Positions 1-64,000 of a stretch of 64,000 nt of DNA are shown piece after piece. The notes under the pieces were generated by a model. It searched no databases, was not told the origin of the DNA, and worked only from the letters and a program-made list of their open reading frames with translations. The stretch is from Monocercomonoides exilis PA203 (Eukaryota > Protista > Preaxostyla): positions 620,001 to 684,000 of the forward strand of contig LSRY02000008.1 in NCBI GenBank assembly GCA_001643675.2, written 5' to 3'. Each line of letters starts with the position of its first letter. Position 1 is the first letter of the stretch. Both the position numbers and the translations under genes were made by a program.

Positions 1-2776
1 CTGTACGACTTCACCTACGATTCCTTCGAAAATTTCTTTCAGACCGTTTCATCGAGCTCCAACTCTTTGCCTAATCAAATCGCTCTGAAATCAAACTGCA
101 TCTGAAGCACTTTCCAGTCAGCCACATTGTATTCATCCGGTTGGTTCAAGCGCATCGTGTGAAAGTAGTGACGATGACTCACATCCCCAGCACCGAATCA
201 AATGATGGAAGACGGAACACAGACAACAAGAATACATCTAAAAAGATCCGCAGCTACAGCTATGGCTGCATTGGCAGCTAAAAGTTCAGAAAGAAAAAAG
301 GTTCCATTTCATCATTCGCATAGCTTCAACAAGCCCCACAAAATGATGATGAGAATGTTTCTGTGATGAAATCGATGGATCTCCCCAGCATATCACATCA
401 GATTCCATCTTCATCGTCTTTTTCCGATAAGCTGCTCCTCCGCTTCAATTATTCAGTTGAAACACTGGAAACATAATTGCATCTGCGTTTCCATCATCGG
501 ATTCGAAATAGTCTCGTGTCTCGGATCTTATACAGAAGCATGAAGAACTCTGCATGCCTCTTCTCCATCTACATCTTGGTCTCTTTTTGCTTATTTTATT
601 CTTCAACACCTCTCTCCCTCCATCTTCTTCTCCCTTTTCTTTTCCCTCTTTATCCCCCTTTCTCCTTCCTCGCCTCTTCGTGCTCCTCCAGCACCGCTAG
701 CTCAATCGCTGCAGGTGACAGAACACATCTTCCATTCTCATCCTCCCTCTTCCTCCAATTCCTTCTCCGCAACTTCTCCAACTTTGCACATTTATTACTT
801 TGTTTTCAAACTTCATCTCCACACGCCTCAACTGCGGCGATCGCGACACCAGACGCGCTATCGCCGACGGAAGCAGCGACGGGTCAAACAGATCGTAGAT
901 CGACGGGAACGCAATCACATCTGCTGCCGCAAAGATCCGCTTGCTCATCAACTTCGTGCCTGCTGGTGCAGCAAGCTACGGAAGTTGCGGCACCAGTGGA
1001 ACTGAAAGCATCTCCAAAAGCGCGACATCGTACGCACACACAACACCTTCACGCAACACCGCCTGACACATAACAGCATATCCCTCAAGGAGTCTGATGC
1101 TCTCTCAGCAACGACTTCTTGTGATTTTCACACACCCCAGCTGCCGACGTGTATGATGCCGCCACCTCCGATGCATCCGAAGGGTCAATCAAATGTGCTG
1201 ATGACGAAGATGATGGCTGATCATCTCCTGCCGCTTTTTTCTCTGTGCTTCTCCTCCTCCGGAATTGCGAAGTTGATCGGAGTACTGATCCAATTTATGA
1301 AATTGAAGAAGACGAAGGCGCTGAGCGAAGAGACAACTGCTTAACTGGCTGCGCAACAAGAAGTTTGATGAGACATTTCCAATAATGTCAGCCAGAAGTT
1401 CCACCCGAAGAGCTGATAGCATTCACATTTGCATCAGAATTGTCGACCAGCAGAAATAACCTACTTATTTTATGCTATTTGAAAAGATAGTGGCAAGATA
1501 TTTTTATAAAATGTGTCAATATAAAATGGAAGGGAGAAGGAAAAGGCACATTCTGAGGTGAAAGAAATTTGATGATACAAACTGTATGAATCAAAATAAA
1601 AGAAAAGATTGTTTTTTATAGTTTGTTATAAATGGTGATTTATTTTGAAAATTAACATATCTAACTTCAATTTTTTACAATAACATTAATAACTGCTCTG
1701 TATTAACATCTTTTTGAATTTCTTTCAATTCAATGAGGACAGTATCGATGAAATTTTCTTTTTTAATAATTTCTGATAAAATATTCAAATTAAAGCAAGT
1801 TGAAATCTATTTATCTTTCAATATAGGAAAATACTGAAAAAGAAGTCTCCATTCGCAAAATCAAAACGTAGACTTGAACAGTTGAAATGAAAACAAAGAA
1901 ATATAAACAAATTTTTCTGTAACTTCAAAAAACAAGAATAAAAAAAATTTAAATCATAAAAGTGATTCAATAGTTAAATGTGTATTTGAAATCTGTTTTA
2001 TTAAAACGTGATATACGGGGATAGGGTGACAAAACTCAATAGAACAATATTCAGCAATAAATGATGGTAACGGAATGATCAACATTTTCTGATCATTTGT
2101 GATCTGATTTTCAGATCAATTAATATTTTATGACTTTTCATAAAAAAATACCCATATTTTTTTGAAACAATATTTTTTCATTTGTTTCAAGAATTGATAA
2201 AAGTGAAAATTCTTTCTCCAAAAAAATAAAGAGGATGAATGCAAAATATGAAAAAATTGAGTTACATAAATTCTGACTAGGTGCATGAATATACACATAT
2301 GTGACGATCAATAAACAACGAAAAATGGTTGCCGTTAATAAAATAATAAAGAAGAAGAATGAAAGTGAGTGAAAGTGAATTCGACTGGAGTTCTTTGACA
2401 GAATTGAAACAAAATGAAACAATGCAAATACACATTGTGTAAACTTTTGGAAAAAGAAAAAATTGTGAAAATGCCAATAGCAGCCTCTGCATGAAACAGT
2501 TGCATATATAAAAGTCGGATTAAAGCAAACTCCTCAACCAAAACAAATGAAACGAAACAGACTCTCTCAAAGAAAGAGTCAGTTTCACGCAAAAACAAAC
2601 AAACAAACAAAATATTCAAAAGTTTTTATTTGCATCCAAACCCTTCACCATCATTTTCATCCCCTTCTCACCCGTTTCATATTGGATAATTTTCTGCCTT
2701 CACTGCCTTCTGCCTGCTCATCAAATATCAAAACGCAATTTGAACAGCTCCACAAAAACACATGCACCAACATCTC

Positions 2777-5700
2777 TCACATTTTGCATCTCTCACTGAA
2801 CAAGCTTCCACTCCAACTCCCGCTTCCACTTTCATCTTTTGATCCGCTTGATTCTTCCTCAATATCCACAGCATCTGACACAGTCATAATCACAGCTCCC
2901 GCTGGAAAACGCTGAATGAACTCTCTCTTCAGTCCAACCAGAGAAGGTCGTTGTTCTGGAACTGCAGAAACGCACTGGCCAATCAGTATGCTCATACTTT
3001 CATTTTCGGCTTTATGCATTGGCCTCTCACCGTTCACAATCTTCTGCCCAGCCACCTCTGCCTCATAATCGCCAAATGGAACATTAAGTGTCAGACACTC
3101 CCACAGGATCATCCCAATTGAGAATGAAACAGATTCTTTGGTTGCTCCCATCTTCTTGTTGATCTGCAACTCTGGTGCCTTCCACCGCAAACACTCTTTT
3201 TTGAAAAGGCTCTCATCCTCAAATGCAGATGAAGGAAGAGAGTCTTCGCTATCATCATCATCACTGGCAGATGTCACAACAGTTGTTGAAGAGATGGATG
3301 ATGAATCTGAGTCATCTGATAAAAGATCAGAGTGCATGAAAATGCAGATCACCATGTGCTCTGAAAACAATACAATGTGAGGACTGAGGTTGGCAAGTGA
3401 AGAAAGAGGATTATCCATCTCATCAAATGAGTGGAGAGCAAGGTTGGCCACCCAGAACAGGATCTGGGCAGCTGTCTGCTCTCTTTCTTTCAATGTGTCA
3501 ATTGCCATCTCCTTTGTCTTATTCCTTCCATGAAGCAGCATGAAAAGTGAATCCCTCAAATCCACAATCAGCTTCTCATGTGGTGATGAGCATGCCATTG
3601 CATCCACCAGATTGGACATGGACGAGGTGGTTGGACACAGACCTTCACCCCGAACAAACGTAAATTCAGTGTCTGAAGCGTCTGTGGTTGAAGTGGATGA
3701 GATGGATGGTGAGGGCGATCTCTTTCTTGTCTCTTCCTCATCATCAACCATCTCCAGCACCCATTCGGGGATCTTGTCTGAATCTTTCCCCAAAATATAT
3801 TCAGTTGATCCACTTTCAGATAGAAGATGTTCAGATGACTCCGAGTGTCCCAAGCTTTTCGCATACACCCTCTTCTTTATCCTCTCATCGTTCTTCTTCT
3901 CTGCCTCCCTCTCAGCTCTTCTCCACTGCTCCTCAGGCGACATCTCCATTGTCACCATCTCGATTAGCTTTGGATCCTTCCTCACTGTATCATTCACAAT
4001 CTCTTCCAATTCCTTTGTTCTTCTCTTTTGTTTTCTCCATCGAAGCGTAGAAATTACTGCAACAATTAAAATGATAAGAAGAACAAAAGCCATGATAATC
4101 ACAATCAACACCCAAAAAGATTTTTTTTCTTTTCCTCCTTCAACCGCTTTATCAATTCCAGTCTTTGATTCTGTTTTGTTTTTCACAATCTGTGGGGTTG
4201 TTGCAGCCAATTGCTTCCCAAACAGAATCATCACTGACACCTCTGTTTCATCTGCAATCGTTGAAATATTTTCTGATGGAATTGTTCCAATCACTTCATT
4301 TTCTGATATGAAACTGTCTTCCTCAAAAGGATGTGTCTCAACCAACTCCACATCCCCTGTTTTGCACACAAGTCTGAATGATAAGTCACACGGCAAAAAG
4401 AGCTCTCCCTTGAATTTTACAACAATGTTCCTTCCATTTTCAATGAAAGACGCCTCTTCCAGTTTGGGAATGAAAAATGGAGATGGTCTTTCTCCCGCTA
4501 TTCCACCAAGGGTGCATCTATCATTCAAAATCCACAGCGAAGAATTGGGTATCACCCCATCTCCTCCCTTCAAGCTCGAAATAGTCAGCGAGGAAGAATT
4601 TGAGCAAATGATGTTTCGACGAAGAGAAGGATATTTCTGAATAGAAGGATTGTTATTCATAAACTCTCCTTTCTCAATCGTCACATTGCTTGTAGATACT
4701 GATAATCCACCTGATGAAGCATTCATTATTGTCACATATTTCATCACCAACGAAGTTTTTGATGAATGGACAAGTGATCCATTCCATTTGCAAATTTCTT
4801 CAAAAGCATTATATCTCTCATTTTCACTTTCTTTCACAAGCAATCCAATAAATTGACATGAATTCATCAAAATATCTTTTGCATTGTGAATATCAACAAA
4901 ACTTCCTTTGCTTGACAGAGAATGACAACCTGAGCAAGAGCAGTTTGAAAGAACAATTTGAGCAGGAGTTGAAGACGCTGAAAGAACAGAAGCTCCTTCT
5001 GAATTCCTTGAACAGTTCTTGAATGAGGAGATTGTAATTGAAACAGTTCCTGAAGTCGAATCGCTTATTGAAACGATACATCCTTCCATCAGCTTCACTT
5101 CATCCACAGCCATTCCATTCAGCGTAACGCTTCCACAGTTGCCAATCTCAAACACATTGGTTGTTGCCTCGATATGTTCCAGCTTCACGTTCGTCAACGA
5201 AATCTGATCCCCACGAAGCACGAATGAAGGCTTGTTGAATGAAAGCACTGTTATCGAGCAGTTGTCAACATTCAAAATTCCACTTTTTATGCTCAACAAC
5301 GATGAGTCAAGAGCAACTGTTTGAATGCTGTTTGACCCTCCAATCGAAGAGAAATCAACAAATGAAAGAGAAAGTTGTCCACTAACTTCTTGAATAATTG
5401 AACTGCCAGAATAAGAAAATGAATGCCAAAAGTTGAATTTTAATCTCTCAATCCGAACTTTCTCTGATGTTGTGATAAGATTTCCCTCATTGATATTAAT
5501 TGTTGAGTTCACATATACAAAAGCAGCGAAGAGAGATCCCAGTGAGTGGATGCTAACATCCTTTGCTTCACATTCCCCATTGATGATCGTCTCCTCTGAG
5601 ATCAACAGCTGTGAGTATGATGAAGGAATAATGTGCTGAACTCCGAAATTCATTGACTCACAAGGCATGCTGAACTCTCCACATTGCTTGCTATCTGTTG

Positions 5701-8700
5701 CGTTTTCATCAGAAGAAGACACAAATATCGTCTCGCTCTGGTATTTCACAACCCTTGGTAGAAGATCTTCTTCTCCCACAAACGAGTCCGATGTGCATCC
5801 CCATATTGCCAGCTCCTTTACAAAAGGTGCTCTGAAATCCAGCAAGAATTGATCATCAACAATTTGATTTTCGATTGAGTGGCATCGAACATACACATCT
5901 CTCCCTCTCAATGCAGAGTTATCTTTGAACGTGATATTCGACAACATAAAGTTCAGAGGCTGCTCAGCTGTCGAGGTGCATTCCAGAAATAATCACCCAC
6001 CTCTTCCTGTGGTGGAGCAGAAGCACTCAGAAATCGTGCTAAATGAGCAGTCGAAGTTTCCTCCCTCATTCAGCACACAAAACATCCCTCCTCCCTTTTC
6101 ACACCTCATTCCACCACATCTCTTCATTGTTGTGTTTCGAATTACCATTTTCAATGGCTCATCAATGTTCTCATTTCGAATGATGGGAATATCATTGGTC
6201 GTGTTCTGTGTGACTTCTTCGAATACACTCCATTCAATGATTATGTTTTGTTCCTCTTCATTTTTCTCTCTTCTTGAACTCTTTGAAATACTCAATCCAC
6301 TTGCACCATCAAGCTCAACATTCTTCAATGTCAAATTTTTCATATTCAAAATTGTTGTTTGATGCACGGAAATAATATCTTTTGAAAAGCAAAGTGATTG
6401 AATTTCCACAAATTCCAATTGAACAGTTCCTCCATCTGCCTCAATCATCCCGTAATTCATTGGTTCTTTTCCACTTTCTTCATCTTTTGTGAACGAGCAG
6501 TCTTTCAAAGTCAATAACCCCTCGCTTGAGTCAACATGCATCAAATAATTGACTCCATTTGTGAATGAAGAAGGAATCACAAAGCTAATCAGTTTGAAAT
6601 TGGTGATTCCAGAAATCTTCATTGCTGAATCCCTTTCTCCTTCAAGCGATGAAACACATTTCAAAGAGCACATGTCAGTATTATTCGATTTAATAGAAAT
6701 TTCACTGAGTTCAATCCTTTTCTTTAGAATTCCTTTTCCAATGATGTTTATGTTCCTTTCGTTTGCTTTTGGCATTTTTGCCAACGAATAATCAATAGAA
6801 AGGCAAGGATAATCTGAAAATCCACAGGCAAGAATATCTTTCCCATCACCTCTAACAAATATCTCCGATCCGAGTTCAAGCCAGAAATAGACAAGTGGAA
6901 TGACATTCTCTGTATCATTCCCATCAAAGCCTCTCATGGAATTTAATGAAATATCATCCAGATTCTCTGATACAAATGGAAGAGAGGTGTTTGTGATGCT
7001 CTTCGTCAAGTTGAATGCTTCAACAAAAAGATCATTTCCATAATTAGCAATATTTGGCTTGTCTGCCTCAAAAACAGGTGATGATATCACAAATGAAGAA
7101 TAGTCATCGATCAACTTCAGTGCCATCCCTCCCCCAAACCCAGTCTTCCGTTCTTCTGCTGGTGCTGTGCATCTTATGAAAGAACATGAAATGACATTCA
7201 ATTGAGTATTTCCTTTCAAGCGGGTATTAATAGCCCCTCCTCTGCTTCCATCACCAGCCACACAGCATCCATCAAATTCACATTCTTCAATATTTATTTC
7301 ACTGTTTGAATTTTCATCGTTACTATTATCGATGTTCACACACCCTCCACTTCCAGTTGCTCTTTCTATTTCTGTAAAATGGCAGTTAGTCATGTTCAAC
7401 CACTGAGTGCTCATCAACTCGGTATATGAACTGCTTCCAGACAATGAGATCAATGGATAATCGCTCAAATTTATCGATGAAGCTGAAAATGAATCAATAA
7501 CCAAGGTTCCAGACTCAATAGATAAGAATAGAAATACCATTTCTGATGAAGGATCTTGAAGAGTGAGAGAACATTGAGACAGCGTTAGTGTTGAAGAAGA
7601 TGATGAAATGAAAGTGGAATGTGATGAAAAAGAAGAAGAAAGAGAGAAGATAAGTTTTGATAATTCTGTTTCAACATTTATTGAAATCATCTCTGAATTG
7701 GATGTTGAACTTGAATCAGAAACTTTCCATCCACTTTGATCGTCTTCTCCTCTGATATCATGTTTCTGTTCAGCAAAGGTCAATTCATCACTCATCAAAA
7801 TCATTCCATTCACAACAACTTTCTTTGTTCCTGCTTGTCTTGTGAGGGAGTGCTTCAAGGTCAAACAAGGAAACTGGACAATTCCACAATGTGAATGATC
7901 AGATGCCTCGGTGCAACTCACATATATTTCTTCTGGGATGGGAAGGAGATAGATGCATAGAGGAATTGCTAACCTTGTGTTTCCATTGTCGAATCCTCGC
8001 ACTTTGTCAAATGAATCCAAAGATGCTGTTACACATGTGATATTCTCTAATTTTGCTATCTCTTCCAGATTTGGGGAAATAACAAAGATATCATTCCCCC
8101 ATTTAGCTGTGTTTGTTCAAAAGATGAGGATATCAGGAAATTGGGATTTTCATTCAATAGCCGAAGAAGGATTCCTCCCCCAAGACCATTTGATGATGAA
8201 CAAAAGCATCCATTAAATAATCCGTCTTTCACTTTCACTTCATTTCCATCACCGACGCACAGCATCGTTGAACCTCCATCAGTCGATGTTGAGCTTCCAC
8301 ATCCAAAAAACGAACAAGAATTCAGTTCAATGTTTGCCTTGTCATTCAAAAACGACATCACAGCTGCTCCGCTGGTTGTTCTTTCAATTCCATCAAAGGT
8401 GCATTCTGAAAGTGTCAATGATATTTCATTTGTTGAAGAAAGCGAAAACAACGAAACAGTGGAGATAGTCTTTGCCCAATTCACATTTTCCATCTGCAGC
8501 ATACCACTCTGAATGTTAATCAGCTCTGTAGCAAATGCTGTATTTCCAGTTTGTTCACTTCCAGCAGAAATATTCATCCTGCTGATATGCATCTCTCCTG
8601 CTCCTGTGATCTCAAATAGCCTCGAGGCTCGATTATTTTCATATGCAGAGTCATGCACAAGAATAAGATCACTGATTGCTAAGATTCCTGTCGAAACTGA

Positions 8701-10545
8701 AAACAGAGACAGCCCAGATGCTTCAAATTCTGTATGGATTACTGTGCTCATATCGCTTTGACCGTAAATTGAATAAGTGTTAATTCCACAATCCAGGCAT
8801 TTAGTCTCTGTTATCGTTCCTGCAAGTATCTCAATATCTGTAACAATTTCAGGAATAAGCTGAGTCAAACAATGGCTAATAGTTTCACAAGGATGAATTT
8901 CATTCTGCCCACATGCATATGTGTCAATGGAATTAGGTTGTACTTCAGTCGAAGAAACAAATCTGATTCTTTCAAAATCGTTTTTAAGCCATTCACTTTT
9001 ATCAATAATTGAGTTATATTGTGAGCTGACTCTATTTGTTGTATTTCTTGTTGAATAACAGGTGGAATCAATATTGTTTGATGTCGAATTATGGAGAGCA
9101 ATATCATGTCCTCCTTTTGAACATGAATTGTTGTGAAAAAAGCAGTAATAAAACAAAATTCCGTAATTCAGGCTATTTATTAATATTCCAGCAGCACCTC
9201 CTCCGCACATTGAATGGCAATTGCAGAATAAACAATTAGAAAAAACAACCTGATCAGTGCAACTCCAATGTTCAATCGCGCCTCCAGCGGATGATTCCGA
9301 ATGATTTGCTTTGCAAGATGAAAATAATGAATTAATTATGCATTCTTTCTGCCTTTGAGTTTTTGTGGGACGTAAGTCAATTGCGCCCGCATCATTGCCT
9401 GCAGAGCAATTTTGAAAGGAGCAATCATCCACCATTGATTGATAATAAATGTTTTCTAAATACATCCCACCACCGCAACCATCTGAACTTGCTGTTGCTG
9501 CGCACTGAGTAAATGTGGAGTGCATCACGATGCATTCAGCGATTTTCAATGCATATATTGCACCCCCTCTTGTTGAGGAAGCGTTGCACCTCGTGAATGA
9601 ACAATTTTCAACTTTCAGAATGGCTTTTTCATTGTCATGTACATAGAGAGCACCTCCTTGCGAGGATGTGCAATCTTCCCATTCACACAACGAAAATGAT
9701 TGACTATTTGTCAAATTCATTTGCCCTTTTTTCTCAAGAGCATTCGTTTCTCTTTTCCCGAAGCTTACAGTTGTGTTTTCACAGACAAATTCATGTGAAG
9801 AATACGATCCACTCGAAATCCCTCCTTCAAATGCATTCACACACGAATAAATGAGGCTGTTCTCCATTGAACTTCGAAAGCATGAATGTTTCACATTATG
9901 ATCGCTTTTCTTATCAGATTTCACAGACATGTTTCTGAAGGCGCAATTATCAATCTCTTCACTTTTGCTCTTTCCTGACAATGGAAAATTGTCTGAAGAA
10001 GATGCAACTAGATTTTCCATGATAGAATTTCTCAAAATAGCAGTATTTGAATAATCCGATGAAAATATGAGACTGGAAGGGTTCAGATTCTTTTGAGAAA
10101 TCAAACTCATATTCACCATGCTTATTGACCCACTTTGCAAAAGAAAAGGAGATGTTGATTTTTGGAGCAAATTGCAGGAATCCAACATGACTCTCGACTT
10201 TTCAGTAATAAACATCAAAGATGAAAATAAATGTTCAAGTGCCACATTCTTCAGTCCAACTGTAGAATTGGAGAATCCCAAAAATGTGTTTTTCACTGTA
10301 GAAAGTCCTGATTGTAATCTTTTCGCTTCAGGCAACGTTTTCTGTTCAAATAGATAAATGTTATCACCCTTTAGTGGAAATTGTGCATCATTTGAGTTTC
10401 CTTGACCAAAATAAAGAGAATTATTGAAAAAATAACTGTTCGAAAGAAAACCTTTGTTCTCCAATGCGGATGTTCCAGAGATATCTTGTGCTTCAAATGC
10501 CTTCACAAGGAGCAAGCATGCAAAAAGGAACAAATGCATTCTCAT
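2777..10545 (-). pseudogene. Large type I membrane / receptor-like protein gene (~2590 codons): signal peptide, Cys-rich GG[AG]x repeats (PbH1/Pmp-like beta-helix), one TM helix, C-terminal kinase-like (TKL C-lobe) domain. Disrupted by a 1-nt frameshift (~8118) and an in-frame TGA (5993-5995).
   Basis: ORFs 8056-10599, 5993-8020 and 2777-5947 are collinear. N-terminus MRMHLFLFACLLLVKAFEAQ (ATG 10545). Repeated GGALY/GGAIY/GGGMY and CG...PCxTI motifs. TM FWVLIVIIMAFVLLIILIVAVISTLRWRK. Kinase-like LRWKAPEL..SFSIGMILWECLTLNVPF..QRPSL. The paralog at 40178+ reads SSFGANTAKWGND where this copy lacks one base. 8020 and 5947 are in the same frame (GRGG*LFLEC). Confidence 0.85.
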
Positions 10546-13500
10546 GCGGAATGATAATAAATTTTGATTTGAAAAATAAAACATTTTCTGAATGATCAAA
10601 AAATCCCTTAATAATTGTTTTCAACACATTTGGTAAAAACAATGTTTTTCTTTTACAATCACTTTGTGGCTTTTTGAAAAACAGTTGATGCATGTCCAAA
10701 GCATGCCACTACTTTGGTTTTTGTCAGGCATGAATTATATGCTGATGCAGATGAAATATTTGCACACAAAAAAATTTAATTTAATAAAACAATTAGTAAA
10801 ATAGGAATTAAACTGAATAAAAGGGGGAAAAAAACCTTTTCAGAAGAAACTGCTGTCCAATAAAGGCTTTCAAAGCAATTAATGCAATGTCAAAACACAT
10901 GCCCCCAAAATTTCACTTTGAGATATGTTGTTTCTAGCTATCAATTGTCACCTCACCCATTGAAATCAAATGGCGAGTCTTTCTTTTCCTCTTCTTTTCC
11001 CTTCTGCTCTTTATACTCTCACCTGTTTTGTCTTTTCACTCAGCTTCGTCTGCGTCTAACCCACAAACATCTAAATTACCTCTTCTTTGTTATTCTTCTC
11101 CCTCTTTCTTGCTTCTTCTCCATAATTAATGCTGACTCATTTTTGCAAACAGCTGATGTTCTGCAATTCAAAAATATCCTTCTCTGCTTTTCTCATTGAG
11201 AAAAGATGTCTCAAAGAAACCATTTGTTCCAATCAAAAGTGAATGTCATGCAAACCTTCTCTGCATATATTCTTGATAAAATCAGAAACATCAAAAATTG
11301 CAAAGAAACATACAAAGGGATCAAACTTGTTTTTTGTTGTCTCTCAAAAAATAAACACATTTTGCAAAATAAAGAAAAATAAAATAAAAATTCTTGAGCT
11401 TTCAATTTTTCCAATTCCACAAATCTTTCATCATTCAGAAAAAATAAAAAAAATAATTTTTTACTGCAAACAAGAAAGCATGCATCTTTTCCTTCTCCGT
11501 TAGCCAACCGTTCTCATTGTCAAATTCAAACAGCCTTCTCCGTCTGCCTCTTCTGTCTTCGCAATCTCTTGTTCCTTGCTTTCCATTCTTCATTGGCTCT
11601 GCCTCCATCTCTTTCCTTCTCCTTCTCATCAACCCCTTCCTTTCACTCTCTTTTCCATCTTCTTCTTTCTCTTCATTCGCTTTCTTCCTTGTCCTCCAAC
11701 AATGTTGTCTTTTCTTTCTGTCCAAAGCCTTCCAATGAAAAATCGTTCAACATCACAGCTTTTCTGAAGGATTGTGTGTGTTTGAAATTCAAATAGAAAT
11801 GCCTTCAAATTATCTCGTGCTAAATTATCTAAAAAGGGAAAGATAACGGGAAAGCTAATTGAATTGAATTTACAAATAAATGATTCAAACCTCTCAACAA
11901 CTTCAAAGTTATTGATGCAAAAGTACTGTTTCAAGAATTATTTTTCAATTCAAAGAAACCAATGCATTTTTCGCAAATCCAATAAATTCATAATCAAAAT
12001 GGGAGCATATTCGGAGAAGAATGCTTATCGGAATGAAATTGGATGTTGATTTTGGATATTGGCAAAATCAATGAAATAATTTTGGCTTCTCTTGGCAAGA
12101 CAAACATAACACATGGGACAAAAAAAAGGTGACGTTTGAAAAAAAACTAGTGGAGCACTCAAAGGCATTCTCTGTCGACGCGGATGACGTTTGTTGCGTT
12201 TTGACGAAATGATCAGCATCTCCTCCGCTGTTTGCAACAATTTGGCTCTTGCAGATGAAAAGGTTCCCACTGCTGAAGCGTGTGTTGGACGTATTGTCAT
12301 TCTTCCGAATTTTGTTTGTTCTGGCTGTTGAGCTGTCTGGATGAATGTGTATTCGATAATGCTCCCTCCTTTCAAAAAAAGCCTCCCTTGTTATATTTTC
12401 CCCTCCGCATCTCCATCGCATGCAAAGAGCAGAGTAGTTCTTGCCCTTTCCTTTTCGATGCTGAACTTGCAATAAGGTTTTATTTGGATTTTACAGTTAT
12501 CAAAGCATCTGTTATGGTTGCACAAATAATAAAAACTCAACATAAGCAAATATTTCATTGTAAATTTTTTCGACTTATTAACGCATTTGTGTGCAACGAC
12601 TTTATTACAGTTATGCAAATTGCTCTTGCCTTTAAGAAGAATGATTTGAATTAATCAATAATTAATTTTTGAGAATAATGTCTTTTCAAAATATCATATC
12701 AACTTGTTTCATGAAAAAGGACAAAAATTTATTTGTTATTTTTGAATACTTGGAATAAGATATTATATTCTTCGAAGGATTATGAAGTTCATTGTTTTCT
12801 ATTGTTTGAGATTTGAAAAAAAGAAATTGTAATTAATAGAAACAAATGTTTAAAATGTGACAAATTCAAAATGGAAATTTTTTAGGATTTTCAAAAAAAT
12901 AAGTGGTGAGATTTTTTGAAATATGAATTTCGAATAAGTCGTTTTCATTCATTTTTTGTTTGTCCACTTGTTTGAAAGTTTCAGATTCCTTTTCAACATA
13001 AAAATGTGCAAAATGAAGAACTGAATGAAGTGAATTTTAAAAATGATTTTTAAACAAAAGTCAACAATCGGAAGAAGTGAAGAACAAAAATTAGGGATAA
13101 TGGTCATTTTTTGAGAATGAAGAAAAAATTTGGTTCTTTTCTTGTTTTTATTTTTTCTCCTTTTTAACGCTTATTCATAAGTTCATTTCAAAGTCGAAAC
13201 CCTATCCAGTCACATCGATAACGATCAATATCGGATATCAGCACATCATTCTGTGAACAAACATTTTTTTGACACATTCTAATAAATTTCCCATCTCATA
13301 GAATCACAAAGAAATTTTTTTTTCAAAAAATACACTTTTCAAAAAAAAAAATGGTTCTTATTTCAATGGGAAATAAGTTTTTCATCAAAGACTTCAAATT
13401 TTCTAATAAATGATTTTGTCACTCTAAATGAAATGAGAAAACTCAAAAAAATAGTTATTTCCAAAATTTCAAAACGTAAATTTTACAAGAATTTCAGGAA

Positions 13501-14994
13501 TATCAAAAAAATTTGAAAGATAAATTATTGATCATAAATATCAGTGTTGGAACTCTCTGTTTCGAACAATTTGGGATATTATCACAATCGGACATTTTCA
13601 CAAAAAGTTGAGCAAAACCCGAAAGAATTTCATCCTGTTTCAATAATTTCATTTGGAATAATAGTCAATAATCACATTCAATTTGATTCATCAAACAAAA
13701 AATATGGATCATTCATTTTGAGTGCTTGCTCAAAAAATATCCAAAATGGTTCAAAGGCAATCAGACAATTGAATAATATTTTTGTAAAAAATATCATTTG
13801 TTTCATATTCGGGTGAATAAAAATATCGGATATTTTAAAAGAATTTCACTTCAGGCACATCACATTTTGTTTAAATTGGAATATTTCATAAATAATGATA
13901 TTTATTCAATTCATATGTAATTTCGTTGGCCGGAACAAGAATCAGATAAAAATGCGCTATATTTTTATTTCCTCAGAAAATTGAACAAATGTGATTTTTC
14001 CAAAATAATATTTTTTTGGATAAAAGAAAAAAAAAACTTATTTGAAATACTCACTTTTTGTTTGTGCAAACTTTTTATTTTTTTTCCCCAACAAAATAAA
14101 TAAAATCAAATTAATATCTTTTATTAAGTGCACATTGCCATATTATATTATAATTTTTGAAATCTTCACATTTTTCCATGTGTTGAAATATGGCTGATCC
14201 TTTTTGAAATCATGTTTTTTCTGTAAAAATATTTGGTTTGAAAATATGTTTTGCATATTTGTCAGTGAACATATTAAAGTGATAACACCGTCTTCAAAAA
14301 AAAATGTCATTAATGCATTTTAAAAATGTGCTTCATTAAACAATTGCAATTTAAAAAATACTGGAATAATAATATTCAATTCATTGACAAACGAAATATA
14401 AAAATTCGATACCCCGAAAAAAGTTATGATTACAAAAATAATCACCCATTTTCAAAGACACGTTCTTTTTGAAAATAATCACACACATGTTTATCAATGA
14501 TTTCACAGGTGCTTCTCTTCAAGTTCGCATATGCGCGGAAAAAAAATCGATATTTTTAACAAATAATTGAAAAAATAAAGTCAATATGGTTCTTCTCATA
14601 CAAATTTTTATTGTCATTCTTTTCAAAAAAAGTGTCAAAAAACTGTTCAAGATAATTGTTGAATTAACTAAACAAGAAAAAATAGTTGAAATTTAGAAGA
14701 AAAGAAATAAAGATATAGTTTTTCATATTTGATTAATACAAACCAATCAAATAAATAAATGCAGCAACAGAAAAAACCAATATTAATTTGGAACACACTT
14801 GATTAATTCAGATGATGTTCGTATTTGAACCTTTCAGAAAATTATCAACGGTCGAATTTTTCCTTGCAGAATTATCTGTTGAGAAATCCATGAAGAGCTT
14901 TTTAAAGGATTGTTTTCCATTTTGCGAAATGATGGAAAAAGAAAGAACAACTTTTGAGTTAAAAAAAAAAAAAAAATCGAAACATCTCATTTCT

Positions 14995-16459
14995 TTAAGC
15001 ATTCACAAAATAGTCTGAAATATTCAACGACAGTCCATGATAATATTGTCTGTTGAAAAAAATAAAAATTTCATGAAAGCTTGTGATGGTATCTTCGTAT
15101 CCTTCTTCTTCCATCTTTTCCAAAAACTCTTTTTTTGTTGCCTTTCTTTTCGCTTCGTAAGTTGTGTGATCTTTCTTTTCTTTCAATCGAATTGAAAGCT
15201 CAATGAAAAATACCAAGAATTCATATGTTTCATATTTATTCAATGTTTGTAGCTGCATCTTCTCCAAAACTGCATTAACAGCTCCTCCTTTCAATAAGAC
15301 GTCAATTTCTATCGCTTTATTATCTGCTATTTTTTTCAATAAATGAATGCATTGAAGGTACACTTCTCTGTAATTATCCTTAGCTGCCAGAAATACCCGA
15401 ACAATACAGTTTAAAAGTCCGACAAATTCTTCATTCCACATTGTGCAATAGAGAAAATAACGTTCCAAGGTTTTAAGCCATCTCAATAAAACAAGCTCTT
15501 CTTTCGTTTCTCTTCCTCTTTCTTCTTCTTTTCTCTTCCAATCCACACTTTTCATCAGCTCTTCTAATTCTCTTGCTGCTTCTCTCGCAAAATGCAGTTC
15601 ATTCACAATTACCCCTTCAAAGCAATCGTAGTATGGTAATCCGTTTACCAAAAACTGCCAAGATGATTGACATGCAAGTCGAGTCAGATTGTTGTGTTTT
15701 TGATGATAAAGGATAATCTCTTTGATCTTATAACGATACAGTTCATAATCCAATATCTTATCAAAAAATTAGAAAAAATAAGCAGAATCAATTCAACAAA
15801 GAGAGAAAAGAAAAATCATACAAAACATTTCCCAATGTGACATATAGCAAACAACGCCATTTCTATTTCCTTTTGAGTTTCCTTGTTTCTCTTCTTGCTC
15901 GATGCAGCTTTCAGAAGGCACTGTACACAGATTGAAATCAATTCCTTTGAGAAGAAGGTACTTATACAACCGTAACTTTTACAAAGATCAACCAGAAGCC
16001 TTTCATCCTTATCTTCTGTCTTTTCTTTTTCATTTATAATCATTTTCTCAAATCTTTTGCACAACAAAGATTTTTCAAAGCATCGATTCCACACATTTTT
16101 CAGCTCATAGCAATGCCCGATTTGCTTCAACAGAAAAATCACATTTCTCATCGAAAGTTTCTCTACTTTAATTATTACGTCCATTTCATCGAACATTTCT
16201 TTTGTGAAGACAGATTCAAATTCTTCTTCCTCCATTTCATCAATTATTTCATTCATTTCAAGGATTTTCTGTCTTTGTGCATTCTCATCGCAACGCCCCA
16301 GCTCACGAAGAAATTCTTCGAAAATTATAAAATAACAAACAGAATTGGGCTTTCAAATCACAGAATCATGAACAAACCTGAAAAATGCTCATTTGATGAC
16401 TTCTTTTTGCGTTCATCGATAGATTTATTATTAGCTCGAAAATCCTTTCTGTTTATCAT
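14995..16459 (-). CDS. 3-exon gene of an uncharacterised alpha-helical multigene family (family X, copy A; motifs IVNELHFAREAAREL, MEEEGYEDTI)
   Basis: ORFs 15816-16256 and 14995-15753 are joined by a GTATGA..AG intron. Short first exon from ATG 16459. Mirror of 34262-35729, where the splice phases were checked. Confidence 0.8.
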
Positions 16460-19400
16460 GTTCAGTGAATAACATGTTCATATTCATTCTTTTCTCAATA
16501 AAACAAACGAAAAATTCAAACATCATTTGTTTTCTTTCAAGAAGCAAATGCAACTTCAACACAAATCGCTTTGTTTTTTAATATAATTGTTTTTGCAATA
16601 AAAGTTCAATGAGACAGCAGAGCTCCACTGAATGGGAAAGATTGGAAAACCTTTTGTTTCTGATTGATCAAACCAACAGAAATTCATTATGATGATATTT
16701 TCCTTTGTCTTTTTTCATTTTGAAGCAAATGCATTCTGAGATTGGAATTGCAATCGCTTCTAAGATGCAAATGAAATTCTTCTAATATGAAAATAGAAAC
16801 GGGCAAATAAAACGATTCTTGAGGAAAAAATATTTTTCTCATTTGGATTCATCAATTCTGACTGAAACAAGGAGAACAAATGTTTGCACACCTTAACAAT
16901 GTTATCTATTTTCAGTTTGCCTTCTTTTTAACTTTCTTATAAAAATGACTCGTTGAACTGTTGAAGATGAAAGAATTTAACAGTCAAAATAGATAAGAAG
17001 AACAAAAGAAAAGGGCAATTGTGTCAAAAGGATGCAAATGCAGAACAAACTAATTTGGAGAAAGAACCGAACAAAAATTCATCAAGCCCAAAATGACATT
17101 TTGGAACTTGGAAATAAGTGAAAAAAGTTTTATTTGAGAGACCAACTCCAACAACAAAGCTTTTCATTTTGAAAATCAGACAAAGACGCAACAAAAGAAG
17201 AAGCAGAAAATGACCTTTTTTTAACTGCGAATTGTTTTGCAAATTCAACAGAAAAGCCATTTTTTTTAGACAGAACGAGACTGAAAAAAGGAAACAGCAA
17301 AAGCAACTTGGCCTTGAGAAACATAAATGCCACACACAAATCGCCATTTCTTAATTTGGGCGAAAACAATGAACAGTCTTCAATGGAAGGAATTCGTCTT
17401 TCTTTTTTTGAATCGCATTCAGCCTGAATGAAGGGAGTGTCAAGTTCATTGATTCATGTTCTGATGATATTGTCTGCACCGATGAAAGAAAAATCGAATT
17501 ATTCGATTTGTCTTGTTTGATTGAGCATTTCATGTTCAGTTGAATTCAATAGAACAGCTGAATGAATGAACGATGTCTCATCAATTGTCCATTTTATTTC
17601 TGTATTCAACATGACTTTCCAACAGAAAAGCCTTCTTCTTCTTCTGTGTATCTTCTTTAAATCCCAATGAATGTATTGCCAACCTCATCGTCATCGCTTT
17701 CTTCACCTTCTTCTTCCTCTTCTTCCTCTTCTTCTCCTTCACCTTCATTTCCCTCTTCCTCTTCTTCTTCAACAACTTTTCCATCAATCTCTTCGAAGAC
17801 CCTTCAAATTCTTCAAATTCTTCATTTTCTTCAAATTCTGTTTCTCCGAAGACAATTTCTCCGAACCCATTATATAATTCTCTTCTTCATCCCTCAAAAT
17901 ATCCATCGAGCCATCTTTTGCAGTTTGCCTGCAAAAAACCCAGCAATTTTGATCGAATTTCCCATTTTTCGTCTTCTTTGCCAATTCAAAACGAAATTGA
18001 AGAATGCAAATTTTATCCTCTTTTCGCAATCAATGTGAAACCTATTTGTATTTCATCTGTTCATTCTACTTCTTCTCATTTCATTTCTTCTTCTTCCTCT
18101 CATTTCTTTCCTTTCTTTCCTTTTCCTTTCCTTTTTCTTTCCTTTTCAATTTGTTTCCTCTGCAGTTCTGCCATTGCAACAAATCTCCAACCTTCATTTG
18201 CTTCTGATTGGAGCAGTCTTTTGCTTTTCTTGTGTTGTCGCCATTCGACTTCACAGCTGAATCGCCTGTGATGTTACAATCAACCGTCAGACATTTCAGA
18301 AATAGAACTGTTTTAATTTGACTGCCCAACAACAACAACAGCTGATCCTGTCTCCCTCACACAAACAATTGAATCCTCCTTCTCATTGCATGAGCTGCCA
18401 CACGCTGTGGAAGCTCCCTCACATTTGAAAAAATAATATTTTTGCATCAATAATTGTTGCAATACTGGAAAGAAGATGAAAGAACACAGTGATGCTTCAT
18501 TCAACTTGTTGGCACACACAAGAATCAGCAGAGCGAACTCAACCAGTTCCATAAAAAATGTTCGATTGAAAGCAGAATCTGATGAAATTCTCCATTTTTT
18601 TTATAAAAAAGCCATTTCTTATTTGAAAGCCGCAACGCAAGATAAACACAGGCCAACAGCATTGCAACCAGAAATAAACAAATAAATCAAACAGTCTTCA
18701 GAGAAATTGTCCACTCTCAATGTTTGTCTGAGAAAACATGGCCGTCTTGTCTAACGTTTGCAAACACCTCAGCGCACCCAATGCGAAGCAGCACAGCCCT
18801 TACAAATCAACACCACATCGATGCCACACAAATGAAGCATAGCAATAAAATCTCTGGATGGCTGCGCTTGAAGAGGCTGATCAAAAATATTCTGTATTTT
18901 TTCTGCAGTTGCCTGTGACGTCGAAGAAAGCAAATTTCGAATGATAATCACCTTGATTGCTCAATATGGCTGTCCCTTCGAAGAATGAATTTCAAATGTA
19001 GTTGGCTTGAATGTTGTTCAACTGCCAGCAAATATTCGACAATTAGATGTCTCGTAGTTGGCGTTTCTCCACTCTTTTGAAGCAAAAGCGGAATCAGAAA
19101 TAGAATTAAGTTGCTTTCCGTGCCTGCCTGGCACAGTCCGAGGAACAGGAAAACCTTATAAATAAAACCGATATTTTGGGGTTCTCCTTTTTTTCGTTGA
19201 ATTCTTGCCTTTTTTTGGGATAAATATCCTTCCCTTGATATTGCCAGCCACTTTCCTTTCCAAAAATTCCGCAAGCTGCTCCACTGTATTAAATTCCAAA
19301 ATGCTATATAATTTTGTGCAGATTTTGTCCTTCACAGAATTCCATCCATAAATCAATATTCAACAAAACTTCAGTTGAATTTGTTTTCATCTCTTGCTCC

Positions 19401-20018
19401 AATCTAAAAATCGTATATCTTGTGTAACTTCATTTGTCTCCAAATGGCTATATAATAATCTGTTCCGTTCTCATCGTGTTGCTCCACAACGCAGGGATTG
19501 GCCATTTCAACAATAACTCACATTCCTGCACTTTGGAGAGGATACAGACGGAAATATCTTCACAATCAATAGAAAAATAAAAATTACATGCATGATGTCT
19601 TTTTGTGTTATTGATGAAATTGTTGTATTACGTTGGCCATCCAATTTCCTATTATCATCAGATAGAATTTCAAAAATATTGCATCTCCATCATTGTCCGT
19701 TTTTTCCACGGGAGATTATGTTTGTAATTCTGCAGGTTAATTTCATTCATCAACTTTCATTTCGCAAATTGATATTCCAGTTCAAATAATGCTTTTCAAT
19801 CATTGAATCCATAACAAATAAAAGAAAGAACACAAAACTTCTCTTTTTCTTCGAAATTACTTGCCAAAGATAATATACGAAGGATGCCGATGTGAGTGCA
19901 CGCACTTTGACTTCCATTTGAGTTTATATTTTTCTCCAATTTCCTCTGCCCAAACATTCGCGTTTTCAATGTGAATGGCAAAACTGCATTGTGTTCTGGA
20001 CACAATGAACTTTAAAAA

Positions 20019-21446
20019 ATGCAGGAGACGCAAAACGAAAAAAAATACAAAAGTTTGCAAATATTGTTGCTTCTTGGTCTTGTTTGCGATGATTTTTTCT
20101 TTATTTTCATTTTTTATTGAAGGATTGCTTTCAGAGCTTGAAGATTGCACCGAAATTGAGCAGAAAGTCAAAATTGAAGAAATGAGAGAAGTGATGAACG
20201 AGAAGGATGATGAAGAATTCAGATCTATTTTCACAAAAGAAATATTCAACAAAATATCCATAAAGATTGAAGAAAAGAAAATGTCAATGGATAATGCAAT
20301 TATGCTGCTGAAGCATGTTGGTTATTACAAAGCATTGAAAAAAATATCCAAACTGAACTTTAACGGAACTTCGTTGGACTATATATTTGCGAGGATGATT
20401 TTATATAAAGCGACGAAAAATGAAGAAAAAAACGAAAAGCTTCTGATAGATCTCTGCAAATGCTTTGCTTTGTTGAAAGATGGAGTGATTTCACCGGAAT
20501 TGCTTTCAATCTGCGTGCCTTGTCTTCTGAAAAATGCTTTGATGAAAGACAAAAGAGAAGAAACACAAAAAGAAGTGGAAATTGCTTTGCTGGGTTTGAG
20601 CGATATGGGATATTGTGTATGAGCACTTCTTTTTCATTTTTGTTATGTTTTTTACCCTTTATTTCTAATCAGTATTTTAGGCAAGAACTGTATTTGAAAG
20701 AAATTATAGAAATCATTAAGCATCAACAGAAACACAGAAATCTCACAAAACTTGCCTATCAATCTGCTTGGAAATTCTTTATATACATATATTCCAATGA
20801 TTACATCTTGAAAGATATGATTGTGAATGAGCTGCATTTCGGAAGGGAAGCAGCAAGAGAATTGAATGAACTCACAAGAAATGTGAATTGGAAGAAGAAA
20901 AAAGAGGAAATGAGCAAAGAAGAAGCGAAAGATGAGTTTATATTGATGAGATGGCTCGATGCTATTAATTATTACAATTCCTTTTGCAAATTGTGGAACG
21001 AAGAATGTGTTGAACTGATAGGAAGCGTTGTTCGGGTATTTCGAGCGGCAAAGGATAATCACAGCGTTATTAGCAATCAATGCATTTATCCCTTGAGAAA
21101 TGCAACAGAAAATAGAGTTGTGAAAGTTGATGAGTTGTTGAAAGGAGGAGCTGTTGAAGCTGTTTTGGAGGAGATGCAGGGACGAACAGTGGATGACGGA
21201 ATGTTATTTAATTGCTTGCAATTCTTTACGAATGTTTCGGAAAAATTGAAAGAAAAGGAGAAAGATGAAAAGGAAAAGGTTAAAAGAAAGGCAATCAAAA
21301 GAAAGATATTTGAAAAGATGGAAGAAGAAGGATATGAAGATACCATAACAAGTTTTTATGGAATATTTGATTTTCTTAACAGAAATTTGTCTTTACCTTT
21401 TAATGAGTTATCTTTTAATATTTCTGGTTATTTTGTTTATGTTTGA
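20019..21446 (+). CDS. Family X gene, copy B: join(20019..20052,20123..20616,20673..21446)
   Basis: Introns GTTTGC..AG (20053-20122) and GTATGA..CTAATCAG (20617-20672) both splice in frame, giving MQETQNEKKYKRLLSELEDC...IVNELHFGREAAREL...MEEEGYEDTI..TGA. Confidence 0.8.
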
Positions 21447-23240
21447 GGAAATTCATTGTATTTTGTAACTCTTTATTTTCAATTTTCTCTTTTTTCATTC
21501 ATTTCACAAAACGGTGCAATAATTAATTTTTATAAGTTTCTTTTAAAAGTGATTAGTTATCCAGATTCATCAAAATGAAGTGAAGAAATAACAAAAAAAA
21601 AAAGAAAAGAAAATTCAATTTATTTTTTCCAAATTAAAATATTAAAAATCATCAATTTCTTCATTTTCTTCTTTCTTTCACCAAAGTTCTTCTCAAAATG
21701 AGTTGACAAACATTTTTTATTTCAAAGTCTTCATTCATTCTTTTGATTGTTTTTCTCAAAACAACCTCTTTTCAGCTCATTGGCAAAAAGAAAATTGTGT
21801 TTTCGCAATGCTTCCTTTGCTTTCGAGGAATATCAGAAACCCTCAGTGAATGTTGTAAATGCAACAAAAACAGCAAACAACGACGTTGATGCTGCTTCAA
21901 GTGAAGAGAAGCATTCAACCCAAACGCTTTCCTCTGCCTGTTTCCTCATTCTTCATCATTTCCATTTCCAAAAGTTAAAACAATCCGTTTGCAGCATCTG
22001 AAGGCAATAAAAAACTGTTTAATTTGTAAATCGGAGAAGAGGAAGAAATTCTGATGGGAGTTTTGATGCATCCCCTGAAGATTGAAGATTGAAGATTGAG
22101 AGAGAAAGAGAAAGAGAGAAGAATTAAAATAAAAATCAAAATTGAATTGTTCATTTGAGTTGATGGGCTTTTTGCGAAGAATTTGAAATAAGAAATGTCT
22201 CTTTAATTTATAGAAGAAGAAGAAGAAAACAAAGATGATGGTAATAAAGTTGAGGATTCTGAATAATAAGAAGATAAAGACGAAGACGAAGAAGGAAAAG
22301 AGAAAGAGGAAGAAGAGGAAGAAGAAGAAGAAAAAGATAATGATGATGATGAATCTGTTTTTAATTCTTCTTCAACTCTTTCTCTTTCACTCTCCTCCTT
22401 TTCTTCTTCCTTTGCGTTTAATACCCCTCTCAACACGACTCGATCTTCTTCTTCTTCTTCTTTCTTTTCTTCCCTTTCTTCCCTTCTTTCCCTTTCTCTT
22501 CTCCCTCTTCTCTTTCTTTTCCTTCGCATCTGTCAGCATACTCTCCTCACTGAAGCAGCCTTTCCATTCTGTTAATGCAACTTTTCCCCATCCAGAAGCT
22601 GCTCAAGCGATGATGGCATGCCATCCAACGTGTATCTGAGTAATTCAATGATTCGGATGGAAGGAAACAGAGCAGATGCTTTCAAAGGAAGATGCTGCCA
22701 GAAACACAGGGAAATAAGCAAGATGAGTGAGTGTGCCTTCACAAGCGACTGGAAGTTTTCGTGGATCGAATTGATGAGGATCTGCAGGCATAATCAGTTT
22801 TTGAGCGAAAAATATTTTTAGTCTTCAAAATATGTCCGTTAAAATTTTTAAGATAAATAAATAAATAAATAAATAAATAAAAATAAAATAAAAATAAAAA
22901 TGAAAATAAAAAAAATGGAAAACCAATTTAAAAACTATTTCCAAAACAACATAATACCTTTTCTTTTTAAAATAAGATCGACTTCTCGCATCTCTGATTG
23001 AAGCAGTCTGTCTTTTATCATTTCTTCCTGCAGTTTATTTTGTTAACCAAAGTCAAAAGAACATCAAGGTTGCACCTAAAGGGAAAGAAAAAAGAAAAAG
23101 GATATTGGAAATAAAAAACTTGAAATTATCATTGCAATTAAAGTGCATAAGCACCTTAATTATCAAGAAAGTGTTTCATCAATTCCTTCTCTTTTTGAGA
23201 GAGACGCCACAATCTATGGGCCAGTCGCCACATTTGATCA

Positions 23241-24122
23241 ATGATGTCTGCTTCGCAATTCCCTCCGATTGTTGGACTTACTCCGTCGGCTGATTCTGCA
23301 ATGCAGCACAGTGGGGCGCAAAGCCAACCAGGGACCTTGTCACAACCTAACATCTTTTCTTCCTCTTCAATTTTTTCACCTTCTTCATCGGAAGGTTTAG
23401 CACAGGAGTTGACCCCTTCAGCTGACAGAAAGGAGAATGATGATGTGTTAGACATATCCCAACTTATTTGTCAGGAGTTTGAGGACATTTTCGGACAAAC
23501 GCCGAATATTTCAATTTTTGATCTTAGGATTTCCCCAAGATCCGTTCAAGATGTTGTTGAGGAGTACAAGACACAGGATTTTAGCCCGTTGTTATCGCTT
23601 GAACCGCCCACTGCCAAGAGAACAGAAAACTGGATTAACGATACATTAGATCAGGCGGGTTACAAGGTGGAGATTTTTCTTTTCCAGGCGATTAAAGCTG
23701 CGCTCATACGTTTAGCCGAGATACCAACTTCAAGTGAAGGTGCAAAACAAAGGCTAGCTGACATCTTGATAATGATTACCAGGGCTCTTCAAGAGGCACG
23801 AACTGTTCGAATTCAAGGCAGGTTTGGTTTCAGGGCTGCCACAGCGATGAGCACAGACGCTTCAACGGGAATTCTCACAAAGAGACAGGAACTGATTCTC
23901 AAAGAAACAAGGCAGGAAGCCAAGCTAGAGAGAGGCTTCCAGAGACCAGCACTTCCTATTACACGTGTTCAGGCTCCTGTTAGAGAACAACCAGGAACAC
24001 TTCAAAGAAGATTTTGTTATCCCATTTCTCACACAAATACACGGTTTTTTCGGAGATACCCCCGGTCCTCAGCCCCCACAAGAAGACATCAATTCGGAAG
24101 AAGGAGGAACCAGAGCAGTTGA
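23241..24122 (+). CDS. DIRS ORF1 (gag-like), 293 aa
   Basis: ATG-initiated ORF 48 nt inside the spacer, immediately upstream of and overlapping the RT ORF. Helical core and Arg-rich C-terminus; no CCHC knuckle seen. The assignment is positional. Confidence 0.7.
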   Translation: MMSASQFPPIVGLTPSADSAMQHSGAQSQPGTLSQPNIFSSSSIFSPSSSEGLAQELTPSADRKENDDVLDISQLICQEFEDIFGQTPNISIFDLRISPRSVQDVVEEYKTQDFSPLLSLEPPTAKRTENWINDTLDQAGYKVEIFLFQAIKAALIRLAEIPTSSEGAKQRLADILIMITRALQEARTVRIQGRFGFRAATAMSTDASTGILTKRQELILKETRQEAKLERGFQRPALPITRVQAPVREQPGTLQRRFCYPISHTNTRFFRRYPRSSAPTRRHQFGRRRNQSS

Positions 24123-26248
24123 AGCAGGAGACCAGGGGTGCGTCAACAATTTTAGGTCCAGTTCACAAGGAAACAGAGCAGAGGAGGCACATTGGAGGGA
24201 GAACCGCTTTGTTTCTCTCAGCATGGAAGCGAATCGGAGGAGAGAAATTGATAAGCAATGGAGTGCAGGACATGTGGAAAAGCAAGCAGTCCAGGAAAGC
24301 TCTCAGCAGAGCCCAGTTCAGAGATGGAGCGTGTCTTCTCAACCAACAAAAGATCGAGGAATTCAAGAAAATATTAGAAGAACAGTTACGAACAGGAGTT
24401 GTTATCCCAATGGAGCAGAGGGAGGTCAAACACAGAAACAATGTTTTTCTCATTCAAAAGAAGTCAGGCAGCTGGAGACAGATTCTCGATTGTCGGAAAC
24501 TAAACGCAGCAGTGAAGAGAACACATTTCAAGTGCGATGGAGAAAAAACAGTAGAACGACTTATAAGACAGAAAGATTACGCAGTATCCCTCGACTTGGA
24601 ACAAGCTTATTATTTAATTCCAGTTTCAAGAGAATTAATTCCCTATCTTGCTTTCAGATTCATGGGAAAAGACTACTCCTTCAAAGGCATGCCTTTCGGC
24701 TTTGTAGATGCACAGCGCCTGTTCACACATATAATGAGGAAGGTGACAGCGGAGATAAGAAGGAAATGGGATGTCAGAGTCGTTGCCTATTTGGACGATC
24801 TTCTTTTTCTGCATCAAGATCAAGAAGTCTTGAAGAAAATAATTCAGGAAATCATCTCGTTTCTAGAAAGCCTTGGCCTTCTGATAAACAAAAAGAAATG
24901 CAACCTCATACCGAGTTCGCAGTTCAGCTTCCTTGGATTCGAATGGAATACAACCAGCTTCGATGTTTGCCTTACGGAGGAAAGAAAAAAGGCACTGAGA
25001 GAACTGTATCGCTCGTGGGAGAGAAGGTGTTTAAGAGCCAAGACCGTGAGAGTGAAGGATTTCGCATTATTCGTAGGAAAGCTCAGTGCAACGCGCTTCG
25101 TTCTTTCAGACGCATCTTTACACCTCCAATCCATCTACAAATTGTTGCAGAAAGGAGTTACGACAGGCGGATGGGATGGAATGATGAAGCTGAATGCGTC
25201 AATCCTCCTGCAGATAAGAAAATGGAGATGGATGTTGATGAAGAACCCCGTACGCAGACTAACTCCAGTGTTTATTCCAGAAGCAGTGCTAACCACAGAT
25301 GCATCAGAAAGCTCCTGGGGAGCAACCCTCAGACTAAACAGAATGTCACGAGATTGTCATAGTCGTTTTCCATTCGCGGTGAAAAACCAATCATCCAACT
25401 TCAGAGAACTAAAAGCTGTGGAACTTGCCCTAACACATTTTGCACCAATCCTAGCAGAGAATCGGATTTCACAGTTGCAACTTCGTTCAGACAACTCAGC
25501 AGTTGTTTTCAACGTGAACAGATGGAATGCAGGAAGGAATCTCCGTCAAACACTCAAAAGGATATGGACATTGAAGGAGAAACTGAAGATAGTCCTGAGA
25601 GCAGTTCATCTCCCCGGATTGCGAAACACAAGAACCGATGCTTTGTCCCGCCTGGAAAGAGCAGGAGACTACAGCATTGCAGACAGCGAGCTCAAAGAAA
25701 TCTTGTCTGTTCTTCAAGTTACTCCAACGCTGGACGCCTTTGCAGCTCAACACAACCACAAGGTCTATCGTTGGTGCGGAATAGGAAGCCCATTGGGAGA
25801 AGAAGGTCTGGCATATCCATGGAAGAACGAGTGCGTTCTGGCACATCCCCCAGTTCCCCTGATACCAATGACGATTCGGAAGGCACAGAAGGAGAAAGTA
25901 CCAGTTGTATTACTCCTGCCGAACTGGAAGTGGCAGAACTGGGATGTGTTATTGGAGAAGACGCCTCATCGGACATTCGAATGGAGGAGTCTGAGAACAG
26001 TACTGAGAAAGGGTCCATCAATGGCAAGCACAGGTGCATGTCTTCCTCCAGGCCGGTTAAGAGTCATATTGATCAATCCACCAGAGTTAAAGGCGAGAGC
26101 TGGTGGAGAAGGGCGTTGGAAGAAAGATCTTTCCCAGTTTCATTGGCAGAGGAGTGCATATCTGGAATTGCTCAGTCGACGTGGGATGGATATTTATTCG
26201 GCTTTGCACACTTTGGAGAACAGTGGGAAAAGAGTGATATGGGCATAA
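24014..26248 (+). CDS. DIRS pol: reverse transcriptase + RNase H + Dam-like N6-adenine methyltransferase-like domain
   Basis: RT: RQILDCRKLN, LDLEQAYYLIPV, GMPFG, YLDDLL, FLGF. RNase H: TTDASESSWGA, SSNFRELKAV, RSDNSAVV, HLPGLRNTRTDALSR. MT-like: LDAFAAQHNHK..W..LAHPPVPLI..LLLPNW..QNW. Start codon uncertain (TTG 24014; first ATG ~24272). Confidence 0.95.
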   Translation: MLSHFSHKYTVFSEIPPVLSPHKKTSIRKKEEPEQLKQETRGASTILGPVHKETEQRRHIGGRTALFLSAWKRIGGEKLISNGVQDMWKSKQSRKALSRAQFRDGACLLNQQKIEEFKKILEEQLRTGVVIPMEQREVKHRNNVFLIQKKSGSWRQILDCRKLNAAVKRTHFKCDGEKTVERLIRQKDYAVSLDLEQAYYLIPVSRELIPYLAFRFMGKDYSFKGMPFGFVDAQRLFTHIMRKVTAEIRRKWDVRVVAYLDDLLFLHQDQEVLKKIIQEIISFLESLGLLINKKKCNLIPSSQFSFLGFEWNTTSFDVCLTEERKKALRELYRSWERRCLRAKTVRVKDFALFVGKLSATRFVLSDASLHLQSIYKLLQKGVTTGGWDGMMKLNASILLQIRKWRWMLMKNPVRRLTPVFIPEAVLTTDASESSWGATLRLNRMSRDCHSRFPFAVKNQSSNFRELKAVELALTHFAPILAENRISQLQLRSDNSAVVFNVNRWNAGRNLRQTLKRIWTLKEKLKIVLRAVHLPGLRNTRTDALSRLERAGDYSIADSELKEILSVLQVTPTLDAFAAQHNHKVYRWCGIGSPLGEEGLAYPWKNECVLAHPPVPLIPMTIRKAQKEKVPVVLLLPNWKWQNWDVLLEKTPHRTFEWRSLRTVLRKGPSMASTGACLPPGRLRVILINPPELKARAGGEGRWKKDLSQFHWQRSAYLELLSRRGMDIYSALHTLENSGKRVIWA

Positions 26249-27414
26249 TTCCAGAGGATATTCACGAGTGGGCAGCTCGATGTTCCAGTATATTTATTAC
26301 CCTCAGAGACAATGGAATGAAGCTGTCATGTTTGCAGCTCATCCGCTCAGCAGTTTCATTTTTCACAAGCTTGGTTTACAACACAAATTTAGGGGATATT
26401 CCTATAATAAAAATATTGTTCAGAGGGTTTAAAAGAACGGAGATGACAAGAAAGAAGAAGGTGCAAGAGATCTGGAATCCGAAGACCATTCTGACATACT
26501 TTTCTCATCTTGGAGAAAATCAAAGCTTGAGTTTCAAACATCTGACAATGAAAGCCATTGTGCTGACCATGTTATTCACTGCGTGCAGGTTTACAGAGTT
26601 GGAAAGAGTAGATATGGAACGATCCAGATTCGAGCAGGAAGGAATATATCTGGACACAAGGCTAAAAACATCGCTTAATCGAACAGAGATTTCCGTTCCT
26701 TTTTTTAATGAAAACCCGACAATTTGCCCAGCTTCGGCCATTCAAGTTTTGTGGGAAGAGATAAAGAAAAGAAGACCAGATGGAAATAAATTGTTTTTAA
26801 ATACCGAAACTTTTCATCCTCTTACAGTGGAAGGTATTAGAAAATTGGCAAAGGAGACATTGAAAGAAGCAGGAATTCCAGGCCATTTCACTCCTTATTC
26901 TATAAAGGCTGCAACACTTTCAACGCTAATGATGTCTGGAATTCCACCAACTCAGATTGCGAAGTTTGCCTTTCTTTCCCCTAGAACAGACACTTTGGTG
27001 AAGCATTATGTGAAGGCCAATCTTGCTTCAACCTTGGGGAAAGTGATTGCCTCAACGATGAATGTTCCCAGTGAAGAGTCAGCAAACAATCCGTGTGCAG
27101 AAAATGGTGTCAAGATGTGCGTCAAACCAGAAAGAGACCAGAAGAACAAAAAGGAGAGACGAGAAATGGAATCTGGGATGGTACTGAGGGATAATAAGTG
27201 CCTGATGAAGCCATGTTTGAGTGAGGAAGAAGCTAAAAATTCTGTTGAATTCCCTTCCAGAGTAGACGAGCCTGATGAGGAGATGGAGGAACAGAAGTCA
27301 CTTGGAGAACAATTCATTATTCGAACAAGATCACAAGCAAAAAAGGAGGAAGAGAGCAACAACGCAAAGAAGACGCACACTGTGGTAGTAATGATGGCTT
27401 CATCATCCAACTAA
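25522..27414 (+). CDS. DIRS tyrosine recombinase (YR) with non-canonical box II
   Basis: LFTACRFTEL (catalytic Arg), LKTS, ICPASAI, LFL, LKEAGIPGHFTPYSIKAAT, GIPPTQI, LVKHY (Tyr nucleophile). Overlaps the pol 3' end by ~727 nt, as in DIRS elements. Confidence 0.88.
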   Translation: MECRKESPSNTQKDMDIEGETEDSPESSSSPRIAKHKNRCFVPPGKSRRLQHCRQRAQRNLVCSSSYSNAGRLCSSTQPQGLSLVRNRKPIGRRRSGISMEERVRSGTSPSSPDTNDDSEGTEGESTSCITPAELEVAELGCVIGEDASSDIRMEESENSTEKGSINGKHRCMSSSRPVKSHIDQSTRVKGESWWRRALEERSFPVSLAEECISGIAQSTWDGYLFGFAHFGEQWEKSDMGIIPEDIHEWAARCSSIFITLRDNGMKLSCLQLIRSAVSFFTSLVYNTNLGDIPIIKILFRGFKRTEMTRKKKVQEIWNPKTILTYFSHLGENQSLSFKHLTMKAIVLTMLFTACRFTELERVDMERSRFEQEGIYLDTRLKTSLNRTEISVPFFNENPTICPASAIQVLWEEIKKRRPDGNKLFLNTETFHPLTVEGIRKLAKETLKEAGIPGHFTPYSIKAATLSTLMMSGIPPTQIAKFAFLSPRTDTLVKHYVKANLASTLGKVIASTMNVPSEESANNPCAENGVKMCVKPERDQKNKKERREMESGMVLRDNKCLMKPCLSEEEAKNSVEFPSRVDEPDEEMEEQKSLGEQFIIRTRSQAKKEEESNNAKKTHTVVVMMASSSN

Positions 27415-29175
27415 TTGATTCTTTCAAACAAGAGAAGGAATTGATGAAACACTTTCTTGATAATTAAGGTGCTTATGCACTTTAATTGCAATGATAATTT
27501 CAAGTTTTTTATTTCCAATATCCTTTTTCTTTTTTCTTTCCCTTTAGGTGCAACCTTGATGTTCTTTTGACTTTGGTTAACAAAATAAACTGCAGGAAGA
27601 AATGATAAAAGACAGACTGCTTCAATCAGAGATGCGAGAAGTCGATCTTATTTTAAAAAGAAAAGGTATTATGTTGTTTTGGAAATAGTTTTTAAATTGG
27701 TTTTCCATTTTTTTTATTTTCATTTTTATTTTTATTTTATTTTTATTTATTTATTTATTTATTTATTTATCTTAAAAATTTTAACGGACATATTTTGAAG
27801 ACTAAAAATATTTTTCGCTCAAAAACTGATTATGCCTGCAGATCCTCATCAATTCGATCCACGAAAACTTCCAGTCGCTTGTGAAGGCACACTCACTCAT
27901 CTTGCTTATTTCCCTGTGTTTCTGGCAGCATCTTCCTTTGAAAGCATCTGCTCTGTTTCCTTCCATCCGAATCATTGAATTACTCAGATACACGTTGGAT
28001 GGCATGCCATCATCGCTTGAGCAGCTTCTGGATGGGGAAAAGTTGCATTAACAGAATGGAAAGGCTGCTTCAGTGAGGAGAGTATGCTGACAGATGCGAA
28101 GGAAAAGAAAGAGAAGAGGGAGAAGAGAAAGGGAAAGAAGGGAAGAAAGGGAAGAAAAGAAAGAAGAAGAAGAAGAAGATCGAGTCGTGTTGAGAGGGGT
28201 ATTAAACGCAAAGGAAGAAGAAAAGGAGGAGAGTGAAAGAGAAAGAGTTGAAGAAGAATTAAAAACAGATTCATCATCATCATTATCTTTTTCTTCTTCT
28301 TCTTCCTCTTCTTCCTCTTTCTCTTTTCCTTCTTCGTCTTCGTCTTTATCTTCTTATTATTCAGAATCCTCAACTTTATTACCATCATCTTTGTTTTCTT
28401 CTTCTTCTTCTATAAATTAAAGAGACATTTCTTATTTCAAATTCTTCGCAAAAAGCCCATCAACTCAAATGAACAATTCAATTTTGATTTTTATTTTAAT
28501 TCTTCTCTCTTTCTCTTTCTCTCTCAATCTTCAATCTTCAATCTTCAGGGGATGCATCAAAACTCCCATCAGAATTTCTTCCTCTTCTCCGATTTACAAA
28601 TTAAACAGTTTTTTATTGCCTTCAGATGCTGCAAACGGATTGTTTTAACTTTTGGAAATGGAAATGATGAAGAATGAGGAAACAGGCAGAGGAAAGCGTT
28701 TGGGTTGAATGCTTCTCTTCACTTGAAGCAGCATCAACGTCGTTGTTTGCTGTTTTTGTTGCATTTACAACATTCACTGAGGGTTTCTGATATTCCTCGA
28801 AAGCAAAGGAAGCATTGCGAAAACACAATTTTCTTTTTGCCAATGAGCTGAAAAGAGGTTGTTTTGAGAAAAACAATCAAAAGAATGAATGAAGACTTTG
28901 AAATAAAAAATGTTTGTCAACTCATTTTGAGAAGAACTTTGGTGAAAGAAAGAAGAAAATGAAGAAATTGATGATTTTTAATATTTTAATTTGGAAAAAA
29001 TAAATTGAATTTTCTTTTCTTTTTTTTTTGTTATTTCTTCACTTCATTTTGATGAATCTGGATAACTAATCACTTTTAAAAGAAACTTATAAAAATTAAT
29101 TATTGCACCGTTTTGTGAAATGAATGAAAAAAGAGAAAATTGAAAATAAAGAGTTACAAAATACAATGAATTTCC

Positions 29176-30590
29176 TCAAACATAAACAAAATAACCAGAA
29201 ATATTAAAAGATAACTCATTAAAAGGTAAAGACAAATTTCTGTTAAGAAAATCAAATATTCCATAAAAACTTGTTATGGTATCTTCATATCCTTCTTCTT
29301 CCATCTTTTCAAATATCTTTCTTTTGATTGCCTTTCTTTTAACCTTTTCCTTTTCATCTTTCTCCTTTTCTTTCAATTTTTCCGAAACATTCGTAAAGAA
29401 TTGCAAGCAATTAAATAACATTCCGTCATCCACTGTTCGTCCCTGCATCTCCTCCAAAACAGCTTCAACAGCTCCTCCTTTCAACAACTCATCAACTTTC
29501 ACAACTCTATTTTCTGTTGCATTTCTCAAGGGATAAATGCATTGATTGCTAATAACGCTGTGATTATCCTTTGCCGCTCGAAATACCCGAACAACGCTTC
29601 CTATCAGTTCAACACATTCTTCGTTCCACAATTTGCAAAAGGAATTGTAATAATTAATAGCATCGAGCCATCTCATCAATATAAACTCATCTTTCGCTTC
29701 TTCTTTGCTCATTTCCTCTTTTTTCTTCTTCCAATTCACATTTCTTGTGAGTTCATTCAATTCTCTTGCTGCTTCCCTTCCGAAATGCAGCTCATTCACA
29801 ATCATATCTTTCAAGATGTAATCATTGGAATATATGTATATAAAGAATTTCCAAGCAGATTGATAGGCAAGTTTTGTGAGATTTCTGTGTTTCTGTTGAT
29901 GCTTAATGATTTCTATAATTTCTTTCAAATACAGTTCTTGCCTAAAATACTGATTAGAAATAAAGGGTAAAAAACATAACAAAAATGAAAAAGAAGTGCT
30001 CATACACAATATCCCATATCGCTCAAACCCAGCAAAGCAATTTCCACTTCTTTTTGTGTTTCTTCTCTTTTGTCTTTCATCAAAGCATTTTTCAGAAGAC
30101 AAGGCACGCAGATTGAAAGCAATTCCGGTGAAATCACTCCATCTTTCAACAAAGCAAAGCATTTGCAGAGATCTATCAGAAGCTTTTCGTTTTTTTCTTC
30201 ATTTTTCGTCGCTTTATTTAAAATCATCCTCACAAATATATAGTCCAACGAAGTTCCGTTAAAGTTCAGTTTGGATATTTTTTTCAATGCTTTGTAATAA
30301 CCAACATGCTTCAGCAGCAAAATTGCATTTTCCATTGACATTTTCTTTTCTTCAATCTTTATGGATATTTTGTTGAATAGCTTTTCGATTAAAATGGTCT
30401 CCAATTCTTTTTGCTTCATTTCTTCCATAAGTCCATTCATTTCTTCAATTTTCTTTCTTTGTTCATCTTCATCGCAATCTTCAATCCCAAAAAACAATTC
30501 TGTAATAAGAAAATAGTTTAATCAGAATAAGCCAGAATTCAAATGCAACAATGAATGCACACTATTGAACTTTTTTGTGCTGTCTGTCTC
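29176..30590 (-). CDS. Family X gene, copy B' (3' part identical to copy B, 5' part different; first exon may be defective)
   Basis: ORF 29176-30162 is identical to 20460-21446. ORF 30000-30497 diverges N-terminal to FNKISIKIEEKK. The putative exon 1 shows ACA-TAG where copy B has ATG-CAG. Confidence 0.65.
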
Positions 30591-33500
30591 CTATGTACAG
30601 ATTTTTTTTAAAAAAATTGAATGAAGACAGCAATGCCATTTTGATATTCACAATGAAAGTTCATTTGATTGGATTGAAGAAAACGTATGAAAAATGAAAA
30701 CTCACAAAAGCCCTAAAAAAATAAATTCATTCAAACTATTCCATCTTTCGATAACATTTTCGACTTGTATTTTCAAAGAAATAAAACTGTTAATATATTG
30801 AAATCTTTTGTAATGGATTCCATGATCATCAGATTTGAAAAAACGGAATTATCCGTCCATAAAATGAGAATTCCGTGAGAGAACATTTCTTGTAGTACTA
30901 GGAATATTATTTCCTGTGATGACAACAAGAAATGAGGCAATGCAATATTTTTGGAATTCTGTCTGATGATTTTTGGTAATTTGATGACCAAGGGGAATGC
31001 AACAATTTCATCAATAACACAAAAAGACATTATGTATGCAACTTATATTGTTCTATTGATTGTGAAGATATTTCTATTTGTATCCTCTCCAGAGTCCAGA
31101 AATCCTGCTTATTGTTGAAATGGCCAATCTCCGCTTTGGAGAGAAAGATGATGAGAATGGAGCTGATTATTATATAGCCATTGGGAAATAAATGAAGTTT
31201 CGCAAGATACATGATTTTCATGATTTTTATTTGGTGCAGGAGGTGAAATCAAATTCAACTTTCATATTATAAAATGAAGATTTATGGATGGAATTCTGTG
31301 AAGGATAAAATCTGCACAAAATTATATAGCACTTGGGAGCATAAGGCAGGGGAAGCGGTTTTTTGGCAAGGAAAGTGGTTAGCCAACCAAGGGAATGATA
31401 TTAATCACTTAAAAACAGGCAAGAATTCAACAAAAAAAAGGAGGGCCCCAAAATATCGGTTTTATTTATAAAGTTTTCCTGTTTCTCGGACTGCGCCAGG
31501 CAGACATGGAAAGCAACAAAATTCTATTTCTGATTCCGCTTTTGTTTCAAAAGAGTGGAGAAACGCCATCGAAGATACAACTTATTGTCGAGCATTTTTT
31601 TATCAATCGGACAACATTCAAGCCAACTTCATTTGAAATTCGTTCTTCGAAGGGACAGCCATTTTGAGCAATCAACGTGATTATCATTCGAAATTTGCTT
31701 TCTTCGGAGCCACAGGCAACTGCAGAAAAAATACAGAATATTTTTGATCAGCCTCTTCAAGCGCAGCCATCCAGAGATTTTATTGCTATGCTTCATTTGT
31801 GTGGCATCGATGTGGTGTTGATTTGTAAGGGCTGTGCTGCTTCGCATTGGGTGCGCTGAGGTGTTTGCAAACGTTAGACAAGACGGCCATGTTTTCTCAG
31901 ACAAACATTGAGAGTGGACAATTTCTCTGAAGACTGTTTGATTTATTTGTTTATTTCTGGTTGCAATGCTGTTGGCCTGTGTTTATCTTGCGTTGCGGCT
32001 TTCAAATAAGAAATGGCTTTTTTATAAAAAAAATGGAGAATTTCATCAGATTCTGCTTTCAATCGAACATTTTAATGGAACTGGTTGAGTTCGCTCTTCT
32101 CCTCAGAGGCTTGGCCGTCAACAAGGTGAATGAAGCATCACTGTGTTCTTTCATCTTCTTTCTAGCATTGCAACAATTATTGAAGCAAAAATATTATTTT
32201 TTTTTCAAATGTGAGGGAGCTTCCACAGCGTGTGGGAGCTCATGCGATGAGAAGGAGGATTCAATTGTTTGTGTGAGGGAGACAGCAGCAGCTGCTGTTG
32301 TTGTTGCCAGGCAGTCAAATTAAAACAGTTCTATTTCTGAAATGTCTGATGGTTGATTGTAACATCACAGGCGATTCAGCTGTGAAGTCGAATGGAGACA
32401 GCACAAGAAAAGCAAAAGACTGCTCCAATCAGAAGCAACTTAAGAGAGACATTTGTTGCATTGAAGGAACAATGGAAGAAGAAAATGAATGACAATGAAA
32501 GAAAGAGGAGGAGGAAGAAGAAGAAAAAGAAATAAAGAAGAAGATAATTATGATGAGTTCGAAGAAGAAGAAAAAGAAGAAGAAGACGAAGAAGAAATAG
32601 AAGAGGAGGAGGAAGAAGAAGAAGAATCAACAGTCGAAATACAAATAGGTTTCACATTGATTGCGAAAAGAGGAAAAAATTTGCATTCTTCAATTTCATT
32701 TTGAATCGGTAAAGAAGACGAAAAATGGGAAATTCGATCAAAATTGTTGGGTTTTTTGCGGGCAAACTGCAAAAGATGGCTCGATGAGTATTTTGAGGGA
32801 TGAAGAAGAGAATTTATTAATGGGTTCGGAGAAATTGTCTTCGGAGAAACAGAATTTGAAGAAAATGAAGAAAAAGAAGAATTTGAAGGATCTTCGAAGA
32901 GATTGATGGAAAAGTTGTTGAAGAAGAAGGAGAAAGAAGGAGAAATGAAATTGATGTGATTGAGAAATAGAGGAAGAAAGAAGGAAATAAGTGAATTTGA
33001 GGAGGAAGAGGAAGGTGAAGAAAGCGATGATGATGAGGTTGGCAATACATTCAGAGAGATATAAAGAAGATACACAGAAGAAGAAGAAGGCTTTTCTGTT
33101 GGAAAGTCATGTTGAATACAGAAATAAAATGAACAATTGACGAGATATCGTTCATCCATTCGGCTGTCCCATTGAATTCAACTGAACATGAAATGCTCAA
33201 TCAAACAAGACAAATCGAATAATTCGATTTTTCTTTCATCAGAGCAGACAGTATGACAGAACATGAATCAATGAACTTGTCACTCCCTTCATTCAGACTG
33301 AATGCGATTCAAAAAAAGAAAGATGAATTCCTTCCATTGAAGACTGTTCATTGTTTTCACCCAAATTAAGAAATGGCGATTTGTGCACCATCTTTGTGTT
33401 TCTCAAGACTTAGTTGCTTTTGCTGTTTCATTTTTTCAGTCTCGTTCTGTCTGAAAGAAAACCGCTTTTTCTGTTGAATTTGCAAAACAATTCGCAGTTC

Positions 33501-34261
33501 AAAAAAAGTTCATTTTCTGCTCTTCTTTTGTTGTGTCTTTGTCTGCTTTTCAAAATGAAAACCTTTGTTGTTGGAGTTGGTCTCTCAAATAAAACTTTTT
33601 TTGCTTAATTCCAAATTCCAAAATGTCATTTTGGGCTTGGCGAATTTTGTTCGGTTCTTTCTCCAAATTAGTTTGTTTTGCATTTGCATCCTTTTGACAC
33701 AATTGCCCTTTTCTTTTGCTCTTCTTATCTTTTTTGATTTTTGAATTCTTTCATCTTCAACAACTCAACGAATCATTTTAATAAGAAGATTAAAAAGAAG
33801 GCAAGTTGAAAAAAGATCACATTGTTAAGGTGTGCAAACATTTGTTCTCCTTGTTTCAGTCAGAATTGATGAATCCAAATGAGAAACATATTTATTCCTC
33901 AAGAATCGTTTTATTTGCCCGTTTCTATTTTCTCACAAAAAGAATTTCATTTGTTTCTTAGAAGCGGTTGCAATTCCATCTCAGAATGCATTTGCTTCAA
34001 ATTGAAAAAAGACAAAAAAAAATATCATCATTATGAATTTCTGTTGGTTTGATCAATCAGAAACAAAAAAGTTTTCCATTCTTTCCCATTCAGCCGAGCT
34101 CTGCTGTCTCGTTGAACATTTATTGCAAAAACAATTATTTTATAGAACAAAGCAATTTGTGTTGAAGTTGAACTTGCTTCTTGAAAGAAAATAAATGACG
34201 TTTGAATTTTTCGTTTATTTTGTTGAGAAAAGAATGAATATGAACATGTTATTCACTGAAC

Positions 34262-35729
34262 ATGATAAGCAAAAAGGATTTTCGAGCTATTGATAAGTCT
34301 ATCGATGAGTTCAAAAAGAAGTCATCAAATGAGCATTTTTCAGGTTTGTTCATGATTCTGTGATTTGAAAGCCCAATTCTGTTTGTTATTTTATCATTTT
34401 CGAAGAATTTCTTCGTGAGCTGGGGCGTTGCGATGGGAATGCACAAAGACAGAAAATCCTTGAAATGAATGAAATAATTGAAGAAATGGAGGAAGAAGAA
34501 TTTGAATCTGTCTTCACAAAAGAAATGTTCGATGAAATGGACGAAATGATTAAAGAGGGGGAAGTGAAAATTGAAAATGCTTTTTATTTGCTGAAACACC
34601 TTGGATATTGCATCGTTTTGAATGACATGTGGGTTTCAGGTTTTGGGTATTCTTCATTGAACAAAAGATTCGAGAAAATGATTATAAATGAAAAAGAAAA
34701 GACAGAAGATAAGGATGAAAGGCTTCTGGTTGATCTTTGTAAAAGTTATGCTTGTATAAGCACCTTCTTCTCAAAGGAATTGATTTCAATCTGTGTACCG
34801 TGCCTTCTGAAAGCTGCATCGAGCAAGAAGAGAAACAAGGAAACCCAAAAGGAAATAGAAATGGCGTTGTTTGCTATATGTCACATTGGGAAATGTTTTG
34901 TATGATTTTTCTTTTCTCTCTTTGTTGAATTGATTTTGCTTTTTTTTATCTATTTTTTTTTGATAAGATATTGGATTATGAACTGTATCGTTATAAGATC
35001 AAAGAGATTATCCTTTATCATCAAAAACACAACAATCTGACTCGACTTGCATGTCAATCATCTTGGCAGTTTTTGGTAAACGGATTACCATACTACGATT
35101 GCTTTGAAGGGGTAATTGTGAATGAACTGCATTTTGCGAGAGAAGCAGCAAGAGAATTAAAAGAGCTGATGAAAAGTGTGGATTGGAAGAGAAAAAAAGA
35201 AGAAAGAGGAAGAGAAACGAAAGAAGAGCTTGTTTTATTGAGATGGCTTAAAACCTTGGAACGTTATTTTCTCTCTTGCACAATGTGGAATGAAGAATTT
35301 GTCGGACTTTTAAACAGTATTGTTCGGGTATTTCTGGCAGCTAAGGATAATTACAGAGAAGTGTACCTTCAATGCATTCATTTATTGAAAAAAATAGCAG
35401 ATAATAAAGCGATAGAAATTGACGTCTTATTGAAAGGAGGAGCTGTTAATGCAGTTTTGGAGAAGATGCAGCTACAAACATTGAATAAATATGAAACATA
35501 TCAATTCATGTTATTTTTTATTGAGATTTCAATTCGATTGAAAATAAAGAAGAAGGATGAAGTGGAAGAAGCGAAAAGAAAGGCAACAAAAAAAGAGTTT
35601 TTGGAAAAGATGGAAGAAGAAGGATACGAAGACACCATCACAAGCTTTCATGAAATTTTTATTTTTTTCAACAGACAATATTGTCATGGACTGTCGTTGA
35701 ATATTTCAGACTATTTTGTGAATGTTTAA
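34262..35729 (+). CDS. Family X gene, copy A': join(34262..34343,34406..34899,34968..35729)
   Basis: Introns GTTTGT..CGAAG (34344-34405, phase 1) and GTATGA..TAAG (34900-34967, phase 0) give an uninterrupted frame MISKKDFRA..EFLRELGRC..CFILDYELY..SDYFVNV*. Confidence 0.85.
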
Positions 35730-38700
35730 AGAAAAAGAACGTGTTGAATTTTGAAACTCAAAAGTTGTTCTTTCTTTTCTTATCATTTCACAAAATGGAA
35801 AACAATCCTTTAAAAAGCTCTTCATGGATTTCTCAACAGATAATTCTGCAAGGAAAAATTCGACCGTTGATAATTTTCTGAAAGGTTCAAATACGAACAT
35901 CATCTGAATTAATCAAGTGTGTTCCAATTAAAAAAAAGTTTATTCTGTTGCTGCATTTATTTATTTGATTAGAAAGTTTTGTCCAAATATGAAAAACTAT
36001 ATCTTTATTTCTTTATTTCTGAATTTCAACTATTTTTTCTTGTTTAGTTAATTCAACAATTATCTTGAACAGTTTTTTGACACTTTTTTTGTGAAGAATG
36101 ACAATAAAAATTTGTATGAGAAGAACCATATTGACTTTATTTTTTCAATTATTTGTTAAAAATATCGTTTTTTTTCACGCATATGCGGACTTGAAGAGAA
36201 ACACCTGTGAAATCATTGATAAACATGTGTGTGATTATTTTCAAAAAGAACGTGTCTTTGAAAATGGGTGATTATTTTTGTAATCATAACTATTTTCGGG
36301 GTATCGAATTTTTATATTTCGTTTGTCAATGAATTGAATATTATTATTCCAGTATTTTTTAAATTGCATTTGTATAATGAAGCACATTTTAAATTGCATT
36401 AATGACATTTTTTTGAAGATAGTGTTATCACTTTTATATGTTCACTGACAAATATGCAAAACAAATTTTCAAACCAAATATTTTTACAAAAAAAAAATGA
36501 TTTCAAAAAGGATCAGCCATATTTCAACACATCGAATAATGTGAAGATTTCAATAATTATATCTAATATGGCAATGTGTGCTTAAAAAAAAATATTAATT
36601 TGATTTCATTTTTTTTATTGAAAAAAAATGGTTTGCTCAAAAAAAAAAGGAGAATTTCAAATAAGTTTTTTTTCTTTTGTCAAAAAAATATTTTTTTGGA
36701 AAAATCATATTTGTTCAATTTTCTGAGGAAATAAAAATATAGCGCATTTTGATTAGATTCTTGTTCCGGCCAACGAAATTACATATGAATTGAATAAATA
36801 TCATTATTTATGAAAAATTCCAATTTTAATAAAATGTTAAGTGCCTGAAGTGAAATTCTTTCGAAATGTTTGATATTCTTTTTCACTTGAGTATGAAACA
36901 AAAGATATTTTCACAAAAATATTATTCAATTGCCTGATTGCCTTTGAACCATTTTGGATATTTTTTGAGCAAGCACTCAAAATGAATGATCCACATATTT
37001 TGTTTGATGAACAAAATCGAATGTAATTATTGACTATTATGACAAATGAAATTATTGAAACAGGATGAAATTCTTTCGGGTTTTGCTCAACTTTTTGTGA
37101 AAATGTCCGATTGTGATAATATCCCAAATTGTTTGAAACAGAGAATTCCAACGCTGATATTTATGATCAATAATTTATCTTTCAAATTTTTTTGATATTC
37201 ATGAAATTCATGTTAAATTAACGTTTTGAAATTTTGGTAATTACTATTTTGAGAGTTTTCTTATGTCATTGATTCTGACAAAATCGTTTATTAGAAAATT
37301 TGAAGTCTTTGATGAAAAACTTATTTCCCATTGAAATAAGAACCATTTTTTTTTTGAAAAGTGTATTTTGAAAAAAAAATTTCTTTGTGATTCTATGAGA
37401 TGGGAAATTTATTAGAATGTGTCAAAAAAATGTTTGTTCACAGAATGATGTGCTGATATCCGATATTGATCGTTATCGATGTGATTGGATAGGGTTTCGA
37501 CTTTGAAATGAACTTATGAATAAGCGTTAAAAAGGAGAAAAAATAAAAACAAGAAAAGAACCAAATTTTTTCTTCATTCTCAAAAAATGACCATTATCCC
37601 TAATTTTTGTCCTTCACTTCTTCCGATTGTTGACTTTTGTTTGAAAATCATTTTTAACATTCACTTTGTTCAGTTTTTCATTTTGCATATTTTTATGTTG
37701 AGGAGGAATCAAAAACTTTCAAACAAGTGGACAAACAAAAAATGAATGAAAACGACTTATTCGAAATTCATATTTCAAAAAATCTCACCACTTATTTTTT
37801 TGAAAATCCTAAAAAATTTCCATTTTGAATTTGTCTCATTTTGAACATTTTTTTTTTTTAATTACAATTTCTTTTTTTCAAATCTCAAACAATAGAAAAC
37901 AATGAACTTCAAAATCCTTCGAAGAATAAAATATCTAAATACAAGTGTTTGAAAATTTAAAATGGATTTTTGTCCTTTTTCGTGAAACAAGTTGATATGA
38001 TATTTTGAAAAGACATTTTTCTCGAAAGATAATTATTGATTAATTCAAATCATTCTTCTTAAAGGCAAGAATAATTTGCATAACTGTAATAAAGTCGTTG
38101 CACACAAATGCGTTAATAAGTTGAAAAAATAAACAATAAATAATTACAAATGTTGAGTTTTTTTTATTTTGCGCAACCATAACAGATGCTTTGATAACTA
38201 TAAAATCCAAATAAAACCTTATTGTGAGAGCAGCATCAAAAGGAAAGGGCAAGAACTACTCTGCTCTTTGCATGCGATGGAGATGCGGAGGGGAAAGGGT
38301 TATAAGCGAGGGTTTTTTTGAAAGGAGGGAGAATAATCAAACACGTATTCATCCAGACAGCTCAACAGCTAGAACAAACAAAATTCGGAATAAAGGCAAT
38401 ACGTCCAACAGATGCTTCAGCAGTGGGAACCTTTTCATCTGCAAGAGCCAAATTGTTGCAAACAGCGGAGGAGATGCTGATCATTTCGTCAAAACGCAAC
38501 AAACGTCATCCGCGTCGACAGAGAATGCCTTTGAGTGCTCCGCTAGTTTTTTTTCCAACGTCACCTTTTTTTTGTTACATGTATTATGTTTGCCTTGGCA
38601 AGAGAAGCCAAAATTATTTCATTGATTTTGCCAATATCCCAAATCAACATCCAATTTCATTCCGATTTGCATTCTTCTCCGAATATGCTCCCATTTTAAT

Positions 38701-40177
38701 TGCGAATTTATTGGATTTGCGAAAAATGCATTGGTTTCCTTGAATTGAAAAATAATTCTCGGAATAGCACTTTTGCATCAATAACTTTGAAGTTGTTGAG
38801 AGGTTTGAATCATTTATTTGTAAATTCAATTCAATTAGCTTTCCCGTTATCTTTCCCTTTTTAGATAATTTAGCACGAGATATTTCGAAGATACACCAGA
38901 TTTTGTTCAAAGACGTGCAATTGATCAGAAAAGCTGTGATTTTGAACGATTTTTCATTGGAAGGCTTTGGACAGAAAGAAAAGACAACATTGTTGGAGGA
39001 CAAGGAAGAGAGCGAATGAAGAGAAAGAAGAAGATGGAAAAGAGAGTGAAAGGAAGGGGTTGATGAGAAGGAGAAGGAAAGAGATGGAGGCAGAGCCAAT
39101 GAAGAATGGAAAGCAAGGAACAAGAGATTGCGAAGACAGAAGAGACAGACGGAGAAGGCTATTAGAATTTGACAATGAGAACGGTTGGCTAACGGAGAAG
39201 GAAAAGATGCATGCTTTCTTGTTTGCAGTAAAAAATTATTTTTTTTATTTTTTCTGAATGATGAAAGATTTGTGGAATTGGAAAAATTGAAAGCTCAAGA
39301 ATTTTTATTTTATTTTTCTTTATTTTGCAAAATGTGTTTATTTTTGAGAGATTACAAAAAACAAGTTTGATCCCTTTGTATATTTCTTTGCAATTTTTGA
39401 TGTTTCTGATTTTATCAAGAATATATGCAGAGAAGGTTTGCATGACATTCACTTTTGATTGGAACAAATGGTTTCTTTGAGACATCTTTTCTCAATGAGA
39501 AAAGCAGAGAAGGATATTTTTGAATTGCAGAACATCAGCTGTTTGCAAAAATGAGTCAGCATTAATTATGGAGAAGAAGCAAGAAAGAGGGAGAAGAATA
39601 ACAAAGAAGAGGTTATTTGGATGTTCGTGGGTTCGAAGCAGACGAAGCTGAGTGAAAAGACAAAACAGGTGAGAGTATAAAGAGCATAATGGAAAAGAAA
39701 GAGGAAAAGAAGAGGAAAAGAAAGAGAAAGAGGAAAAGAAAGACTCGCCATTTGATTTCAATAGGTGAGGCGATAATTGATAGCTAGAAACAACACATTT
39801 CAAAGTGAAATTAAGAGCGTATATGTTTTGACATTACTTTAATTGCTTTGAAAGCCTTTATTGGACAGCAGTTTCTTCTGAAAAGGTTTTTTTTTTCTTT
39901 TATTCAGTTTTATTCCTATTTTTTTTTAAACTGTTATATTAAATTAAATTTTTTTGTGTGCAAATATTTCACCTGAATCAGCATATAATTCATGCCCGAC
40001 AATAACAAAAGAAGAAGCATGCTTTGGACGTGCATCAACTGTTTTTCAAAAAGCCGCAAAATGATTGCAAAAGAAAAACTTTGATTTTTCCAATTGTGTT
40101 GAAAACAATTATTAAGGGATTGTTTGATCATCCAGAAAATATTTTATTTTTCAAATCAAAATTTATCATCATTCCGC

Positions 40178-43145
40178 ATGAGAATGCATTTGTGCATTTT
40201 TGCATGCTTGCTCCTTGTGAAGACATTTGAAGCACAAGATATCTCTGGAACATCCGCATTGGAGAACAAAGGTTTTCTTTTGGATTGTTATTATTTCAAT
40301 AATTCTCTTTATTTTGGTCAAGGAAACTCAAATAATACACAATATCTGTCAGAGACTGATGTTGAATTATTATTTGAACAGAATGCATTGTTAGAAGTGA
40401 AAAGATTACAATCAGGACTTTCTACAGTGAAAAACACATTTTTGGGATTCTCCAATTCTACAGTTGGACTGAAAAATGTGGCACTTGAACATTTATTTTC
40501 ATCTTTGATGTTTATTACTGAAAAGTCGAGAGTCATGTTGGATTCCTGCAATTTGCTCCAAAAATCAACATCTCCTTTTCTTTTGCAAAGAGGGTCAATC
40601 AACATGGTGAATTTGAGTTTGATTTCTCAAAAGAATCTGAACCCTTCCAGTCTCATATTTTCATCGGATTATTCAAATACTGCTATTTTGAGAAATTCCA
40701 TCATGGAAAATCTAGTTGCATCTTCTTCAGACAATTTTCTATTGTCAGGAAAGAGCAAAAGTGAAGAGATTGATAATTGCGCCTTCAGAAACATGTCTGT
40801 GAAATCTGATAAGAAAAGCGATCATTATGTGGAACATTCATGCTTTCGAAGTTCAATGGATAACTGCCTCATTTATTCGTGTGTGAATGCATTTGAAGGA
40901 GGGATTTCGAGTGGATCTTATTCTTCACATGAATTTGTCTGTAAAAACACAACTGTAAGCTTCGGGAAAAGAGAAACGAATGCTCTTGAGAAAAAAGGGC
41001 AAATGAATTTGACAAATAGTCAATCATTTTCGTTGTGTGAATGGGAAGATTGCACAGCCGAACAAGGAGGTGCTCTCTATGTTCATGACAATGAAAATGC
41101 GACTTTAACTGTTGAAAATTCGTCATTTGTGAGATGCAACGCTTCATCCACAAGAGGTGGAGGAATATATGCTTTGAAAATCGCTGAATGCATCGTGCAA
41201 CATTCAATATTTGTTCAATGCACATGTGCTTCGACAACAGATTTTGGCGGAGGAGGAATAATGGGAGAGTTTATTTACGTTCAATCAATGGCTGATGATT
41301 GCTCCTTTCAAAATTGCTCTGCAGGAAATGATGGAGGGGCACTTGAACTGTTTCCGACAAACACTCAAAGACAAAAACGTTGCGTTACTAATTCTTTGTT
41401 TGATAACTGCCGATGCAACAGTTCCTCTGATAGCGCAGGTGGAGCATTTATTCATTGGGTTCCAACGGACAAAGTTATAATTTCAAACTGCCTATTCCGA
41501 AATTGCAATTCAATGTGCGGAGGAGGCGCTGTGATACAGTATATAAATGCTAATAATAATGGAACATTGCTTTATTACTGCTTTTTTCACAACAATTCAT
41601 GTGTGAAAGGAGGGCACGATATTGCTCTTCAAGAATCGAATTCAAACAATATTGATTCCACCTGCTATTCAACAAGAAATACAACAAACAGAGTTAGCAT
41701 TATATATAACTCAATTGTTGATAAAAGTGAATGGCTTAAAAACTATTTTGAAAGAATCAGATTTGCCTCCTCAGCGCAAACAGAACCAAATTCCATTGAC
41801 ACATATGCATGTGGACGGGATGAAAGCCATCCATGCAGAACCATCAGCCATTGTCTCACTCAACTTATTCCAGACTTTGTGAAGGATATCAAGATCCTAT
41901 CAGGAACGATTACAGAGACCAAGAATGTGGATTGTGGAATTAACACTTATTCAATTTACGGTCAAAGCGATATGAGCACAACAGTCCAAACAGAATTAGA
42001 TGCAGCTGGGATGTCTCTTTTTTCTGTCTCGACAGGCGCATTCTCTTTAAATTTCATCACCATTGAGCATGATCCTATGCAAACGAATAATCGTGGCTCA
42101 AGGCTATTTGAGATCACAGGAGCAGGAGAGATGCATATCAGCAGGATGAACATTTCTGCTGGAAGTGAACAAACCGGAAATTCAGCATTTGCTACAGAGC
42201 TGATTAACATTCAGAGTGGTATGCTGCAGATGGAAAATGTGAACTGGGCAAAGACAATCTCATCAACCTCGTTGTTTTCGCTTTCTTCAACAAATGAAAT
42301 ATCATTGACGCTTTCAGGCTGTGCCTTGAAGGGTATTGAAAGAACAACGAGCGGAGCGGCAGTGATGTCGTTTTCCGATGACAAGGCAAGCATTGATGTG
42401 AATTGTTGCAGTTTTGAAGGATGTGGAAGCAGAACATCGGCTGATGGGGGATCGATGATGCTGTGTGTCGGGAGTGAAAATGAAGTGAAAGTGAAAGGCG
42501 GACCTTTTGATGGATGCTTTTGTTCAACAACAAATGGACTTGGGGGAGGAATCTTTCTTCGATTGCTGAATGAAAATCCCAATTTCCTGATATCCTCTTC
42601 TTTTGGTGCAAACACTGCCAAATGGGGGAATGATATTTTTGTCATTTCGCCAAATCTAGAAGTGACTGCAAAGCCACAAAAAATCACGTGTGTGACAGCC
42701 ACCTTGGATTCTATTGAGAAGGTGAGAGGATATGACAACGGAAACACAAGTGTTGCTATACCTCTGTGCATCTATCTCCTTCCCACTCCAAAAGAAATAA
42801 ATGTGAGTGGCACAGATGCATCTGACAATTCGCACTGCGGAATCGTCAAATTCCCCTGTTTGACTTAAAAGCACTCCCTCACACGTAAAACGGGGCAAAA
42901 GAAAGTTGTAGCGAATCTAATGATTATGATAGATGATGAACTTAACTTTCCCAATCGCTATAATGAAATTCGAGGAAATAATGATCAAAGCGGTTTGACA
43001 GTTTCTGATACCACAGCAGGAACAAATATGGCAGTGGTGACAGTTGGGGTTGAAACGGAATTATCGAAACTCATCTTATCTCTTCCGTCATCCCTTTTTC
43101 TTCGCTCCATTTTCATTCTCTCTTCATCATCATCTCTTCTTCTTC
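40178..43145 (+). pseudogene. 5' third of the receptor-like surface protein gene (paralog of 2777-10545); nonsense TAA at 42866-42868 and truncation at ~43145
   Basis: The 914-aa ORF aligns with 8056-10599 plus the start of 5993-8020. The same frame continues after the TAA (KHSLTRKTGQKKVV, ORF 42920). No TM or kinase part follows. Confidence 0.85.
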
Positions 43146-44099
43146 AATTCCAAACACAAAAATATGCACATTGATCAGATGGCGAAACTCCAACACACTT
43201 GCCTCCCTTTCACCATAATTGTCTCATGCATTTACGCCACAGCATAATCCTCCATGCATCCAACAGGATCCAAACCACAATTTCAGATACACTCTTCTCC
43301 TTTAACTACCATAAAATCATCAACAAGTCCACTTCTGCTTTTTGCAGATTTTTCTTCTCCAGAAACTCAAGCAGCACTTCTTTCTCCGCATCCTGCGACA
43401 TATATCCCCTGTCTCTCCACTCTGCCACCTGCATCCTCCCTTCTGCTTTCACCCCACCTTGAGCCCTCGCTCTCTGCTGCAACACACATTCGACGAAATA
43501 ATCATCAAATGTACTTGATATAGAGCAAACAATTTTCTCAGCAAGAAGCGTAACGTACAAAATTACGTGAGAGTGCTATCATACTTCAGTGAATTGCTTT
43601 ATGTCCTTTTCGCATTGCCACTTTGCAGCACGATCGATCCTGTCGCTTACATCAGCACCTCTGTCGACATCTACGAAGATGTCGTGCTCATCAACACCGC
43701 TTCATACGTATACACACGCACCTCATGCATCTTCTCCCACTCCACAAACTTCCTCACCTTCCATTCTTCCTCAATCACCTCCCACTCTTCGCTCACAACA
43801 TTCAAAAACTCCTGCACAACCATATGCTTCATCTTCATTCGTTTCCCCAAGCCATTCAACTCCAGCCGTTGTTTCCTCTCTTTCCTTCTCCTTCTTCTTC
43901 ATCTTCTCCTTTCACTTCTTCGGTTCGACTTCCCTCTGTTCTATCAGCGCCTGCTTCACACTCATCTCATCCAGAGATATCTCCTCAACGAATCGCAGTC
44001 ATCCCTTCTTCTTTTCCTCAGCATTCGCCCTGCTTGAAAGTTCAAGAATTCCAATATAGCATTTCGCTTTCTTCTTAGTCGCCGTCACCACATTCATCA

Positions 44100-44258
44100 A
44101 CTTCTTCTTCTTCTTTATCTTCTTTATCTTTTTCTTCTCCTTCTTCTCCTTCTTCTTCTCCTTCTTCTCCTTTTTCTTCTCCTTTTTCTCCTTCTCCTTC
44201 TTCTTCTTCTTCTTCTTCTTCGTATTCGTATTCGTATTCGTATTCGTATTCGTATTCG
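44100..44258. repeat. (TTC/TCC)n tract followed by ~6 copies of (CGTATT)
   Basis: Read directly from the sequence. Confidence 0.9.
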
Positions 44259-45989
44259 TCTTATATTTCTGCCACATCCCAATCAATTTCATCATTTTCT
44301 CCGATGCATTCTTCATTTATAATAATAAATACATGACGAATCGGAAGTGATGTTCTTCTTTCGTCTTCTTCTTCTGATGCTTTGCTGTCTTCGCTTTCGC
44401 GCAAAATTCTATTTCATCAAGAACAGATGAATATTCAGATAAAGATGAATGCTACTGAACTGATATTGAATGAATGGAGAGAAATCAAAAGAATAGGAGA
44501 AATGAATAAAGAAGATGAAAAAAATGAAACAAAATTAAAAGGAAGAAGAAAGAAATGCAAAGAAGATGATTCTGGTTGTTGAGGGAGAACAGATAGAATG
44601 GACAAACTGGAACAATCACTCACAATGCATTCAAATCATCAAAAGCAGCAGCAACAACATCAACATCCTCTTTTGAACAACACTCCATTTTTTTGCAAGA
44701 ATAACAAAAGTTCCCATAAACCAAGTATTCTATTGACATCTGCTGGTGATGTTAGTTATTCGTTCGCTCCTCTACATGCACCGTTATTGCAAGTTGAAAA
44801 TGGACATCTCTGCAGAAAATATGAAAGAAAAAATATTCTTTCTTTCAGAGAACAGAAAGAAAAACGTCTTGAAAGAAGATTAAGCTGAGGCGAATAAAGA
44901 GATGGAAACAACTTCACAACAGCGGAGACGTTTTCTTTTGTTTGATATGATAAGTGGAAGGAAAGGCGAGTAAACGCCGATTTCCAACTTCGATTTTGTT
45001 CAGCTTCAAGAAACTCATTCGTCATCTTCTGCTGCCGAGCTGCTGTTTCAGATGCATTTGCAGGTGCAGAATAATCTTCGGTTTGATTATTCTTCTTCTC
45101 TTCCTAATTCTTCATCTTTTCACGGTTGCTCACTATCTTTTCTGGTTTCATCTCTTCAACCACACGGAAGTGCAGGCTATTAGATGAAAAATTCTGTAGT
45201 GACAGAGACGAAAGGGAAAGATGAAGCTTAGCTATGACAATACACAGAGATGCAGGCGCATTCGGCTGGGTGCTCATATCGAAAGGTGAGAAATGTGGAG
45301 AAGAGAATAAGGGGAAAGGAGGATATATAAGATTAGGGAGAACGAAAAGGTGGGAAAAACGAAGAAGATTCTGAGAAGGATGCTGCGAGTGCACAAACAC
45401 CAGAATCTTTTGAAGGAGCATTGAATGAACAGTCTAATTCACTAAATCTGAATAATTTGATAGAGCAGCCACCAAAACAACTTAGCAGCAAGAATTTATA
45501 TCTTCTATTGTTTCATCCTCTATCCAATCGTCATAACAGACAGTTGAATACGAGGCAGCTGAACTTTGCTGGTCGAAATGCACTGCTCTTTTGTGGCTTC
45601 TTCTTCTAAAGCAGATAAAGAAGCAGAAGAAATGCAAATGAAGATAAAGAGAAATCAGTTCCTGGTTTTATTGAATGTAATGCACGGAGATAAGATAGAA
45701 ATTATTTTAGAGATTTGAGTTGAAAAGAAGAATAAAGGAAGGAAGATGAGGAAAGAACATTCAGATCAAAAGAGAATATGTTGATAAACAGAGGAAGATG
45801 CTTGAGAAGGGAAAAAAAATTGAAAAGCAAAGCTGCAAATAGGGGCAAATGATGAAATTCAGAAGAAATCAAAAACATGAAAAAAGTTAGAGAATAAGGA
45901 ATATGACGAGAGGTGATGATAAAGAAAAAACAAGAGATAGAAGAAAGAAAGAAATTCCATTGAAGAATAAGAAAAGAAAAGCAAAACCT

Positions 45990-47100
45990 GTCATTTTTCT
46001 CAACGTTATCAGCTATTCCTGCGTTCCACACTCTTTTTGTTGGGGTTGTTGAATCACAACTTTCAAACGGAGATTGAGTAATGGCATCACCATTGAAGAA
46101 CACATCATTTCCCCTTCCATTTGTTACTGTATTTCCATCGAAGAAGCAAAATGAGATGAATTTATTTCCGCTCATCCAATTTGACGTTCTTGTGCAGCAC
46201 AACGCAGCACCACCGTAGGAGGATGGATTTTCGACTTTGCTGTTTATGAATTGGCAATCATTAACCAAAAATTTCTCTGGTTTATTTTGTGGGGGCCAAT
46301 GAAATGTGAGAGAGCCAGCAGAATCACCACCAGAATTTGCGACACACCAACATTTGGAAAACAGGAATTGACCGTTTGATGGCAAAGAATATATATCAAA
46401 ATACCAGCCGGTTCCACACCAACTTGTTATTGAACAACTTTCCACTCTGTTTTCTGAGAACGTCCAAACAGAATTTGATTGTGGGTTCCTTGCGTGAACT
46501 GCTCCTCCATGTAACGCAGAGCAACTTGTAAAATTGGATTGGATAATACTTAACTTCAACGAACGATTACAATACAATGCTCCGCCATTATAATTACCTG
46601 TGGTTGAACAATTGAGAAATGAGCAAGAAGTGATTGTGAGATTTGCATTTGTGCAAATAACTTTAAGTGCGCCTCCATGATCACTACCACCAGTTGAATT
46701 ATTCCATTCGCACCATTCGAAGAGATAGCTGTTCTCGTCAAACGAATCCAACCTTCCAGGTTTCGCTTTTTGAGATTCAGTTCCAACATGAACAACAGCA
46801 GCATTTGATAAAGAGCGTGTTTGGTGGAGGAAAGAATCATTGAAGGCAGAGAGAGAAGTGGATGGGCTGTTGAGGTTGGGGAGAATAGCGCCATAGATGG
46901 GGTTGTGGGTGTGTTTGAAGATGGTTGAGTGGATGGAGAGAGATGGGCGAAGGGAGAATGAGGGGATTTCACTGATATTGATGACGGTGGAAGTGGAAGT
47001 GGTTATTGTTGAGATGAATGAATTGAGTGAGAGAGAAGGAATGGATGGAAGGGTTGGATGAGATTTGGGAGAAGAAAAGAAAAAAAGAAGAAATAAATGA
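45990..47100 (-). pseudogene. Fragment or short member of the Cys-rich GGA-repeat (beta-helix) secreted/surface protein family; probable frameshift near 46760
   Basis: FEWCEW, HGGALKV, NGGALYC, YGGAALCC, SFCFFDGN..GRGNDVFF in ORF 45702-46751. The upstream Ser/Thr-rich part is in another frame. Confidence 0.6.
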
Positions 47101-47803
47101 GAAGAAGAGTTTATTTGAAAAAGCCAAAAGGGATGGAAAAATTTGAAACGGCGAAATTGTTTAAAGTTATTCAGTAATTCTTTTTAAAATTTTCGTTTGC
47201 AAAATATATTATCATATGTGCTTTTATCAAGGAAATTACAAAAAGATTAGCGAATAATAATTACATCAAACAAAGTCTATTTTATTTTTGTTTTATAAAC
47301 TTTTTTTTATATGTTATTTCGAATTTTTTGGAAAAATATATATAAATTGAAGAAAATTCATTTGAAATTATTCATCAATAAACTTTCAATGTTGAATTCA
47401 TACATTATTCAATATGGATATGTTCAATTGAAAAATTCCGAATTTGAATTATTAATTTTCGAAATTGATTTATTTTTTTTCCAATTAGAATTATTTTTGG
47501 TGTATAAGATAGAAATGACATGTTTCAGAAGATATTGATTCAAATAAATGTATTGTATTATCTTTTAAACTGAAAATAACAATTGAAAATAAGGAAATAA
47601 AATGAAGAAAAAGAAATAAAAATTTCTCTGATACACATATGTCTATATATATCGAGATTAAAATGAATACAAAAAAATAAATATTATCCAAATTGAAAAG
47701 AATGTGAATAATAAGTTTGTGACTGTTACAAAATTCAAATACTGACATCCATGAAAATGTTAAAAAACGATAAAACGTTTATTCCATTTTGTGCACAACT
47801 TTG

Positions 47804-49999
47804 TTATATTGAATGATCAGTCTTCATCCATTCTGGAACATCAGTCTTGACATAGTTATTCCAAAATGTTTTCATTGTCCATCCATTCTTGTTGCTAATG
47901 CATTTGTCATGTCTCATCCATCGAGGTGGTTCTGTTTTGACATATCTAATCCAGTACATAGCCATGGTCCTTCCATCCTTATCCGCTTGCGTAATTCCAT
48001 GTCTCATCCACTCCGGCGGTTCTGTTTGAACAAATTGAATCCACAGCATGGCCATTGTTGATTCATCATTGTTGCGAAGTGTGATGTCATGTCTCATCCA
48101 TTCCGGGGGTTCTGTTTTGACGTCTTGAATCCAAATCATAGCCATCGTTCTTCCCTTCTCATCCGCAAGCGAAACGTCATGCCTCATACATTCTGGTGGT
48201 TCCTTTTCAACAAATTGAATCCATATCATAGCCATTGTTGCTCCATCATTGTTGCGAAGTGAAACATCGTGTCTCATCCATTTCGGTGGATCGGTTTGAA
48301 CAAACTGAATCCATAGCATGGCCATTGTTGATCCAAAATAGGTGTGAAATGTATTGTCGTGTCGCGTCCATTCTGGAGGTTCTGTCTTGACATGATAAAT
48401 CCATAGCATCGCCATTGTCCATCCGTTCTTATTGCTAAGTGAAACATCGTGTCTCATCCATTCTGGTGGTTCTGTCTTGACGTACTCAATCCACAACATG
48501 GCCATCGTCATTCCTTTATCATTTGCAAGCGTTATGCTATGCCTCATCCATTTCGGTGGATCTGTTTTTTTCTCCACAATCCACTTCATCGATAATGTCC
48601 TCTCACTCATCCAGCCTTGCCCATTATCCATTATCATCCACAGTGGAGGATCTGTTTTGATGATTGCAATCCAGTGCATAGCCATTGTTCGTCCTTCCTT
48701 GTCTGCAAGCGTGTTGTCGTGTCTCATCCATTCTGGCGGTTCTGTCTTGATTTCCCTTATCCACCACATCGCCATTGTTCGTCCATCCCTGTCAGCAAGC
48801 CAAATTCTATGCCTCATCCATTCTGGTGGTTCTGTCTTGTTCTCAATGATCCACCTCATTCCCGGCGTTTGTCCTTTACTATCTTTCAATGTATCATCAA
48901 ATTTCATCCATTTTGGCAATTTAGTTTTAACAAAAATTTTCCAATAATCTGCCATTGTCGATCCGTAATTATTTGTAAGTGCAATATCGTGTCTCATCCA
49001 CTCTGGTGGCTCTGTTTTTACGTGTTCAATCCACTTCATCGCCATTGTCCTTCCACTCTTATCAGAAAGTTCTGCATCGTGCCTCATCCATCTTGGCGGC
49101 TCTGATCGAACATCTTCAATCCAGTGCATAGCCATTGTTTTTCCTTTTTCATCTTTAAGTGTTACATCGTGTCTCATCCACATTGTTGGTTCTGTCTCCA
49201 CATATTCAATCCATATCATTGCCATTGAGCATCCTTTATAATTTGTATATGCAATATCATGTCTCATCCATTCTGGTGGCTCTGCTTTGATATTCTTTAT
49301 CCAATGCATCGCCATAGTGAATCCTTCTTTATCACCAAGCGTGATGCTATGCCTCATCCAATCTGGCGGTTCTGTCTTTGCATGTCTTATCCAATGCATC
49401 GCCATTGTCTCTCCACTCTTATCAGAAAGTTCCGCTTCATGTCTCATCCATTCAGGGGGCTCTGTTTTGACTTCTTGAATCCACTTCATCGCCATTGTCT
49501 CTCCACCGCTATCGCGAAAAGTAATATCATGTCTCATCCATTCAGGGGGCTCTTTTCTGATGTGAATGATCCACGTCATGGCCATTGTTTCTCCATTCTT
49601 ATCATCAAGTGTAATACCGTGTCTCATCCATTCTGGCGGTTCTAATTTATTCTCTATGATCCATAGCATTGCCATTGTCTCTCCTCCTCTATCGCGAAGT
49701 GTAATGTTGTGCCTCATCCACATTGGTGACTCTGTCTTCACATTCTCTATCCACAGCATTGCCATTGTTCGTCCAAACTTATCGGCAAGCGTGTTTTCAT
49801 GCCTCATCCATTCTGGAGGTTCTGTTTTTATCTCCATAATCCATATCATCGCCATTGTTCTTCCCCACTTATTCCTTACCGAAATATCATGTCTAATTTC
49901 TTCTGGTGGCTCTGTTTTGTTCTCCGTAATCCAATTCATTGCTCTTGTGTATCCATCTTTATCTTTCCTTGGATTTAAAGAACCCTCTTCGTTTCCCAT
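47804..49999 (-). CDS. Intronless 731-aa tandem-repeat protein: 24 x ~30-aa ankyrin-like units (DxxGxTMAMxWIxxxKTEPPEWMRHDxxL)
   Basis: Intact ATG-to-TAA ORF; 24 TEPPEWMRH-like units counted. The DxxGxT-helix motif resembles the ankyrin DxxGxTPLHxA motif (inference). Confidence 0.88.
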   Translation of the reverse strand: MGNEEGSLNPRKDKDGYTRAMNWITENKTEPPEEIRHDISVRNKWGRTMAMIWIMEIKTEPPEWMRHENTLADKFGRTMAMLWIENVKTESPMWMRHNITLRDRGGETMAMLWIIENKLEPPEWMRHGITLDDKNGETMAMTWIIHIRKEPPEWMRHDITFRDSGGETMAMKWIQEVKTEPPEWMRHEAELSDKSGETMAMHWIRHAKTEPPDWMRHSITLGDKEGFTMAMHWIKNIKAEPPEWMRHDIAYTNYKGCSMAMIWIEYVETEPTMWMRHDVTLKDEKGKTMAMHWIEDVRSEPPRWMRHDAELSDKSGRTMAMKWIEHVKTEPPEWMRHDIALTNNYGSTMADYWKIFVKTKLPKWMKFDDTLKDSKGQTPGMRWIIENKTEPPEWMRHRIWLADRDGRTMAMWWIREIKTEPPEWMRHDNTLADKEGRTMAMHWIAIIKTDPPLWMIMDNGQGWMSERTLSMKWIVEKKTDPPKWMRHSITLANDKGMTMAMLWIEYVKTEPPEWMRHDVSLSNKNGWTMAMLWIYHVKTEPPEWTRHDNTFHTYFGSTMAMLWIQFVQTDPPKWMRHDVSLRNNDGATMAMIWIQFVEKEPPECMRHDVSLADEKGRTMAMIWIQDVKTEPPEWMRHDITLRNNDESTMAMLWIQFVQTEPPEWMRHGITQADKDGRTMAMYWIRYVKTEPPRWMRHDKCISNKNGWTMKTFWNNYVKTDVPEWMKTDHSI

Positions 50000-50147
50000 T
50001 CAGATTGTCTTTTGGATCACAAATAATTGTGTGCTCCTTTCGTTTTCCTTATTTCAACATATGGGAAAGATCTAAAAAAGCTTATTATTTGTGCAAGAAT
50101 GCACATATGCAGACCTCAAATTTTTTGAAAATTTTTGCAAAAAAAGA

Positions 50148-50220
50148 AGAATACGGGAGGAATCGAACCCGCATCCTTCTCGTCCTGTCGCAACACCCTA
50201 ACCTGTTGTACTATTTCTGC
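50148..50220 (-). promoter_or_regulatory. tRNA-derived relic / internal Pol III promoter (A box, B box, T7 terminator)
   Basis: Minus strand: TAGTACAACAGGTTAG (A-box-like, from 50213), GGTTCGATTCC (B box, 50169-50159) at tRNA-like spacing, then T7 at 50145-50139. Acceptor and anticodon stems do not pair. Confidence 0.55.
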
Positions 50221-50332
50221 ACCCCAAAGGGTTCTATTTTCACTTATTCTTTTATCTATATCCCTAACCCTAAAAATTTGGTCGATTAAATAATTCACTT
50301 TTCTCATCAAAACCCTAAAAAGAAGATTCGAG

Positions 50333-51337
50333 CAACCCTGGGTGACGTGAAAAAAAAAGTTCGTTACGTCCGTCACCAATTTTCCACTTAGAAAAAAAAA
50401 AAATTATTATTATTATTATTATTATTTAATTAAGAAAAGAACAACCAAAAAACAAAATATAAAATATTTGAACATTAATAATTTCTTTTTTGAATTTTTT
50501 GTGAATGATCAAGATATCCCATTGCAGAACAATTCATTTTTTAAACAAAAATAATCTTCGAAATGGCTTATTCATAGAACAAATCAGTTTTATCTTGGTG
50601 CGAATTCAAATTTTTTCACACTTATTCTTTTATAAAATTTCAATTTCTTTCTTCTTTATTAACATGTGTTTATTTTGTTTGAATTGTTGAAGTGTGACAC
50701 TTTCCAACTAATATTAGTCAAAAAAAAGGGAGAAGAATATTGAAAATACGTATTTGGGTTTGCGTTTTATGTTGATGCTGAATTTGTAATGATTGTGATA
50801 ATATCTTATTTATTTTATTCAGAAATGTTTTCTGACTTGAAAGATGCAATGGAGATGCGCAGACAGCAAACTGAAGAAATGCATGGAGTAATTGATGCTA
50901 TGTGTGACAAAGAATTTGATGCTGTGTTTGCAGAAGAACAGTCAAAAAAATACACAAAATGATCGTTCATTTGAAATTGAGTCTGGAACTGAAGCTGTGT
51001 TTCTGGAGGATGTTGAGTATTGGAAATTTATGATGAGCGTGAATATTGATGGTTTGAATCGTTCGTTTCTTTGTGAAATATTAGAAGTTTATTCTCGAAA
51101 AGTAGAAGAAAGAAGAACAAAAGAAAGAAATACTCTGGTTTATCTTTGTGATTGTTATCTGCTGCTCTCTAATGGTTAATTTTCAAAAGAAGTTCATTCC
51201 ATTTTTGTTCCTTGTTTTTTGAAAGCTGTTTTGAACAAAGAGGAAAATGAAGAACTGCAAAAAGAAGTGAAAATGTGATTGGTGTTTTGTGTTGCATTTG
51301 GGCAGAATGTGTGAATATTTTTTTTGTTTATCCGTTG

Positions 51338-51369
<32 letters not shown>

Positions 51370-53274
51370 GTTTTTTGTTTTTTGTTTTTTGTTTTTGTTT
51401 TTATTAAGTTTGCCGAGCAGAGACTGTATCTGAATGGGAAGAAGGAGTAATTTGATATCATCAGGAACACAACATTCTTTCTCATCTAAACTATTATTCT
51501 ATTCGGGAATTTCTGATTCAAAAATTCTGTTTCAAAAGAAGCTTGGAAGGTATTGTTGAAAATGAGCTGCATTTTGCGAGAGAAGCAGCGAGAGAACTTG
51601 AAGAGCTGTCGAAATGTGTGGATTGGAAGAGAGGAAATGAAACCAAAGAAGAATTCATTTTATTGAGATAGTTCAGAATTTTCGATTATTTCTTTGATTC
51701 ATGCAAGCTGTAGAATGAAGGATTTACTGGACTTATTGAAAGCATTGTTCGAGTGCTTCGAACAGCAAAGGATAGTCATGGAGAAATAAGCAAAAAATGC
51801 TTTGAATTAATAAGAAGAGCAGCAGATAGCACAGGAGTGAAGGTTGAAGACTTGTTGAAAGTGGGAGCTGTTAAAGTTGTTTTGGAGGAAATTCAGCAAT
51901 CAACAATTGATCACAAAGCAGCATATGACTGCTTATATTTTTTTATTTCATTTCATGGGGAATGAAAGAAAAGACTGGTAACAAAATGAAAGAGGCAAAG
52001 AGAAAGATAACCAAAAGGGAGATGCTCAAAAAGATAAAAGAAGAAGGATATAAAGATATCGTTGCTATTTTTTTGCGAATAGATTTATTTTTTTTATGAA
52101 AAATATTTTGATTAATTGCCGATGAATATTTTTGTCTATTTAACGTATGATTGAGAAAATAATAAAAATGAATATTGTCACTTTGATGTTTTATTTTTCT
52201 TTATTTCTCCATTTCACAAAATTGAAAACAGACTTTTATTCGAAATATGAAAAAGTTTTGTTTGTGAATTTTCTCTTTTCTTTTTTTTTTCTTTTTTTTT
52301 GAATGAAATAAAACTTACAAAAACAGAATCAATCAAATAATCTTATTGCTTCTTTTCTTCCACAAAAATATTCGAAATGACTGGCTAGAACACCATTGTG
52401 CTTAGAAGAATTCTCAAACTTGTTCGTTTGTTAAATATTTCGTCCCGTTTAATAACCTTTTTAGAAATTTATTATACTTTTGGCCTTTCATAGCTTTGAA
52501 AATCAAATATGCAAAAGCGTTCTACGGTTGCGCGTAATTCATCAATTTTTACAAGACAATTGTAAATAACGCTTCGCTCGTCATTAAATGTGAGCATCCC
52601 TCCTATATTTGATCTTTAGCACCTCAAGAAACAATCATTTTTAGACAATTCATTATCTTCAACAACTGAATTAATCTCCAAAAGTTTTTCAAACACAAAG
52701 ATGTTGAATCGACTTAATATTCATTTTTCTTTCAAAGACAATATAGCAGTTTAAATCATGATTGAAAATATTCAAAAGAGATATATTTAAAATGAATAAT
52801 AACAAAATCAAAACCTCGACAACAAATCATTTGCAATGTTGTGCAATTGCGTTGAGAAAATTATAAATGGCATTATCATGTTCTTTCTTTTAATGCATGT
52901 ATTTTACTTAGAAAAAAATGGAGAATTGAGGAAAAAATAAGAAAAATTATGGAAATAAAGCAGAAAAACAAAATCCATAACAATTCTTTAACATAACTGA
53001 CAATTTGGTTCTTCTTCGCATTTTAAAAGCATTAACACATTTCTGACTTAACGTGACGTCTAAGACAGGTGACGTCAGTGACTTGCCAAAATTCCGATTA
53101 CCGCTCACACGTCAGTGAAAAATGTGTTATGGAAATTTAGATAAATATTTTTCTTTTCAGTTTTTTTTTTCTTTCTTTTTTCTTTTTTCTTTTTTTTTGT
53201 GACGTGCAAAAATCTGTCAAGTCCGTCAAAAATCGAAAAGGTCACGTCAGAAGTCACCACGTCACCCAGGGTTA
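50333..53274. mobile_element. Non-autonomous cut-and-paste DNA transposon (hAT-like), 2942 bp, 17-bp TIRs, 8-bp TSD
   Basis: Left TIR CAACCCTGGGTGACGTG (50333-50349); right TIR CACGTCACCCAGGGTTA (53258-53274), 16/17 match. GATTCGAG is duplicated at 50325-50332 and 53275-53282. Dense subterminal TGAC/GTCA motifs at 53045-53265. Confidence 0.85.
50720..52150 (+). pseudogene. Degenerate family X copy inside the DNA transposon, introns retained
   Basis: ENELHFAREAARELEELSKCVDWKR..FILLR*..CKL*NEGF at 51555-51725; LVYLCDCY, LLKVGAVKVVLEEIQ, KIKEEGYKDI. Multiple stops and frameshifts. Intron-like GTATTT..TTCAG at ~50749-50822 and a T-rich second intron at ~51310-51420. Confidence 0.85.
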
Positions 53275-53422
53275 GATTCGAGACACAACCCTTCACCTAA
53301 AACAACTTTTTTAGAGAAGATTTTTATGATAACCCTAACCCTTAAGCAACCACAAAAATCTGAAATAGAATTTTTTTAAACCCAATGAAATTTATTATGG
53401 TTCTATGATCAAAAGGGTCCGT

Positions 53423-53670
53423 ATATGGGTTATTCTTTTTGAAAAGTCGCAAATGTTTAATTTTCAAATAAATCAAAAATTTCATATTTAGCTCAAGTTT
53501 TCGTTGGCATACACCAAACTTCACTAATATGGAATCTATTTAAGGATAATGCTATTTCACTCGTTCCAAAGAAGATTCGTAAGTGGAAACGAAAATTTGA
53601 ACAAAATATGAAGATTAAACATTATTTGAAAATAAGACATTTGCGATTTTTCAAAAAGAATTACCCATAT
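53423..53670. repeat. Imperfect inverted repeat (foldback), ~82-bp arms 53423-53504 / 53588-53670
   Basis: ATATGGGTTATTCTTTTTGAAAAGTCGCAAATGTTTAATTTTCAAATAA..CTCAAGTTTTCGTT versus AACGAAAATTTGAAC..TTATTTGAAAATAAGACATTTGCGATTTTTCAAAAAGAATTACCCATAT. Confidence 0.8.
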
Positions 53671-54599
53671 GGGGCAAATTTTTTCATTTATGAAAAAAAC
53701 AACGATTTGTTCCAAACTTTTTCTACTACCTTGTCATGAGAAATCTTGCATTCCTATGTAAAAATAATACAGAAAAATTCTTAAACAAAGAAAAATACAG
53801 TTTGTGCAAAAAATACCGGATATCGCAAAAAATACCGGACAAGATCGATTTCTCAATAACAGCAAGAAGAAAAATTCTGAAAATTTTCCTCAAAATACAG
53901 GCATAGGTCTATTTTGTACCAGTTTAAAAAGGCTTTTTAAAATATTTTTATTAACATATTATTAATTCTCATAATTATTGCAAACAAACTGCTAATGGAA
54001 AATCGAGTAATTCTTCCATCAAAAACTTGATATTTTTTCTTTTTTTCTCAACCCATAATTTTATCTTTTTGATCATGATCTATTTAAAAAGATTTCATTA
54101 CAATGCCATTTTAATGAAATGATACTTGATCATATTTGACATTGTTGCATTGACAATTTCCTTGTTTTTATTTGAAGGAATACAGACCGATGAATGTTTG
54201 AATGTAGAGTATATGAAAAAATACACATTTGAATGTTTTGTTCGCCTTAACAAATTTTTTTACTGATATGACGCAAGCAGAAATATGTTGTTCCCCTTTA
54301 ATGATCAGATTTATAGTATGTTTATTAATTTGCATTGATAATATATGAATTTTTACATGTTTTTTCTTTCTTTTTTTGTTTATCGTTTTTTTGATGATTC
54401 AGCAATTGTGTGTTTAAGTGAATGACATTTTCATATTATCTTTTTGTTAGCATCACTTTATATTTCTCCATTCAGAGGAGGATAAAAGGATTTCAGCAAT
54501 TACCTTTTTCTGTGCAAAATATGGATCAATTGTTTGTTTTTTATTCATCATCATCGAATATCGTTAAGTTGTGTTTTAACAAAAAGCTTACACAACTTT

Positions 54600-55080
54600 T
54601 CAATATGATTTATTGTCGTTTCCCTTTCTTCCACGGATGCAAATGCTCAGCCGATTCTCCACTTGGCCACGATGCGAATTATGTCGATTATAACAATGTC
54701 TTTTTGAATTCAGACAATCCAATTTATGAATGCTACACAACAAACGCAGATGATAAGAGAGTGTGCTATGTGTATAATTATTCGAGTTCAGGGAGTTGGG
54801 TGTATGATCAAACATCAAAAAAGGATTGGCTGAAAGACAAGACGATATATGTTTCAATGAATGGAAATGATTCATATGAGCTGTGTGGGGCTAATACAAC
54901 AAATCCGTGCGAAACAGTGAAGAAAGCATTTGAGATGTGTGAGGTGCAGATAAGCTTGGCAATCACGCTGATGGATGGGAATCACATAAGCGAGACAACA
55001 ACAATTGAGATTGGATCAAAGAAGATTTCAGTTATTGGAATGGGCAAAGAGAAGAACGTGATTGGAACAGGAGCTGTTTT
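54600..55080 (+). pseudogene. Internal fragment of the Cys-rich surface protein family
   Basis: FFHGCKC..GHD..NPIYECYTTNADDKRVCY..DWLKDKTIYVSMNGND..CG..NPCETVKKA, paralogous to 56870-57290. Flanked by unrelated low-complexity sequence. Confidence 0.7.
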
Positions 55081-55899
55081 GCTTTTATTCTCTGCTCTGC
55101 AGTATTTTTATTCTCTTCCTTTTATTTTTTTCATCTCCTTCAGACTCGTCTTCTTCGTCTTCTTCGTCTTCTTCGTCTTCTTCGTCTTCTTCATCTTCAT
55201 TTATATCTTCTATTTCTGTTTTGTTATCTTCTATTACATTTCCATCATCGTCTATTTTTAATATTTTGGCTGTTGGAATTATTTGGCTGGAAGCTATGCT
55301 GAGAAAAGGAAATAAACAAAATTTGGAAGCAGAAGAGGACCAATTTCATTGGCCGTGAGATAGAAAGCGGAGATGGAGAAGAAGGGTTTTGAGATTGAAA
55401 TTGGAGGGATGAAGAAATACTAGTCGGAGGAGGAGAAGAAACGACGAGGAAGAAAAAGTGTGTGAAGAAAACTCAAAATAAAAAGGTTTGCTGTATAATT
55501 TGTTTTGTTTTTCTTGTACAAAATTAATCTTTTGATGTTTCTGTAATATTTTTTTCATATTTTTCTTTGAATAATTTTATATCATTTATTTTTTATAATT
55601 ATTTTATTTCAATAAGGATTTTTGGGTAATTATTGAAAAGGGATGAAAGTGAATGGAGTTTTTAAAAGAAGACATCAGATTATAGTGGCAGAAAAAGAGA
55701 ATTTGTTGAAGATGGATAATGAAGAATGTTTGAATGTTGTTTCTATTCAGAAGCATTGAAGAAAAAAGATGCTTTTCTGCTTTTAATGGGAGCTCATCGT
55801 CTTCAGCAGAAGAGGCGGGGAAAGAATCTGACTTTAGAAAATATTCTGCTACATGGCGCGGAGATGCAAAACAGGTATATAATCAAAAAATTAAAAGAG

Positions 55900-57365
55900 A
55901 AGGAAGCGTTTCAGTATGCGAATCTCTCATCTCATCTTCTGCCCCGTTCCTTTCATCGCCTTCCATCCCTTTTGTATCCTTCTCTCATCTGATATTTTTC
56001 AATATTTCAACAGCAAATGATGCATGCTCACCTTCAACCACAATGTCAACCCAAACCACATGTTTTATAAGCAGCTGCTCATTTTCATCGGTGTGGGATG
56101 TTTATGATGGGGGCATTGTCCCCTCGCTCAGCAGCCCCTCATCATCCTTGTCTGCCTCGAACACCTCGTTTGTCAGGTGCTATCGCACTCAGAATGTTGA
56201 AGTCAATGGGAGTGAAGGGAATCCATCGAAACCAGCGAGACAGCAGATAGCAGACAATGGGGCGAATTCGTTCACTTGGTGTGTGTGGAATGGGTCAAAT
56301 ACAACTGGAACAAACTCTGGTTATTCTTATGGAGATTCAAATGGCGGAGCGATTTACATGTATAACAAGGCATCAGGAACACTTTCAGTGAAGTTTTGTT
56401 CGTTCAATGACTGCACTGCATATTGGGATGGTGGAGGAATTTTTTGCGTTTCAATAAATTCCATCAAGATTGAGAACAACTCATTCAATGCGTGTACCGC
56501 AAAAAATTGGGCTGGAGGAGGGATGCTTGCTGAATCAATTTCGTTGTGTGTCAGAATAAGTGGTTGTGAATTCAAGAGTTGCAAAGCGAAAAATTATGGA
56601 GGAGGGCTTTATATTAACAATTTTAATGTTTCTGGAACCAATTGTATTGGGACAGAAAGTGGGAAAGGGGAGAGCGCTTGTGTGTTTGAGTGCTCTTTTT
56701 CTACATGTTCTCTGACAGGTTCACATGGTGGAGGAATGTATTGCGCAAAGGTTCCAGCTGGATTCAAAATGTCGAGCATCCAGTTCCTTTTTTGCTCCGC
56801 TTTTCAAGAAGGAGGAGGAATGGAATTGAATCCGAGTCAATCAGAAGCTCCAAGCAACAATCATTATTGTTATTTCATCTTCTTCCACGATTGAAGTTGC
56901 AGTAATTCCACTTCATCTGGCCGCGATGTGTATTTTTCTGATGGAAACAATCTTTTTTCTTCGAACAATCCGTTCTACGAATCGTACACAACGAATAGTA
57001 ATGATAAGAGAGTGTGCTATTTGGTAAATGGAGCATATCAGCATACAGAAAAGATGTGGTGGCTGAAGGAAGGGATGAAGGATCGGTATGTTGGAGTGAG
57101 TGGGAATGACTCGAGCAATCTGTGTGGGATGAGTGAGGCAGCACCTTGCAAGACAGTGGAGCATGCGGTGGGGCCGATCATGGCGCAGCTGAGCTCTTCG
57201 ATCACAGCGCTTGGTGGAAAGCATATGAACGAAGAGAAGACGATCAGTGTTGGGGAAAAGAAGATTAATGTTTTGGGGAAATGAAAGGAGACGAGCGTGA
57301 TTGGAACAAAATCACTTTCATTATCTTCAACAACGCTGTTCAGTGTGACGGGTGGGCAGTTGGAG
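55900..57365 (+). pseudogene. Cys-rich GGG/GGA-repeat surface protein gene fragment with in-frame TGA stops (56892, 57282)
   Basis: FTWCVWNG, NGGAIYM, DGGGIFC, GGGLYI, GGGMYC, FFHD*SC..GRDVYF, CGMSEAAPCKTV. ORFs 55734-56894 and 56928-57284 are in the same frame. Confidence 0.75.
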
Positions 57366-59097
57366 TCGAAATATTTTTGCTGGCTGAAATAACAGAAAAT
57401 CCCAGGTTAAAAGACAGTCAACTAAAAAAAGACCATTCGTATTTGTGCTGGCTCGGATACAGCTGCCAATAACTGCCTTTGAGGTGTTTTAACAAAATTC
57501 TACTGCATCCTCTCGTCTCCAAGCTGCACTCCTCCCAATCTCCGTTTCCATTGCTCCCATCGCATCCCCAGCTGTTTTGGCCCATCCAGACACCAGGATC
57601 ATCGAAAAATTCTTCTGTTGCGAAACATCTCCAGCTGCGCCCTGCCGAGAAATAAAAAACGAAAAAAAAAAGAAATAAAAAAGGTGCAACACATTAACAG
57701 CTCCCTCATTAGGCAAACAAAATAGCGCACATCCACCAATATGGCTGAAATGATAACTTAGTGAAAGGAAACAATGCAACCCGCCGACGCCAAGCTGCCT
57801 CACAAGCCCGCTCATACGGCCAATTCACTACATTTTGCAATGACAGCAAAAAGAAAGAAGCATCAAAAACATGCTCCATGTGCAGGCACAGCCATCTGGC
57901 CGATAAATCTCTGCCCCATTTCCAAGTCAGCCCAGAGGCTCAGCACCAGTACCACCTCAAGGATCGAGTCGCACCCCTCAGAGGGTGCCATGTACCATGT
58001 CTTCTCCAGGCTGCAAATCCTTTTTCTACATGTTTTTCGTTTTTTATTTCAAATAACATATGTGCGCAAGTCATTCATTGAACTTTTCCCGATCTCTTTT
58101 TTTAAACGAAAAAATTCTTCAAAAATTGAGAAATGAAAATTTTTCAAAAGCAAAACAAAAAACGTAAACATTGTCATTATAGTGTTTTCTGTGAACTTAC
58201 AGCAAAATGCAGAATCTGAAAAACTTGAGATGAATAAGATGAGTTCTGATTGGATAAGAACATAAAAAGAAGATGGAATGAAAAAAGAAATAAATGAAGT
58301 GAATTAAAAATTAGAGAAAACAGATTTTGAAAGTCATCCACAAAAAAACTTGACGATTTTTGTGGATTTTTGAGTTGATTGCCATCCGTCCCAACGTCGC
58401 ATCTTTCAAATGATCGTTTTCCTTCTCTTTCCATCTTTTCTTCCTCCTCTTCTTTCTCTCGAACCAACAGACTTCACACTTCCAATCCTTTATATCTCCT
58501 TTGATTATTATTTCTCGCTTTTCCAAAATAAATTGCCCCTGCTCTCTCGTATATTTCTTCGACTCCATCTGCTGCTCCATGAGGCTTGTGCTCTTAAAAA
58601 ATATCCTCATCTTTGTTTGCTGACTTTAAAAATGCATTCTCTTTCATCGATTTCACTCCCCATAAACTCCGGCTCATCATTCTCTCTTTTCTTTTCGTTC
58701 TGCCTGCTTTTTCTGTTGTCTCTACTCCGAAATGAGCAGCTTCTTCCACTTCCTCCATCTCCAACAGGCTCGCCGAAGGTTAAACCAACATTTCTGCAGA
58801 ATACGGATTTTTCACACTCAAGCACATCACGACTCCTATCATTCGCTCATCACATCTCTTTCTTCTCTTATATTTCTTATTTTTTCTTTCACAAAACATT
58901 CCTTCAAAATTCAACACAAAAACAAAGCTCAAAAATACATAACCTCATTTTCCCAATGCATTGAATGTCCCTCCTTCCTTCCTTCTGCACTGCCATTCTT
59001 TCTTCCCAGAAAAACTATACATGAAAAGATCTGCTTTACTGGTTTCCTGCTTTCCTTCTTCCAACGAGACGTCTTGAAGCCGAATTCCAGCTGTTCA

Positions 59098-59213
59098 TCT
59101 CTTCTTCTTCCTCTTCCTCTTCCTCTTCCTCTTCCTCTTCCTCTTCTTCTTCCTCTTCCTCTTCCTCTTCTTCTTCCTCTTCCTCTTCTTCTTCTTCTTC
59201 CTCTTCCTCTTCC

Positions 59214-59248
<35 letters not shown>

Positions 59249-59297
59249 CTCTTTCTCTTCCTCTTCCTCTTCCTCTTCTTCTTCCTCTTCCTCTTCC

Positions 59298-59332
<35 letters not shown>

Positions 59333-59357
59333 CTCTTCCTCTTCCTCTTCCTCTTCC

Positions 59358-59389
<32 letters not shown>

Positions 59390-59436
59390 TTCTTCTTCCT
59401 CTTCCTCTTCTTCTTCTTCTTCTTCTTCTTCTTCTT

Positions 59437-59466
<30 letters not shown>
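59098..59466. repeat. ~370-bp pure polypyrimidine (CTT/CCT)n microsatellite
   Basis: Read directly from the sequence; it explains the poly-L/P and poly-K/R ORFs. Confidence 0.95.
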
Positions 59467-59467
<1 letters not shown>

Positions 59468-59469
59468 AT

Positions 59470-61756
59470 TACAATCATCTGAAAATTTATGCGACTGCGA
59501 AGAATGCAACTGCTCCAATGAACTTTCTCCATTTCCTCAAAATTTCAACAAAAGATAACCCAATTGAAGTGCGAAAACAACAAATAAACCACAAATACGT
59601 CTTTTCCTCCCCTGCTTTTGATAATCAGGGGAATCCTCTTCAGCATTTCTGCTGCTTCAGCCCTTCTCATTCATCAATGGCATTCGATGCAAAACCTTCT
59701 GACTATTTCACTTCGCTTATTGCATCTTATCCAACTGTAAAGTCTCCATTGGCTTCTTTGCTGTCAGATTCAAATTGTTCTTTTAATTCTTCCTCTTCAT
59801 CGTCATCATCATCATCATCATCTTCTTCTTCTTCCTCTAATAATCAAAATATTCCCCGTCAAACAGATCCCTGCATCGCTTTCCCATTCAAATCCACTTC
59901 AAAACTTTCCTCTTCCTCTTCCTCTTCCTCTTCCTCTGAACAATCAACATTCACACCATTCTATCCCTCTCTTCTTTCTTCTTCTCTTCCTCCCCCTCCT
60001 TTCCTCCCTGCCCCAATCTCCCCCGTTTTCACCCCAGAGCCTTCTCCAGTCATTTCCTCTTTCTTCTCACATGTTCTGTTTCCAGCCCATCGCATCGTCA
60101 GAGCGGTGTTTGCACACACTAACCACTCGTGTCGAGGAAGCATTGCACCCATTTTGGATTTCGTGCTGCCGAATAACACTGAAAGAGCAGGGCAGACTGT
60201 TGAATGCTGCTTGAATGAAGAGAAATTGCTGTCAAAAGAGAAATCAGTTGGAAGTGATATTGTGAATGACTTGTCATCAGAATCAGTTATTTCATCTATT
60301 TCTCCTTCTTCCTCCTTCCTCCACCACCCACTCCATCTTCCGCATCTCCTTCACGGGAGACACCAGCCCCACCCACTTCTTCTCATCTGAGGCGCAGTTG
60401 TCCACCATCCTCCTTCACGAGTGCGCCCAGCAGGACTCCGATGAGGGACACGCCGTTCAGCAGCAGCACTCCACAATCTCACAGGCGCTCCTTGTGGCAG
60501 AGTCCATGTGCCCTGTGTGTTCTGTCCTCACTCACTTCTCGCAGCGGTTCCCGAAGTCGATGAGCGGGACGGAGATGCTGAAGAATCTGGGCGCAAAGAA
60601 GAGGGAGATGCTGGCAACGCTGTTGGCACTGCGGAAGATGAAGGAGATGAGAGAAATGAGGGAAATGAGGGAGATGGAGAAGGGAGAGACAGACAAGAAG
60701 GAAGCGAATGAGGGAAAAAGAAGCAGGGAAGAGGAATGCGATAAAATGATTGGGAAAAAGACAGAAACGCAAGACGATGAACACAGGGACAATGAGGAGA
60801 ACGGTGTGGAAATTGAAGCAGCAGCGAAAGAGACACACAGTGCAGAACGAATGCTGGAAAAGCTGGAGAGTTTGGAGGAAGTTAGAAGCGTATTTGAGGA
60901 GTTGTGTGCAGATAGCGAGGCAGGCAAAGAAGCCCAAACTGTGACACTTGAAGCAGCAGTAAATGCTCTGATGAGAATTGCAGTGGACGAGACAGAAGCA
61001 GAACACGACGAAGGAGAAGATGAAGATGATGACAAGATGATTGGTGAGGAAGCACACAGAGTGAATGAGTTGGATTCCTGGCTTCAGAAGATATTACGCA
61101 AAGCAGCAGCACTTCTTTCAAAATGTGATTTCAATTCAACAATTGGTCCAGTCACAGACGTTGTTCTAGCAACGGATTATCTCAGCATCTCCATCATTTC
61201 GCGTAAAGATGCTATGGAAAATACCTTTTTGAGGAAATCAATTGAGCAATGTTCTGGGCAATTCAAAAATGGATACTCAACATTATCAAGTGCATTTATC
61301 TATAAACCTTCAAGCGTAGATTCATATTTGTTATTGCTTGATATTTTTGCGCTTGCCAATGATAACGATTCTCCTGAAAAGAATAAATGAAGCCTATTTT
61401 TTCCGATTATATTTTTTTATTATTTTCAAAAGATAAGCCAGTTTAAAGAAATTATTTCTGATCAAGGCATAGCATAATAAATTTATTACTTCAAAGAATT
61501 ATTGTTTATGGAGCAAGCAACGACCATCCATACAGCCCGTTTACTACCCGCAACTTCTGATTCAAATGCATTGTTGTCACCTCTTTACAGTGCTCCCACG
61601 CTTCGTGAGGCCTTCGAAAAGCAAATGCCGGGGTTTTCAACGTTTGTGAAACAGCGCCAAAAGGAAACGCTTGAAAAAATAGTTTCTCCAGAATATCTGA
61701 AACGACTGCTTTCAGATTCTTCGGAAATGGCGCTCGCTTCCCTTGCACGCAAATAG
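59470..61756 (+). CDS. Hypothetical Ser-rich/acidic protein gene (multi-exon or frameshifted); structure unresolved
   Basis: Consecutive long + ORFs (to 60390, 60266-61390, 61502-61756) with coding-like composition; no recognised domain. Confidence 0.4.
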
Positions 61757-62547
61757 CACACTCGGATTCTTCTCTTTTCATTTCTTCTCCATCAAAATCA
61801 TTTCATGCACATTTCGCTTTGTAAATTTATTGAGTGTTTGAGTTCCTTATGTATGATGGTTTATTAAACGCATTTTCTGTCGAGAAATATTTCTCATCTT
61901 TATTTGCATTATTTTTCATTTCATCCAAGTCTTTTTCAATAAAAAATATTGAATCACTGAAAAACATCTCAATCAACTCTTTCATGCTTAAAAAGCAATA
62001 ACTTGCAATTCAAAAAGAGAAAGAAAAAAAATTTAAAATATCACTTAGATTGACTAAAAAGAATAAATGATCCAAACAGATATGGAAATTGAACTTTAAA
62101 AAACACTCAATTCATAATAATATATATTTCTGAGATTAGCTCCCTTCAAGAACCAAAATCGCCGAGTTAAAGACTTGAATTTTTGTTCTCAGTGAACAAT
62201 CCAAGCTTCTTGTGCACTTGCAGAAGCATTGCTTATTTCAAAATGCATATGCATGAAAAATCAGCTGTAAGCTAAGAAGCCAAAATTTTGCATCTTTGCA
62301 TGATTCAGAAGATTCCTTTAATAAGAATCGGTTTGAATTTTTAAAAAAACCCAAACCAGTAAGAAATATGGTGTCTTTCACTAAGACGCTGATTGATTTT
62401 GGCAAACGCTTTATTCCATTCGCGTTTATTTCGCCATATGGGAAGATTGCTCGTTCAATGGCGAAAAGATTGGAATTCCAATAATTGAATCAAACAGCCC
62501 GCAAGCTTTTTTTGGAAAAACTGTTTTCAACTCCAGAAATTGTACGC

Positions 62548-62994
62548 TCACAACAATATCGCAGAGCGCAAAACCAGGAAAAACGAAATCCCAATGCCCC
62601 AGGCCATCAGTATGTAGCCATCTGCTCCAATTTTGAAATACATAAAAGAAGATGCCAGAACAAGCCCTGCCAGAAGTAGAAAATAGATAAATTCAAATGC
62701 GACATTATAAATGTTGAAACACACAAAATAGCAATAATTATATTTGTTTTAATTCTTTGGGAAATGATAGAATTTGATACCAATCAAAAAGCCGTAAACA
62801 AAGCCTGACAGAGCGCCAATGCAAATGGCTACAATCACAAACACAAAGCCCCGCAATTTAAATGACCTGAAGCTGAAAAGGCTCGCAATAAAAAATGCAG
62901 CAGAGGTGAATATCGTCGACCAGATACTTATTGCCAACCAAAGGTCGACTGTTTGATTAAACGTTTTATTCAGTTCATAGAAATGATGCTCCAT
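62548..62994 (-). CDS. TMEM170-like small membrane protein, complement(join(62548..62666,62781..62994)), 110 aa
   Basis: The GTATCA..GGCAG intron splices in frame. Three hydrophobic segments with DLWLAISIWS..IGALSGFVYG..LMAWGIG pattern recalling TMEM170 (MWYWIFLWA..LVWGVG). Confidence 0.65.
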
Positions 62995-63151
62995 TAATCT
63001 GTATTTTTCCTCGGGTTTTATGCAAAATTGGAAAAAATTTTGAGAGAAAAATTTTTCTTTTTTTTCAAAATGGGATTATGCAAAAACCATCTGTATTCTT
63101 CATTTCTTTTTTTGCAAGAAGACAAATTCAGAAGTTTATAATGTGTCACTT

Positions 63152-63189
<38 letters not shown>

Positions 63190-64000
63190 TTTCGTTTTCA
63201 GGAAAAAATGACATATGAATATTCTCATGCAAAATTTTCAAATGAAACTTTTCAAAAATTTACAGAAATTTAATCTTTTCTTTCTCTTTCAATTCTCTTT
63301 TCCCTTTCCTTTCTCTCTTTCATTCTTTTTCTTTTGCTTTTTTTTTGAGAAAATTGAAGAAATTTTTAAATATGAAAAGATTCAAGCGAATAAAGAATTA
63401 TTTGAATAACAAAAGAAAACGAAAATGAAATTTCTCTCTCCAATCTCTTTTTTCTCGCAATTACTTCTCCTTTCGTTTCAGCATATTCTCCTTCTTTTGA
63501 CATATAAAAATAAAAACAAAACGATAAAATAATACAATACATATTTTATTCAAGTGAAAATATCAAAAATTTTCACGAAATACATAAAAAAATCATCATA
63601 TTAGAAGTGTTGAAAAGTTTTCCAAATGAATAAAGATATTATCAAAACTCTTCAAAACAAAAAGAGAAATCACTCTCCTTTATAAAAATTAAAAATTTGA
63701 CTTTATTTAATAAAATAGTTGAGAGAAAAGATTAAGCAAAAGTGAATTTGTATATAAGGTATGGAAGAAGAAATTCTTTGAATTGAATCCTAAATTTCTT
63801 GTTGAAGGATGGAAAAGTCCTTCGAAAAGGACAAAGACCAGCAAATATCATAAGAAATGTTGAACTGTGGTAAAACTGCATCTCAGATATTTGTATGTCA
63901 TCTGATTCAGATGAAAAATTGTGTTTCTTTCTGTCTCAGAAAGCAAACATTTAAAATGAAACAATCAACCGTTCATCCAAGATGGTACCTCTGTGTCAAC

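Follow-up and report, generated by a model that had tools for sequence, protein, structure and literature searches.

How does a retrotransposon come to lie at the exact centre of a large palindrome, and did it build the arms that surround it? The question is raised by a 64,000-nt stretch of the Monocercomonoides exilis PA203 genome (contig LSRY02000008.1, positions 620,001 to 684,000; hereafter the window), for which a sequence-only reading had proposed that a DIRS-type element, through its inverted terminal repeats (ITRs) and/or its recombinase, nucleates or maintains inverted duplication of host genes.

Anatomy of the palindrome and its central element

Self-comparison of the window bears out the large inverted arms around a DIRS element that this reading had described: 7592-23202 is the reverse complement of 43129-27420, giving a 35-kb palindrome whose mirror is centred on a single-copy core of 4217 nt (23203-27419; Table 1). 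The unique stretch also ends where it was said to, beginning 38-47 nt upstream of the ORF1 ATG (23241) and stopping directly past the stop of the YR ORF (27414). The core does encode the RT and YR, but the spacer is not the whole element, as had been supposed; the innermost 68 nt of each arm (lTer and lICR) also belong to it. The arms align colinearly in three blocks, of 10.6 kb (89.9% identity), 1.6 kb (87.6%) and 3.1 kb (98.4%, with 1603 nt at 100%), and are non-uniform, the inner 2.96 kb being essentially identical whereas the outer 12.6 kb is patchy, at 68-99%.

Table 1. Coordinates of the palindrome and its parts in the window
Feature	Position	Strand	Remarks
Old left arm	7592..19702		Host gene block; colinear with 43129-30921
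Hypervariable stretch of old arms	19703..20242 (counterpart 30381-30920)		Just outside young zone; 63-65% identity
Transition zone	20243..20404 (counterpart 30219-30380)		4 mismatches in 162 nt
Young zone, template side	20405..23135	+	Element's 5' host flank, with ORF 20460-21446
Left terminus (lTer)	23136..23202	+	Innermost left arm; homology among 21 copies starts here
Single-copy core	23203..27419	+	ORF1, RT/RNase H ORF, YR ORF
Left internal complementary region (lICR)	27420..27487	+	Reverse complement of lTer; innermost right arm, mirror pivot
Young zone, copied side	27488..30218	-	Exact mirror of 20405-23135
Old right arm	30921..43129		Mirror of 7592-19702

The element is one of about 28 copies of a DIRS1-like retrotransposon family of M. 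exilis, and its core is colinear with 22 other copies over 1-4217 at 85-96% identity. ORF1 (23241-24122) is followed by an RT/RNase H ORF (24014-26248) and a YR ORF (25522-27414) that overlaps the RT ORF over 25522-26248. The RT domain is of the Ty3/gypsy-related type (RVT_1, E 1.6e-28), with a weak match to RT_RNaseH_2 (E 0.026), and the YR ORF matches Phage_integrase (E 1e-7), pointing to a tyrosine recombinase instead of a DDE integrase; relatives occur in M. exilis and in metagenomes. Like DIRS-1 of Dictyostelium and other DIRS1-like elements (PMC3266345, in excerpt), the family has a gag-like ORF, then one for RT/RNase H that the YR ORF overlaps, together with unequal ITRs, ICRs that abut at the circular junction, and no duplication of the host target. 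Unlike them, it has no detected methyltransferase domain, a Pfam search after RNase H giving no match at E up to 5 in the window element (PF05869 is carried by some of its distant relatives), and the window copy has neither a right ICR nor a right ITR and lies between mirrored stretches of host sequence.

What has been lost is clear from the family's termini. Compared in inverted orientation, the 98-nt left terminus and the 79-nt right one agree at about 90%, and their outer ends differ; the first 26 nt of lTer are predicted to fold into a small hairpin. Canonical copies continue after the core with an exact 68-nt complement of lTer and directly then with the complement of the right terminus, a circular junction in the sense of the ICR definition and junction model given for DIRS elements in PMC3266345 (in excerpt). 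Their 3' tail after lICR consists of rICR, a spacer and rITR, about 245 nt. The window copy is without these last ~245 nt, and the mirrored 5' flank begins directly after lICR; on the 5' side the copy joins host DNA as in an ordinary insertion. Target-site duplication is absent from the family, the flanks of 19 copies sharing only a 2-3-nt AA(T) overlap with the junction. Deletion between short direct repeats is frequent in the family, as in the ICR-deleted copies L007, L011, L015, C32 and C66.

As for host content, the left outer arm holds the N-terminal ~830 codons of a giant receptor-kinase-like gene together with members of a 3.1-kb gene family. Outer-arm genes belong to multi-copy families that are 75-84% identical elsewhere in the genome, and ORF 40124-42868 aligns with ORF 8056-10599 at 81% identity over 827 aa, ungapped. 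The inner-arm ORF (20460-21446) lies upstream of the element in the same orientation; a Pfam search with it returned no match, and Atlas leads were weak and armadillo-like. The inner arm has no further genomic match above about 73%, so its high-identity copy exists at the window locus only.

Ages of the parts and a probable history

Outward from the element, the arms show 0 substitutions and one homopolymer indel in 2729 aligned nt (20405-23135 versus 27488-30218), followed by 4 differences in 162 nt, beyond which identity drops sharply to about 64%. Across the hypervariable stretch (19703-20242), which is of nearly equal length in both arms, K is about 0.5, and BLAST is blank over 19695-20108; farther out K is 0.081 (10600-19702) and 0.196 (7592-10599). 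The element's terminal branch measures 0.0206, its nearest copies being 3.6% away within a star-like young burst. Assuming similar neutral rates in element and host arms and no conversion of the element from other copies, the outer 12.6-kb arms appear at least twice as old as the insertion, since an arm K of 0.08-0.20 stands against a branch of about 0.02; because they would predate it, the element should not have nucleated the 15.6-kb arms. By the same clock the inner mirror copy is, to judge from divergence, far younger than the element, as a branch of 0.021 against 0 differences in 2729 nt would place the repeat before the inner 3-kb duplication.

The locus was thus probably assembled in three steps: an older host palindrome, a DIRS insertion, and a recent fold-back or templated repair pivoting on lTer/lICR. 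Divergence suggests that a block of host genes first underwent inverted segmental duplication, and that a DIRS1-like retrotransposon, whose insertion is evident from the family comparison, would have landed near the palindrome's centre. Very recently, a break may have occurred on the element's 3' side, whereupon the 3' end carrying lICR would have paired with lTer 4.2 kb away on the same molecule, and synthesis would have produced a mirror copy of some 2.7-3 kb of the 5' host flank. A conserved patch (20243-20404 / 30219-30380) is the likely place where the nascent strand returned to the chromosome, in the homologous old right arm; homology-guided rejoining would depend on these 162 nt, since identity drops to about 64% immediately beyond the young zone. 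Such a copy would have overwritten the right ICR, the right ITR and the inner old right arm, leaving the palindrome centred exactly on the element. Mirror identity starts exactly at the outer end of lTer/lICR. On this reading the element's role is that of supplying a pre-existing inverted repeat, and the re-centred palindrome would be a by-product of break repair, with no dedicated amplification system.

Two ideas of the sequence-only reading survive in altered form. That the ITRs nucleate the inverted duplication agrees with a symmetry that turns, to the nucleotide, on the element's own inverted repeat, but the pivot is the left terminus plus ICR, not the ITR pair. Fold-back priming fits the single-copy loop, the distal loss on one side and two parallel copies; it does not extend to the outer 12.6 kb, which are older than the element. 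Among Logan short contigs (100-300 nt) of public runs, none joins core, lICR and arm-specific sequence, and loose ends of other copies begin at 27487. A Pfam search for SAE2/CtIP, whose absence might have made palindromes frequent, was blank, but its controls were silent too; Mre11 is present in the genome.

Other copies and competing explanations

Flanks are unrelated in 19 of the 23 full-length copies and mirrored at 3 of about 28 loci: the window copy, C27 and C66. At C27, 898 nt of flank are mirrored at 99.9% and a copy of the whole 3' tail lies on the 5' side, turned on the same pivot as in the window, within a palindromic context of about 1 kb only; at C66, 192 nt are mirrored at 99% and the pivot is the conserved ITR. 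A further locus, C44, has a pair of 5' fragments in inverted orientation. Mirrored identity is at least 99% in 3/3 cases although the elements differ in age, which could reflect continuing arm-to-arm conversion, not single recent events. A 3' transduction was rejected as the source of the C27 flank: 584 mirrored nt are a member of a ~1-kb foldback repeat family, and there is no progenitor locus, because the nearest other member is only 90% identical. C32, also a candidate mirrored case, was rejected on fine alignment, which resolved the flanks into direct copies, 559 nt long and 98.7% identical, of a foldback element's palindromic core; the apparent mirror identity arises because that core is itself symmetric. 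On the same contig as the window lies a 42-kb palindrome (C80:1301190-1343262) with a non-element centre of 418 bp and one element copy per arm, where the element is a passenger only; large palindromes thus form in M. exilis without a DIRS element at the centre.

The survey of genomic copies for inverted flank identity that the sequence-only reading had proposed yields C27 and C66 on one side and the 19/23 unrelated full-length cases on the other, and the larger claims of that reading find no support. A retroelement-driven amplification or homogenisation system is at odds with those unrelated flanks and with the non-element centre at C80. An element whose effective ITRs have grown to kilobases and carry host genes is contradicted by an inner arm unique at high identity, a window copy without its right terminus, and other copies with unrelated flanks. 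Nothing implicates the recombinase in nucleating or maintaining duplication, and the locus gives no support to a dedicated element-encoded amplification system.

Fold-back on the element's repeats could instead have produced the whole 15.6-kb palindrome, later arm-to-arm conversion keeping only the inner 3 kb identical. The pivot geometry would be the same, the hypervariable 19703-20242 could block conversion and confine it to the inner zone, and the family's mirrored flanks are all at or above 99% whatever the element's age. We nevertheless consider this unlikely, for a branch of 0.021 predicts at most about 0.04 between arms of equal age, whereas K is 0.081 for the middle of the arms and reaches 0.196 across the receptor gene. 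Any conversion between the outer arms would push their origin further back, and this genome makes large palindromes with no DIRS element at their centre. A two-copy intermediate, in which element and flank were copied tail-to-tail into the other arm and a deletion then ran between one lICR and the other's inverted lTer, has a comparably low probability. Those two sequences are mutual direct repeats, and the product would be exactly as observed; a precursor of this type is known (C80:1301190-1343262, one copy per arm), and the family often loses sequence between its short direct repeats. Set against this are the need for two events, including the movement of a 4.6-kb heterology between 90%-identical arms, and its implausibility in the roughly 1-kb palindromic context of C27.

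The element might also have acted more directly, either through a read-through transcript that self-primed on lTer/lICR and gave a palindromic cDNA that converted the locus, or through a recombinase cut at the ICR that made the break. The mirror does begin exactly at the lICR/rICR boundary, which is the circular junction of the DIRS model (PMC3266345, in excerpt), the upstream ORF 20460-21446 is oriented like the element, and mirrored flanks occur at 3/~28 loci. That boundary is also merely the end of homology, however, the C27 and C66 events broke on the other side or used another pivot, and the recombinase is predicted from sequence alone; an element-driven origin is therefore very unlikely. 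A bolder version makes DIRS copies self-made fragile sites: the putative recombinase would cut the ICR, and the end in lICR would fold onto the left terminus and mirror neighbouring genes. The ICR duplicates the circle-junction recombination site as double-stranded DNA in the genome, and a cut there would leave an end exactly in lICR. We hold this quite unlikely; if true, the family would repeatedly create local gene palindromes and homogenise them anew. That assembly software or chimeric Nanopore reads created the inner mirror, or the join through the element, is highly improbable. The assembly was built with Canu from ONT reads of N50 8.9 kb and polished in ten Pilon rounds (PMC8767320, in excerpt), and perfect 3-kb repeats are difficult to polish. 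Yet both outer arms must be real, given their 8-20% difference, and the junction of lICR and mirrored flank lies on a 68-nt repeat, far under any assembler overlap, so that reads must carry it. Chimeric reads would not contain a 4.2-kb spacer with a natural repeat at its borders, C27 and C66 show the same architecture in different flanking DNA, and coverage is about 150-fold; a weak hint comes from run X1, in which word depth of young-zone contigs is ~2x that of the contig at 30350-30463.

Parallels and meaning

Fold-back duplication seeded by inverted repeats is known from the Tetrahymena rDNA palindrome and from palindromic amplification in yeast and mammals. The break-repair history preferred here shares with it mirror arms that abut a pre-existing short inverted repeat, DNA between the repeats kept single-copy as a loop (4.2 kb in the window), and the disappearance, on the side of the presumed break, of what lay beyond the repeat (about 245 nt here, comprising rICR, spacer and rITR). 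It differs in being interstitial, in its short copied tract of about 3 kb, which probably rejoined in an older homologous arm with no chromosome end and no breakage-fusion-bridge cycles, and in its repeat, formed by the terminus of a retrotransposon together with that element's internal complementary region. Large palindromes such as those of the human Y chromosome undergo arm-to-arm gene conversion, and the window resembles them in having near-identical arms beside the centre and older divergence elsewhere. Unlike theirs, its identical zone begins at an inserted element's repeat and includes loss of the element's 3' end, which argues that copying happened as a discrete event and that steady homogenisation is not the whole account. 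Foldback or long-TIR composite transposons also have long inverted flanks around a coding core, whereas here the inner arm is at a single locus and other copies have termini of 68-98 nt and unrelated flanks. Human inverted duplications have been attributed to a fold-back mechanism (PMC3907307, in excerpt), and widely spaced inverted repeats are a source of rearrangement in long single-stranded regions (PMC10164571, in excerpt). Mirrored host flanks do not appear as a feature of the DIRS superfamily in the excerpted survey of PMC3266345 or in a limited literature search on DIRS and palindromes, and the excerpted genome paper (PMC8767320) does not mention palindromes, inverted repeats, DIRS or retrotransposons.

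The window thus offers a clean natural case in which retrotransposon replication signals (a terminus and an ICR, 4.2 kb apart) serve as the hinge for mirror copying of host genes, and it shows that a hinge of this kind can give an older palindrome a new centre and renew part of it. The findings also suggest that fold-back copying at breaks beside inverted repeats is perhaps unusually frequent in M. exilis, a frequency that would bear on the expansion of its very large receptor-kinase gene families.

Anatomy of the palindrome and its central element

Positions 7592-23202 are the reverse complement of 43129-27420 in both a seed-and-extend scan and a self-BLAST of the window. Together with the domain matches, these comparisons bear out the coordinates and description in the sequence-only reading, which had placed two inverted arms around a unique stretch encoding a reverse transcriptase (RT) and a tyrosine recombinase (YR). 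That stretch is the core of a DIRS1-like element, the window copy; the closest matches to the window's proteins are other M. exilis proteins, and a domain search of the element detected no methyltransferase domain.

Features of the palindrome and the element (arm segments in left-arm coordinates, from a global alignment of both arms read outward from the element)
Feature	Coordinates	Details
Single-copy stretch between arms	23203-27419	three ORFs
ORF1	23241-24122	in single-copy core
RT ORF	24014-26248	RVT_1, E 1.6e-28
YR ORF	25522-27414	overlaps RT ORF; Phage_integrase, E 1e-7
Arm block 1		10.6 kb, 89.9% identity, colinear
Arm block 2		1.6 kb, 87.6% identity, colinear
Arm block 3		3.1 kb, 98.4% identity, including 1603 nt at 100%, colinear
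Inner zone	20405-23134	no substitution over 2729 nt; a single homopolymer indel
Next outward	20243-20404	4 mismatches in 162 nt
Next outward	19703-20242	identity drops abruptly to ~64%
Mid outer arm	10600-19702	identity patchy, 68-99%; K = 0.081
Receptor-gene part of outer arm	7592-10599	K = 0.196

A search of the genome (82.3 Mb, 101 contigs) found 22 further full-length colinear copies of the core at 85-96% identity, with about 28 loci when deleted and fragmentary ones are counted. Homology between copies starts at window position 23136, 67-68 nt left of the core, and extends ~312 nt past it on the right. The right tail of the family opens with 68 nt that match the left terminus exactly in inverted orientation (the left internal complementary region, lICR). 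Directly after them comes rICR, an inverted match to the right terminus, then ~170 nt, and finally the right inverted terminal repeat (ITR). DIRS1-like elements are defined in PMC3266345 by lICR and rICR abutting at the circular junction, ITRs that are unequal and the lack of a target duplication; the M. exilis family shares all of these.

The window copy has an ordinary insertion junction on its 5' side. On its 3' side the element ends with lICR at 27487, and everything from 27488 onward mirrors the 5' host flank, with rICR, spacer and right ITR gone; the pivot of the palindrome is therefore the left terminus and lICR (68 nt, 4.2 kb apart), not the ITR pair. The 67-nt left terminus has a fold z of -3.1, and its first 26 nt (23136-23161) are a small, imperfect palindrome with arms of 11 nt around a 4-nt spacer, which resembles the core site of a recombinase. 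Several other copies (L007, L011, L015, L022, L026 and L024, at their right ends) have lost the ICRs by deletion between lICR and the right ITR, which have a 45-nt direct repeat in common; crossover points vary among these copies.

Ages of the arms and the element

In a tree of 21 aligned full-length copies, the window copy sits in a star-like young burst, with a terminal branch of 0.0206 and its closest copies 3.6% off. Arms formed at or after insertion would be expected to differ by at most ~0.04. The K of 0.081-0.196 found across the outer arms, set against that maximum, argues that these 12.6 kb are at least twice as old as the insertion. Conversely, the mirror copy in the inner zone is far younger than the insertion: a copy as old as the insertion should show ~110 differences, and none is seen.

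The outer ends of the arms fall within a giant receptor-kinase-like gene. Its left copy runs past the arm into the transmembrane and kinase part, and the right copy is an N-terminal ORF of 914 codons, 81% identical to the left over 827 aa, ungapped. A genome search assigned the remaining arm genes to dispersed multi-copy families and found no second close copy of the inner arm. Each arm also contains an older inverted paralogue pair, 73% identical (15045-15609 versus 20820-21386, and the mirror images), and there have therefore been three generations of inverted duplication at this locus.

Flanks of other copies and other palindromes

The sequence-only reading had proposed comparing the flanks of all copies. 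Flanks are unrelated beyond the termini in 19 of the 23 full-length copies, and mirrored in two copies besides the one in the window. The copy on contig C27 (L017, L031, L032; C27:599611-605621) shares 898 nt at 99.9% between its two sides; the complete 3' tail and a further 584 nt of flank have been copied onto the 5' side, on the same pivot as in the window. This flank is an arm of a foldback repeat ~1 kb in length, whose family has at least 40 loci and makes up about 0.1% of the genome. In the copy on C66 (L027, L024; C66:223129-232722), which has lost its ICRs, 192 nt are mirrored at 99% on the conserved ITR pivot. An insertion with inverted repeats of 468 nt (99.8%) at its ends also splits this copy, at core position ~1850.

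A candidate third case, the internally deleted, ICR-less copy on C32 (L026, L029, L033, L034; C32:220697-225433), was rejected: its flanks are direct repeats of 559 nt (98.7%) that duplicate the near-perfect palindromic core of another member of the foldback family. The symmetry of the duplicated part around the centre of that palindrome is what staggered cuts at a cruciform base would be expected to leave, and it may hint at structure-targeted insertion or at capture when a cruciform is resolved. In or beside members of this foldback family lie three copies or fragments of the DIRS element (L017; L026/L029; L030 at C17:705586-706388), reflecting either nesting in repeat-rich islands or target preference.

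The window lies at C80:620001-684000, and contig C80 also holds a second palindrome, of 42 kb (C80:1301190-1343262; L035-L040), with 20.9-kb arms that are 97.8% identical and include several-kb zones at 100%. Its centre is a 418-bp spacer that is neither repeat nor element, and each arm bears one DIRS copy (L012, L014), both with the same internal deletion; large palindromes arise in the M. exilis genome without a DIRS element at the centre. At C44:533299-536079, two inverted element 5' ends (each the terminus with 209 nt of core; 91% identical) face each other 2.3 kb apart and may represent a further palindrome involving the family.

A proposed history and its rivals

A three-step history is the most economical reading of the window locus. 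An old host palindrome would have formed, and a DIRS element would have inserted near its centre. More recently, a break on the 3' side of the element would have let the lICR-bearing end pair with the left terminus of the same molecule and copy ~2.7-3 kb of 5' flank, the new strand rejoining the homologous old right arm within its conserved 162-nt patch. A single event of break, fold-back and rejoining would account for the exact centring, the lost 3' signals, the sharpness of the boundary and the presence of two ages. The window locus has the geometry already described for inverted repeats, some of them widely spaced, that undergo fold-back or templated repair (PMC10164571, PMC3907307).

The idea that the element's inverted repeat seeds the palindrome survives in part: the repeat is the hinge of a real rearrangement at three loci of the family, but the 15.6-kb arms were probably not made by the element, their outer portions being older. 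An element-seeded palindrome whose inner zone was homogenised later is accordingly improbable in our estimation, and we give the same small weight to a history in which an intermediate with two copies lost the DNA between lICR and an inverted left terminus. An origin at the level of RNA or recombinase seems somewhat less probable still. The assembly was built from Nanopore data (12.9 Gb, read N50 8.9 kb) with Canu 1.8, Nanopolish and ten Pilon rounds, and the genome paper (PMC8767320) makes no mention of palindromes, inverted repeats, DIRS or retrotransposons. An assembly artefact is unlikely: outside the inner zone the arms are 8-20% different, the repeat at the key junction is only 68 nt long, much shorter than an assembler overlap, and other loci show the same architecture.

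Elsewhere in the assembly, two element copies with identical flanks lie on different contigs (L019, C38:849145-853360; L020, C52:22754-26969), which points either to a segmental duplication or to a haplotype or duplicate contig left uncollapsed. Outside the palindrome, the window contains tandem repeats with units of ~180 and ~360 nt at 47804-49999, within a minus-strand ORF of 731 codons, and a short-period tandem array at 59094-59466 within the ORF at 58732-60390.
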